Source: Chlorokybus atmophyticus | Lineage: Eukaryota > Plantae > Mesostigma and Chlorokybus algae | Reading direction: 5' to 3' | Assembly: GCA_009103225.1 (NCBI GenBank) | Contig: RHPI01003369.1 | Location: forward strand, 783,822-847,821 | Length of the DNA stretch: 64,000 nucleotides | In this document: positions 1-64,000 of the stretch, piece by piece | How positions within the stretch are numbered: the first letter of the stretch is position 1 | Layout: every line of letters begins with the position of its first letter | Translations under genes and position numbers: made by a program | The notes under the pieces: generated by a model | Database searches by the model: none | What the model saw: only the letters and a program-made list of their open reading frames with translations | What the model was told of the DNA's origin: nothing

Positions 1-704
1 TATAGCGTGTAATCAATTAGCGTTACATGGTAGAGTGGATTAGTTAGAACGAGGGTGAGTAGTGGCGGCATGTCTTGGGGTATGGGGCCTGCCCCGACCT
101 CGTACCGCAAAAAAACGCGACCAATCTAACCACTAACTGTGCTGTAATTGCACCGAATCTCTAGCGATTTTGGGTTGCCGTTGGTAAGCAGCTGCCGCTG
201 AGATAGTTTTCAGCATCTTTTACGCATCTTTGCAATGATTGGCCGTTTCGCTGCCTTTTTCAGCAACGGCTGTTGTCACCGTTGCGATCTCATTTGATCA
301 ATCTCATGCGTGACCATATGGTGGCCTAACAATGAAGATTTTCGTTTAGTTGAATCTTAGCGTTAAGGTGGTTTAGGTTAGCATTATTTTAATGGTTGTA
401 ACCTAGGCATTACTTATTGAATAACTTAGCACGTACCATGGCATAAACGTTACGTTGCATATTAAGTAATCTAAAGCTTAACTGCATGTTGCTAGCCATA
501 TTGCACCATATTGCACCATATTGCAGCATATGTGCTTGATTCTGCAACACATCAGAGATATCAACATGTATCAATGTATCTCCATATTTGTAAATATTGC
601 TTCTGTAACACATAAAAATGATCAACATGCAGCCATAAGCGGCCACGTATGCAGAACTGTGCTTAATTTTATATGTATTGGCATGCATTTGATCAATTAG
701 ATGT

Positions 705-1137
705 GCTTTGGACGGCCACGATCGTTTAAGCAGATTTAACGGTGTAAAGCTTGTACTCGCCGCCTAGCCAATAAGAAGTCGGGCCGCACATATTGCCGCG
801 CAGCCCGGTAGTCGCGGGTGCCGTGTGATGGCCCGACCAAAGCCGCACCACTACTTATCGTATCTCCGCACGTAACGTGGCAGCAACGTTAGTACTTATT
901 GTATTATCTTAATACATGTGAGACATGTTCAGATCATATAAGCCATGTGAAACCATACGCCGCCAACTGTGCACCATGTTGTCCTCATTTTTGGCAATTA
1001 TTATATACATAATTAGATATATCTATATTATATATAGATATTGTATATATATATACATATTATATATATATATTATGTATTTGATACATATATATATGAT
1101 GTAAAGATGACATAAATTATAGATATAATGCATGTAA

Positions 1138-1168
<31 letters not shown>

Positions 1169-1702
1169 CGTATTTACCATAATATAATATTATATGCATA
1201 TAATATGCATAAAGCTATGTATCATAATATACTATATATATATATCTCTCATGCATATATAACGTAATATATGAATGATATAAGATTACTCATATATATG
1301 TGCGCATATATTATATATAATTGCACTTATGATACATGTACACATGTTTATTCCTATTAATGGCATTAAATCATATGTAGGCATAATTGCATATAGTTAT
1401 CAAGATCATCAAATGAAATATATGTCGTTCGCATATATTTTGAGCAGTTGCATGGCATGGGGATGAGCTTTGGACGGCCCAAATTTGTTTTGACAGATCG
1501 AACGGATAGTTAATTATTGCCGCCTAGCCAATGAGAGGCAGGCGGGCCGCGCTTACCGCGCAGCCCGGCAGTCGCGGGTGCCGTATGTCACGGGGCCGTG
1601 GTGCGTGGTGCGCGTGTAATGTGTCTTGTGCCCTAATGCCGGCCGGCCGGCCGGCCGGCCCAATCACACGCCTAATCAGCCGCACCGCTAGTTTGTATCT
1701 CG
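705..1702. repeat. Diverged direct repeat pair (~705-866 and ~1467-1702) separated by AT/TA-rich low-complexity DNA
   Basis: Both copies read GCTTTGGACGGCC...GCCGCCTAGCCAAT...CCGCGCAGCCCGG(T/C)AGTCGCGGGTGCCGT...AGCCGCACC..TA...GTATCTC. (TA)n-rich sequence lies at ~1000-1330. No ORF support. Confidence 0.7.
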
Positions 1703-2097
1703 ATTATGTCTTGTCCAAACTCCGGCTTGCTGTACATGTCATCCCTCAATTGACACTTGCTGAAGTCTACACATAATCATATACAAGCTCCTCATTAACA
1801 AGCATGGCTTTGCAGTAGGTAGTAGCAATTGTCATGATAATTAGCATGACTAGGATTTTCACCTTCACTTTGCTTAAAATACGCGCACTAGCAATGCCGA
1901 CATCAACAAGACATGGTGACCCAATTGGCACAGCTACACAGACATGCAACACCGGAAACAGGGGATTCATACACCTTCGCAACATCGGCGCTACCACTCC
2001 TGCCTCCCAACTGTGCTTCGTATGCTCTCACCAACATAATTTACAGGCCGCTTTACTATACATGCATGGCGCCTCTCACCAAACCAGTTGGGTGCTG

Positions 2098-3083
2098 TCA
2101 AAGGTACCCTCCCCACGACCGCAGAAAGGGGAACAGCCATGTCAAGAGCTTCAGGAACAACGAACTCGGTTGCCTGCGCACAAGAGGCGCGGGTTCGTTC
2201 TCTTCCCTCCTCCGCATGTAACCAACATCATGCATGTCCTCGTACTCCTCTTCTCCTCCCTCATCCTCATAACCAACATCATCATAACCCATTGCACCTC
2301 TTCCACGCGGTGGTGGCAACAGCCCGCGCACGCGCTGCCTTTGCCTACCAGGCCTCTCAGCCCTGCCAACGCCTCGTCTCGAACCTTCTTGCTGTTGTTG
2401 GCGTGTTGTTTGTCCGCCCCACGCACGCTGCAGCCGGCGTGTGAACACTTTCCACATGCGGCGTGCAATGGGGTTGAGCGCCTTGCGCACTCCCGGGATG
2501 GCCAGCGCGCCCGCCACCCATAGCGCCGTTGAAGGGTTGTCGAGCACGTATGGGACTGACATAAACAGCAGCGGGATCGAAATTGTCACCAGCACCTGTT
2601 GTTGATAGTGTCTACTTTGCACACAAGCAGGCGCATATTGCTGCATTCACATGTAAGCTGATTACAGAGCAGTACAAAATCTGGCTAGCAACTTTTACGG
2701 CAGGCAGGGTGGGCTTGTCAGCTCATTAGTGACAATTTTCGGTTTGGCATCAAAGTGAGTGCTGCTACTCTTGGGGTGAACACATATGAAGCTACTCGAG
2801 CTACGGACAATATGCAGCATGCCACGTCACAACGTTTGCAGCACATAATGGTACACACGACAAGACGCAACAACTTCTCACCTGTGCTGTGTGGTCCTCC
2901 GCGAGCTTCTCCGACATCCTTGGCTCCTCTGCGTCATAGTACTCCTCCCGCCGAACACGCTGCCGCCTCGCACCCGCATCGCGGCGTGCATACTGTGGGT
3001 CGCGTCCATCATCCGGCCCGCGCCAAGCATGCGCTTGAAGACATGGCCGCTTGCGAGGCGGGCATGACTTTGCCTGTGGTTGT
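2098..3083 (-). CDS. Hypothetical membrane protein, probably plastid-targeted; last two exons (~2883-3083, ~2098-2596); 5' exons unresolved up to ~3700
   Basis: GT donor at 2882 (CACAG|GTGAG) and CAG acceptor near 2597 join ...EEYYDAEEPRMSEKLAEDHTAQ to VLVTISIPLLFMSVPYVLDNPSTALWVAGALAIP...SSLFLKLLTWLFPFLRSWGGYL*. The product has two hydrophobic segments, an acidic patch and an amphipathic C-terminus. Confidence 0.65.
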
Positions 3084-4254
3084 CTGCTGCAAACATCTGG
3101 ACACAGGCGTGGCGGATGCTTGGTTGGAAAGACACTTTGCGCTTTGGGATGCCGCATAAACGAGAAAATTGCCACCGGTGTTGCAATCTGTTCACACGCT
3201 AAGTTGATAACGACTGCAGTTTGACAATGAAAGCATTGTGCTCAACGAGTAATTGAACTATGCTGGTTTCGTGGTACTTATCTTGTCAATTGCAAACACA
3301 TGTGCAACTTGCATGCATGCTGCTAGGGTGAGCAGGTGGTTATGCAGCACCGTACTGCAGGAGAACTTTGCACCTTTAGCCATAATGGCAAAAACCTTTA
3401 CATGTAACAACAAAAACAGCTGCTACAGTTACAGCCACCCACACGACGACCACAGCGATGTACAGAGTAAACGTGGCACAGTGTTGAAGGTTTGGTTGCA
3501 TGCTTCGCAACTGGAAGACAACCACTTTGGTAATCACACCAATGCATAGCAACAACTCGGAGGGTAGCGGAGCTGGGAATCCACCCCAGCGTGTCATCAC
3601 ATAACACCTATACCTTGAACGCAACGCATGTGCCGCTTCTCTGATTGACACGTTCTGTAGAGTTCTGAACTTAGTTTGCGCTCACCTGCAGCTGCATGCT
3701 TCTTCACGCTCTTTGTCCCCCGCAAGTTGCGTTGTGCGCGGCCTGAGCAAGAACGCCAGGGGCAACAACCGCCTCCGCCTCCAATCCCCTCGCCTTGCCT
3801 GCCTGCGCCTGCGCTCAGGCTTGCTTCGGCCGTCTGCTGGTCTAGTACGCTGAGAGAAGCCTGCTACTTTGGTCCCGCCGAGCCCAGGCTGCTGCGCACA
3901 GCCTCAAGCCGCCTGGCCTGCGCTAGGCCAGGACGGGCCGGGACAGGGCGGCGGACGGGGCGGCGGAGGTGTGTGGCCTGGCCTGCGCTTGAGACGGACG
4001 AGACACACACAAGCGAGTCGAGCCGTGTGGGTTGAGCAGCTAGCAGGCTGCGGAGGTGGCGTGCCTGAGTCGACGCCTGCCTTGTGGCATTGCCCTTCAA
4101 CCTTGAGGTCGTTGCCGTCGCTGTCGGCCGGGCCTTGGCCAGAGCAGGCCCAAAAAAGCCGTCACACAAGTTTCAAGCACATCTCACCTCCGGTTGCGGA
4201 TTGTGGCCTGGCGAATTGTGGCTCGGCCGGCCCTGCCCCCCTCGCCTCTTCCGC

Positions 4255-6266
4255 ATGGCAGAAAACGGCGGCGTGCCTGGAGAAAGCAGAGCCAGCGGCA
4301 GTGGCAGCAGCAACCGGGGCAAGAGCAGCAATCACAGGTGGGGCCATCAGCCACACACTTGACTAGCTGTGGTCAACTACGCCGCTTTGTACAACATTGC
4401 TGTCGTCGTTGTTGAGTCGGTGACTACACAAGATGATGATAATCATGCTTGTCTTGTTTGCTTACCTGCATGCACATGCTTATAGCGACAGCTCCGCTTC
4501 CTCTGAACATGTTGTCATGAAGTGTTACTGGTCACCCCCCCCCCCCCCACTAATCCTCATCGCTTTCGCAATAACAACTGCGTGCATTGCCAGCATATCC
4601 GCGGTACATGGCTTGCCCTTGCCGCAGTGTTGAAATGTGCGCACCTACTTGCGTTGCGTCATAGGCTCACAGCAGCAACTGATCACAGACGACAAGAACT
4701 TGCAACAAGGCCTGTTTCAAATAACCTTTGCATGTACACATTGCATATGTTGCCTGTGTGCTTGCCTGCAGCAGGCCGACGCTATTGAGTGCCGCCTACG
4801 CTATCGGCGGAATCTTCATTGCACGCAACATATTGGACCGGTGTTGGCCAGGCAGCCATGTCCGAACATTGGCAAAGGCCATGTGCGGAGAGAAGGTGTG
4901 CCTCTTATTGGTTAATGCTGCACAGTCACACAGTCAACCGTCATCGGCATGGCTCCACTGCAAGTTGATGACGACTACACGCACACGCATACATACAATA
5001 TGTGACATTGCGTGACAGTTGACTTCAGAGCAAGCGCTAAGGGATCCCGCGCACTACTTCAATGTGCGGTGGGTACGCATCTACTTGCTTCCAAATGATG
5101 GCCGTTTGCAACCTCAAGTGCACAAGACTTCTAACTCATGATATGTGTAGTGCGTCAGCTTGTGAAGCAGCACACATGGCCAATGGCGCACGCCTCTTAT
5201 ATGTGGAACAGGTGGGCTTGTGTTCGGATCATCACTGGTTCACCACATGAGCGTGCTTGGCCCTTACATGGCACACAGTGACCCTGTTTGCAGGCGAATG
5301 TGGGCACACCTGAGAGGCCATTCAGGCAGGTATGTGCTCTGTACATCGTCCAGTCATTGTGCACTTTATATCTGCTGCATGCGTTGAAAGTGACTGTGCA
5401 GTCTCTGTGCAGCGTTTCCTTGTGGTGAGACCGTCCAAGCGAAAAGAGAGCGATGTTGAGGTTGCAACAAGCGACTGTTGCTAAGTGCCAAATGCCATGT
5501 TTGGTGATGCCATGTAACGTGATTACAATTGCAGGTTGCTTCTCATGCTGTGTCTGACCCTGCGGCTTACTCCAACTACTGCGACCGACCAGTCAATGCG
5601 AGGCCTTCAAGTGCAGAAGCGGCTTCAGTAAGCACGTATTTGACAATAAAGCAGACAGTTGTGTGCTCCTAAGAACAGTTGGCTAATGTGTTGTTCACGT
5701 TACGAGGAGTGTTAGGTCTCAACTTCCTTACATGCAGGATATTGGAGAGCACTTGACAACGGTCTACCTCTCGCGCTGTAAACCCGGCCAGGGTTGCTTG
5801 TATCAAGGGAGCACACCGCCGGAAGGGTACCCCAGCAGCTGGGTAAGTGTGTGTGCGTGCTGCTGTGAGGGTGCCAAGCAGCATGTATACCAAGAACAAT
5901 TTCTTCATTGACTTGAAACATTTGGGTAGCTTCCGTTACCTCACACACTCTTTGGGTTTGCTTGCAGGGTGGAGCAGTGCGTTGCACATCGGATGTCACT
6001 GTGTACAAGCATGCATACAACTCCTGGGACAGAGGCTACGATGCTCGTGGCCAACAGGTATGCCTGTCATGTTCTATGCTTGAGGTGTGTCTATGAGTGT
6101 CTGTGAGGCTGTATGTACATCCGTATGCACACGTTGTCTTGTGTTAAATTCCAACAGAGTACAGCACACTCCACTCCAGCACTCTTGGGACTTGTTACTT
6201 CTTTGTGCTTTGCAGGTCTGGGGTCCAAGGGAAGGGCCTTTGGAGTTCAGGCCTAAGGCAAGATAG
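4255..6266 (+). CDS. CRL: CRUMPLED LEAF (CpcT/CpeT chromophore-lyase-like plastid envelope protein), ~9 exons
   Basis: Spliced GT-AG exons give GGIFIARNILDRCWPGSHVRTLAKAMCGEK, EQALRDPAHYFNVR, HMANGARLLYVEQ, TPERPFRQ, VASHAVSDPAAYSNYCDRP, DIGEHLTTVYLSRC...CLYQGSTPPEGYPSSW, SWDRGYDARGQQ and VWGPREGPLEFRPKAR*. These match the recalled Arabidopsis CRL motifs (EQASRDPDNYFNIR, TPQKPFRQ, DIGEHLTT, WDRGFD, VWGPKEGPYEFKP) in order. Confidence 0.93.
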
Positions 6267-6611
6267 AGTTGGCCTGTAGTGCACTACATACACGCAGGCA
6301 ATGGAGTTGCATGTTGCAATAAGATCGCACTGCAGTGAAATGGTCAACGGTTGTGGTGAGGTGCGGCGGCTGAGTAATACCTCTACATCAAGAGATTCAC
6401 TCACTCGTGCTATATCTAATATGTCAATATGCAACGATTCTGCAACGCGTGCATTGCAACATGTCATCAAGCCAGACACTGACTGTAAACACCAGCAATC
6501 AAACAACATTTTTCGGTAAGGGTAATGTTACACGGGAATGTGCACGGAAAATATTACACTGCACAGTTCCGAGGCATGAACAGAGCAGCTACAGTCTACG
6601 AGTCTGCACCG

Positions 6612-9600
6612 CTATTCTTGCTGGTATGGTGGGTGCATGAGTTGGAGGCTCATGCGTCCGGCACGGGGTTTCGGCACCGGGGGAGGCTGCTGCAGGTCTT
6701 GCGGGCGCGCGTTCTCGTTGCTGCTGCCTGAACTCGACTGCGATGCCGCCAGCTGCTGAGCCTTTATCAAGCGAGCAATGTCATCCGCAAGCTTCGTCAT
6801 CTGCATAGTGATGGGCCACTGTCAGCTGTAGCATGAGGTAAGGAAGATGAGAGCGATGGTGATGCGTGGTATGTACCTCTGGCTGTTGTGGGAACATTGA
6901 GCAGCAGCGCTTGAATACTGCATTTGTTCTGCAAAGAACCTCAACAATGGTGTTGTTCTCACCACAGAGTGCCTCGACCTGCACATGAATTATGTACCAG
7001 ATTCAGTTAAGTGCATGACCAATCAAAGTGGTTATGTGGAGAGATACGGGCACACACGCGCAGACAGATGCACGCACGCACGCACGCACATGCATATACA
7101 TATGCTCGCACGTGCACACATATGCACCTCGCTTTCAGCTTTGCGCAAGTTGGCGATCAGGATTTCCTGCCTGGTGACTACGGCATTGCTTTTGCGCCGC
7201 TGGTGCTTCACCTCCGCTTGCAGCGCCGCATGCGCAGCCTGAAGCTCCTCTAGCCTGTTGTTTGTATGTACAACGTCAGCCACAGAAAAGGTAAAGCGCA
7301 AGCTCACAACACATTGCATCATGTACACTTCGTGGCAACAGTCACCTCTTTGCAGCGTCTGCCAACTGGTCCTCCAATGCAGCTTGCTCTCTTGCTGCCA
7401 TGGCAGCGGCCTCTTCCTTAGCTGCCAACACTTCTTCCATGGCTGCACCCTTCTCGGCCAACTCTTCCTCCAAAGCCTGACAGAGGTGCCAACTCTAAGG
7501 ATACGTTGCACACAATCGAGTTGTGCGTGCGGGCGCGTGCATGTGCCCGCATGTGTTGCTGTTTATAGTTGGGTGGCTGCGCATTTGCGTGTGCATGCGT
7601 GCGTGTGCGAGGGCTGCATATGCGAGCATATTACAGAATGGTTACCCAACTCAAGTGTTCCCTCTCTCACCTGTGTGCTGGACTCCATGGCTTCAATCTT
7701 CCCCTCATACCACCCCTGCATCTTTTCCTTCTCCGTTCGTACCTTCTCCGCTCTCTCCTCCTGCTCCCCGACTCGCTCTCGCCACTCCTCCAGCTCGCCT
7801 TGCAACGACGCGGCGAAGTCCTCGAGCCGAGACGCGTCGTCCTTGTAGGAGGCCGACGCGGTGCGCACGGACAAAAGGTCGGACTGGAGGCAGAAGTGAG
7901 GTCAGGCACACGCATTGGTGTTTGAGTTCGAGGCAAGTGTGTGTGTGTGTGTGTGTGTGTCTGTGTATGTGTGCAGGCGTGTGTGTGCGCGTGTTTAGAT
8001 TGACGCAACATCTGTGTGTATGCGTGCAAGTGCGCGCGTATGCATGTGCGCGTGCGTGTGCGTATATATGTGTGTGCATCTTGCTTGTATGTGTGACTAT
8101 ATGGGTGCGTGTGCCTGTTGGTTATGTGTGTGTGCGTGTGTACCTCCTTGGCTTCCAGCACTTTGAGCAATGCTTCTTTATCAGCTATTGCAGCCCCGAG
8201 GCCTTCTTCAGCCATGTCGCGCTCGGCTGTCACAACCGCCAGCTTCTCGCTCTCGGTCTGCAGGTCGGCTTCAATGGCAGTGAGGCGGTCTCGCATGACC
8301 TGCTAGAGAGATAGGAAGCGATATGGTGAGTGTTACTCTCTGATGCCTGGTTCATGATCGAATGCACGAGTGCATACCGTTAGCTTGGTCTCGGCCTCTG
8401 CTGCCGCTGCCTGCGCTCGCTCATCCGCCACAACCCTGGCCTCGAGGTCTTTGAACTCCGCAAGCTCCGCGTACTGTTTGTTAGCTCTGTCGAATATAGA
8501 TGACATGATTTCATGAGTACATGAGCTGTGTATACGTGTGCTTGCGAACATGCGCACGCGCGCCCATGCATGCGCACGCACGCGTGTGTGTGCGTGTGTT
8601 TGCAGCCGCATGTGTGCTTGTCCATTGATGTGACTCATAGTACACTAAGTACCTGCCAAGCTCAGACTGAAGCTGCTCAACCACGTGCTCCAACTGTGCC
8701 ACGCGCTCTCTCGTCTTCTGGTGATCCCGACTCACCATGCTCAGCTCCCTGGCAACCCTCCTCGAACGCACAATAAGTCTACTCAGTTCCTCTTCCCGCT
8801 CTGTCAGCCGCGTGATGACGTCAGCCATCTGCGCCGCAGACCTGGCCAGCAGCTCCGCCCGTGACGCTTGGGCTTCATTCTTCTCAACATTAGCAAAACC
8901 CAACTCAGTCCTGAGTTTGCTGATGAGAGTGGCTTTCTCATCAAGTTCAGATTCTTTTAGGGTCAGTGTCGCAGTTAGACGCTTTGACTCGGCTTCCTTT
9001 GAATCAAGCTGGGCTTCCTTGTGCTTGAGCTCGGCATCCTTCCTATTGATAATGTATGCAAGTGAAGCCACTTCTTGCTCCTTTGCGCTCAGCTGCAACA
9101 GAGCGTCCTTTGACTTGGCTTCCTTTGCGCTGAGCTGTTGGCGGGCAGACTCGAGCTCTGAATTGCAAGTGCTGAGAGCGTCATTGAGCTCGCTGAGCTG
9201 GGCTTCCTTCTGCGTGAGCTCAGCACACTTTTTATCCAGGGCAGATGCGAGTGAGGCTAATCCTTCACGCTTGGCACTTAGCTGCAAGCAAGCATCCTCC
9301 CTTTCAAGCTGCACTTCTCTCAGCCTCTCACCAACTTCACTCAACTGCGCATCCTTTGCGCTCAGCTGTTCCTCCAATGAAGCTACACAAGCAACCTTCT
9401 GCTCGATCACACATGCAAGCGAAGCCACTGACTTGTCCTTTGCGCTCAGCTGCATACAAGCATCCTCCCGCTCAAGCTGAACTTCTCTCAATCTCTCACC
9501 AACTTCACTCAGCTGTTCTTCCAACGAGATCGCACGCTTCTCCCTGTCCCCAACCTTCTCATTCAAAGCCGCCACGTCTTCACTCTTTTTCAACAGCATC

Positions 9601-12600
9601 ACTTCAACAGCTTTAACCTTTTCCTCAGCAGCAGCCAATGCAGTATTTGTTGCACTCAATTGATCACCGAGTGCCGCCAGCTGGCAGGTTGCTTGATGCA
9701 AATTCTGCTGAGAGGAAGCCAGTTGGGCGGTTTTGTTGTTGAGCTCCTCTGTGAGACCTGACAGATGCGATTCGGTGTGGGTGAGAGTGTCATTGATGGT
9801 GGTCAAGTTGCATGTCATGTTGGCCAGCTGTCCCTCCAGAGCCAGTTTCTCGGCTTGTTGGAGAGTAAGCTCCCCACGCAGAGCTGCTGTATCTGCCTCT
9901 TGTTGAGTGAGTTGTGTCTGCAGCAGAGTGACTCGTTCTTGATTGCGAGAAAGCGCCTCGTGCAGAGTTGCTGTTTGTGTCTCATGTTGGGTGACTTGTG
10001 TCTGCAGTGCATTCACTCGCGCACGCTCCGCATCCAGCCGGGTACACAAGTCGGCGGACGTCTTGGACAGCTGTCCCTCCAGAGCCAGCCTCTCAGCTTC
10101 TTTGTGTGTCAGCTCCTCGTGCAAAGCGGATGTTTCTGCCTCTCGCTGACTAAATTGTGTCTGCAGTGCGTTGACTTGCGCATGCTTCTCGTCCAGTTGG
10201 CTACACAGAGCTGCTGATTCTGCCTCATGTTGGGTGAGTTGTGTCTGCAGCGCAGTGACTCGCGCATGCTCCTCGTCTAGTTGGGTACACATTGCTGACA
10301 CCTCCTCTTCTTTAAGCCTCAACACCTCTTGCATTGCATCCATCTCAACGGCCTTCTCCCTCGCAACATCGCTGAGTTGTGTCTTCAGATCATGTGTTGT
10401 GACTTCGTGTTCAGGCACCGATGCACACATTGCAGACAACTCTTCTTCCTTGTGCTGGAGCGTGTCGCTGAGTGCATGGAGTTCAGCTTCTCTCTGGCGG
10501 AGATTGGCTTCAGCAGCTACGCGTCTGGCTTCCTCCTGGGTAACTTGCTCGGTAAGGGAAGCCACTTGCGTGTGCATCTCTTCAAGTTGCCGGCTAATAG
10601 CCTCAAAGTTGGCTTCTCCAGGGCTGCACCGTTCGGGTGACGAAGGAAGGGACTCCGTTTCGGCTTCGCTGATGTCGCTGAAGCTCTGTGCATACGCGTC
10701 CATCTCGGCTTCCTTCTCGCTGAGCAGCTTCTGGAGCGCTGCCACGCCGGCCTGCACGAACGCGAGCTCCTCCTTCTTCACACTCACCCTCTCAACTAAC
10801 ATATCTACCTGAGCCTCCTTCTCCCTTAGCCTCTCGCCGCAAGAAGCCAACTCATCCTCTTTCTGGCTAAGTGCTTCCCGCAGGGACTGCAAGTCTCCGT
10901 TCTGCCTCGCTACCACCCCCGCTTCCTCTGTACACGACAACTCAGCATCGTGCAGCCTCTCCTGCAACATGAACATCATCTCTTTAAGCCCGTTCACGCG
11001 TGTCTCGCATGCCAACTCAATGTCTTGCATCTGTGCTCTGAGGTGGGTTGTATCAGCCTCAGCAGCCAACTGGCGCACATGCCAGTCGGATATCAACAAC
11101 ATCGCCTGCTGCCTCTGCCGGCTCCAAGCGCACTCTCGTGCGTGGAACTCTGACTTTGCACACGCCAAAGCAGCTTCCAGCTCCTTGGCTCTTTGTTGCT
11201 CATCCTGATGCACATCGTCATGTTGGTTTGTGACCAAGCAGAGGTTCTGAACCTGTAATTGGTAAAAGCAACATGTGCCTCTCACCCACCTGTAGACTTG
11301 TCGCTTGTCGTGTCAGCTCGTGCTGTAACTGCAAGAGGGCACAGAATAATGTCACGTACCGTACAACCGAGCAAGCTGTGACAACCACTTCTCGGCACAA
11401 CATCTTGTAACAAGCAAAGCCTACCCGCGCAAACTCTCCGCTCTTTTCTGCCAGCTGTGCTTTAAACACTTCGGCCTTGGTGGCAGCCTTTACCTCCAAT
11501 TCACTCACCTCGGTCTCCATCTCCTGCTGGCGTGCGAGCCACTCAGCTATTAACACCATGGCCTGCCAACGCTGGGAGTACAGTACACAGCATCAGCATG
11601 AGACCAACACCACGAGCACAAACAGTTGTGTGTGTTGCATCACCACGAGACTAACCAGTATCGCAGCATGAGCGGCTTCCTTGTGCAGCGTACTGATTTG
11701 TATCTGAAGCTCCGCTTGCAGCTGAGCGTTGTTGTCAATGATGTTGTTCAGCTCCTTGCGGTGCGCAGCTTGTTTGTAGGATTGAGTTGCTTCCAACTCG
11801 CTTACGCGCATGCGCGCATTCTCCAGCTCCTTCAACTTGCACCTGCAATCAACTCATAAGACGACACACACATACCCACATAACCCTATCACAACAAGCA
11901 AACCCACAACAGAAACTTGTACAAAAACCGTGTTGACTCACTTGTTGTCTTGCTGAAAGCGTGCGATGTCATCTCGATCAGCCTCTCTCGCACTCGTGAG
12001 CTCCTTCACGAGCGCTTCTGCCTCGGCAAGCTTGCCAGTTACAATAGCCATATCATTGCTGATGTGCTTCTTCTCCGCAATTTGCGCGTTGAGCTCTTGG
12101 ATGGTCTCAGCGCGTGCAGTGCACTCAAGCTGGAGCTTAGCAAGCTGGCGCTGAGACCTACAAGGGGAGTGTACATTGTTAGAGAGTGATGATAGAAACG
12201 CACACGCGCATGCACACACAACCGTGTAAGCCCAAGCTGCTTACTCTTCTTCGAGAGCAGTGATGATCTCCTCTTGCTCCCTGGCGCACTCGCTTCTAAC
12301 ACGCTTTATGGCCAGCACCAAGCCCTTTTGCACATGCGTCTGAAGGCACACACACATACACATATACCACACCATACTCCATGTGTACCCACTACATCCG
12401 ACCAACACTCACCTCGTCTGTTTGTGTTGAGCTGCTGCTAGTTGACTTCACTTCAGCAGCGTGCTTTGCTAGCTCGAGCTCCAACTTGTTACAGCGATCA
12501 CATGATTGTGTGAGTTGAGACTGGAGGGCGGCTTCGCTGTCGTGCTTCTCCGCCTCGAGCATGGTTACGCGGCATTCAAGCCCCTGCACCTCCATCAACG

Positions 12601-15600
12601 CCTCGTCCTGTGTGGGACATTGACTGAATACACACATTGCACACGCACACTCACACGTATGCCAGGAGTGTTGTGTATCACCTTCTCTGCTTTGATGCGA
12701 TCGATGGCGCCCTTGGCATCATCTAGCTGCGCGTACACATCCGCGCGGCTAGTCTCTAGCAGATGCACCTGTGGTATATAAACTCAAGGACATGTTGCAA
12801 CGACTGTTATGAATTGTTAATGCACACGCACTTGTTGTGTCATGTCTGCGATCTGTTTCTCGATCAACTCCTGCCCGCTCAGAGCACGCTTCAGGTCTGT
12901 TGCAAGGCGGGTGCACTCCGCATCGTCAACGCTCTTCACCTGTTGAAAACAGTTGTCAAGCAAGACGACATGCAACATGCATGCGTGCGCGTGCATGTGC
13001 ATGTGTGTATCTGTGGGTGTGAGAGATATGCGTGTGTATGTTTGTGCAATAGACTCACGCACCTCTTCCAGCTCGCGCACGCGTGCAACCATCCGTTCCA
13101 ACTCCTCCTTCTGCACCCCCCTCTCCTCGAACACCATTCTCAGGTCCTCCCTCACACTCTCCTCCCTCTTCATTGCCGTCTCCTTCTCCTTGCGCCAAGT
13201 GTCAGCCCTCTCAGTTAACTCAGTCGCCTCGGCTTCATGACGCGCACGCCAACACTCCCACTCGTCGCGCGAAGCGGACCATGCAGCGCGTTCATGCTCC
13301 AGAGCCTCAAGCTTGTCGGAGAGAATTTCAACCTCTGCGAGGAATGGGTTCTAGAGACTGAGACAATGATGCACGACATGTGTGTGCGTTGTTTGTGCAC
13401 CTGTCACGAGCATGCGAGTCATTCTGCAAAGCGCATACACGTATGCACTTTAGCTACAACTGTGTGCATGCCCGCATGTGCGTGGCCACGCGTGTGCAGG
13501 TGTGTATGCATGCGCAAATGTGGATGCATGCCTGTACATGCATGTGCGTAAGTGCGTGCGGTCACGTGTACGTGTGCGTGCGTGCCCACATACACGTGTG
13601 CATGCTATATAGGTGTGTTACCAAAGCGCAAGTGTTTGGGTATGCACACGCCCCACACCGCACTCACCAGACTCGAGCACATTCCTCTCCTTCCTCGCCT
13701 CCCTTAGCTCCTCGGTGACACGCGCCACCTCGCCCTCGAGCCTTGCTGCATCTCTCCCCTCGCGATGCAGCCTTCTCTCCTGCGTGCGGCACTGCGCGTT
13801 GAGGGCGTCCATCGAGACACGCATCGCCGACACCAGGGGGAGGACGTCGTTGTTGTTGGGTATGTTGTTGTTGGGGTGGGTTGTGTTGGTGGTGGTGGGG
13901 AAGGGTGAGGAAGGTGGAGGGGTGAGGGGGTGGAGTAGTGGAGAGGCGAGGAAGTGCTTCCAGGAGGAGGGAGGGGTTGGGATTGACTGCGTGAGATACG
14001 GCGTGAAGGGTGAATATGCATGAGTATGAGGTGAAGAGACACGATGACATCCAGCACTGTGATCGTGGCCATACCTGTAGGAACTGGTTGAACGGGTCGT
14101 CTTCGTGGTCAAGGTGCCCGTGAACAATGTTCTGAAAAGCAGACACCATGACTATACTATCATTATGCATAGTAACGTGGCAACAGTATAGTGATGTTAC
14201 CAATGATGCCATGCTATATAAACTTTAAACACAGCTGTTTCAAACCTGTGAAGGAGTCCTTGGGCCTTGCATGCTATGCTGTTGATGTTGATACAGCTCC
14301 TCGTACCCCAGCGACCAGCTCGTCTCATGCTGCTCGAAGACCTGAGCCAAGCAGACTGATCTCAACACCTCTCACCACCCCACGCACACAACCAACTCAA
14401 CCAACATGTTCAATGAACAAGTCTCTCACCCTGCTGCTTGTGGCGCATAGGTCCGAAGCCATCGCGCAAGCCGACGCGACGGACGCGATGCTTTCACACT
14501 GCGATTGTGTCACATTAGCATTGCTATTGTTGTTGTTGTGTCCTCCTCCTTCTCCTCCCCCTCTTTTTCTCGCTCCTCCGCCAGAAGACCGCCGCTTGCC
14601 AAGCCTGGAGGGCTTAGGCTTGCCACCGCCCGGCCGCGCGTGACAGCGTGTTGCGGTTGTTGTGTTGTTTGTTGTTGTGTTTGTGGTTGATTGGTGTGGG
14701 TGTGGGTGTGCAATGTTGCGGCGGTTGGGTGACACCCACTCGGGCCTCGGGACTGCTGTCCTGCGCTTTGCTGCTGCTTTTGCTGCCGCCTCCTGTGAGA
14801 GTGTAACAACATGATGATGGTGATGTGGTGGTGGTGGTGGTGGTAATAATTGTGAGGTGTGTTATGTTGCTACCTGGCGGTTTTTGTGTGCGAGGTCGGC
14901 GAGATATTGCAACCGGCGGTCTCGGAGGGCTTTGGCCTCATCCTCGACACGCGTCTGCATGCAGGAAGAATGCTGTCATGCATGCTTGTGCACGTAGTTG
15001 AGACAACAAGACAATGGTGCACACGCACACTCCCACCTGCATCGTCTCTTCAGGCACTGCGTACAGGCACATGGACTTGCGTGAGCCCTTCAGCGGCTGC
15101 CTCTGCAAGGCAGACGACCGGGTGGCCCCGCAGTCGGACGCACGCACCTTCTTCTTGCTACCTCGACCTTACGAAGAAAAAGGCAACAACAACACACAAA
15201 GAGTTAACCTCAAAGGTGTTCACTGTTGGGATGCAAGACTTGGTCGATGTTGTTGTTGTTGCTGTTACTGTTGCTGTTGTTGTTGTTGCTTGCGTTCAAG
15301 TCAAAGGCAGTACCTGGTAAAGGGCCGAGAGTGTCCTCATTTGAGTTTGTTGGCTCTGATGGTGAAAGCACCGCTCCATGAGGAAGAGCCTGCAGGTACT
15401 AAGTAAATAGTGGGTACATTGAGCACAAGGCATGAAGCAATGATCAATACCAACATCACCAACACACAGGTTCAGAATATAACGGCATGCCTGCACGCAC
15501 CTGATCCTCCTGCTTGTCATGCACGTGGTTGGCGCTCTTCGTTGCCTGAAACAGCTGGCGTGCGGCGCCGCCCATAGAGTGCCGGGCCGCCAGCGCGTTG

Positions 15601-16254
15601 GTGTTGAGAGGTGAAAGGGCGGAAGAGTTGTCGTTGTTCTTGTTGTTGTTGGTGGTGGTGGTAGTGGTGTTGTTGGCTGCTTGCCGCTGATATTGGACAC
15701 CAGTGTTAGATGCCCCCCCCTCAACCAAATGGAAGGAGTGTACAGCGTTTCTGATTGAGGTAATTGAATACTGTTAGCGGAGAGTTGCATCAATTAAAAA
15801 AAAATATACTACAGCAATGCCATTGGAAGAGCAATCAACTGTATAAATAGTTTTGGCCTCGTGGGAGTTTGCAAGTAGCAACTTGTCGCCATTGCAACCC
15901 GACTGAGCACTGAGCATCTGTCATCTGTTACCCTTCTACGAAGGTATAAATGGACGCTCGCAGAAACTATCGTCATCAAGTAGATAGCTGCCTTGTTCAG
16001 GAGGTACCGGAAACTGCTATACCAATTACTGCAACGGCATCAAGCAGACCAACCTTGCTAGTGCTTCCAGGCGCGTTCTCGTTCTCCTTGCACGCCGCAT
16101 GCCGCTTCGGCGTCGCACCCCCTCCCCCCACAGCAGCCGCCATCCCGTCGACCCTGTACACGAGGGCCATGGCCTGCGGCGGCGCCTCACTTGCGCCAGC
16201 AACGGCAACCCCTCGGCCGACGCCGCCGACGCCGCCGGCGACGTTGCACTGCAC
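6612..16254 (-). CDS. Very long multi-exon coiled-coil protein (no motor or catalytic domain recognised); includes a ~2.6 kb internal exon (~8652-11270); start could be 16254 or ~16170
   Basis: A 924-aa heptad-rich E/Q/L/A ORF at 8511-11285, plus many short minus-strand coiled-coil exons with CAG|GT boundaries (e.g. ELQAAHAALQAEVKHQ, RLEDFAASLQGELEEW, ELENARMRVSELEA, QRQLAKLQLEC). Introns are CA/TG-rich. Terminal exon ends at the stop at 6612. That it is one gene is inferred. Confidence 0.72.
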
Positions 16255-16340
16255 TGCACTGGATATTTGAATCTCTCAACACAGGCTAACGGCTAAGTGA
16301 GTGCTGATCGGGGTCGGAAGCCTCTCTGATTGTGAGACAG

Positions 16341-17956
16341 ATCGTTAGAGCTCGATCGCGTTTGAATCTGGACTGACCTCACGTGACGCCAGAAGTGGCG
16401 GCGCTGTGAGTGGCCTGCTAGCATTGTGTGCGGCCACGTCAGTCGCCAGGCCCTCTGCCGCCGCCGCTGGCATTCCAGATGGCAGTAATGATGTAGACTC
16501 GTACCCAAGGTTGTCTTGAGCAGTTAAAGTGAAGCTACAAATGTGTATACACACTACCATCTGGCACTGGACCGGGTTGCACGTGATGGGTGCCATAACA
16601 ACGTGGTGTTGAGGGGCAACACTTTGACTATGACGGCATTGTGTATGAACAGAGTGTTCAGTGGTATGTAGTTGTGGTGCTTTTGTAACTAGAGTGGACA
16701 CTTGTGGGGCAACATGGTGTCAGCTCGCAAGGTGGGCAGGGCGGGCTCACCACTGAACTACCGTTTGACGGACAATGTGCTCGTCCCAGCACCCAAGGTT
16801 GGTCTGAAGAAGTCGATCAAGTCCTTCCAACACACCATTGCCAAACCAAACTAATCAACAACTTCACTAATGAGAAACGGTTTCACACACTTGGTTTCAT
16901 TGGGCTGCATGTTGAAGCAGAGTACAACTTCACGTCAAGATAGCCAACCATCACCATCATCATGTCAAACGACCAAATCCTGTTGAATATTGCGTAGGCC
17001 AACAATGCAGAACACTCTTGGACAGATCCCCGCATCCCAATCCACCCGTTAACATCCAGCAGCAAGTGGAACGCGTCGATAGAGCTGCCACGCTCGATGC
17101 GCGCTCTCTACGGGCGAGCATCGTCCGATCGACGCCTCACAAACACCGATGGCATCCATGAACACTTTGTAAGCATGATGGTGTTGTAGTAATAGGGAGT
17201 ATGCCAGTGTTGATGGTGATGTTTGTTGGGTGTTGCAGCCGACGCACCCGATGGTGTTGAACCAAGTCTTCTGCACTAGGCTCAGCACGCCCGGCAACTG
17301 GGCGGCAACAACAAAGTTACCAGCAAGGAGCCCACGGTGCGCTAGTAGTTGTCGGTGTTGTTGTTGGTGGTGTTGGTGGTGTTGTTGTAGTTGATGTTGA
17401 GAAAGTTTTGCCTTACTGTAGGGATATAGCCACAGTCGACACAGCGTGGCAAAGCAGGAGGCAAAGCATCGCAAAGCACTTGCCAACAGACTACCTACCT
17501 CCACAAGAAAGAGAGGTAAGCAACTAGTTACGTGACTGCAGCACCAAACATGTGTGTCTCAACATCAGCAACCCAACATGTGTCGTCGTGCAGGTGAAGT
17601 GGGAGAGGAGCGTGCGTGAGTGGAAGCGTCATGCACGCGCTGAGGCAGCGGCGGGGGTGCCCGAGTCCAGGCGGCAGCGATCCCCGCTCAAGCGAGACCA
17701 GCTGCATCTGGTTCCCGTGTCGCCCACGCGGCCTCGCCACCGCAGGTATGCACCAGAACTCATGCGATGCTGCGCAGTAGTAAAAGGGTGGACTGACTTG
17801 CAATTCGTCGTGTGCTTGCGCAGGCCGAGGAAACCCAAGACAGCTGATGTCGCAGTGGTGGCTTCCCTTGACAGCTGGCGACCAACTAGGGTGCTTGTCA
17901 GTATGCAGGAGCCTTCAGAAGCCAGCCAGCCAGCAGTAAATGTGCTGCGGCTATGA
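16341..17956 (+). CDS. Hypothetical multi-exon protein, 5' end unresolved
   Basis: Series of AG...GTAAGC/GTATGC-bounded exons with open frames: ANNAEHSWTDPRIPIHPL..., DIATVDTAWQSRRQSIAKHLPTDYLPPQERE, VKWERSVREWKRHARAE..., RPRKPKTADVAVVASLDSWRPTRVLV...NVLRL*. No family recognised. Confidence 0.55.
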
Positions 17957-18435
17957 TGTTTCAGCTGTTGGTGCACGCAGCGGAACTTGTTGAATGTCGT
18001 GACAGCCTTGCTCCCAGCACAAAGCGCCTTCAGTCTGCTCCAAGCAGTAGTGCCATCCCAGAGTTGACTGCTCAACAGCATTGAAGTAATCTGTGGTGCC
18101 GTGGAAGCAGTCAAGCAGGCAGGTTTTACACAGCATGACACATGGGTAGATCATTGGCAGGTGAACAGACAATGCAATCATGATGCAGCAACAAGCGCAC
18201 AAATGTAAAACAGGGCATGCTGCGGTCAGCGGCTGGTGTAAGACAATAGACGTAGTATTAGCGAGCGGGTAGTAATTGAGCAAGTTCAATGGTTTGGCCC
18301 GCCAAGCAGGATTGCTGCCAGACGTAAAGAAACAGCCATGTATAGAGGTGTCTTGTACTGACTACAGGTAAGTATATACCGGTAAGTATATACAATATGC
18401 TATTTGCAAAATTGCATGACTCCGAACAAGTAGTT

Positions 18436-19434
18436 TCAGCTCATCAAACCGCTGCTTGCTACCACTACTCTCGAAAACGGGCGGCCGAAACCTGCCTGTG
18501 CAACAGTGGCACGTACATCACCCATCATCTTTGCAGTCCTGCAAACAGGCGTCGACACGTGAACAACTATACGGCAGAAAGTACAGCGAGGTGCATAGTA
18601 GGCACTGTCACATGGACAGGGTGTGCATTGCAGCATTGATCCCTGACAACCATACTTGAAGAATGGATTGTCAGTTTTGTCTTGTGCAGCCGGAAGTTGC
18701 GACAGCTTTTGCACAATGTCTTGGCCCTCCAGCACCCTGCGCATTAGATCATGAGCTCTGTACTTGTAGGGATATCAATAACAATCACTGGCTGTGGTGA
18801 GGACTGGCGGTTGCGCATGCATCATTCTTGATGCATGCCTGCAGACCTGCCAGGCAGAAACTCTTGCTGTAACTGCATGCACATACCTGCCGACAACCAG
18901 GTTTACAGAGTCCAGCTCCGGGCAAGGCCTAGTTGTAATGATGAAACTGCTACCATTTGGTCGCGGTGGCCCTGTGCTTTCCTGCGCAAGTGAGAACAGC
19001 TGGGTACAGAATATGGACCTCAGCAACTGCCGCTGTGTTTGAAGATAACTCACCTCCACGTTGATGAATTTGCCATCACGTGCGATCAGCTTTGCACTGA
19101 CGCCTTCACTGCAAGTGGGCGAACAACCTCATCAACCCTCAAGTACCGAAGTCATGACCTTACACACACATTCTGGTGTGCACGGCAACTAACCTGCCAA
19201 GTGGATTGTTTACAATCAAGGACACAGTCCAGGGTTTAGTGTGCAAAGGCCTGCCTGGGGCTTGCAACTCCGGCAATAACTGGCCAGATGTTGGGCCTCC
19301 GGTGATGCCCACCTTCATAACCACATTGAAAAGGAGGTGAACTGTAAGCATGTGTAAGATGAAACACTGCATTGGTTCAGTGTCAGGTAAGCACACTGCC
19401 AAAACAAACAGTCTCTTATGTTGAGCAGCGATAA

Positions 19435-19528
<94 letters not shown>

Positions 19529-21502
19529 NCCCCCCCCCCCCCCCCCCCCCTCCCAGGCGACACGCGCGCACACACACACTAGTGACGCATGTGTCCATAT
19601 TCGGAGAACATGCTAAGCAAATCGGACTCACATCTGCGGCTGTATCCCCATATGAAAATGAGCGCACGCCAACATCTTGGATGAAGGCCTGCGACAAGCC
19701 ATGTAGCACTCAAACATAAGTCGCACGGATGTATCAACCTTACACCTCTCACAGGACCCTCTCACAGGATTACAGCATAATGTCAAAACTGGAGGTGTTT
19801 GTACAGGCACTGACATCTTCCTTACCGGGTCAACTTTGGTGAAAAGGGTCCTCCTATAGCCAACTCCTTGCTTGCCCACCGCTGTTAGCATACATCGCAG
19901 TATGGAGGAAAGCGGTCAACCGACAGACGGTAATAAGGCTGTCACTTACACTACACATGCCTAGACTTCCATCACAATGCGCATTAGCACCCAATTGCAG
20001 CAGAGTGCAATACCACGCAAGTGAGACTCAACTAACTGTCACGGACTGATGTGGCTTGTTGGCAAATCCGTTGCAACGGCAAATGCATCGCCGGGGGTCA
20101 ACTTACCAAGGTCAACAAACCGTTGAGCTCCAATGGGAGCGGCTTGGCCGTAAACACCTACGACAATCCGGCCAGCAGGCTTGCCATCAACTGTTATAGT
20201 GAAGAAGACCTGCGAGCACAGCAACTCAGCGTCGGGTGACATGGACTCTCAACGCTGCAAAACTCTTCTAAACCGTGTTGTCATAAAGGTGACAGCATAC
20301 CTTGTCTGTAACAACTGGTTCGGAAATATCTATTGAAGCGAGTGCCCTGCCTGCTTTACATTCACGTCAATGCATGTGCCATCCTTTGCGACGTTGGCGG
20401 CACAGCCAGCAGCATTGATGAATTGCTCATTCCACTGCACCTGAAGGCAGCTGAGCCAGCAAGGCTGTTGCTACCAGCGAAGTCAACGCCTCGCGCCGGG
20501 ACGTCGTTTCAGCTGCTGAGCACTCACTACTGCTGGCCTCTGTGCTTCGGTTCAACGAGCTGCATGTTTGCTGACACCTTACAGGCCTGCAAACACCCAT
20601 GCTCTGGTCCTCTCAAACATGGCTCGAGAAACAAGAATACAGCAGACGCAGGAAGGATGCCACAGTGTGTGCTGCTTCTGGGAAGAAAATGTAGTCGCTT
20701 TGTGGTCTCAAATGCAACGCAGCTTTGGTGCTTGCCGTCATTGCTGCATGCATTACCTGCATGCATTACGAGCGGCAGAGCAACGCCGTGTACGTAATTG
20801 CCGGACCCCATCACCAGCACGCGCAGAACTTAAGCGCAACACCTCAGACACCACGCTCACCCCCGCCGCCGCCGCCGCCGTCGCCATTGCCACGAACAAC
20901 GACACCAACCTGGTTCAGCTGCTTCAGCGTCCTCAGCAAGGCACTGCTTGAGACTCAGCATGTTCACTGAACCACTGAAAACCCTCTATCGCACTATCTG
21001 TGCGTAGAGGCACAAGTAGTTGTGTGCGGTAAGCACAGGTAGTGCGTCCTTGTGCGATGCCTCCGGCTTGCTCTAGTTCCAAGGGGCGGCGGCGGAAAGC
21101 ACTTACACGAGCAGATCAGCTCATCTCAGCTCAAACAAAGGGCAAGCTGTGAACACCACTGGCTCGCGTAGAAGTGCGGGAGTCGTGGATGCGATGGCGG
21201 CGGCGGCGGCGGCGGTGGTGGTGTTGGCGTGTTGTTGAGAACATGTGTGTTTACGTGATGGACGTGTAGGGTGCTTGTGGATTGGGCAGTGAGGCAGGAG
21301 TGTGCTGCTGGAGTGGTGGAGTTGGTTGGGGAGTTGCAAGCTGCTGCAGTGTTGAGGCAGTGGGAGTGAGTGCCTGGTAGTTGGTTGCGGGCGGTTTAAC
21401 CACTGTGAAGCGGAGGAAGCAGCCTCCGCCGCCCGGGGGGGAGCTGGCGCAGCTCCCACCCCTTGCGGCGGCGGAGGCTGGGGCTTTGTAGGGTGCCGTC
21501 AT
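18436..21502 (-). CDS. CYP28: Chloroplast thylakoid-lumen cyclophilin-type peptidyl-prolyl isomerase (CYP28-like)
   Basis: Exons VFFTITVDGKPAGRIVVGVYGQAAPIGAQRF, GVGYRRTLFTKVDP, PNGSSFIITTRPCPELDSVNLVVGR, VLEGQDIVQKL..DKTDNPFFK and AKMMGDVRATVAQAGFGRPFSRVVVASSGL follow the recalled plant CYP28 motif order. The N-terminus is a Ser/Ala-rich transit-peptide-like exon. Confidence 0.85.
19436..19550. repeat. Poly-C/poly-G homopolymer (~115 nt, contains an N) inside a CYP28 intron
   Basis: Seen directly. True length is unreliable. Confidence 0.9.
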
Positions 21503-22216
21503 GGCCACCAATGTGAGATCTGCACGCACGCTTCACACCCCTTTGCTGCCAGACCCTCTTACGGGCAAGTTTCCTCCTGGAAATGAGCTCCGGAACGTAA
21601 TCATCCTGTAAGTATGGGGTTATCTGCTGTTGGCTGCGGTGTAAGAGTGCATGATGAAAGACTGTATGCCACGGGTGCCAAACGATGTGTAAGAATATCG
21701 TTCTCTTTCATAATATTGACAAGCCAATTTTGATCAGACATCCACCAGCTGTGATTGCTGCAGCCGCAAGAACAACCGATGCTTGTCGCAATGTTTGAGT
21801 TCTTGAGAACATGAGTGGTTGATCGCATTGAAGTCTACGCATGGACACGTGGACATGCTCTGTGCACGTTGGGATGTTACCATGTACCTTAACTTATACC
21901 ATATACCACCTGACATGACTATGACACACCAGTGACACAAGGCGCAATGTCACAGAAGTGGCGCACGCTTATGAGTAGCGATTGTAGCACTGGCATGCAG
22001 ATGGGTAGCATGAACTCGAACTGCCAGGAGCTATGTCGAGCTGCCATCAATCTTTCAGGCTACAGTGCCACTCCAGATCCCTACCCGTCGAAATACTAAG
22101 CTTTGCTGCTTGACTGACTTCGTGTTTGTCTGCATGGTCTTCGTTGCTGAGGTCTGGTCCGTAAGAATATTTGTCTACCAAACTTACTGCCTGTCTCATT
22201 CATCAAGTGAGAATGT

Positions 22217-24887
22217 ACAGGATGCCTTGCGTCTGGCTGCACAGCTTATATACTTGGGTGGCTGCAATCTGTGAGTCTGCGATAGTACGAGCTGCAACTG
22301 TCGTTAGAGACAATCAAGCATTGTCGTCTTTCTTGCATACGACTAATACTATGTCACGTTTGCAGATCCTTAGCGTTCTTCACGCTGTTCTGTGCGTACA
22401 ATGCGTTACAGGTAGGCTGAGTTGCAAGCACACATGTCCTTCTGCTAGGCATCACAATCAACGCTGATTTTGTTTTTGTTGGCAGAATTACATTACTTCT
22501 GTGTTGCCTGGCCATCTTGGAGATGAGTCGTTGCTGGTTGTTTACTGTAGCTTGTCAGTTACCGTATTTGCTGCACCATCATTGGTTGCAAGGCTTGGGG
22601 AGACGAGAGCCATGGTTTTAGGGGGTAAGCACTATCATTGCACTTTGGCATCTGCAAGATGGATTCGTTGTGGGCGCATGGTTGCAACTACCAGACAAAA
22701 AGCGTGACCTCATGTTCTCGCTCAGGTGTCACCTATGTAATATACACGCTTACGCTCATGCAACCAAACAATGCGATTGTTTTGGCTGCAAGTGGTGTAG
22801 TTGGAGCTGGCGCTGCACTTCTCTGGGTGGCACAGGTCTGCAGTCACCTTGTGGGGCAGTGTTCCGCTGCAGGTTTTATGCATCTCATCCTGGTCTTACT
22901 GGACATGTCTTGGGCAGGGCATTTATCTAACCAAGTGCTCGCCTGCGGATCGTCGCGGCGAGTATGCTGGGATGTTTTGGGGTATATTCTATTGTTGCAA
23001 TATTGTTGGCAATATGGCAGCATATTTATTGCTTCAGAGGTGGGTGCCCCCTTATGTGGCTCTGCTCAACAAGAGCAGTATATACAGCTGTGTGACCACC
23101 GTACCAACAGTTGGCTTATCTCATGCTGCCAGATGATTGCGCACTTACTTGATGTCTGCATGCGCAGGTTGCCAGATAGCAATCTTTTCACAATGTTTGC
23201 TGTTTTCTCTGCGGCTGGTGTTGCGTTGTTGCTGCAGTTGACACCAGTCACCTCCTATGCAAAACCAATGCCTCGCCTATCTTCAGCTGCCAGCCTAGCA
23301 AGTGCAAGAAGTAGATCCGCATCACAATCGAGGATACAAGTTACAACAGCCTCTCCACCCCCTGTGCGCACTGGCGGTGGTCGTGGTGACCTTTTTGTAC
23401 ATGTAGGTAGTGCCAACGATCTTAGCCCGTGTTCTTCCAGTGGGTCCTCCTCGTGCAGCTCATACAGTGATGATGAGCTCAGTAGCGAAGACTTCAGTAA
23501 GCACGGGCGCGACACGCTCATCCTCTATGGCTTGCTGGCGCCCATGAGTTTTCTCATTGGCTTTGAGGTGCGTCATCATATGTGTGGCATGTCGTCTAGT
23601 GACATACACAGCACTCACCTCATATGTCAGATTATAGGTTGTTAACAATATGAGCTTGCAGGTCGCTTTTTGGACGGGAGAATTTACCAAGCTGTTGCCT
23701 GAGGATACAATTGGGCTTGTGCTTGTTTTCGCTGGCATTGGGGAAGTCCTCGGAGCAATGGGCTTGAGCTGGTTATCTGATCGCGTGGGCAAAAGGACGC
23801 CTACCTTTGTGGTTGGAAGCATTGCTTATGGCATTGGTTTATACTTTTGCAGTGTCATGTACCATGCGCGGTTGCAGGTAAAGTGCTTTGGTCACCTTTT
23901 CCCGTTGGTGCAGCTCACTTGCAAACAAGTACACAATGGCTGTGGCTCACTTGTGTACTTGTACTGATGCGCAATATTGTTGGTGCAGCATCGCACGCCC
24001 GGCGCCAAGTTGTGGGGGGCTCCAGTAGTTGCCTACCTGGCAGGTTTAGGTTTTGGTGTTGGAGACGGTGTTTTCAACAGCCATATGTGAGTTTGCGCCC
24101 AACTTGTGCTGCTTTGTTGACTAGACTATTTCTTGTGCCTTGTCCTGCTGGCATGCTGATTGTAGCTTACCTCGCAACAGGTACACCATGATCGGAAAGG
24201 TGTTTGATGCGGATGACATGGAAGCATGGACCTTGTACAACTTGCTGCAGGTGACACAGGCAGTGCTTAGTTTGTGCTGAGTTGACAACATCCTGCTTGC
24301 ACTCGATACACGCAAGTCAAAGACACAGATAGCTGACATTTATATGTGTGCAGAATGGCGGCTGTGCAGTTGGTTACGCTTATGCTCTGCTCATGCCAAT
24401 GGTAGCTGCGGCCGGCGAAAGCACATCCTTAGTTCAGGTCAGTGTCACTCATCTGTACAACCATGTTTTTTGGCACATGTGCAACCCTTGGCAGCTTATG
24501 CACATGCATAGCAAGTGCTGCTGAAGCATTGCATATTGACTGAAACAACGTTGTGCTTCTCAGGTCTACACCCAGACTGTATTGCTGGTGACGGGCACAA
24601 TTGCGTATGGCGTTGCAGACATAGTGTATGACTCGACGCCCGCAATGCACGAAAGCCCGTCACAACCAGATCTCGCACAGTGCCCCGTTTCCTACGTGCC
24701 TCCTGTACATATACCAACACCCAGTGCCCGCATGCCACCACTGCCATCTTCACCCCGCCTACCTCCTAAGCCTGCACACTCAGTACAAGTTGTGGTTGAC
24801 CCTATTCGTGAACAACATCAGCGCACACCCAGGACACCTACCACACCTGACACTCCTAGCCACAGACCTATTGTATGTTGTGCATAG
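22217..24887 (+). CDS. UNC-93-like MFS membrane protein (5' exon(s) unresolved upstream of 22217)
   Basis: Exons AYILGSLAFFTLFCAYNALQ, LGDESLLVVYCSLSVTVFAAPSLVARLGETRAMVLGG, AASGVVGAGAALLWVAQ|GIYLTKCS...GEYAGMFWGIF, AFWTGEFTK...GAMGLSWLSDRVGKR. LLWVAQG-YLT is the UNC-93 family signature. Confidence 0.88.
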
Positions 24888-25274
24888 ATCAGTTGTTGTC
24901 ATTAGAGTTTTGCTTAGACAGGTTCAGCGATTTGTCGATGTGCGTGCTACCAGAATCTATGTGGCAAGCGATGTACATCAGTAGTCGTGGTAATTATTGC
25001 AGGTGGTTACAAATGCTGGGTCCACATGAGACTTTGCAGCTGCAAAGCTGCCTAGTCACGAAATAGAACAACAGAAAATTGCAAATCCATTGAACTGTAA
25101 GATTGGTCAATAAAGCGCTGCACAGAGCTGACAATGTCAACATGTCTTTGGACCACGTTCACTGTGTCATTTCATATCTCTAGAGGGAAAGCAAGAAGTG
25201 GCTCAAAAATGCACTTCGATGCCCTATGTGTGCTGCTATCGCTGCTGCACCTTTATGCAAAGCTCCTCACTCAA

Positions 25275-26759
25275 TTAGTCTATATCTAAAAAGTCCATTC
25301 GTTTTCCCATTGATCCTTTCAGTTCGGTAGCCTCTTTCTCAGCTTTTTGAGCCTGTTAACAACATATCAGTCAGTGCAGAATGCACCATACTATAAACAG
25401 TTACAAGGTTACAAGACACTACAGGAATACAAACGCCTTGCATAGCACAGCTTTCGTGCGATGTGCTGTGGTTGGTCGACTTGAAACCTCTATGCATGTC
25501 AATTCACACCCAACTGCAAAGGCAGTGATTTCCCGACAAGCACGACTGCAAGGAGTCAAGCCCAATGCTATTGGTGGAAAACTTGCATGCATGGGAAGCC
25601 TCAAAGCTGTTGTGCACGTCTGCAGACAACGAACTATGTGACTGATAGGCATGCAAGCCCACCCACTCACCTGTCTTATCGCCTCCAAAGTAACGGCCCG
25701 AATATGGGGCGGCGGCAACTCCCGTAGCGGGTCCTGCGCAGATTATAGTGATTCAAACAGTACGTGGTGCATGCACACGCTTCTGCATGCAGACGACTTC
25801 AATGGTTGTGACTGAGTTCACACGCACACATCCAGCATGATAGTGAGACTGCATGCTCTCAAACATGGATGCGCAGCAACACTGCAACAACATGCATGGT
25901 CATGGCACTTACTATTTGCCCTAAAAGAACAACGTTCTCCCCCCGGATCACGTGCAGTCCTATAGGATCGTCGCAGTACTGGTCTCCAACAATAATCCGC
26001 TCAAATGCATCCGTAAGCACAACATTTGCTGCGGTTGTAAACAACACAATCAGCATGAACCTTGCAGTCAAGTCACACTTATGGCACAGTACAAAAGAGT
26101 TCAAAAGCAACCACCTACCAAACTGATCGAATGACCGCAAGATCCCAATCAGTTTTCTTCCGTCTCGAAGCAACACAAGAAGCTTCTCTGTAAAAATACA
26201 ACAAGTCTTTTTAACAGCAGCTTATTGCAGACACGTTTGTATGCAATCCCAGGCAGTAGTAAGCAGCGTGCACGTTGCCGTGTGCCACTTGCATCATGTT
26301 TGCTAAACAACACGAGCTTTGGACCAACCAACACAGATCATGCTTAAGCTCGAGGTTACGACAAACAGAGGGAAACAGTTGCCAGACTCAACAGCATGCT
26401 ATCCTGGACTGGATCCTGTATTCAGGTTCAGTACGCCTCACGCCAGCATGTGCGATTCACCTTGGCTGAAGCCCTTTCTTTTCTGTTACTAATGCTTTTA
26501 CTATAGGCGGCAGAGAAATACCGAACAAACTTCAGCAAGACGCTTCTGCCTCTGTGTGCGTGCGTGTGTGTGAGTGTGTCTGTGCGGGCGTGTGACACAA
26601 ACCACTAGACGTACTGTCAAGGTCCTCAGCAAGGCTGGTGGTGCCGGCGTACGTCACAGCAGGAGGAGGAGGAGGAGGGGGAGGGGGAGGAGGGGGAGCG
26701 TGGCTATGGTGGTGATGATGGTGAAGCGGGCCGCCAGCAGGCCCGCCAGGCCAAGACAT
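25275..26759 (-). CDS. LSM1: Sm-like protein LSm1 (mRNA decapping activator)
   Basis: MSW...TTSLAEDLD|[22 protein letters not shown]|[39 protein letters not shown]|...[17 protein letters not shown]|[25 protein letters not shown], closely matching plant LSM1. Confidence 0.95.
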
Positions 26760-27016
26760 CTGCCGCCTCCGCCTCCGGCTTCGCCGCCGCCAGCGCCAGC
26801 GCCTCAATCTCACACCTCTCTAACCCACTAGCCCCACCACCCATGCAGAGCTCCAAGCCACACCCTTCGCCTCCCGCCTCACTACTAACCACACCACACC
26901 AACCCCATCAACCATAAGGCTGATGACAAGGACAAAGACAGGGACAAGGACAAGGATATGTCCGACTGTGTGGACGCAACGACCGGCACCGGTCGGCGAG
27001 GTTGTTAGGGAAGAAC

Positions 27017-27048
27017 ATGAAGAAATTGCCGCTGCTTTGGCTTCCACT

Positions 27049-27079
<31 letters not shown>

Positions 27080-29324
27080 GGTGGTGGCGGCGAGGTGGTC
27101 GAGGGTGTGGGGATGGCTGGGGCTGGGAAAGCTTGTCATGGGTGCGGGGAGGTGGGCCACCTCCGTAGGGCTTGTCCTTACGACGGCGCCCCTGGGCTGA
27201 CGGGCGTTGACGGCCTGGTCGGCACGTTCGTCGGCGGAGGCGGGGCTGGAGCTGGAGGCGGCAGGAGCTACTACGACAACTCACTCAAGCAATGCCGTAA
27301 TTGCAACACCATGGGTAGGCTTGGCCAGGTCGAATGTGGGTGATGGAGCAGTCAGTTACAGCTGCAAGGTTGGCGCAGCAGAAGCAGTGCTGTCGCTGGC
27401 AGTTTGTTCTTCCGCATTATCCCTGCTGTTGCCCAAGACTTGGCATTTGCTTCATCCTTTCTTGCATTAGCTAGTGGCTGCTCATTTTTGCACGCTGTCA
27501 GCCTGGCCCTCATGAATGCTATTGTTATGGTTGGAACGCTTGTGCAACCCAACCAGCAGCTGCGGGTAGCTGTCTTTGTTGTTGCTTAGGCTCTTGGTGC
27601 TGCTTCTGGTGACAATGCCAGCTAGCAACGACGCTCAAAAGCATAGTGAAGCTCGCACCAAGCTTGGCTGCAACTGCGAGTATGCTTTATGAGGCAATCT
27701 GCACATGGATAACCGTTTCTGCATGCAAACTGGACACGCCAGACTTGTGACGTGCGACACGTGTGTGTTCAGTCTGCTGTGCAGCTTGTGACGAGTGCAG
27801 ATTAAAGCAAAGCCAGAGGTAGTTTATTGTTGACTGAGTTCTGCTTGCCTGTTGTGCAGCATTACGTGAGTAGCGCAGTCATCGCTACTTCTAGCCAACC
27901 CGTCGCTTTTTATTGCTGTTTTCTACTCAGTTCAGAACATCTATGTCCCAGTTGCCAGTGGCGCACGTCGATGTTTGGGATGTTACTACGGACGTAGTGT
28001 TGCGGCTGTTTATGTTGTTTGCTGCTGTTCTTGGCCTCAACGCACCAACGCGGCTTGAAGTGGTCAATGCTGAGATACAAAATTGTTGTCACGGTGACAA
28101 GACTATTATATTGTGTTCAGCTTTTCAACCTGTTGGCAGGCCATATTGCCAAGGACTGTCCATATGAGCAGACGTGCCACAACTGCCGCAAGCCGGGTCA
28201 CATTCGCACCGAGTGCACCGAGCCGGTATGATTTCACAAAGAGGCTTCCATCCGCAAGCAGAAGAGCAGTACTCACATCTTGAAACAATGACTAGCAGGC
28301 TTCCTGCCGTAACTGCGGTACATCTGGTCACATTGCTGCGCACTGTCCGTATGACCCGGCATGCCAAAACTGCCATGGCACTGACCATCTGCGCGCTGAG
28401 GTGCGCAGCTTTTACACATGCAATCACACCTGGTCTTCAGCGTTAGCAGTCTGTTGCAAGTGGTGTTGAGTGTGGTGGTCGCTTGTGCAGTGCCCGCAAA
28501 CGCAAGCGATCCGGAGGTTGCGGGCGTCAGATGCAACATGCCATCATTGCGGTCAGGTGCGTTATGCCACTGCATCTTGCTGTCGTTGATTGTATCTGTC
28601 AGTGCTGCATGTGCGCAGTTGAGCTGTTTGCCACGCTGAGTTTGAGATTCTGCTTGACAGGAAGGGCACTTCAGACGAGAGTGTCCTGAAGCCCCACTGC
28701 CAGATGGCGACCTGCATGCCCAAGCGTGCCATGCCTGCGGTAAGCATTATCACTGTGTGTCAGTGCACAATGTCTATAGCACTATCACAAGCTAAGCAGT
28801 GCTCTTCGGTCTTCAATCTGGCCAACGGACTGTCCTGTTGTTCAGGCCAACCTGGTCACTTCAGGCGCGATTGCCCCATGAACAGTCAAGGCCTGCATGA
28901 AAGTCGCTCTTGCCATCTATGCGGCCTTGTCGGCCACCTCCAGAGGGACTGCCCTACTGGTCAGAGCATATACGGTAAAGTGGACGACCGCACCTGCCAT
29001 GCCTGTGGGCAGGTTGGGCACTTGAAGCGCGACTGCGCGCTTGCCGACCGCTCCAAGGTATTATCGTTGCTGTTGCTTGTGTCTTGCCACCATGCTCCAC
29101 TACCATTGTCTGCTTTTTTTGTGTACTGTTGGTGCAGTGATGGCGATTAGCTCTGCAATGCCAATGCGTAGTGTATTGATGTGTGTACGCAAGTTGCAAG
29201 ATATCCAGCAGCCGTCAAAGTTGGCTTCAACGCCAGGCTGAAGGGTGCTTGTTTGCAGACTTGCCATGCTTGCGGGGAGATGGGACATCTCAAGCGCGAG
29301 TGTCCACAGATAGTGGCCATGTAG
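27017..29324 (+). CDS. CNBP/GIS2-like protein with 10 CCHC zinc knuckles and Gly-rich N-terminus (start 27017 or 27113)
   Basis: Ten CX2CX4HX4C motifs across spliced exons (CHGCGEVGHLRRAC, CRNCNTMGHIAKDC, CHNCRKPGHIRTEC ... CHACGEMGHLKREC), ending PQIVAM*. Confidence 0.88.
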
Positions 29325-29725
29325 AGTGAGCTCACAATACTACTGGCAGATCTGAGTGATAGCGTGCTTTAAGACTGGATGATGGTGCCTCGGGAGCTTC
29401 CATACACATAATGAGTTAGTGTAGCTAATGATTTCTACAGCTGCGGAGCCTGCTTTGGGCTCTGTGTATCATAAGATCTTCACCAGGACATGTGTGATGT
29501 GCAGTTCAACTTTCCAGCTACGCTGCAGTATAGCTGTTCTGCGAGTGCTGCCATAGTGGTGCAGAGGGGTGTGTCAACTGCAGCAAAGGTTGTGACCAGT
29601 ATGGAGTGCATGGTTGTTGGTGTTTGTGCCTCTGTGCTGTGCAAGAGGACAGACCCGGCAGGTCTGTCTTCTTGTGTGATGTCAGGGGCAAAAGGGCCAC
29701 CAGATGATACGACTGCGTCTCCATA

Positions 29726-30460
29726 CTAGCGATGATTCACATCATCAGTACTGTAGAGTGCAGGCATAGTTTCATCACTCTCTATGCTCCAAGCAGGCAT
29801 GCAACACACTATCATAACAGATGTGGGCGGCATACAGCTGTTGTCATGCGGTGCGAGGCGTGAGATGCACGTCACCTGGTGGTACTTACTACTTGCTGGC
29901 AGAAACATGCGGCACGCTGCGTGCGCAGGTCCGCCAGCCACGGAGGCGGACGCGGCGCTGGCAACAGCCATGGAGTCGGCGGTGGACAGGGGCGTCTGGG
30001 ATGGCAGGGCGTGAGCGAGGGTTGGCATTGTGGTGTGCGCCCGTATGCGATCTGTGACATGTGTGAGAGCAGGACGCGTTGAGTTCGCACCCATGCATAT
30101 GTCCAGTATCCTTGGTGGAAGCGCTTTCAACAAATCCTGTACCTGTGCGCATGGTGCATGGTGGCGGCTGGAGACAAACGCTGCGGCAGCCGGAGGGCTT
30201 TGTGCAACTGTGACAGCAGCGTGTTGCCTGCAACAGGTGCAAGCGCTGGCTGTCAGGGAGTGATGAGCGGTGACGGTGCCAGGCTGGGTGTCCATCGCGC
30301 CGGGCCCCCCAAGCGCTGAGCCCAGCGCCGGGCGCTGCGCTAGCAGCGACGTGAGTGCCAGGAGCAATGCCATGCACACGCAGAGGAGCTGGTGGAGTCA
30401 GGGCAAGCGATGGCGAGGATGAGGACAGCGGCGACGGCACTGGCTGTGAGGTGTGCATGT
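29726..30460 (-). other. Conserved block C, copy 1 (possible degenerate gene or non-coding part of the repeated unit)
   Basis: Shares AAGCGCTGAGCC...GC(G/A)CTAGCAGCG..GTGAGTGCC.GGAGCA with 36660-36720 and 48598-48650, and GGCGGCATACAGCTGTTGTCATGCGG with ~47950. Copy 1 has a 217-codon minus-strand ORF, but frames are not conserved across copies. Confidence 0.5.
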
Positions 30461-31070
30461 GTGTGTTGTGCTATCAACAATCTGTGCGTGGTTAGTGGGG
30501 TAAGAGCGTGATGAGCGTGATAAGTGGTGTACTGGCCTGTTACAAGCAACGGGTGCTGTGCGGGAACGGGTCCTGGTCTGTGTGCAGATGTATGCATCAC
30601 TGTGAGCAACCTAGCACAAGAAATGGGCGTACACATCAGCCCCATTTGTATAACAGGTAACAACACGCTAGCTGAAGAACCTATTCAGAATAGTACGGTG
30701 TTGGGTTCACTGTTCACCACGGGATGCAACCTGGTTTATGACATTATACTCCTCTGTAAAGTGTGCTTTGCGCAAAGGCCAGCACTGCTTGCCGGCAGCT
30801 TCACCGAGGCAGGATTTATGGGGACCCAGGTAGTCGCCTGAATTGTGATGTCTGTAAGCAGGATGGCTTGCAAGGGATGGTTTAAATGAAAGCAAGTGGA
30901 GTAACGCGGAGAAGCTGATGCAAATATGTACACAAGCCAGATCGAGCACTTTATCTGCAACCAGAGCCACGTGGCAAAAGTGAGTTGCGTTGGCAGTAAG
31001 TAAGTAACAGCACCGACATGACGCTCAGCTAGCATGACCTGCATACCTGGCGCAGTCAAGTCGGGGGCAG

Positions 31071-31798
31071 TCACATTATGCCGTTTCGCAACACCTCGTT
31101 CATTACCGCGTACAACTTCACTTGATCCTTCCCAAGCCTGGAGCATTTAGCCTGGAGGGCGCTGATGGTTTCCGCCTGGGTGCTGATTGTTCCCTCCATG
31201 TTGTCCATGCGGGTTCGCAGTGCAGGTACGCCTGCTGTACTGATGGCAACCTGCTGCAGCATGTCGGCTAAGTGCTGCAGCTGCGGCTGCGGCTCGGGCT
31301 GGGGCTGGGGCTGGGGCGGTGTCTGCTCGGGCGCGGGCGCGGGCTCAGGTGCGGGATGCCCTGGCTCGGCCAGCACATCGTGTATGTCACGGCCATTGAT
31401 ACGCCAGCAGCTGCTGCCATGGCGCTGCTTGTAGTTGCCGTGGCGTCCAGGAGTCGCCACGCAGGTGTTCTGTATGAGGTTGGTAAAAGACTGATACAGA
31501 GGGGGGCGCTGGCAGTGACGGCAGCGTACGCCAACCAGCAGGCGCCTGCCGACCACTTCACGAACGATGACGTACTCGCCACGGCAGGCTCTTACTGGAC
31601 GGCCATTAACCACGCAGCGCCTGGGCTTGCGGTTGCTGAGGACGGCGCCTTCAAACTTCAGGAGGACCTTGCTGCGCAACTGCCACAAGTGTACCAAGAC
31701 GCTGCATTGGAATGGGAAGGGTAGCCCTTTGACAGCACTTGCAAACAGCACAATGCAGGAGAGAACCAGTCAAGGAGTCCTACCTGAACGCGAGGCAT
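31071..31798 (-). CDS. Family A gene copy A1 (exons 31784-31798, 31071-31679; 207 aa): Cys-rich globular domain, PQ linker, coiled coil
   Basis: MPRVQ|LRSK...RRC...ACRGEY...VRCRHC...YQSF...TCV...WRINGRDIHDVLA; GT-AG intron in phase; paralogous to 37379, 41725 and 49491. Confidence 0.75.
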
Positions 31799-33022
31799 AT
31801 TTGGAGACACGAGGAGTAGCCAGGCACTGCGCAGCCAAGCCATCAAAATCAGCACACAACCTCTGCTCCTGTACTTGCCGCATGCACACCCACCAGTGAC
31901 CTTGGCATGCGATCTGGCGTGCCCATACTCACCAAGCGCTGGCGTTACTCCACCTCCACCTCCGCCTCCGAGACTACACTGCCGTGCGTGCAGCGCCGCC
32001 GTCGCCGCCGCCGCCCACAAGTACGCTGAAGGCACCCCTACAAGACGCGTGTGAGTGCCAGGGCTGGAGCTCAAACTCCATCAGACCTTTCCTGGCTTCC
32101 TGGTTTATGTCGGCGTGCGTACAACTGCGCAGGCCGTCCTTTGTGTAGCCGGCATCGTTGTTTTTCACTGCCTGTCGCGTCAATGCACACGGGAATTTTC
32201 GGCGCTGAATTGACGGGATTAAAGTACGCCCACGCGTGCCCTGCGTGGGCGTACTTTCTTGGGCTGGGCAACCGCAACCACACTCAGGGAGCCGTATACG
32301 GTGGAACATCGTGCGGGCAGGCAGGGCAGTTTGCGGGCTAATAGCGACCTCGAGAAGCGATATGCATCGCGCCGAGTGCTGTTTACAGCATCGCTGGCGG
32401 CGTGATCGTCCTCCCTAATATATTGTACGACACGATCTCACACGCGTGTGGGTTTTTGGTGCCTACCGCAGCGGTACCCGGCTAGAACTGACAAGTTGCC
32501 TGCCGCCAGCACGACGGTGTCGACATCAGTTCTTCGCTTTGCACAACACCGCGCCTGCACTTAGCTTTACGTCGGTTTATATAATGTTATATATATAAGC
32601 CTGCATCGTGAAGCACAGCGAGGCGACGGCAAGCTGACGCGCAGAATCAGCGAGCGCGACGCGGGCGCAGGCGGAGGCGGAAGCGGTGGCGGTCGCGGTG
32701 GCGGTGGCCAGCTGCTGGGAGGGGTTTGCACCTGCTTCGGTGTTACCGCCAACAAGGTTGCCACAGCTTCATACAACTCCACCACCACCGGTGCTGCTAC
32801 GGTGAGAGGTCACCTGTGCCGTCAAGCAAGGTTGCTAGTGCCTTGTTGTAACACTCTGCCCTTTGGTTGACACAGTCACGTCCTTCGTTATGTGAGCGCA
32901 ATCATTCACAGCGTCTTACTGTGTCGAATTGTCTGATCAACATGCACAACACTAAGTGTGACAGCGACAATGTGTTCCACCTGTACTCAACTTGTGATTC
33001 AGCAGGTTCAGCGTGTGGGGAA

Positions 33023-35288
33023 ATGGCAGGGGTGGGAGGAGAAAGGAGAGTGTTGCACCTGACTGACGACGACATACTTCGCGATCGTTACAAGTACTAT
33101 GCTGTGACATACGTTCTCTCGTGCGCTGGGTCGCCAAAGGAGCCGAAGTACCAGCTGCGCCCAGAGTTCAAGGCTGCGCGTGCTTGGCTACAAGCTGACA
33201 TGTGCCACTACCTCACGCCACAAGCTGCCGATCAGTTTCTCCATCTGCTGGAGTACTTTGGCAAGGTGAGAACTCATCTGATTTTCTGGAAACACCTCCC
33301 CCTGGAAACTGAAGTTGATGTTGTTGGTGATGATGGTGCTGCAGCAGCAGCAACGTCGCTGTTGTCATTGGTATTGCATGCTATCAGCTGATCGTCATTT
33401 GGCACACTACGGTGCAGCCTCCACCTGATCTCAGCCGCACGCGAGACAAGTACCTTGCAGACTTCTGCTCCTGGAATGAGCAGCACGCGGTTTACAAAAA
33501 AGACTTGGCACGCTCAGTAAACCCGCCTGTTCAGGTACCTTTGCATACATTTCCTGTGCCGGTAGCGCAAGAGTGTGAGGCACGCTCATCCAGTGTTAGC
33601 TCAGGCAACTAACAGTGGCTGCCCGCAGGAGAGTCATTTTGCTGACGGGCCATCAGCCGCAGGCAACGAAGCGCAGGTACGCTAGCAGGCACACTTGTGT
33701 GTGCAATTGCTTCCATCATGCATGGCGTGTATGACTCGTTTATGTCAGTCGCAGCCAAGTACAAGAAATGGCGTTGATGTTGAGCGAAGTTCAGGAACAG
33801 CGGCAACAGTCCTACCTGGCACAGAGGCTGCACCAACACCGCAGGTAAGCAAACAGATGTGTGTTCATTATGTTCGTTGCAAGCTCTCTTGCTTATGCTT
33901 TGCTGTTGCAGGAACAAGAAGCTGAGATGTTGACGGACCAACTGATGCAGCTGGTGGCTTCTGAAGCTGTATTGAAGAAACAGCTAGAGGAGCTTGCTGC
34001 TTCTACTCAAGCAAAGCAGCAAGCACTTGAGGAGGGGAAGCGCCAGTTGCTTGAAGAGCAGGAGAAGTTGGAAAAGGACTACGCGGAGAGAGAGGCGGTC
34101 TTGCAGCGACGCAAACACCAGATTGCTCTTGAGCTAAGTGAGTTGGCGGCAGCACAAACGCAAGCGCCGCAGGTACCACAGTATTCACTTGCCATTCACC
34201 CTGTGGTTTGCTGCATTATAGCAAAAATCGCTGTCAAGTTCAGTCCTGCCCCGGTGCTAACTATTATTATGTTGTCGTGGTCAGGTCCATGTTGACGACC
34301 ACATCTCTCAGCAGGTAAGTGCTGTTTTACGAGCAGCGGAATGCAATTCTTCTCTGCTCTTTGCACAGCGCTGAGCGTGACACCCTTCGACAGGTAAACA
34401 GCAGCATCGGCGCTGGCGGTGTTGAAGCGCACAAAGCCGATGCCGCTGACTGGGAGGGTGCAGTGAGTATAGCTTCTGACTCAGAAGAGGACGTGCCGCT
34501 CATTCAACGCAGATGTGTGCGAGCAGACACCATCAACTTGGACAAGGACGCTCCGCCAGATCCTGCGGACCGTCATTCTCCGGAGAGCCACAAAAGAAGA
34601 TCACCGGCTTCAAGCAACTCGCATATTGACAATACCCCGAGCGCACCTTTGCCGAAGAAGCGCCGCGTCAACCGCAAGAAAGCCCAGTGTTACATGGCAA
34701 AGCGTTATGCTGAGCGCGTACCAGACAAGCGCGCCAGCAGCGAGTTCTTCCGCAAGCTCCAACTCGACAAGTGCACGGTCCTGTCGAGGGCGAGAGACAA
34801 GCGCGTAGACCTACGCTCGACAGGTGGCAGGACGTGGCGGATGGACCTGTACTGGAGTTACAATCCCTCGGCTCGAGCAGCAGAACTGTTTGATGAGAGT
34901 GAGCATGCAGAGGCCGAGGCAAGATGGGAGGTCATGCTCATAAGGAAGGGCATCCTGCAGCTTGAAGACCTCCCTGAGGCAAGGCTTTTTGCCTCGCAGC
35001 TGTGCAGTATTTGTTGGTGTTGTTAGCGTTGTTGCCTGGCGATGCACATTGTGGAGAAGCTTGGTCTACCACTGACCGTCAGTGACAAAATGCTGTTGCG
35101 CTTGCCATTAACAGGCTAAGCACAAGAAGGAGTACTACTCGATAGGCAAGACAGCGATGCTGAACAACATTGCTGAGTTTCAGAAAGTCCGGGGCAAGTA
35201 CGCCAAGGCGCTCGGGGTCTCCGCATCCAGGCCCAAGGCCCAACAGAACACGTACAAAGACGTTCCTCGTGCTGAGGTGCCAACTTGA
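33023..35288 (+). CDS. Family B gene copy B1 (7 coding exons, apparently intact)
   Basis: Exons MAGVGGERRVLHLTDDDILRDRYKYY...FLHLLEYFGK | PPPDLSRTRDKYLADFCSWNEQHAVY | linker | coiled coil | VHVDDHISQQ | SDSEEDVPL..KKRR..WRMDLYWSYNP..KGILQLEDLPE | (GC-AG intron) AKHKKEYYSIGK...PT*. Same exon structure in the copies at 43701 and 57340. Confidence 0.78.
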
Positions 35289-35936
35289 AGACACCGCTTG
35301 CATTTGCGGACCGGCAGCTGACAAGCATGCATCCCCTGGCAGCTCCGGTGTAAGTAGGGTGGGTATGAGCTTAGTGAGTCGTTTCGGAAAATGACCACAT
35401 GCTGGAAACATTGAGGCATAGGCTCAATTTTGCTCCTGTTTAAACAGTTGATAGATAAGATGTTGTACACCTCCATGGTGTGTTGCATATGATTAGAACA
35501 ACTTACTGCTCTGGTTGTGTACAGTACCGTAGTATAGTATACGACTGACTGCAACACGCATTCTCACATTACTGATGTTTTCAGGCTGTTTCATGTCACA
35601 TTAATGTGGGTAGCGTTGTGATGAGTATGCAATGGAGATGCGTATCTGTCAACATGTTGGTCTCACTCGCACAAGGGGTTGATGGGCTAAAGGTCTGTCA
35701 CCAACATAAACAGCTCAGCAGGTTCTTAGAGAGAACAGACGACCAGGGGATGCACAGACGCAGAGAGGACCTCACCCACACCACGCTCCACTTACACCCA
35801 CACCCACACCGCGCACGCATCGAGCGAGGGCGAGAGTGAGCGTGAGCTGGTGAGAGCGGATGTAAGAAAGACAGCGAGAGCCAGAGCGCAAGCGCTGAGC
35901 GCCAGCGCGGAGTGCGGAGTGCGGAGCGGCAGGCGC

Positions 35937-36300
<364 letters not shown>

Positions 36301-36495
36301 TATTGACTGGCTCGCTTTGATGTTACGGCAAGGCTTCGAACCGGAATCAAGACAGCCGCTTGCGAGTGTTGCCCTAAAGTGAGGGTCAATGACAAGATTT
36401 CAACGGGCAGGTTTCCAGTGACAGCCTCACCACGACAATATAGAGCAACAGCCTCTAGATGGATCCACTAGATGCTAGTAGTTTTGGCGCACATA

Positions 36496-36830
36496 TTAGA
36501 CATGTAGCGCACGCTGATGCCCTACCAGGGCATCAGCGTGCGCTAAATGTCTGTTATGAGCTCTAGTTCTCCTGTCTGGAAAGCTGAAGCTATCTGAGCC
36601 AGGCGCGTTCTGACCTCGCTCGCTCTGCAATGGGCGCCCGCGAGTTGCATCGGACCCATCAAGCGCTGAGCCGGACACTGCGCTAGCAGCGGCGTGAGTG
36701 CCTGGAGCAGTGCCACGAGCACGTGAAGGCACCCGTGGTGTTAGGCTGAGCTGTACATGTGGGGAAAAGCGTGGAGGAGGATGGCGGGAGCGGCGACGAC
36801 GGCGGTGGCTGTGGCGTGTGCGCTGTGTGG
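36496..36830 (-). pseudogene. Block C copy 2 fused to a remnant of the 3' end of a family D gene
   Basis: 36535-36635 is homologous to 60880-60975. Its translation ASEVRTRLAQIASAFQTGE matches the D C-terminus ASEFRKRLAQMASILQTGS*, and the ATGTCTGTTATG.GCTCT 3' flank is shared. Confidence 0.65.
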
Positions 36831-37378
36831 ATCGTTATATGTACGTGGGGTGAGCGTGACGAGTGTGAGAAGCGTGATGTGACTGCCAGTCGTGAGCAAC
36901 TGGTGCTGTGCTGGAACTCATGTACACTTGTCTACATCAGTATGAGCCACTGGCACAGTTGCAAGAAGCGGGTGCGTACAACAAGCTGGGTCATAAGTAT
37001 GACCAAGCGGCTGAAGCTACATAAGATGCAGTGTCGGGTCAATTGTCGCATCAGGGATTGCAAGCTAATGACTTTGTATTCTGTACAGAGGTCCGCGCAG
37101 TGCGCAAAGGCCGCAACTGCACTGCTCGGGGTTGGGCAGTCGTCTGATCTGAAGCCCTGTCAGGTTGCATACTTGGCTTGCAGGAAATGGCGTCGATGAA
37201 AGCAGGTGGCGATGCCGATGCGGAAGGACTCAAGTACGTCTCATTCAGGCTGACTGACCTGGTTATCTGCAACCAGAGCACAGCGGCATAAGTGAGTGGC
37301 GTTGGCAGTAAGTAGCAGCACCGACATGTTGTTCAGCAAGAGCAACCTCCGTACCTGGCGCAGTCAAGTCGAGGGCAG

Positions 37379-38111
37379 TCATATCAGGCCGCTATGCAGG
37401 AACAGCTGGCGCACAACCTCGGTCAACCTCTGCTGATCAGATTTGAGGTCACTGGTTGTTTCCTCCACTTCGCCTAGGCGCATCTGCAACGTGTCCTGGT
37501 TCTCCTGCAGCGTGTCCTGGTTCGCCTGCAACCCAACGATATGCATGCGCATGTCTGCCGTATGCGTGGCAACCATCTGCTGCAGCAGGTCGACGCGTAC
37601 GTAGCGAGCGTCCAGCTCCGGCTGCGGCGGTACCGGTGCCTGCTCAGGCTCTGGCTGTGGTGCGGGATGTCCTGTCGCGGGGGGGGCCCTTTGTGCCTGC
37701 ACATCGTGCAGGTCGAGGCCATTGACAAGCCAGCGGCCGCGGCCCCCAAGACCCACCACGCAGGTGGCCTCTAAGATCTGGGTGTAAGACTGATACAGAA
37801 GGGAGTCCGGACACTGACGGCAGCGCACTCCAAACTGTGAGCGCCCGTTGACCACTTGCATCCCGTAGACGTACTCGCCATGGCAGTCTGCCGCTGGCTG
37901 GCCATTCACCTTGCAGCGCCGGGGCACGCTGTTGGTGAGCACGTCGCCTTCACGCAGGAATGGTTTGATGTAACGCATCTGCCACAGATGTACAGAGACG
38001 ATGCGTTGGGATGCAACAAGTAGCTCACTACATGTGACAGCACTTGCACACAGCATGATGCACCAGAACCAGCTAGTTGAGACCGCCTACCTGGCTCACG
38101 TTGCGGGCCAT
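37379..38111 (-). CDS. Family A gene copy A1b (exons 38091-38111, 37379-37978); no adjacent B partner
   Basis: MARNVSQ|MRYIKPFLREGDVLTNSVPRRC...CHGEY...VRCRQC...YQSY...TCV...WLVNGLDLHDVQA + PQ linker + coiled coil ending HSGLI*. Confidence 0.75.
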
Positions 38112-41100
38112 GGTTGGACCGAAGAGCAGCTCAAGGCACTGCGCAGTCAAGGCACAGACAGACAGTTCACAACCTGTACTTCCTGACCTGCCACATGCAC
38201 ACGCATCATGCTGCACCAGCACAGTTGATTTGCGAGCTGGCGTGCCAGTTCTCACCAGGCTAGCGTCGTGCTTCTCCACCACAAGCACTTACTGCCGTGC
38301 GTGCAGCCCCGCTCCCGCCACCGCCGCCGCCGCTCACAAGTACGCTGAAGTCTTTGACTCTACTCACCCTTGCACACTGCAGTGCCAGGGCCAAAACTCA
38401 ATAAATGGATGGTCGTTCACCTCCACGGGCATTGGTCGCGCAGGCCGTCCTCGACGCAACCGGCATCTGACGCGGACATTGGCGCCACGCCAATTGTCCC
38501 TGACGCCGCCGGCACGACGGCCTAGCTGATCTGACAAAATGCACGTGGTGTACTTTCTTGGGCTTCAAGCCTAATAATTACACGACATAAAGGAAACGGC
38601 TTTCAAAGTCAGCTATCGACGGCCCCGGAATTGGACTGCGATGGACCGCGACGATGACTCACAACAAAGGGCCGCCGGCGCATCATTTTCTTTGCTGTGC
38701 GCGGATGCTGCAAGCGACAAAAAACCTTTGCGAGTGCGAGCAGCTGCGTAAATCCGAGGCCTACACGTTAACGCGCCATCGTGTACCGTCATACTGGCTG
38801 ACAGGCCTGTCAGCCAGTATCTTTGCTGTACAGCGGCACAATCTACACGTGCGCGGCAGTCTTGACTGTTCGGCGGAAACTGACGAGATTGTGGGATTGC
38901 GATTGTTTGTGAAAGATCCCGTAGCCTACGGGCTGCGGTGGCCGGCGACGGCGGAGGGCCGCCATGTATCGATGATTCCGCCCCTTGAACACTACAGTTT
39001 AAAGGAGTCGTTTACGATAATGAAAGACACATGACATGTCGCAAGCAGCTTTGAGACATAGGAATGAAAAGCGCGTATTGCTTCAACAAGCTTTGCATGG
39101 ATTCGTATTTAAAAAAAATAGTGTTCAGCCGTTAGCTGCATATCCCTTTCCAATATGTGTATTGTGCTCACATCGTATATAAACCTTTCGCAACACACGT
39201 CTAAAAGCTTGCGACGGAGATGCAAGCACTGCTTGATGATAGTTGTGACGGTTGTATGGGCATTGGTAAGTGTGCAATCACTACACTACAGCCGCAAACA
39301 AAAACAAACAACAACACGACAGACGCAGCCTGTGATGCTTGTTACAAAGTGACTTTGTAACATACATAGTGAGGAACATTTATGAGATATGTGACTCCTT
39401 GTATTGTCACGACATTTAATAGTATACCATAGTACTTAAAGTGTCATGTGCACTTATAAGTGCAAGTTTATAAGTGCAAGTATACATGATACATCGTGTA
39501 TACGTTGCATACAGGATTATATTTGCAACATATACTCCAAAGCATTAGCATATCATATGATTGGAATATTACGTCTGCATTCTCATGCTACCAGCAATTC
39601 AAGGTCATTCACGCGAAGGAATCTACGCATTATGCCATGCAAGAAAGGTTCAATTCCAAGATGTGTCTTGCAATAAGGATAAGAACATGTTTTTGGATGA
39701 TCCACTGGCGCTGAGCGCGCAAATGCGTGGACCTAGTAGGGCTGGCTTCGTAGCGGAGTAAAGGTAACTGCAGCCATGTGGTGAAAGTGCAAAGTCCGTG
39801 GTGAAGCTAAGGGAAAACAAGTAGGGTGGTCCATTAGACTGCTTAATGCTGTTACACTTAGTTAACAGTCTCATAAACAAGGATGCTTAGAGAGATGCAC
39901 ACACATGCCTTCGTGTGGTTGTTCTATAGGCTAAGTAAAATGAGATTACGCACTACAAGCACCGAGTCCACAACGTGAAAGTGAATGCCAAATCAGTTGC
40001 ATGCAATGGTGAATGACAAAGCAGGGCACCATGTTGGTATGAAGGTGATGCAGGTCGCAGGCATCGGACGCAGTGACCACATCCGTGTGAGCAACACAAG
40101 CATGCCGTACGCAAGCCGGAACGCGACATAGCAAGGAAAAAACAACAATAAAGCTTACACAACACAGGGGTTACATAGTCAACACACACGGGTAGCTATG
40201 GTTGTCAGCTGTCGCACTCAGTTGTCGCACAGACACATAGGTCGTTTCAGCCTGATGATTGCTGGCAGTCTTAGGATGTGTTATCGCCGCTTTTGCGTTA
40301 GTCCGCCCACTTGCAATTCACTGCCGACATCGGCGGTCGACCGCCGCCTTAGTATTTGCTTAAACCTAAGCTTTAGTATGTCGTTGACGTAGTCCGCAGC
40401 CAGCGACTCCTTTCCTGACGGGTCGATGTCACCGCTGGCGGTCAACGGGCGATGTTACCGCTGGCAGTTAGCGGGTTTTTGAGATAGTACCATCAATGGA
40501 GCCGGCTCGGCCGATTTAAATCGGATCTATTGGACCCAACGGGGCGCATAGAGGGTGCAAGGGAGAAATGCGCCGATCGAGATCGTGAGAGTTGGTATTG
40601 CGACAATGGTCCTATATTGAACTCTCGGGGGTGGGAAAAAGATGGCATTAAGCATGCATTATGGCAAAAAAGGCAATAATTATGCGAGGAAGAGGGCAAG
40701 ATTCATTTTACTTGGACCGGCACAACATGAATGAACATTGCGAGTTTTCACACTTTTTCCTCGTTTCTCGCTGCATACGATTGTACCACAAAGTGTGCCT
40801 GATATTGGATAAAAGTCAAGCAAACTTTTTAACTATTTAACTTTCTTAAAAACACTCATATTCAATTTTAGTTTAGGATTCAACAAAAAATTGAATCAAA
40901 ATGAATGCATGACTTGCTTGCTTGCATGCAATTGCGCGATGCGATTTGGTTAAGTTGGGCTCTTACATCATGTATGTCATGGGCTATGATTGATCTTTGT
41001 TGACCAGATGTCATGAACATCGGAAAGAGAACTCAGGGTTATTCATAATTGAGAAGCGCAGAAACATGCGAAGATTCTTTTGCAAAAATTATCTACTCTT

Positions 41101-41300
41101 GTATGCAATGCATGAAGGAGCAAAGGAGTGAAGAGTTTGAAAACATAACCTATTTATCGGTTTACAGTGCACTGATGTTTATAGTGCACATGCAAATAAA
41201 ATGACACAGCCATGCATTGTAATTTTGCCCCCCTTTAAAACTCAAGGGGGGGCACTTGGCAGACTGTCAGGCCGTTGCGACACGTGCTTTCTGTTGTACT

Positions 41301-41585
41301 TGCCTAGCAATGCTCAGGCAGCACAAGCAAGGTTGGGATGCCATTCTTGCTTGTGCACGCATGCATACAAGGCACAGCAACAATGCATGTTGCTCAACAT
41401 TTGTGGGTTTCAAACTGCAACAGTACTAGTAGGTTCATCGTTGCTAAAAATAGACGAACCAGTACTTGTGCAAGAGTTGACTAGCCAGGAAGGCCAAGGC
41501 TTGCCAAGCATGGGGTGCTGTGGCAAATAGTGGCAAGCTTGTCATCACTCACCACAAGCATGTACAATGAGAACATGAGATTCTA
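41301..41585 (+). repeat. ~285-bp dispersed repeat, inverted copy at ~60462-60750
   Basis: CTTGCTTGTGCACGCATGCATACAAGGCACAGCA.CAATGCATGT...GGCAAGCTTGTCATCACT is nearly identical to the reverse complement of 60462-60750. Confidence 0.85.
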
Positions 41586-41724
41586 CGTTCCCATACCAAA
41601 TTGTTTGAAGATCATGGTTATAGAGGTTTCTTATATAGTAATTCAGCAAGCCAAGCACTTGATGCGACAACAGAAGGGGTATATGTACACAATGGGTTGT
41701 ACAATCGCCGACACTGCCAGCCGT

Positions 41725-42630
41725 CTACACCTCCCCCGCAAGCTGGCGTACGACCTCTGCAACACTGCGAACGGCTTGAGTGACAGCATCCAGCCGCTGA
41801 GCCATATGCTGCTGCCCCTCCTCAAGGACATCCACCCTCTGCACAACGCTTGATGTGTTGGTGGCAATCTGCTCCAGGGCACCGAGCATCCGCACAGTCC
41901 AGTCCTCCTGCTGCTGCGCGGGCTGCTCACTCGCCTGCTGCTCCATGTCTACGCGAGCTTGCGAGCTCCCATTTGCCGGCTGCGCATGCGCGGGCTGCAC
42001 AGGTGCCTGTTGCGGCTGTGGTGGTGCACGCGCCTGTGCACGTGGTTGCGGGTGGGGTGGTTGCGGTTGAGCTGCTGCTCTGCGGCGAGAGCCAGCTATC
42101 GCCACCCGCAAGTCTTACACTCCGTTGAGCAGCCAGCGGCTGTTGGATGGACGGCGGTTGTACATGCCGCTGGGTTTGGGTTGCGCCAGGCATGTTGTGC
42201 CAAGGAGGCCATTAAAAGAGCGAAAGCTTTGAGCTTGACGGCAGTGCCGGCAGCGCAGCACACGCACGAGCCGGCCAGTCTTCGCACGCCGCAGCACGCA
42301 CTCGTATTGGCCCCGGCAACCGCTGGCCGGGCGCAGACCACGCCCGCGAGGTGCGTTGCAGCGGATTGGCGGGTTGCTTGTGAGGATGTCTCTCACACGC
42401 AGGTGGTGCAGGACGTGGCTCAACTGGACAGAGTGCGTGCAAGATGTAAGATGTGAGAATGAGCTGCAACAAAGAAAGGACACAATGAACTGTTGTAAAC
42501 CAGCGCAAGCATTGCATGTGTGCAAGGGGAAACAGTAATTGTGAAGCAAGACGCAAGCACACCTGCAGCCGCTGCAACTGGTTGTTGGCGTTAGGTATTA
42601 TTGAGCCTGTGAGCTGCAGCTGAAAGACAA
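41725..42630 (-). pseudogene. Family A copy A2 with in-frame premature TAA (42115-42117)
   Basis: Exon 41725-42423 is 233 codons in one frame (LSHVLHHLRVRD...CRGQY...LRCRHC...TTCL...WLLNGV*DLRV...), interrupted by a single TAA between the domain and the PQ/coiled-coil tail. The first exon differs from other A copies. Confidence 0.7.
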
Positions 42631-43700
42631 GCGATTGGTGAAGGTAAGCAGCAACCAAAGATGTGACGCAATTGAACGCCAGCAACCAAACAGGAACTTC
42701 CTGCTTGAAGCAATGCACGACCTTTAACAGCAGTGCTACGCTACAGCACAGCTTCAAGGCAGAGTGACAGTGACTGGGGTTGCAACTTGCCTGCCCGCTG
42801 GTTAGGTTGCACCTGCGCCAGCTGCCACCACACGAACACGCAAGCGCCCTCCCGCTCTTTCTCGTGAGGAGATGGCTCCTCACGTGCCGCCCTCCGCCGC
42901 CGCCTATGCACTCTAGCTACCTTACCGCTACGCACCATACACGGTGTGTGCACATGGAGATGTGCATGGCACAGCGACCAGGGAAAAAAGGGACTGAGCT
43001 GCGCCGACGGCGTTCTTGAAGACTTGACGTATTCACGCAGCCCGGAAATGTGATGCGCCGTACTGATAAGCGCCAGCGAAGCAGCATCCCAAGCACGTGG
43101 GTGTACGTCCGCAGGCGCATCCTTCGCGGCCGCTAGTGCTTGCGTAATCACCCCTTGTATTTTGACGCGACGTTAGGGCTACGTAAGATACGGCAACGTC
43201 GCGCCAACCCGCTGCGCAAAACACAACGGCGGCGGCGGCGGAGGAGGACGAGGCGGCCAACGGAGAGGGTTTGCGCTTTTCTTGCAGTTGATGACATCAA
43301 TGAGAGAGGGGCTTGGCCAGTCGTTACGCCTGCTCCCCACTGCGCTTGCGCGTATAATATGGTCGACGCTGCTACCGGTGCAAGGTAAGCGGTCGAGCAA
43401 CCTCCCTATTGCTATCATGAGACTCTGCGCTCTGCTTACTTGCGTCGTTGCGAAATAAGAGCTTGTGCCTGTCAACACAAACCTGCTAGCTCACATGATT
43501 GCCAACACACGCACACACACACGCTCGCACGCACAGAGTTGGTCATCGTGTCCTGTCTGTTATGCATGACAAAATTCACAGCGTACCCACAGCTTACATT
43601 TTGCAGTCGCTGACCAATATGCACAGCATGAAATGTGACAGCGACCAATACTCTCCACCTGTGTTCAGCTTCTGCTTTCTCAGGTTTGGCGTGTGGAAGC

Positions 43701-45975
43701 ATGCCGGCAGGGGTTGGAGGCGAAAGGAGAGTGTTTTACGTGACCGACGACGTGCTTCACGATTGTTACAAGTACTACATTGTTACCTATGTTCTCTCGC
43801 CAAGTGGGCCAAAGTACCAGCTGGTCCCAGAGCTGAAGGCCATATGTGCATAGTTACAAGCACGTGCCTCTACCTGACGTCAAACGCTGCCGATCAATTT
43901 CCTCAGTATGTTGAAGTACTTTGGCAAGGTGAGATCTCTCCAGGTTTCTGGGGCAATACCACCTTCTTGTTGCTGTTGCTGTTGCTGATTGTTGTTGTTG
44001 ATGCTACTGCTGCTGCCGTTGTCGTTGTTGTTGTTGTTTTCGACGTCACTATTGTGCGGTAAGTACGGCAATGATGTTGTTGTCGTTGTTGCCTGCTAGC
44101 TGCAGCTGATCACACACGCAACGGTGCAGGCACCACCTGATCTGAGACGCAAGACAAGTACCTCGCGGTTCTCTGCGCTTGGAATGAGCAGCACGCGGTT
44201 TACCCAGAGGACTTGGCCCGCTTGGTAAACCCATCCGCTGAGGTAGAGGCCTTTGCATACACATACTATGCCAGCAAGGCACGCTCAACCATGTAAACAA
44301 CCGTGTGAATGCACTGAACAGTGGCTGTGGGCAAGAGAGCCAACATCATGATGGGCCATCAGCCTTGGGCATTGGGGCAGATGTATGTTAGGCACCATTG
44401 TGTATACAAATGCTTGCATCGTGGGCATGACTTGTATATGTGTTGGTTGCAGCACATTTCTAGCATTGGTGACGATGTTGCACGAAGTCAAGCAACAGCA
44501 GACCTGCCTGGCACATCAGAGTGCACCAACACTGAAGGTAACACGCGCTTACGCGCGTGGATGCGAGTTCGTGCTTTGGTTTGTTTGCAAGTCTTCCACT
44601 AATGCTTGGCTGTTGCAGGAACATATTGGACAAGAAGTTGAAAGGCTTTCGGGCGAATTGCTGCAGCTGCTGGCTTCTCAATCCGATGTAAAGAAAGAGC
44701 TGGAAGAGCTTTCTGCTTGCAATCAAGCAAAGCAGCAAGCACTTGAGGCGAGGAGGCGCCAGCTGCTGGAAGAGCAAGAGAAGCTGGAAAAGGACTATGC
44801 GGAACAGAACCTGCAGCTTGAGCAGAGAAGGCGGCCTTGCAGGGACGCAGACACCAAGTTGCTGCGCAGATCAGCGAGTATGAGTATGATACGATGGAAG
44901 CACAACCGCAGCAGGTACCATATCAGCTTGGCCATCAACCCTGTGGCTTTGCTGCTGTACAGCACGTATTGCTGCCAAGTCTGCTTCCCCCCAATGCTTA
45001 CTGTTTGAAGTCATTGTGGTCAGCAGTCGGGATGTTTCTTCTGCTCTTGCACAGCGCTTTGCTTGACACCCTGCGATAGTCAGACAGCAGCGCAGCTGGC
45101 GGTGGCGCTGAAGCATACCACGACAAAGCACGTTGGGATGCAGTGAGCATACACTCTGACTCAGAAGAAGATGTGCCGCTCAAACGCCGCAGACTGCGAA
45201 TAAGCGCGTGGACATTGTCAACTCGGACGATGACGTTGAACAATCACCTGCAGGCAACCAGAGAGCATCACCAGCAACATGCTCGGCAACTGCCTCACAG
45301 GGTGATAACACCCCGAGCGCAGAGTTGCACTCGCCTTTGCCGAGAAAGCCTCGAGTCACCGCCAGTAAAAAGGGTGAAATCTATGCGGCGAAGCGCTTTG
45401 CCGCATGCGTGCCGGACAATCGCTACAGCAGCGAGTTCTTCCGCAAGTTCGGGCTTGACAAGTTTACACTTCTGTCAAGGCGAGAGGAATGCGTGCAGAC
45501 CCTCGCGTGACAGGCACCGTGTACTGGCGCATGGATCTGTACTGGACTTACAACCCCTCTTCTCCCGGAGCAGATTGGTTCAAGGAGAGTGAGTATGCCG
45601 GCTCCGAGGCAAATTGGGAGGTCATGCTGATTCAGAAGGGCGTCCTACAGCTCAAAGACCTCCCTGAGGCAAGTCTGCCTACCTCGTAGCAGTAAACGGT
45701 TAAATTTTTTTGTTGTGTTCTGTCCATGTTGTTTATTGGTACTCGCTGTCGAACGACTGCCTCAGTCACTGACTGTTGTGCTTGGCCAACAACAGGCTGA
45801 GTACAAAGAGGAGTACTACTCGGTAGGCAAAAAGGCTGTGAAGCTGAACATCAAGGAGTTTCAGGAGGTTTGGAGCAAGTATGCCGAGGTGCTGGGAGTC
45901 TCCCCATTCAAGCCACGCGAAAAGAACAAGTACAAAGACGTTCCTCACGCCAATATTAGCCCGCCTCAATCTTGA
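43701..45975 (+). pseudogene. Family B copy B2, disabled
   Basis: The conserved Trp (AW) codon is TAG at 43851-43853, followed by a frameshift. Further frameshifts occur in the SDSEEDVPL exon (ORFs 45143, 45208 and 45489 each carry part of the domain). Confidence 0.8.
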
Positions 45976-46480
45976 GTACATTACGTGTGTTTGCGGATCA
46001 GCGGCACTCAAGCGCATGTCATGGCACTGAAGGTAGCTGTGCCCTGGTGAAGCAGCCGGGTGAGCTAGGTGAGTCATCTGCGTTGTATGTGTGCTGCAAT
46101 GCGAGTTGTTACAGACATGAGCAAGCAAGTACTTTCTCTCCAGCACACTTCTACCAAGCTCAACAAGCTGCTTGCTGCGGCCTTAAGGAAAGCACTGGTG
46201 TTGCAACAGATGTTGCCACACCTCGCTGGAAACGGGCACTAAGTTGCATTTTCTTACAGGGATGCTGTGTGGCCTGAAGATGGGACGAGCACAGAGCTCA
46301 ACGCTTGCTCGGTGCTATTTGGAGTTCTGAAGGCAGCGGGTTGCTCACGCAGGCCGTGGAAGAGTAAGTGATGCGTTGATACATACAATGTAGTGTGACT
46401 GTGCACGGGTGTATTTGCGGGCACACGCGTGCGTGAGCAGGCACATATGCACGCGCATGCATGCCCCCCCCCACCCCCCC

Positions 46481-47200
46481 NNNNNNNNNNNNNNNNNNNN
46501 NNNNNNNNNNNNNNNNNNNNNNNNNNNNNNNNNNNNNNNNNNNNNNNNNNNNNNNNNNNNNNNNNNNNNNNNNNNNNNNNNNNNNNNNNNNNNNNNNNNN
46601 NNNNNNNNNNNNNNNNNNNNNNNNNNNNNNNNNNNNNNNNNNNNNNNNNNNNNNNNNNNNNNNNNNNNNNNNNNNNNNNNNNNNNNNNNNNNNNNNNNNN
46701 NNNNNNNNNNNNNNNNNNNNNNNNNNNNNNNNNNNNNNNNNNNNNNNNNNNNNNNNNNNNNNNNNNNNNNNNNNNNNNNNNNNNNNNNNNNNNNNNNNNN
46801 NNNNNNNNNNNNNNNNNNNNNNNNNNNNNNNNNNNNNNNNNNNNNNNNNNNNNNNNNNNNNNNNNNNNNNNNNNNNNNNNNNNNNNNNNNNNNNNNNNNN
46901 NNNNNNNNNNNNNNNNNNNNNNNNNNNNNNNNNNNNNNNNNNNNNNNNNNNNNNNNNNNNNNNNNNNNNNNNNNNNNNNNNNNNNNNNNNNNNNNNNNNN
47001 NNNNNNNNNNNNNNNNNNNNNNNNNNNNNNNNNNNNNNNNNNNNNNNNNNNNNNNNNNNNNNNNNNNNNNNNNNNNNNNNNNNNNNNNNNNNNNNNNNNN
47101 NNNNNNNNNNNNNNNNNNNNNNNNNNNNNNNNNNNNNNNNNNNNNNNNNNNNNNNNNNNNNNNNNNNNNNNNNNNNNNNNNNNNNNNNNNNNNNNNNNNC
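46481..47200. other. Assembly gap (720 N) flanked by C-rich runs
   Basis: Seen directly. Confidence 0.98.
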
Positions 47201-47929
47201 ACCCCACCCACACACACCCACCTTCCATTGTGGCACAAGTTGTCATCTCTAACTTGAGGTGTATTTGTGGCACAGTGTTCGAGGAGGGTGGCGCCATGTA
47301 GGCCACACACTACTTTGCGGGCGAGGTGGACGACATTGACAGCGACATCCGTGTTATGACACATTGATGGCGATATCTCCATGCCCAGCTGACAGCTGCA
47401 GTTGGGCACTTTTCATCCAGGCACAGACAGCCACATCACATGGCTTCGTAACCTGTAAGCGCATTTGTTGCGCTGATCTGGCTGATCAGCTGCCAGTGAC
47501 TGCTACGATGCTTACTGATGTGAGTAGACTCTCTTCAGGTGGGAGCACCCGGATGGATGCAACAATGCTGTACTTAGCACAACATTGTGAAGCGTTTACT
47601 TCTTCGGGCGCTCTGAGGAAAGGAGTTAGATTGGGGGAATGCACTACAGGGAGGACAGAGTACTGACGCTTGTTCCTTCCCCTGTAAACAGTTGATGAGA
47701 CGAACACGCCTCCGTAGGTGTGTTGCGTATGGTCCGGAGAATCTGTTGAACTTGCTGCTGTGTGAAGTACCTTACAGTAAGACTAGCTGCAATGTGCTGT
47801 TCTTTGACAACACAATCAGCACTTGATAGTTAATGACTAGTAAAGGTTCACACCAACAGCACAGTAGACTGTCAGTGCAGGTGTAGGTCGCATCACTCTT
47901 GACTGCATCAAGCAGGCATACAACTCACT

Positions 47930-48750
47930 AGCAATTATGTACATGGGTGCGGCGGCATACAGCTGTTGTCATGCGGGGCGCGGCATGAGCAGTATGCCGC
48001 CCAACGGGCGAGATCTGCTACCCGGCTGGCGGCAAACCTGCAGCTTGCATGCTCGGCGAGCAAGTTTCAGTCCTGTGCGCATGGCGGTGGCTTGAGGCGC
48101 AGCACCCGTGGCACGACGGGCAAGTCATGTGCCTGTGCGCACGACGTAGAGCAGAGGTGGCTGGAGGGCTTTGTACCACAGTGCCGGTAGTTTTATTACA
48201 TGTCTAATTGGGCAACATCGTCACACCAAGCCACGTACTGTCAGCCCTGCCTATCACTGCACAAGCATACTCACACGCATGCCAGCGGCATGCAAGCACG
48301 CCTACACGACTACACTGCCGCAGCCGCCAGCACAGCGTCCGCTTCCGCCGTTGGCGCCGCCGTCTGGACCAGACCCCAGCCTGGTACTGCCGTTACGACT
48401 GCCGCCCCCCGCTCCAGGATGGTGATGCCCTGGGCACGCTGCAGCGCGCATGACACGCGCTGCCGGTAGTGCGCTGCAGCCGCCAGGCTACTCGCTGCCG
48501 CAAGCGCTGGCGGTCATGGAGCGAGCGGTGGGGCTGGCGGCAGTGCCAGCCAGGCTGGGCACCCGTTTGCGCCGCGCTGACAGCGGCCAGCCCCCGAAAG
48601 CGCTGAGCCGGACGCTGCACTAGCAGCGGTGTGAGTGCCAGGAGCACTTGAAGCAGCCGGCGATGTCAGGCTGAGCGCTAGCGAGGACGAGGACAAGGAC
48701 GTGGACGCGGGAGCGGTGGTAACGGTGGCGATGGCGTGTGTGCAGTTGTA
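47930..48750 (-). other. Conserved block C, copy 3
   Basis: Homologous to 29820-30460 at both ends (GGCGGCATACAGCTGTTGTCATGCGG; AAGCGCTGAGCCGGAC.CTGC.CTAGCAGCGG.GTGAGTGCC). Confidence 0.5.
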
Positions 48751-49106
48751 TTGTGTGGTCAGCAACATGTGCACGGTGTGCGAGATGAGTGTGTGACAAA
48801 CGTTACAACCGTTGTGTGACTGCCAGTACTGAGCAACTGGCGCTGTGCTGACACTTGTGTACGATTGTATATACAGTGTGAGCTGCCAGGCACAAGAAAA
48901 AAATGGGTGCGTACACCCAGCCCAAGCTGTAATATAGGTAACAACACAATGGCTGCTGACACTACTTGGGATATTACAGTGTCTATGACTGTTTAACCAG
49001 GGACACAATATGAAGTATAGAAGTAAGTTACTCTGTACAGAGGTGCATGCAGTCCGCAAACGCCGAAACAACGCTTGCCAGCAGCTGTACCGGGGAGAGG
49101 GGCGGG

Positions 49107-49278
49107 NNNNNNNNNNNNNNNNNNNNNNNNNNNNNNNNNNNNNNNNNNNNNNNNNNNNNNNNNNNNNNNNNNNNNNNNNNNNNNNNNNNNNNNNNNNNNN
49201 NNNNNNNNNNNNNNNNNNNNNNNNNNNNNNNNNNNNNNNNNNNNNNNNNNNNNNNNNNNNNNNNNNNNNNNNNNNNNN
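49107..49278. other. Assembly gap (172 N) flanked by G-rich runs
   Basis: Seen directly. Confidence 0.98.
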
Positions 49279-49490
49279 AGGGGGTAAGTCGCCTGATCTG
49301 CAACCCGTGCAGGATGGCTTGCAGGGGGAAGAACACCGTGGAAGCTAGGACTCAAGTATGGAGTATGTACAGCCTATTGATCTGGTTGCTGCAACCAGAG
49401 CACAGTGAACACGCTGGCAGTAAGCAACAGCACGGACATGAAGCTCAGCAGGCATGTCGTCCATACCTGATGCAGTCAAGCGGAGCGCAG

Positions 49491-50332
49491 TCATATCATG
49501 CCGCCATGCAGTAACACCTCGCGAATCACTGCGTTTAGCTTGCGCTGATCAGCCTCCACTGCACTTGTCCTGCGTTGGAAGTCCTCGACCAGCTTGCTGA
49601 TCATGTCCTCCACTGCACACACGCGCGTCTGTAACGCGTCCTGCTCTGCTCGCAATCCGGGCAGGCCAGCCGTGTTGGTGGCAATCTTCTGCAGCAACTC
49701 AGCCATGCGGTCCTGCTCCTGCTCCTGCTGCGGCTGTGGCTGCGGCTGCTGCGGTGGCTGCGGCTGCGGTGCCTGCTCGGGCTCTGGTTCAACCTCAGGC
49801 TCAACCTCGGGCTCTACCTCTGGCTCTGGTGTTGGATGTCGTGGCTCTGGTGCCTGGGCTGCCCCGTAACCCCTGAGAGCCAGCACAGCGTGCATGTCCC
49901 TGCCATTGAGGAGCCAGTGGCTTCTGCGTGGGCGGTGGATGTAGCCGCCGCGGCGCCTTGGATGTGCCACGCAGGTGGCCTCTACAACTTGGTCGAAAGT
50001 CTGATACAGAGGGGAGCCTTCGCAGTGACGGCAGCGCACCGTAACCATCCGGCGCTGCTTGCTGACTTCAACTTCGCAGACGTACTGGCCACGGCAGTCT
50101 CTCACTGGTCGGTCCCTTACCATGCAGCGCAAAGGCACGCTGTTGGTGAAGACGTCGCCGTTGCGTAGGAAGGGTTTGATGCTACGCATCTGCCAGAGTT
50201 GTACAGAGGCTGAGTTGGGATGTGACAAGGTGCCCAACCTTTGAGATGATGATGGTGCACACAGCATGATGATGCAGAAGGGGACTAGTGAAGAACGCGT
50301 ACCTGGTTTCGGTTGTGGTTGAGGCGAGGCAT
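49491..50332 (-). CDS. Family A gene copy A3 (exons 50303-50332, 49491-50189), intact
   Basis: MPRLNHNRNQ|MRSIKPFLRNGDVFTNSVPLRC...CRGQY...VRCRHC...YQTF...TCV...HWLLNGRDMHAVLA + PEVE/PQ linker + coiled coil ending HGGMI*. Confidence 0.78.
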
Positions 50333-51514
50333 CTTTGCGAACGCGAAGAGCAACCTAAGGCACTGCACAGGTAAGGCATGAGTATGAATTCACAACCTCT
50401 GCTCCCTGACCTGTCTCATGCACAAGCACCATGCTGCACTAGTAAACTTGGCATGCAAGCTGCCGTGCCAAGACTCACCAGGCGATAGCGTTACACGACC
50501 TTCACCACCGTGCGAAACACCGCGCTCCCGCCGCCGCCGCCGCCCACAAGTATGCCGCCGACTACGACTGCTCACCCCTACAGATTACAAGGTGCAGTGC
50601 GTGCCAGGGCCGAAGCTCAACCCCACCAGTGATGGCGTTTCTGTGGACGACGGCTGCGCAGCCGGCGGCTTTGTCTCTAGTGCCTGTCCTGTCAAAGGAA
50701 CGGGTGAACTGATGTGACGTAAAGGGCAACTTGCAGCCGGCGTCTTTGGTCGCTACTGCCTGTTGCGTCAACGTAGACGGGAAGAACTTCAGCTAGCTGA
50801 TGTGACATAGTCGCACACGTGCTCGGCGTGGCGTACACTTTCTTGGGCTCAAGCGTACAAACTATGCACGGAAACGGTTTGCTGCGGAACATCGTACGCC
50901 AGGGCTGATCCAGAATTGCACCAGACACCGGGAATGCGAGCGCGGGAGGCAATGCGCACTGCGCGGCTGGGGCAGGTGCTAGGGAAGGGCATCATGTGCC
51001 GCCAGCGCGATTGTGTCGACATCAGGATCTTTGCTGTACGACACGATTCCGCACGCGGCAGCCTTGGAGCCCGGCGCTAGCAAACCCGTTGCCTCAGGCT
51101 GCGGTAGCCGGCGACTGCGGGGGTGCCACCCTTAGTGAAACAAGGTAGGCCTGATAGACTATAGTAATAGCACCCAACTTCACATGATTCACAAAGAGCT
51201 ACATTGCATGTTTGAGCAGCAACCGCGACATTTTGCTCGTTGCTGACGATGATGTTATTAAATATGCATTGCCACACAAATACCGCTCCAATTATATTAA
51301 TACCATGCTCTCACTTGGCCACATCATGCTACACCCCTTGCTGTAGGCATTTTATTTGTTATAGACTAGGTTGTTATGCGCACGCTGCAATCACAATTGC
51401 GGCTAAACCTATACACCAACATTTAATCATCGGGTCCCACATCTGAAGGAAAGTTGTGTGGATGCCAGCTACATGGTGGTTAATACAACATATGACAATT
51501 AATGCATGCGCATG

Positions 51515-52024
51515 TGTAACAGTTGGGGCCCAAACACTAGGCTATGGTAGTAAAAGACACTACCATGAGTTAGGTTTGTCACAATTTATCCTAATTCGTG
51601 ACATTCCTCCCCAATTCAACCCATGAGTTCCCCATAATTCAATGAGGCAGTAGCCCACGTCGCCGTGTTCGCGACCGTACCACGATCGGTCTGCCCGCGG
51701 CCTGTTGGATCCGGCTCATGAACGGTCCTGACCGACCGACTGAACGGGCATCCTCACCGCGCGACCTGCCATCGCAGCGCGACCGCTCACACGGCCTTAG
51801 GTTGAACTGGCTCGGCGTGCAGGTCGTGATCCCGCCCCCATCATAAGGCAAGCCGCCCCAAATGTTTTTGTTTTTGCTGAATCTGCCTCAGTCCCCTACG
51901 GGAATAACACCAAAGACGTCAAGCTCCGTTACCATTGTAACAATTGGGGCCCGACCCCTAGACTATGGTAGTAAAAGACACTACCATGAGTAAGGTCTGT
52001 CACAATTTATCCTAATTCGTGACA
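51515..52024 (-). mobile_element. TRIM family B (non-autonomous miniature LTR retrotransposon), LTRs 51515-51603 and 51936-52024 (89 bp)
   Basis: Two near-identical TG...CA repeats. On the minus strand, PBS-like TGGTAACGGAGC lies 1 nt from the 5' LTR and purine tract TTGGGGAGGAA precedes the 3' LTR. No ORF; no TSD found. Confidence 0.8.
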
Positions 52025-52026
52025 CA

Positions 52027-52477
52027 TTCCCCCCCACTTAAGAACGCTGACGTCCTAGGCAGCTGGCTCCCATCAGCTGGCTCCCATCATCTCAGGGGTC
52101 TGATTAAGGTCGGTCACCAGCCCCACCACCCAAGGACCGGCCAACTTAAGCCCATACCGGTCAACGCGCGCATAGCGCACCGCTGCCGGCCCCACAGGTC
52201 GCATCGCGACAGGCAGGTCGCGTCCTGCCGCGCCGACTGAACTGGACAGTATGACGCGACTGCCATTAGGCAAGTCGCGACCTATCGATGATGGCACTTA
52301 TGAAGTAATCATTTACGATGCTATTGGATCGAGAAACACCGACCGCGGAATTCGTGTGCAAGGCAGGAATCGAACCTAGGTCTCAAGCTCCGATACCAAT
52401 GTCACAGCCCACTCGACCACAAAAAACTTGGTGCTTTATGGTCGATTTGTGGTAATTTAATGTACCTTCCCGTTACA
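52027..52477 (-). mobile_element. TRIM family A, partial/chimeric copy (5' LTR 52400-52477; 3' LTR replaced by the TRIM-B LTR)
   Basis: LTR, PBS (TGGTATCGGAGC), internal region and PPT (AAGTGGGGGGGAA) are homologous to the complete copies. The PPT abuts CA plus the family B LTR. Confidence 0.85.
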
Positions 52478-55400
52478 TCTGGCCTTTGCCCTTGCCCATC
52501 TTTTGAGACGCAGAGGCCTTAAGCTCAGGGTGCAGCTGCCAACAACGATCTGCAGTGTGATCAGGCTTCCTGCAAGAAGCACAAGTCACCTTTGGCTTAT
52601 CGAAGCGAGACCTTTTGGACCGCTGAGGTGCTCCACTGTTTGCCGTTCGTGTGCTCTTTCTTCTTCTGCACTGACACTGCAGCTGTATCCTCAGGATGAG
52701 TTGCTTTGGTAGATTGCAAAGAGTGGTTCAGACTGATGACAGCCTTGATGTACTCATCGAAATTCTCAGGCCCCCACACAGTGTTGTCCCCTCTGAGCTG
52801 CAAGCTGGTGACGAGATCCTTGCGTAATCCACCACGAGGAGCGCATCTGTGCAGCCGCATCATACGAAAGTGGTTCCTGGTTGACTTCATCAATCAACAG
52901 GCGCCACTTATCACAGCCCACTCGACCACAAAAGGCTTGGTGCTTTTATGGTCGATTTGTGGTAATTTAATGTGCCTTCCCGTTACATTCCCCCCCACTT
53001 AAGAACGCTGACGTCCTCGGCAGCTGGCGCTCTCATCAGCTGGGGAATTTTCTTCCCAGGGGTCTGATTTAGGGTCGGTCACCGGCCCCACCATCAAAGG
53101 ACCGGCTAATTTAGGCCCATACCGGTCAACGCGCGCATAGCGCGCCGCTGCCGGCCCCACAGGTCGCGTCGCCGCGATAGGCAGGTCGCGCCCTGCCGCG
53201 CCGACTGAACTGGTCAGTTCGGCGCGACTGCCATTAGGCAAGTCGCGACCCATTGATGATGGCACTCATAAAATGACCATTTACGATGTTATTGGATCGA
53301 GAAACAACGACCGCGGAATTCGTGTGCAAGGCAAGAATCGAACCCGGGTCTCAAGCTCCGATACCAATGTCACAGCCCACTCGACCACAAAAGACTTGGT
53401 GTTTTTATGGTCGATTTGTGGTAATTTAATGTGCCTTCCCGTTACACCACTTGCGCGCATACACATCAGCACTCTTGTTGCCCATTCGAAGTTGGGCCAA
53501 CTTCTCATCTGCTTCCACCCAAGGCGCAACACTCTGGTAGTGACTGCGCATGTAGTCCAGCAATGCTTGCATGGTACTGGCAAACATGCCCTTGTCATGC
53601 TGCATCTGCACCTCAGCAGGTGCCAAATTGCGAACAATGTTAAACTTGTCCTCCTCTGACATGTTATTGGCTAAGGCCAACCAGTTGTTGATGGACACGA
53701 TCCACTTCTTAACAGCAGTCTTCCTGTCAGTGGGATTAAACTTGGATGGCTTGACCAATGCCATCTTGGCACTGGCAGACATACTGCTTGTGGCGGGTGC
53801 AGAGCGCAAGGCCGTCACTTGCCGAGACAGATTAGAGATCAATAACTCTGCATTCTTCAATCTTGAAGTAACGCCTCGCGCCAGCGCTTCCTGATGGCGA
53901 CAATAATCTGCCAAAGATCGGAATGCGCAACGCGCGCCATTAAAAGCAGCGTTCAATACGCGCAGTAAATTCTGAATGAGTTTATCATTGATCTCAGTGG
54001 GTTGCAACACAAAAGGTTGGCTCTGTTGAGCTCCCTCTGAAGTGGTGCGAGTAGCTGCTAGTGCAGGTTGTTGATGTGTAGTTTTCCCCCAGGCTTATTG
54101 ACATAAACATACACAATCTGAACAGGGTCTGCAGGCAACTCTAATGGGGTTGCCCCCAGTTCAACATCTTTCAACCGCTTCTCTACATCAAGTATAAGGC
54201 GCTGCTGCCTAGCGGGTTCAAGTTTGTCAAACTGTTCACTAGCAAGACGGTGCCTTCGAACATCACCTGCAAAACGCTTCACCTCCCCCACAGAGTAGGG
54301 TTGACTGCAGAGAAAGCGTTCTTGCTTGGTGAGCTCAAGGAGAATGGCCCTGTCAATCTCACTCTGTGGGTCAACTATATCCTCCCTTTGCCCCTCTACT
54401 TGCGTAACGGTAAGCGGGGGATTTTCAGTGCCCTGAGATGTCTTTTTTGACTTGCCTTTTGCCATGTCTGAACACAGCAGTATAGCTTGTAAGAACGAAG
54501 CTGTGTAAGCCAAAGAGTTGTGCAAGCAAAGCTTGCAACAACAACCAACAACAAGTCTTATGCCTGGGGCTGCTCGTGTTTAAATTAAGTGTAATGCCAT
54601 TAAAAAAACGGTGTTAACGTGTGAGTGAGTGCTGTCACCTATTGATGCAAAGCAAAGCAACTTAATGATTAAGTGCTTTACTGCAGCGCAGAGGAATATC
54701 CGAGAGGCTCCCTCGATTAATTAAGGGATTATCTCGAGAAGCTCTTTTTGCCAATAATTGTGCACAATTACGCACACAATGCACGTGAGCTAGCAAACAC
54801 TCACGCACATCCACCTCTCCACAAGGAAGAGGGGCCAGATTAGCACAAAACAACCTATCCAAGCTAATTATTTACTTGTTTAGGTTGAAAGTCTGGCTGG
54901 TCGCGGCGACTTGCCAGGCTTTGGTTGCCGCTGGCCTGGCGGCGGTCGACCGCTCGGGGCAGGAACTGACGCGCGCGGCAGTCAGTCCGGCGGCCGATAC
55001 GATGGTACCTGCTGCGACGCAGGTTGCGTCGCGGGAGGTTGCGCAGTAGGCTGCGCGGTAGGTGGCTTGGCAGGCTTCTGGCCTGGATGATGTGAACGGC
55101 GGCGCTGCTAGCGGCCTGGTGGCTTGCTGGCGGCGTCGCTCTACCACAATAATCACAATAAGGCCCATCAGGAGGACCTTGCTCCGACACCAAATGTAAA
55201 GGGAGAAATGCCAACTCCCCCTTTAATCCTCTACCCCAACACCCACGCCAACGACCGTACCCATGCCGCCGCCCTGACTGTCGTGTCAAGAACCCCCGTT
55301 CCCCCACTCACTATCAGCCATAGCTTTGACCTGTTTGGTTGATATCAATTAATTAGGGTAAGAATCACGGATATCACCCGTTGCGGTTATAACTTAAATA

Positions 55401-55582
55401 AGACTCATATAAGGGTATTAATCAAGCATAGAGCGAGGAATAAATGGAGCTTGGCATATAATTAACTAATTAAAGTTATATATAAAATCATGTTAAGGTG
55501 AAAACCTTAACAAATAAGGGAAAAGCCCTTGATAAAGGGTTCCGCGTACCTTGGTGCGGAAAGCTGTAAACCAGTGGTGACA
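52478..55582 (-). mobile_element. Truncated gag-encoding LTR retrotransposon (Ty3/gypsy-like gag; pol and 3' LTR absent)
   Basis: Putative 5' LTR ~55195-55582 (TGTCAC...TTTACA), then PBS TGGTGTCGGAGC at 55181-55192. Frameshifted gag from MAKGKSKK (~54465) through KPSKF...WIVSI...EADEKLAQLRMGNKSADVYARKW (retrotransposon gag domain) to the zinc knuckle CASCRKPDHTADRCWQLHPEL (~52540-52585). The right LTR boundary is tentative. Confidence 0.8.
52909..53446 (-). mobile_element. TRIM family A, complete copy (538 bp) inserted in gag, TSD CCACT
   Basis: 79-bp LTRs 52909-52987 and 53368-53446 differ at 3 positions. PBS and PPT present. CCACT occurs at both 52904-52908 and 53447-53451, and removing the element rejoins the gag frame (YARKW-RLLIDEV). 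Confidence 0.95.
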
Positions 55583-55758
55583 CTCGAGGAACCGCGAAAT
55601 TTGATTGGTTTTTTCGCGGTTCTACGCCAAGTATTAACCCTGGTTCGCGGCTGTTACCACCCGCTATTGCCTCCTGAAGCGGACGTCCACACCAAATATG
55701 GTTTTGTGCTATTGCTGCGGTGTAGGAACTTCCTGCCACGAGAATGCACTGCAGTCAA

Positions 55759-56285
55759 TGTCACAGCCCACTCGACCACAAAAGACTTGGTGCTTTTATG
55801 GTCGATTTGTTTAATTTTAATGTGCCTTCCCGTTACATTCCCCCCCACTTAAGAACGCTGACGTCCTCGGCAGCTGCCCGCTCAGCTGGGGAATTACCCA
55901 AGGGGTTTGTTAGGGTCGGTCACCGGCCCCACAGCCAAGGACCGGCCAATTTAGGCCCATACCGGTCAGCGCGCATAGCGCGCCGCTGCCGGCCCCACAG
56001 GTCGCGTCGCCGCGATAGGCAGGTCGCGCCCTGCCGCGCCGTCTGAACTGGTCAGTTTGGCGCGACTGCCATTAGGCAAGTCGCGGCCCATCGATGATGG
56101 CACTCATAAAGTGACCATTTACGATGTTATTGGATCGAGAAACTACGACGGCGGAATTCGTGTGCAAGGCAGGAATCGAACCCGGGTCTCAAGCTCCGAT
56201 GACCAATGTCACAGCCCACTCGACCACAAAAGACTTGGTACTTTTATGGTCGATTTGTGGTAATCTGATGTACCTTCCCGTTACA
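55759..56285 (-). mobile_element. TRIM family A, complete copy (527 bp), TSD GTCAA
   Basis: 79-bp LTRs 55759-55837 and 56207-56285; PBS with a 1-nt insertion; PPT present. GTCAA occurs at both 55754-55758 and 56286-56290. Confidence 0.95.
56172..56226 (-). promoter_or_regulatory. Putative type-2 (tRNA-like) RNA polymerase III promoter: A box TGGTCGAGTGG (56216-56226) + B box GGTTCGATTCC (56172-56182); also at 53334-53387 and 52366-52419
   Basis: The A box fits TGGNNNAGTGG and the B box fits GGTTCGANTCC (GGTTCGATTCT in one copy). Spacing is 32, 32 and 33 nt, as in tRNA genes without introns or long variable arms. Function is inferred. Confidence 0.65.
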
Positions 56286-57339
56286 GTCAACCCCCGTTAA
56301 AAGACTTCGGTTTAAGATAATAACCCCGTTAAGATCATAGAATTGCAAAAGACCGACGACAGGCAAATATCATCGGTTGGAGGAATAGTCTTGTACGTAA
56401 CAAGAGTAAAGCGAAGGCTTAAACTTTTGAGTGGGCTCTGTCTTGTAACGGAGGAAGATCTCGTTAATGGCATGCCTATTCCATTTTTGTTAGCATTAAC
56501 ATGTTACAAAACTCATATATAATTTCGATTATAATATAATCGTTGATGACCATTTCTCGATTTTGTTTATACCACGCTGACATGTGATGATGTGGCTTAC
56601 GGTCATTACGCATTACCCCTGGTAGTGGAATATACATTTGTTAAACAATAAGAGAATACATATTTTTATAAGCGCCAAGAGAATAACCCCGTTAGTGCAA
56701 TGAAAAGCTGAAAGATAAACATGACCCTTTTTTTGGGGGTAACCTGTACATGCAACACGGCTGAAAGGCAGACTGACATTGTTGCAACTAGCCTGCCCGC
56801 CGCTCATATTGCACCCACACCACGTGTACGTCCGCAGGCGCATCCGTTGCGGCTGCCGCTGGTGTTTGCGTAATGGGCCTTGTATTCTGGCGTAACGTTT
56901 AGGCTTACATAGAATACGTCAACGCCGCGCAAATCTCGCTGCGCAGATTCAACGCCGCTCGTGCAGCGGTGGCGGCGGCGGAGGTGAAGAAGAAGGCGGC
57001 GGCCAGGGCGGAAAGGGTTTGCGCTACTTCTGCGGCTGATGACATCACAAGAGAGAGGTTTGCTCGCCACTGCGCTTGCACACAGCAACGCCGCTACTAC
57101 GGTAAAAGGTACCGTCAAGCCACCTCGCTAGTGCTGCGTCATGAGACTCTGCTTTCGTCATTGCGGAAAAAAGCCTGTGCATGCCAACACAATCTGCTAG
57201 CTCACATGATTGACACACCCATGCACGCAACCACACTCACCACGTCACCGGTCTGACATGAACAATGTCCGCAGAATCGTGACATCAACAACGTGTACAT
57301 ACACCACTGAGCTTGACCCATGATCTGCAGATTGGGCGT

Positions 57340-59668
57340 ATGCAGATGCCGGCAGAGGTTGAAGGAGAAGGGAGACTGTTTCACCTGACTGACGATGACA
57401 TGCTTCACGATCGTTACAAATACTACAATGTGACATATGTTCGCTCACAATCCGGGTTGCGTACAGAGCCGAAGTACCAGCTGTTTCCAGAGCTCAAGGC
57501 CATGCATGCTTGGTTACAAGCTGACATGTGCCTCTACCTCACGCCAAACGCTGCTGATAGGTTCCTGGATTTGTTAAAGTACTTTGGCAAGGTGAGTTCT
57601 CACCTGGTTTTCTAGACAAACACCGCCTCCTGGAAGCTTCAGGTCGTTGTTGTTGTTGTTATTGTCGTGGTGGTGGTGGTGATAGTGGTGCAGCAACATC
57701 GTCGTTGTTATTGTTCCTGCGTGCCGACATCTGATCATTATCTTGTGACACTACGGCAGGCGCCACCTGATCTTAATCGCACGCAAGACAGATACCGCGC
57801 AGATTTCTGCGCCTGGAATGAGCATCACGCAGTGTACCCGAAAGACTTGAAACTCTTGTCATACCCACCCGCTCAGGTACCTCTGCATACAAATACTATG
57901 CCGGCAACGCAAGTCTGTGAGGCGCGCTCACCAGTTTAAACGTAAGCACCCAACAATGGCTGCCGGCAGGAGAGTCATCGTGCTGACGGGCCATCAGCCT
58001 CAGGAAACGGAGCAGAACCGGTATGCTAGCAGGCAAACCTGTATATGCCTTTGCTCGCAGTGTGCATGACTTACATATGTGTCGGTTGCAGCACAGTACC
58101 AGAAATGGTGATAACGTTGCAAGAAGTCCAAGAACAGCGGCTACAGAAAAGCCCGGCACATCAGAGTGTACACCAACACTGCAGGTATGCACGCAGATGT
58201 TCATAAGTGTGTTCATTGCAAGTTGTTTTTCTTACGCTTGGCTATTGCAGGAACGCATTGGAGAAGAAGCTGAGAAGCAGAGGAAGCAATTGCAGCAGCT
58301 GGTGGCATCGCAAGCCAATGTGAGGAAACAGCTGGAGGAGCTTGCTGCTTTGAAACAAAAGCAGCTGCTCTCCCTTGAGGAAAGGCAGCGCCAGCTGCTG
58401 GTAGAGCAGGAGAAGCTCGACAAGGACTATCTGGCGAAGAAAGAGCAGCTTGAGCAGGAGAAGGCGGCGCTGCAGGGACGCAGACAACAGGTTGATCTTC
58501 AGCTCAGCGAGTTGTTCGGGGTTGAATCACCAGCACAGCAGGTCTTATGGAAGTTACTGCCATCGACCCTGCCTTGCTGCATCACAGCACGTATTGCTGT
58601 TGACGTCTACTTTAACACCAAGTGCTAAGCTTGATGTTGTTGTGGTCAGGTTCATGTCGACGAAGACGAAAGCGATAGCTCTCAGCAAGTAAGGCGCTTT
58701 ATCCCCGATCACCTCATTGGCTCTATTGCTGCTCTTTCCCAGCGCTGAGCTTTACACCCTACTACAGGCGGACAGCAACATCGCTGGTGGTGCTGAAGTG
58801 CACGAAGATGACGTCGGTCATCGAGATGCCGTGAGCATAGCTTCTGACTCAGAAGAAGATGTGCCACTCAAATGCCGCAGACGTTCGCGAGCAGACATCA
58901 TCAACTCGCACAACAAGGTTTCGCCGGATCCGGCGGAGCGTCATTCTCCAAAAAGCCAGAAGAGAGGACCACCTGCTGCGCCATGCTCGGCAAGCAACTC
59001 GCATAACGACAACACCCCAAGCGCAGCGTTTCACATACCTTCGCCGAAGAAGCCGCGCATTGTTCGCCAGTCTTACGCGGCAAAGCGTTTCGCTGAGCGC
59101 GTGCCAGACAACCGCGGCAGCAGTTTCTTTTTCCGCAAGCTTGGGCTCGACAAGTGCACGGTCCTGTCGAGGGCGAAAGACATGCGCGCAGACCCTCGCT
59201 CAAGCGGTGTCGTGCAGTGGCGCATGGACCTGTACTGGACTTACAACCCCTCTGCTCCGGCAGCAGAACGGTTCAATGAGAGCGACTATGCCGAGACCGA
59301 GGCATCATGGGAGATCATGCTGATTCAGAAGGGCGTCCTGCAGCTCAAAGACCTCCCTCAGGCAAGGCTGTTTGCCTTCCCTTGCGGACTGGATTGTTGG
59401 CTTTTGTTGTTTATAATGAGTCCGTTTTTCAGTGCATGCTGTTGGATGGCTTGTTCCGTCACTGCATGTTGTGCTTGGCCATCAACAGGCTAAGTATAGG
59501 GAGGAGTACTACTCGGTAGGCACAAAGGCAGTGAAGAAGGACATCAAGGGGTTTCAGGAGGTCCGGAGCAAGTATGCCCAGGCGCTCGGGGTATCCGCAT
59601 CCAAGCCACGTGAAAAAAACAAGTACAAAGACATTCCTCGCGCTGAGCTTTTTCCGCCCAAGCCTTGA
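57340..59668 (+). CDS. Family B gene copy B3 (apparently intact)
   Basis: Same seven-exon structure as B1, in phase: ..DRYKYYNVTY..FLDLLKYFGK | APPDLNRTQDRYRADFCAWNEHHAVY | ... SDSEEDVPLKCRRR ... WRMDLYWTYNP ... LKDLPQ |GC-AG| AKYREEYYSVG...PPKP*. Confidence 0.78.
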
Positions 59669-60908
59669 CTGCATCGCCTGCATTTGCGGATCAGCAGCGC
59701 TGAAGCGCATCCCATGGCGCTGACAGCGTCTTGCAAACAACACATGCATGCACGCTCTGTCCAGGACACACTTGCCTGCCGAGCTGGACAAGCTGCTCCT
59801 TGCGGCCTCCGGACAAGTACTGCTTTTGCAACAGAGGTGGCACGCCTATGCCAAAACGGGCACCGCATTTTCCTCTTATGCCAGGTGATGCGTGTGCGGA
59901 CGCGCTGACATGCGCATGCAAGCCCATGTGCGTGTGGTGGCACATATGTAGTGGTTAACCTTTGAACACATTCCCTGTGTGCTCCTGAACAACAAACACG
60001 CAGATGGTTCGCTATCTGGATACACTTGGAGGGACATGCTCAGGCACCAGGGAGTCAAGCGCCACAACGTTGATGGGCACAAGCAGCTCGGGTGGCAAAG
60101 CTGGTAGCAAAGCTTGTGTAGTGCATCTCACTGCCAAGTGCGGACACTGTCATCAACTATCTTCACAAACCATTCAATGGCTTGCAGGTGGGCCTGGCTA
60201 GTGTCATCATCGTGTTGGTATGTCTTGTTGCACTACGGTATGTGCGCCCTTTTGCGCACACCCAAGCGCGCGCTCACGGGCATGTACGCTCATGGCCATG
60301 CACAGGCATACGCAAACACGCACAACTGCCTTCCCGTGTGCCACATGTGTAACTGAGTTGAATTGTATCTGCAGCAACAGTTCCGGGGGAGGGCGGCATG
60401 CCAGGAAGGTCACAAATAATGTCGAGGGTGCGCACAGGATCACCACACGCCGGAAATGCCTAGCATCTCGTGTTCTCATTGTACATGCTTGTATGTAGTC
60501 AGTGATGACAAGCTTGCCACTACTTGCCACAGCATCCCATGCTCGGCAAGCCTTGACCTGTTGCCTGGCTATTCAACTGTTGCATAAGCAATAGTTCGTC
60601 TGTTTTCAGCAATGATGAACCTACTACTACTGTTGCAGTTTGAACCCACAGAGTTGAGCGACATGCATTGCTGCTGTGCCTTGTATGCATGCGTGCACAA
60701 GCAAGACTGCCATCCCAATCTTGCATGTGCTGCCAGAGCATTGCCAGGCAAGCACAACACACAGCACATGTCGCGGCGGCGTGACAGTTTGCCAAGCGGG
60801 GGTCAATCAGGGGGGAAAAAACACATGTCAAGTGCGAGTGACAGCCTCGAGACGATACATAACAACAGCCTTCAGCACCACCATGCGCTACATGTCTGTT
60901 ATGTGCTC

Positions 60909-61952
60909 TCAACTGCCTGTCTGCAAGATCGAAGCCATCTGAGCCAAGCGCTTTCTGAACTCGCTCGCTTCTTGCAGCTGCTTCTCCAAGGCATCTGCTC
61001 TCTGCTGTTGAGCAAGCACGCGCTGCTCCATCTCCTGCAACCTGTCATCCCTGTCTTTGAATTGAAGCTCCCTGATCATGAGCTGCGACCTCGCTTCGTT
61101 TAACTGCCTGTCTGCATCGGCCAATCGAGCATTCAACTCATGCACCTCCTTGTTGCAATTTTCCAGCCGCCTTAGCTGCCCTTCCACTCTGGCCAACTCG
61201 TTATTGACCAGAGAACGTGCGGAGCTGAAGGCGTCCAACACAGCCTGCAGCTCTCCCTCCCCTTCACCACTAGCTGTGTGCTGTGCTGGTTGATCATCAC
61301 TGGCAGAGACAGGAGCCCCAGCTGGGGTTTCGTGCACGCTATCAGGTACTTGGTTTGTTGCTGAGGGAAGAGGAGCTTCAGCTGCTTGCTCATCATGTAC
61401 ACAGTTGGCCTCTGCAGCATCTACGATTGGACTAGTGCGAGCGCGATGTATGTCAACAGCCTCGACAACATCCACCAGCTGGAACAAGTTGTTGCCGACG
61501 CGCACCATGATGGCGTGGCCGCTGTTGGATTTCTCCCTGTCCCCTGCCTGCACCAGCCAGTTGGTGCTGCTCATTGGCGCGTTGTCCTGGCGGTCGGGGA
61601 CCTTCACGGGATCCCGGGAGTAGAAGGACCTGATGCCCTTCTTTCGCGGTTTGCTGTAGAGGTAATCCCTGCTCATCCAGCCCTCTGCTTTGGTCTTCTT
61701 GTGCTGGATACACACGTATTTCGGTATGTTAGACACAAATTTGACCAGCTCCTTCGCTTTGGCGGCACGCCAGGATCTGCTGTGCAGCTCTGAGCTCTGT
61801 TGTTCGAGCTGCTCGCTGCCTCCATGCATTGAGTCTGCGTCCAGACGTCCCGCTTCATGTTGCTCGTGTTGATGCCTCACAAGTACACGCTGCTTCTTGT
61901 TCGGTGGCTCAGCGTGCAGCGGAGAGTGCTCGTGCACCTGCTCTTCAGGCAT
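60909..61952 (-). CDS. Family D gene: single coding exon, 347 aa; basic N-terminus, globular (possibly SAND-like) domain, linker, coiled coil
   Basis: Long ORF right after a TAG acceptor; PPNKKQR NLS-like motif; C-terminal heptads (ELARVEGQLRRLENCNKEVHELNARLADADRQL). The upstream GCCGCCGCCGCCCAC leader (~62970) resembles the family A 5' leaders. Confidence 0.72.
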   Translation of the reverse strand: MPEEQVHEHSPLHAEPPNKKQRVLVRHQHEQHEAGRLDADSMHGGSEQLEQQSSELHSRSWRAAKAKELVKFVSNIPKYVCIQHKKTKAEGWMSRDYLYSKPRKKGIRSFYSRDPVKVPDRQDNAPMSSTNWLVQAGDREKSNSGHAIMVRVGNNLFQLVDVVEAVDIHRARTSPIVDAAEANCVHDEQAAEAPLPSATNQVPDSVHETPAGAPVSASDDQPAQHTASGEGEGELQAVLDAFSSARSLVNNELARVEGQLRRLENCNKEVHELNARLADADRQLNEARSQLMIRELQFKDRDDRLQEMEQRVLAQQQRADALEKQLQEASEFRKRLAQMASILQTGS

Positions 61953-63041
61953 GCCCTATGCAAGCAATGTCGTTGACCAAGTTGTTTTGTGCCTTGAAGT
62001 TGCAATTGCATGGTTGCAGATGGCGATCTGTGCAATTGCAACAGCAAATAGACAGTTGCTCAAGCACCTAGCGGAAGTTGAGGCTGAAAGAAACCTTCAC
62101 AGCTCTTTGCGTGGTGCCAGTGAGGGTGGATGCCGCACTTGCATGCGTGCCCTTTCTCTTATTGGCATTTACTGTTTACTGGCTTCAACGTAGGCTGCAA
62201 GGATGCGATTGGCATGTCAAAAAGCCGTTTGCTGCAGAGAATGTGCCACATTGGCAGCCTATCGTGCGTCTTGCAGACTGTGTCAAGTGCGTGCACTAGC
62301 CTGTAGTAATAGAGCACAGTGCAGTGGATCAGACGGACATACAGCTGCTGCACTGTTGTCTAGCCGTGGCAACATGCATGCGCAACTTGTTTCTGAAGCA
62401 TCTTAGCAGTCCCGGCAATAGCTGATGTGCTCAAACTCAACCTACACGTTTGCAGTATTCATGGGACTCATGTTAACAGCAGCATATTGATTAAGTTGAC
62501 ACAAGGGCTTGGCTTGTTATAGCGGCGACTGTGAACAAATGAACTTGCGAGCAGCGAACAACTGTACACAAAGCCATTGTGGCAGCGATTCCAGCGTACA
62601 CGTCGTTGGAAAAGCTGTTGCTGTCAAGTTGTGAGTGACCAGCGACCAACAGCTTGCTTGACAACCAGTACACGCAGCTGTTACAACAGTGGAATGCTGC
62701 GCTGCACAGACTCTCACCTAGCCACATGCAGCCCTGCCATGTGCCAGCGCATGACAGCCCCAACCAATATCCGATGCCGCTTGAACCCACCGGCAACCTA
62801 GGCCAAGCCGTGGGCCAAAAGGCCAGCACTTGCAGCAGCTGAGACAGGCTAATCTGGCTACAACGCAGTGGCAGCGGACAGCCGTTGCGCTGCTACACGC
62901 CGTCCGTGGTACCGTGATGATGCGGCACACTGTGGTGGCAACGTCCACCCCGTCGCCGCCACCGCCGCCGCCGCCGCCCACTGCCTAGATTCGCGAAATT
63001 TTGCGTGTGCGGGATAGGGCTTGCTTCGTCCACGTTGCGTT

Positions 63042-63114
63042 GTTATGACGGCAACGACCGCAACCGCCGTCATAACATAATGACGGCGGTTGCGGTCGTT
63101 GCCGCCGTCATTAT
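63042..63114. repeat. Nested palindrome (two short hairpins that are inverted copies of each other)
   Basis: GTTATGACGGC...GCCGTCATAAC followed by ATAATGACGGCGG...CCGCCGTCATTAT. Together they form a ~25-bp perfect stem around the loop AACATA. Confidence 0.85.
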
Positions 63115-64000
63115 TCATCTATCGCCGTCAACGTGCAATGGTGCTACCAACGCAACGAAACAAAACGCTCCTGCAGTTCGCTTGGCTGCGAGTATTGCCG
63201 GCGTGCGTACCGGCAGCGGTACGGGTGTCTCTATCACAGTCAGTGTAATGCAGGCAGTGAGTGATCGCTCCATTGTGCGTCCGCTTGCGCGTTGATGCTT
63301 GCTTTTTGGTGTGAACGCTGCTGCTGGCTAGCAGGAGTGGTGCTGTGTCTGCGTGCCAGCTAGGGAGTGTAAGAACCTGCAAGCCAAGCCATGCCAACTA
63401 GCAGCTTCAGTTATCAAAGAACTACGCTATTACAGGCGTTGCATACGAACGTTGCCACACACAGAAGCGGTATTGGACGCTGTGGCAGCAATTATGTCTG
63501 TGAAAACGTGCGTAGGTCTACTGAGGTCAACGAGGGGACGAGGGCAGTTTGTAGCTGTTGCTGTTGCTGACGCAAACAGTACGCAGCATGCGCATGGCTG
63601 CAGCATCATTAACAGCAATTGGTGGGTTGCATGTTGTTTGTTAAGAGTGCAATGCATATGGTGTATGCAGCTGAAGAGCGGTAGCGCAGGTAAGTGATGT
63701 TAATGATTGATTAAACTAGGCTTGCGTCAATCTTGATGCTGGCAATGTTTCAGTCGCCTAATATGTAATTTTCGTCTAGTTTCTTCAAGTTGACACCTGC
63801 TATTACGCTATGTCAATTCATTCTGCGTTAGCACATGTCACCAGTCAGTGGGAGAAGTTGCACATACAATGTATTATGCAAGGATACACCTCACCCTGCC
63901 AGTGAACTATCTGGCGTTGCGTAAACAGCGCGTCCTTCTCTCGTCGTGCCATGGACATAAAGTCATAACGCATTCATTGTGTGCCCTCCCCCCCCGCCCC

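Follow-up and report, generated by a model that had tools for sequence, protein, structure and literature searches.

A probable birth-and-death tandem array of a divergent orphan gene pair in the streptophyte alga Chlorokybus

Organization of the locus

The window, a stretch of 64,000 nucleotides of Chlorokybus DNA, carries a colinear unit that is repeated head to tail with 65-72% DNA identity between copies (self-blastn of the window). The unit consists, in this order, of a non-coding block (C), gene A on the minus strand, a common upstream region, and gene B on the plus strand; introns, UTRs, and promoters all lie within the repeated segment. The copies are arranged as C1-A1-B1-(95-bp end of gene D plus palindrome) / C2-A1b (B absent) / A2-B2 / C3-A3-(LTR insertions)-B3-D, with the following features.

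29725-30701, minus strand: block C1, non-coding DNA downstream of A1, homologous to C2 and C3 by blastn
31071-31932, minus strand: gene A1, inferred model with open frame and conserved splice sites, ~207 aa; donor of the 5' UTR exon at 31932, ATG mini-exon 31826-31784 (ATG 31798), main exon 31679-31074, stop 31071-31073
32638-35559, plus strand: gene B1, 517 aa, based on spliced RNA contigs from two runs and a frame check; 5' UTR exon 32638-32800; coding exons 1-7 at 33023-33265, 33418-33534, 33629-33676, 33749-33844, 33912-34172, 34285-34314, and 34394-34978; last intron (GC-AG) 34979-35114; last exon 35115-35285; stop 35286-35288
35940-36298, no strand: (GA)179 microsatellite in the spacer between B1 and the D remnant, with one N at 35978
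36489-36624, minus strand: D remnant at the junction of units 1 and 2, between B1 and C2
36651-37117, minus strand: block C2, non-coding (blastn)
37379-38255, minus strand: gene A1b, open frame, ~206 aa, not followed by a B gene; ATG mini-exon 38138-38091 (ATG 38111), main exon 37978-37382, stop 37379-37381
41255-41585, plus strand: inverted copy (87-94%) of the D 3' UTR region 60461-60796 (self-comparison)
41725-42549, minus strand: A2, an A-type main exon with a single in-frame TAA (42115-42117) and a retained acceptor
43101-46239, plus strand: pseudogene B2, with several stops and frameshifts, exon 3 acceptor lost and exon 6 deleted
47836-49069, minus strand: block C3, non-coding (blastn), followed by an assembly gap (49107-49278)
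49491-50478, minus strand: gene A3, open frame, ~242 aa; ATG mini-exon 50362-50303 (ATG 50332), main exon 50189-49494, stop 49491-49493
52024-56285, no strand: LTR-type insertions that interrupt the intergenic region between A3 and B3 (self-comparison)
56824-59863, plus strand: gene B3, intact, ~538 aa, with eight coding exons as in B1; exons 1-7 at 57346-57591, 57760-57876, 57970-58020, 58086-58184, 58251-58541, 58650-58688, and 58768-59361, then a GC-AG intron and the last exon, 59489-59665
60461-62172, minus strand: gene D, exons 62172-62095 and 62012-60912, 377 aa, with a C-terminal coiled coil

Self-blastn matches in the same orientation link the copies of B (32933-35340 with 43610-45946, 66%, and with 57351-59718, 71.5%) and of A (31369-32031 with 37732-38401 and 49879-50620, 68-69%), and further matches cover the 3' end of A (30951-31083 with 37263-37391 and 49419-49503, 81%), block C (30299-30701 with 36651-36986 and 48586-48982, as well as 29725-29864 with 47836-47989), and the A-B intergenic region (32144-32265 with 50732-50849; 32501-32538 with 50997-51035). 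With E-values of 1e-8 to 0, these matches are far beyond chance. An earlier note on this DNA had described a recurrent C-A/B array with B missing after A1b and a D remnant between B1 and C2; both the array and this order of units are real. The note had also proposed that whole genomic segments were duplicated, and the alignment of introns at 60-79% identity, as compared to 72-85% for exons, supports such copying. As in other tandem arrays, colinear homology runs through introns, UTRs, and intergenic DNA, and adjacent copies share one orientation, with a junction that truncates the flank (the D 3' fragment and palindrome at 36489-36624, before C2).

The note had defined the repeated multigene unit as C, A / B, D, of which only A and B are repeated genes. 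Block C was rejected as a gene, as it has no conserved reading frame and its similarity extends over all six frames, with stops; C1 is probably the 3' UTR or flank of A1. Gene D, which is identical (100%) to the annotated jgi/Chlat1/5934 (eukprot), was likewise removed from the repeated gene set because only a single coding copy exists. The D remnant includes a copy of D from its last ~19 codons into its 3' flank (36527-36624, matching 60875-60969), and 36489-36523 is an inverted copy of this remnant, forming a palindrome with 35-nt arms and a 3-nt spacer. The inverted copy of the D 3' UTR at 41255-41585 arose later than the unit duplications and is possibly a small mobile repeat. Three ~450-bp LTR-like repeats (52024-52477, 52985-53446, and 55835-56285; 88-93%) bear out the retroelement insertion that had been noted between A3 and B3; no reverse transcriptase or integrase was recognised in these insertions by a family scan with a prokaryote-centred library. 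That no transposase was found in the long ORFs with the same type of library agrees with the note as well.

Two assembly gaps fall within the array. Non-coding sequence between C3 and the A3 3' end holds the gap at 49107-49278; on both sides of it, the DNA is colinear with units 1 and 2, which supports the join, and no frame is touched. The other gap (46481-47199) lies in the spacer after B2, and its flanks (46240-46480 and 47200-47835) had no self-blastn match elsewhere in the window; this gap could conceal a D remnant.

Gene models and expression

B1 is transcribed and spliced into eight coding exons, as shown by RNA contigs of the same species, and its product agrees with the annotation Chlat1/5931 (P0002) apart from a 16-residue difference at the last junction, where the public gene model, corrected here, missed the GC-AG intron. 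Exon lengths of B1 and B3 differ by multiples of 3 only, and every splice site is kept, including the GC-AG donor. A 232-aa fragment of B2 has been annotated as a gene (P0003). The earlier note considered both A2 and B2 dead; this is correct for B2, while A2, which shows one in-frame TAA and no recognisable ATG mini-exon and is probably a pseudogene, is far less decayed. Self-comparison found no B homology in the region following A1b (38400-41250).

In A1, A1b, and A3, splice sites and a phase-0 ATG mini-exon are conserved. None of the RNA contigs covers A1, though B1 is covered in the same transcriptomes, and the annotated proteome, within the length range searched, contains no A gene; A may hence be silent or condition-specific. 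A would be transcribed from a bidirectional promoter region common with B.

Predicted protein architecture

The A1 protein comprises a five-Cys domain, a Pro/Gln/Glu linker, and a C-terminal coiled coil. Alignment and an AF2 model describe the domain as beta-rich, with ~100 residues, a C-x9-C-x20-C-x2-C pattern, and a conserved Trp, and the five Cys are invariant in all four aligned A copies. In the AF2 model built from these copies (mean pLDDT 57), confidence is confined to the long helix predicted at 158-223. A would be a small protein of ~205-240 aa that ends in a coiled coil and probably binds zinc.

The B protein has a helical domain at its N-terminus, a helix of 85 residues, an NLS-like motif, and a further domain at the C-terminus. 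An AF2 model of the whole annotated protein, for which pieces of B3 and B2 served as alignment rows, has a mean pLDDT of 58, with the long central helix alone predicted confidently (167-251; pLDDT 95-99); the N-terminal domain is small and mostly helical (predicted helices 47-60, 66-78, 90-104, and 108-115). A basic PKKRR motif and an acidic SDSEEDVP motif are invariant between B1 and B3. These features suggest that B (~520 aa) would be a nuclear protein that self-associates via its central helix, and that its conserved N- and C-terminal domains may be the working ends that bind chromatin, nucleic acid, or a partner. Long uninterrupted amphipathic helices are predicted in B 167-251 and A 158-223 (AF2), and the coiled coils that the note had ascribed to A, B, and D are supported by long predicted helices, most clearly that of B (pLDDT above 95); its suggestion of a nuclear location fits the NLS-like basic motif of B. 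Models of the globular domains of A and B have pLDDT values of 40-70, i.e., low confidence, and as fold searches with them were insignificant, a claim that these domains are new folds is not justified.

Search for relatives

Among 1.84 billion representatives, a profile of B exon 7 identified only P0002 and P0003, the B1 and B2 models, and word searches with A3, D, and the B N-terminus retrieved nothing besides the D and B1 models themselves. No relatives were found in viral contigs scanned with A and B profiles or in metagenome contigs scanned with B exon 1, and nothing supports a viral element. Family scans of A, B, and D (NCBIfam, PHROGs, PADLOC) yielded only coiled-coil or low-complexity noise; PDB sequence searches with A and with the B N-terminus and C-terminus gave no match, and no usable match came from ESM Atlas feature searches with D 60-215 and B 1-125. 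Fold searches of A and B models (VIA wide, Foldseek PDB, Atlas) turned up nothing beyond generic coiled coils and rows without significance, and the best structural matches were coiled coils with Z of 6-7, within background. By hhalign, A is unrelated to D and to B. These searches point to A, B, and D as orphan families that appear restricted to Chlorokybus, with no detectable relatives. The proposal of a lineage-specific, head-to-head A/B module with strongly diverged copies (65-72% identity, no relatives outside) is thus upheld, while the designation of the products as DNA-binding proteins is not, as neither the sequence nor the fold searches matched a DNA-binding domain.

Two resemblances were considered. 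The A domain recalls zinc-containing DNA-binding domains of the SAND and WRKY-GCM1 types, with which it shares a beta-rich domain of ~100 residues, Cys ligand pairs ~20 residues apart, and a conserved Trp; unlike these, it has neither a KDWK nor a WRKYGQK motif and shows no sequence or structure match. Assignment to SAND is not supported, as the alignment shows an invariant W..NG and no KDWK, with no fold match, and confidence in the A-domain model is too low for a fold assignment. The B N-terminus, like the ALOG domain and the N-terminal core-binding domain of tyrosine recombinases, is predicted to be small and mostly helical, and its 'L..YFGK' stretch recalls the ALOG 'LDQFGK' motif. However, B lacks a recombinase catalytic domain, and the B N-terminus showed no sequence match to recombinase or ALOG chains in PDB at E up to 10 and no fold match; membership is not supported.

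Age and selection

Between B1 and B3, dS is 0.51, dN is 0.21, and omega is 0.41 over 511 codons; B is under purifying selection. Omega among A copies is 0.58-0.77, reaching ~1 in the Cys domain of A1, and A and B hence differ in evolutionary rate. When neutral substitution was simulated at the observed divergence, an A-sized frame stayed stop-free in 2-5% of trials per copy, yet three A frames (A1, A1b, and A3) are open.

The array copies are old (dS ~0.5-0.7). An RNA contig from another run within the study that supplied the B1 contigs differs from B1 at 83 of 1293 positions (6.4%), which fits another (sister) Chlorokybus species, given inter-species distances of 0.025-0.08 and a crown age of up to 76 Ma (PMC8611356). 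As this contig is only 6.4% diverged and dS between duplicates is ~0.5, the duplications are older than the species split.

Discussion

The locus is most probably an old tandem array in which a pair of orphan genes evolved by birth and death, and the products of both genes are probably nuclear proteins; among the candidates raised in the earlier note, a birth-and-death cluster fits best, and the array is ordinary gene-family growth. The genome is that of Chlorokybus melkonianii CCAC 0220 (JGI Chlat1), identified by 100% matches of D to jgi/Chlat1/5934 and of B1 to Chlat1/5931. The proposed event is an ancient tandem duplication of a segment of this nuclear genome. An ancestral unit, i.e., a lineage-restricted divergent pair (A on minus, B on plus, 5' exons less than ~0.7 kb apart) with its flanks, would have undergone at least three head-to-tail duplications, for which unequal recombination is the most likely cause. 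One breakpoint would have fallen inside the neighbouring gene D, leaving a 95-bp D fragment and a fold-back palindrome at the junction. Later birth and death would include loss of B from one unit, decay of B2, and gain of a stop by A2; LTR elements would have inserted between A3 and B3, while B1, B3, A1, A1b, and A3 retained open frames and splice sites. Birth-and-death arrays such as those of plant NLR and F-box genes likewise consist of head-to-tail segmental copies that include non-coding DNA, contain pseudogenes next to intact genes, carry transposon insertions, and have a neighbour gene truncated at a junction. Unlike in NLR and F-box arrays, the unit here consists of two unrelated divergent genes, both families are orphans without a recognisable domain, and only 3-4 copies are present.

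A and B appear to have been duplicated together mainly because they are adjacent, and functional coupling is possible. In its strict form, coupling would make A and B an obligate two-component system, e.g., a heteromeric complex in the nucleus that controls chromatin or transposons, in which selection for balanced dosage would explain joint duplication. The head-to-head layout, in which units 1 and 3 share conserved intergenic blocks, the long predicted helix in both proteins, and the retention of intact A and B in two units are consistent with such a system. We nevertheless consider it unlikely, as A1b is open in unit 2 with no B there, ~5 kb of LTR insertions split the promoter region of unit 3 with both genes still intact, B1 is clearly expressed and A1 is unseen in the same transcriptomes, the two genes evolve at different rates, and adjacency alone explains co-duplication. 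A complex prediction for the B1 and A1 coils (score 0.02) speaks neither for nor against binding. Quite improbable is a more elaborate version, in which A and B would be halves of an unknown Chlorokybus-specific nuclear system, with, for example, a zinc-binding reader A recruiting a dimeric scaffold B for transposon silencing, the globular domains being DNA- or chromatin-binding folds of a new kind, and the array diversifying the specificity of A; omega of ~1 in the Cys domain, while five cysteines are fixed, is consistent with such diversification.

The note had also raised the possibility of transposon cargo; in this reading, a large non-autonomous element, either a DNA transposon or Helitron-like, would have amplified locally, and the unit would be its cargo or internal region. 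While the orphan gene families and the 330-bp piece of D 3' UTR with its younger inverted copy (41255-41585) could be read in this way, an inverted-repeat scan found no terminal inverted or direct repeats bounding the units, and LTR-like repeats are confined to the 52-56 kb insertion. Long spacer ORFs contained no transposase, Rep-helicase, reverse transcriptase, or integrase, a weak test with a prokaryote-centred library. In addition, all copies found lie head to tail at a single locus, the only protein relatives among the 1.84 billion representatives come from this locus, B carries eight introns of host type, a sister species expresses its orthologue, and a D fragment at the junction is expected from unequal recombination rather than transposition; transposon cargo is thus very improbable. 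A selfish toxin-antidote or meiotic-drive cassette that amplifies and turns over rapidly, also suggested in the note, is the least credible reading and extremely improbable. Tandem amplification, orphan status, pseudogenes, and a fast A domain (omega up to ~1) resemble known drive families, but sexual reproduction is unobserved in Chlorokybus (PMC8611356), the copies predate species splits rather than reflecting recent turnover, B is under purifying selection, and family scans found no toxin-like domain.

The birth-and-death array would gain importance only if A and B turned out to form a coupled nuclear system that has new folds; otherwise it is an ordinary tandem array. It adds three uncharacterised protein families (A, B, and D) that have no relatives in very large sequence collections. 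Chlorokybus is among the earliest streptophyte branches, the lineage leading to land plants, and the array records the birth, amplification, and loss of orphan genes in this early-branching streptophyte.

Organisation of the array

The window is eukaryotic DNA with a G+C content of about 53%, and the Chlorokybus assembly from which it comes is now placed in C. melkonianii CCAC 0220 (PMC8611356). An earlier note, made by reading the sequence, had described a repeated module comprising gene A (minus strand), the divergent gene B (plus strand), a block C downstream of A and a gene D. Self-blastn bore out this repeat structure: the B-type segment at 32933-35340 matched 43610-45946 at 66% and 57351-59718 at 71.5%, the A-type segment at 31369-32031 matched 37732-38401 and 49879-50620 at 68-69%, and the 3' end of A, block C and parts of the A-B intergenic region were also colinear, with all unit copies in a single orientation. 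Read along the plus strand, the array is ordered as follows.

Order of the array
First: C1-A1 / B1, then (GA)179, then a fragment of D
Second: C2-A1b, without a B
Third: part of the D 3' UTR in inverted orientation, followed by A2 / B2 and an assembly gap
Fourth: C3, an assembly gap, A3 / LTR insertions / B3, then D

A1b thus indeed lacks a neighbouring B; at B's expected place lies about 2.8 kb of AT-richer DNA (38400-41250, 48-49% G+C), in which neither homology to any unit nor a recognisable ORF was found. Two parts of the proposed module were not upheld as repeated genes: similarity among C blocks is spread over all six frames, with stops and no frame preference, so that block C is non-coding, and D has only one coding copy in the window (two exons; its ORF at 60912-61952, minus strand, is 100% identical to eukprot jgi/Chlat1/5934). 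The suggested D remnant after B1 is real, as 36527-36624, between B1 and C2, copies the last ~19 codons of D and its 3' flank. The start of this fragment is repeated in inverted orientation at 36489-36523, which makes 36489-36561 a near-perfect palindrome (35 nt, spacer of 3 nt) at the junction of units 1 and 2. It looks like the fold-back signature of a rearrangement; a breakpoint inside D during tandem duplication would leave both fragment and palindrome directly. The spacer between B1 and the D fragment also holds the (GA)179 microsatellite (35940-36298), with a single N at 35978. Elsewhere, 41255-41585 is an inverted copy of ~330 bp of the D 3' UTR (60461-60796; 87-94% identity), and the pair clearly postdates the array units and may represent a small mobile repeat.

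LTR-like repeats are confined to the 52-56 kb insertion that now parts A3 from B3, where three copies of ~450 bp (52024-56285, 88-93%) occur and no RT or integrase ORF was recognisable; the insertion would fit a solo LTR together with a non-autonomous LTR element. Neither assembly gap interrupts a reading frame: 49107-49278 lies in non-coding DNA with flanks colinear with other units, and 46481-47199 falls in a spacer between units, where neither flank has a match elsewhere in the window, so the join there is provisional.

Immediately upstream of the array, a plus-strand ORF with three CCHC zinc knuckles (28704-29150), which had no NCBIfam match, could be a CNBP-like cellular gene or a gag relic. 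Further away, a minus-strand 924-aa open frame (8511-11285) is almost pure coiled coil with internal ~240-bp tandem repeats (9820-10291), and a long poly-G/C run with one N at 19529, corresponding to a glycine run in ORF 19160-19579, is probably an assembly-difficult homopolymer.

Gene models and transcripts

Public contigs from two runs of one 2021 study, X1 (from the species of the window) and X2, were compared with window positions 29700-35600; since these contigs are spliced, they represent RNA. Gene B1 matches the public model Chlat1/5931 (P0002), and an X1 contig near-identical to the window over B1 defined its structure.

B1 structure from the X1 RNA contig
32638-32800, plus strand: 5' UTR exon
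ATG 33023 to stop 35286-35288, plus strand: eight coding exons

A GC-AG intron (34979-35114) is the last of the gene, and its GC donor is kept in all three B copies (equivalent introns 45669-45795 in B2 and 59362-59488 in B3). P0002 (501 aa) uses a different donor here and falls 16 residues short of the RNA contig, and the RNA-supported B1 protein is therefore 517 aa. The X2 contig shows this gene spliced in the same way and, over 1293 aligned bases, differs at 83 (6.4%), a divergence inside the range of between-species distances in Chlorokybus (0.025-0.08; PMC8611356). X1 and X2 use different exon 3 acceptors (33531-33628), with X2 gaining eight codons in frame, due either to alternative splicing or to a difference between species. 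In B3 (about 538 aa) all splice sites are intact, and wherever an exon differs in length from its B1 counterpart, it does so by a multiple of three. B2 is dead, as had been claimed, with several stops and frameshifts, one acceptor lost and exon 6 deleted; the annotated 232-aa P0003 covers part of this defective copy.

No X1 or X2 contig gives RNA support for A, the sole contig near A1 being a 153-nt low-depth X2 sequence in its 3' flank. Sequences conserved across A1, A1b and A3 suggest a three-exon model (5' UTR exon, ATG mini-exon, main exon), in which the ATG part of the mini-exon measures 15, 21 and 30 nt, respectively, each time in phase 0; the proteins would be about 207, 206 and 242 aa long. 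A2, also described as dead, is probably a pseudogene: one TAA interrupts its frame and no mini-exon could be recognised, although the main-exon acceptor is still present.

Protein features and relatives

The A, B and D families are mutually unrelated. At its N-terminus B has a conserved domain of about 115 residues, for which a hairpin and four helices are predicted (pLDDT 52-70). Its other parts are a low-complexity linker, a predicted helix (residues 167-251, pLDDT 95-99) and a conserved but poorly modelled C-terminal domain of about 170 residues. Two motifs stand out as well, an acidic SDSEEDVP that is invariant and a basic one of PKKRR type that, by inspection, resembles a classical nuclear localisation signal. 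From these motifs we infer that B may be nuclear, and from the long modelled helix that it may self-associate. In A, a predicted beta-rich domain some 100 residues long, in which five cysteines (C-x9-C-x20-C-x2-C-x16-C) and a W..NG are invariant, is followed by a Pro/Gln/Glu linker and a predicted helix of about 65 residues. D ends in a coiled coil.

For spliced models, the searches used individual exons. Among 1.84 billion representative proteins, the B exon-7 profile matched only P0002 and P0003; in word searches, the queries D, A3 and B N-terminus retrieved nothing beyond their own models. No meaningful match was found in PDB, NCBIfam, PHROGs, PADLOC, ESM Atlas or viral and metagenome contigs, and whatever the fold searches matched was either a generic coiled coil or not significant. 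Nothing in the sequence, family or fold searches supports the candidate assignments considered for B (an ALOG or recombinase-like domain) and for A (a SAND-like domain).

Age, selection and origin of the array

B1 and B3 differ with a dS of 0.51 and a dN of 0.21 (omega 0.41; 511 codons, summed per exon), A pairs have a dS of 0.57-0.72 and an omega of 0.58-0.77 (about 1 in the Cys domain in comparisons involving A1), and introns are 60-79% identical between copies. Roughly a quarter of exon bases differ between B3 and B1, far more than the 6.4% between B1 and its X2 orthologue, and the duplications are thus older than the split of these Chlorokybus species. At the observed per-lineage divergence, an A-sized frame stays stop-free in just 2-5% of random-substitution trials, so the three open A frames indicate selection over most of their history.

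A and B may be functionally coupled, but this reading is weakened by the open frame of A1b without an adjoining B, by the persistence of A3 and B3 after a 5-kb split of their common promoter region, and by the expression of B1 with A1 undetected. The proposal that the units are transposon cargo lacks any positive evidence, and the search for TIR-type ends found no terminal repeats, inverted or direct, at unit boundaries in the window. A drive cassette likewise lacks any positive evidence and is hard to square with the age of the copies and with a host in which no sexual cycle has been observed. Among the candidates raised earlier, birth-and-death agrees best with the segmental copies and their open and decayed members. 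The data fit an array that arose long ago by tandem segmental duplication, its unit being an orphan gene pair with divergent transcription, and that has since evolved by birth and death.
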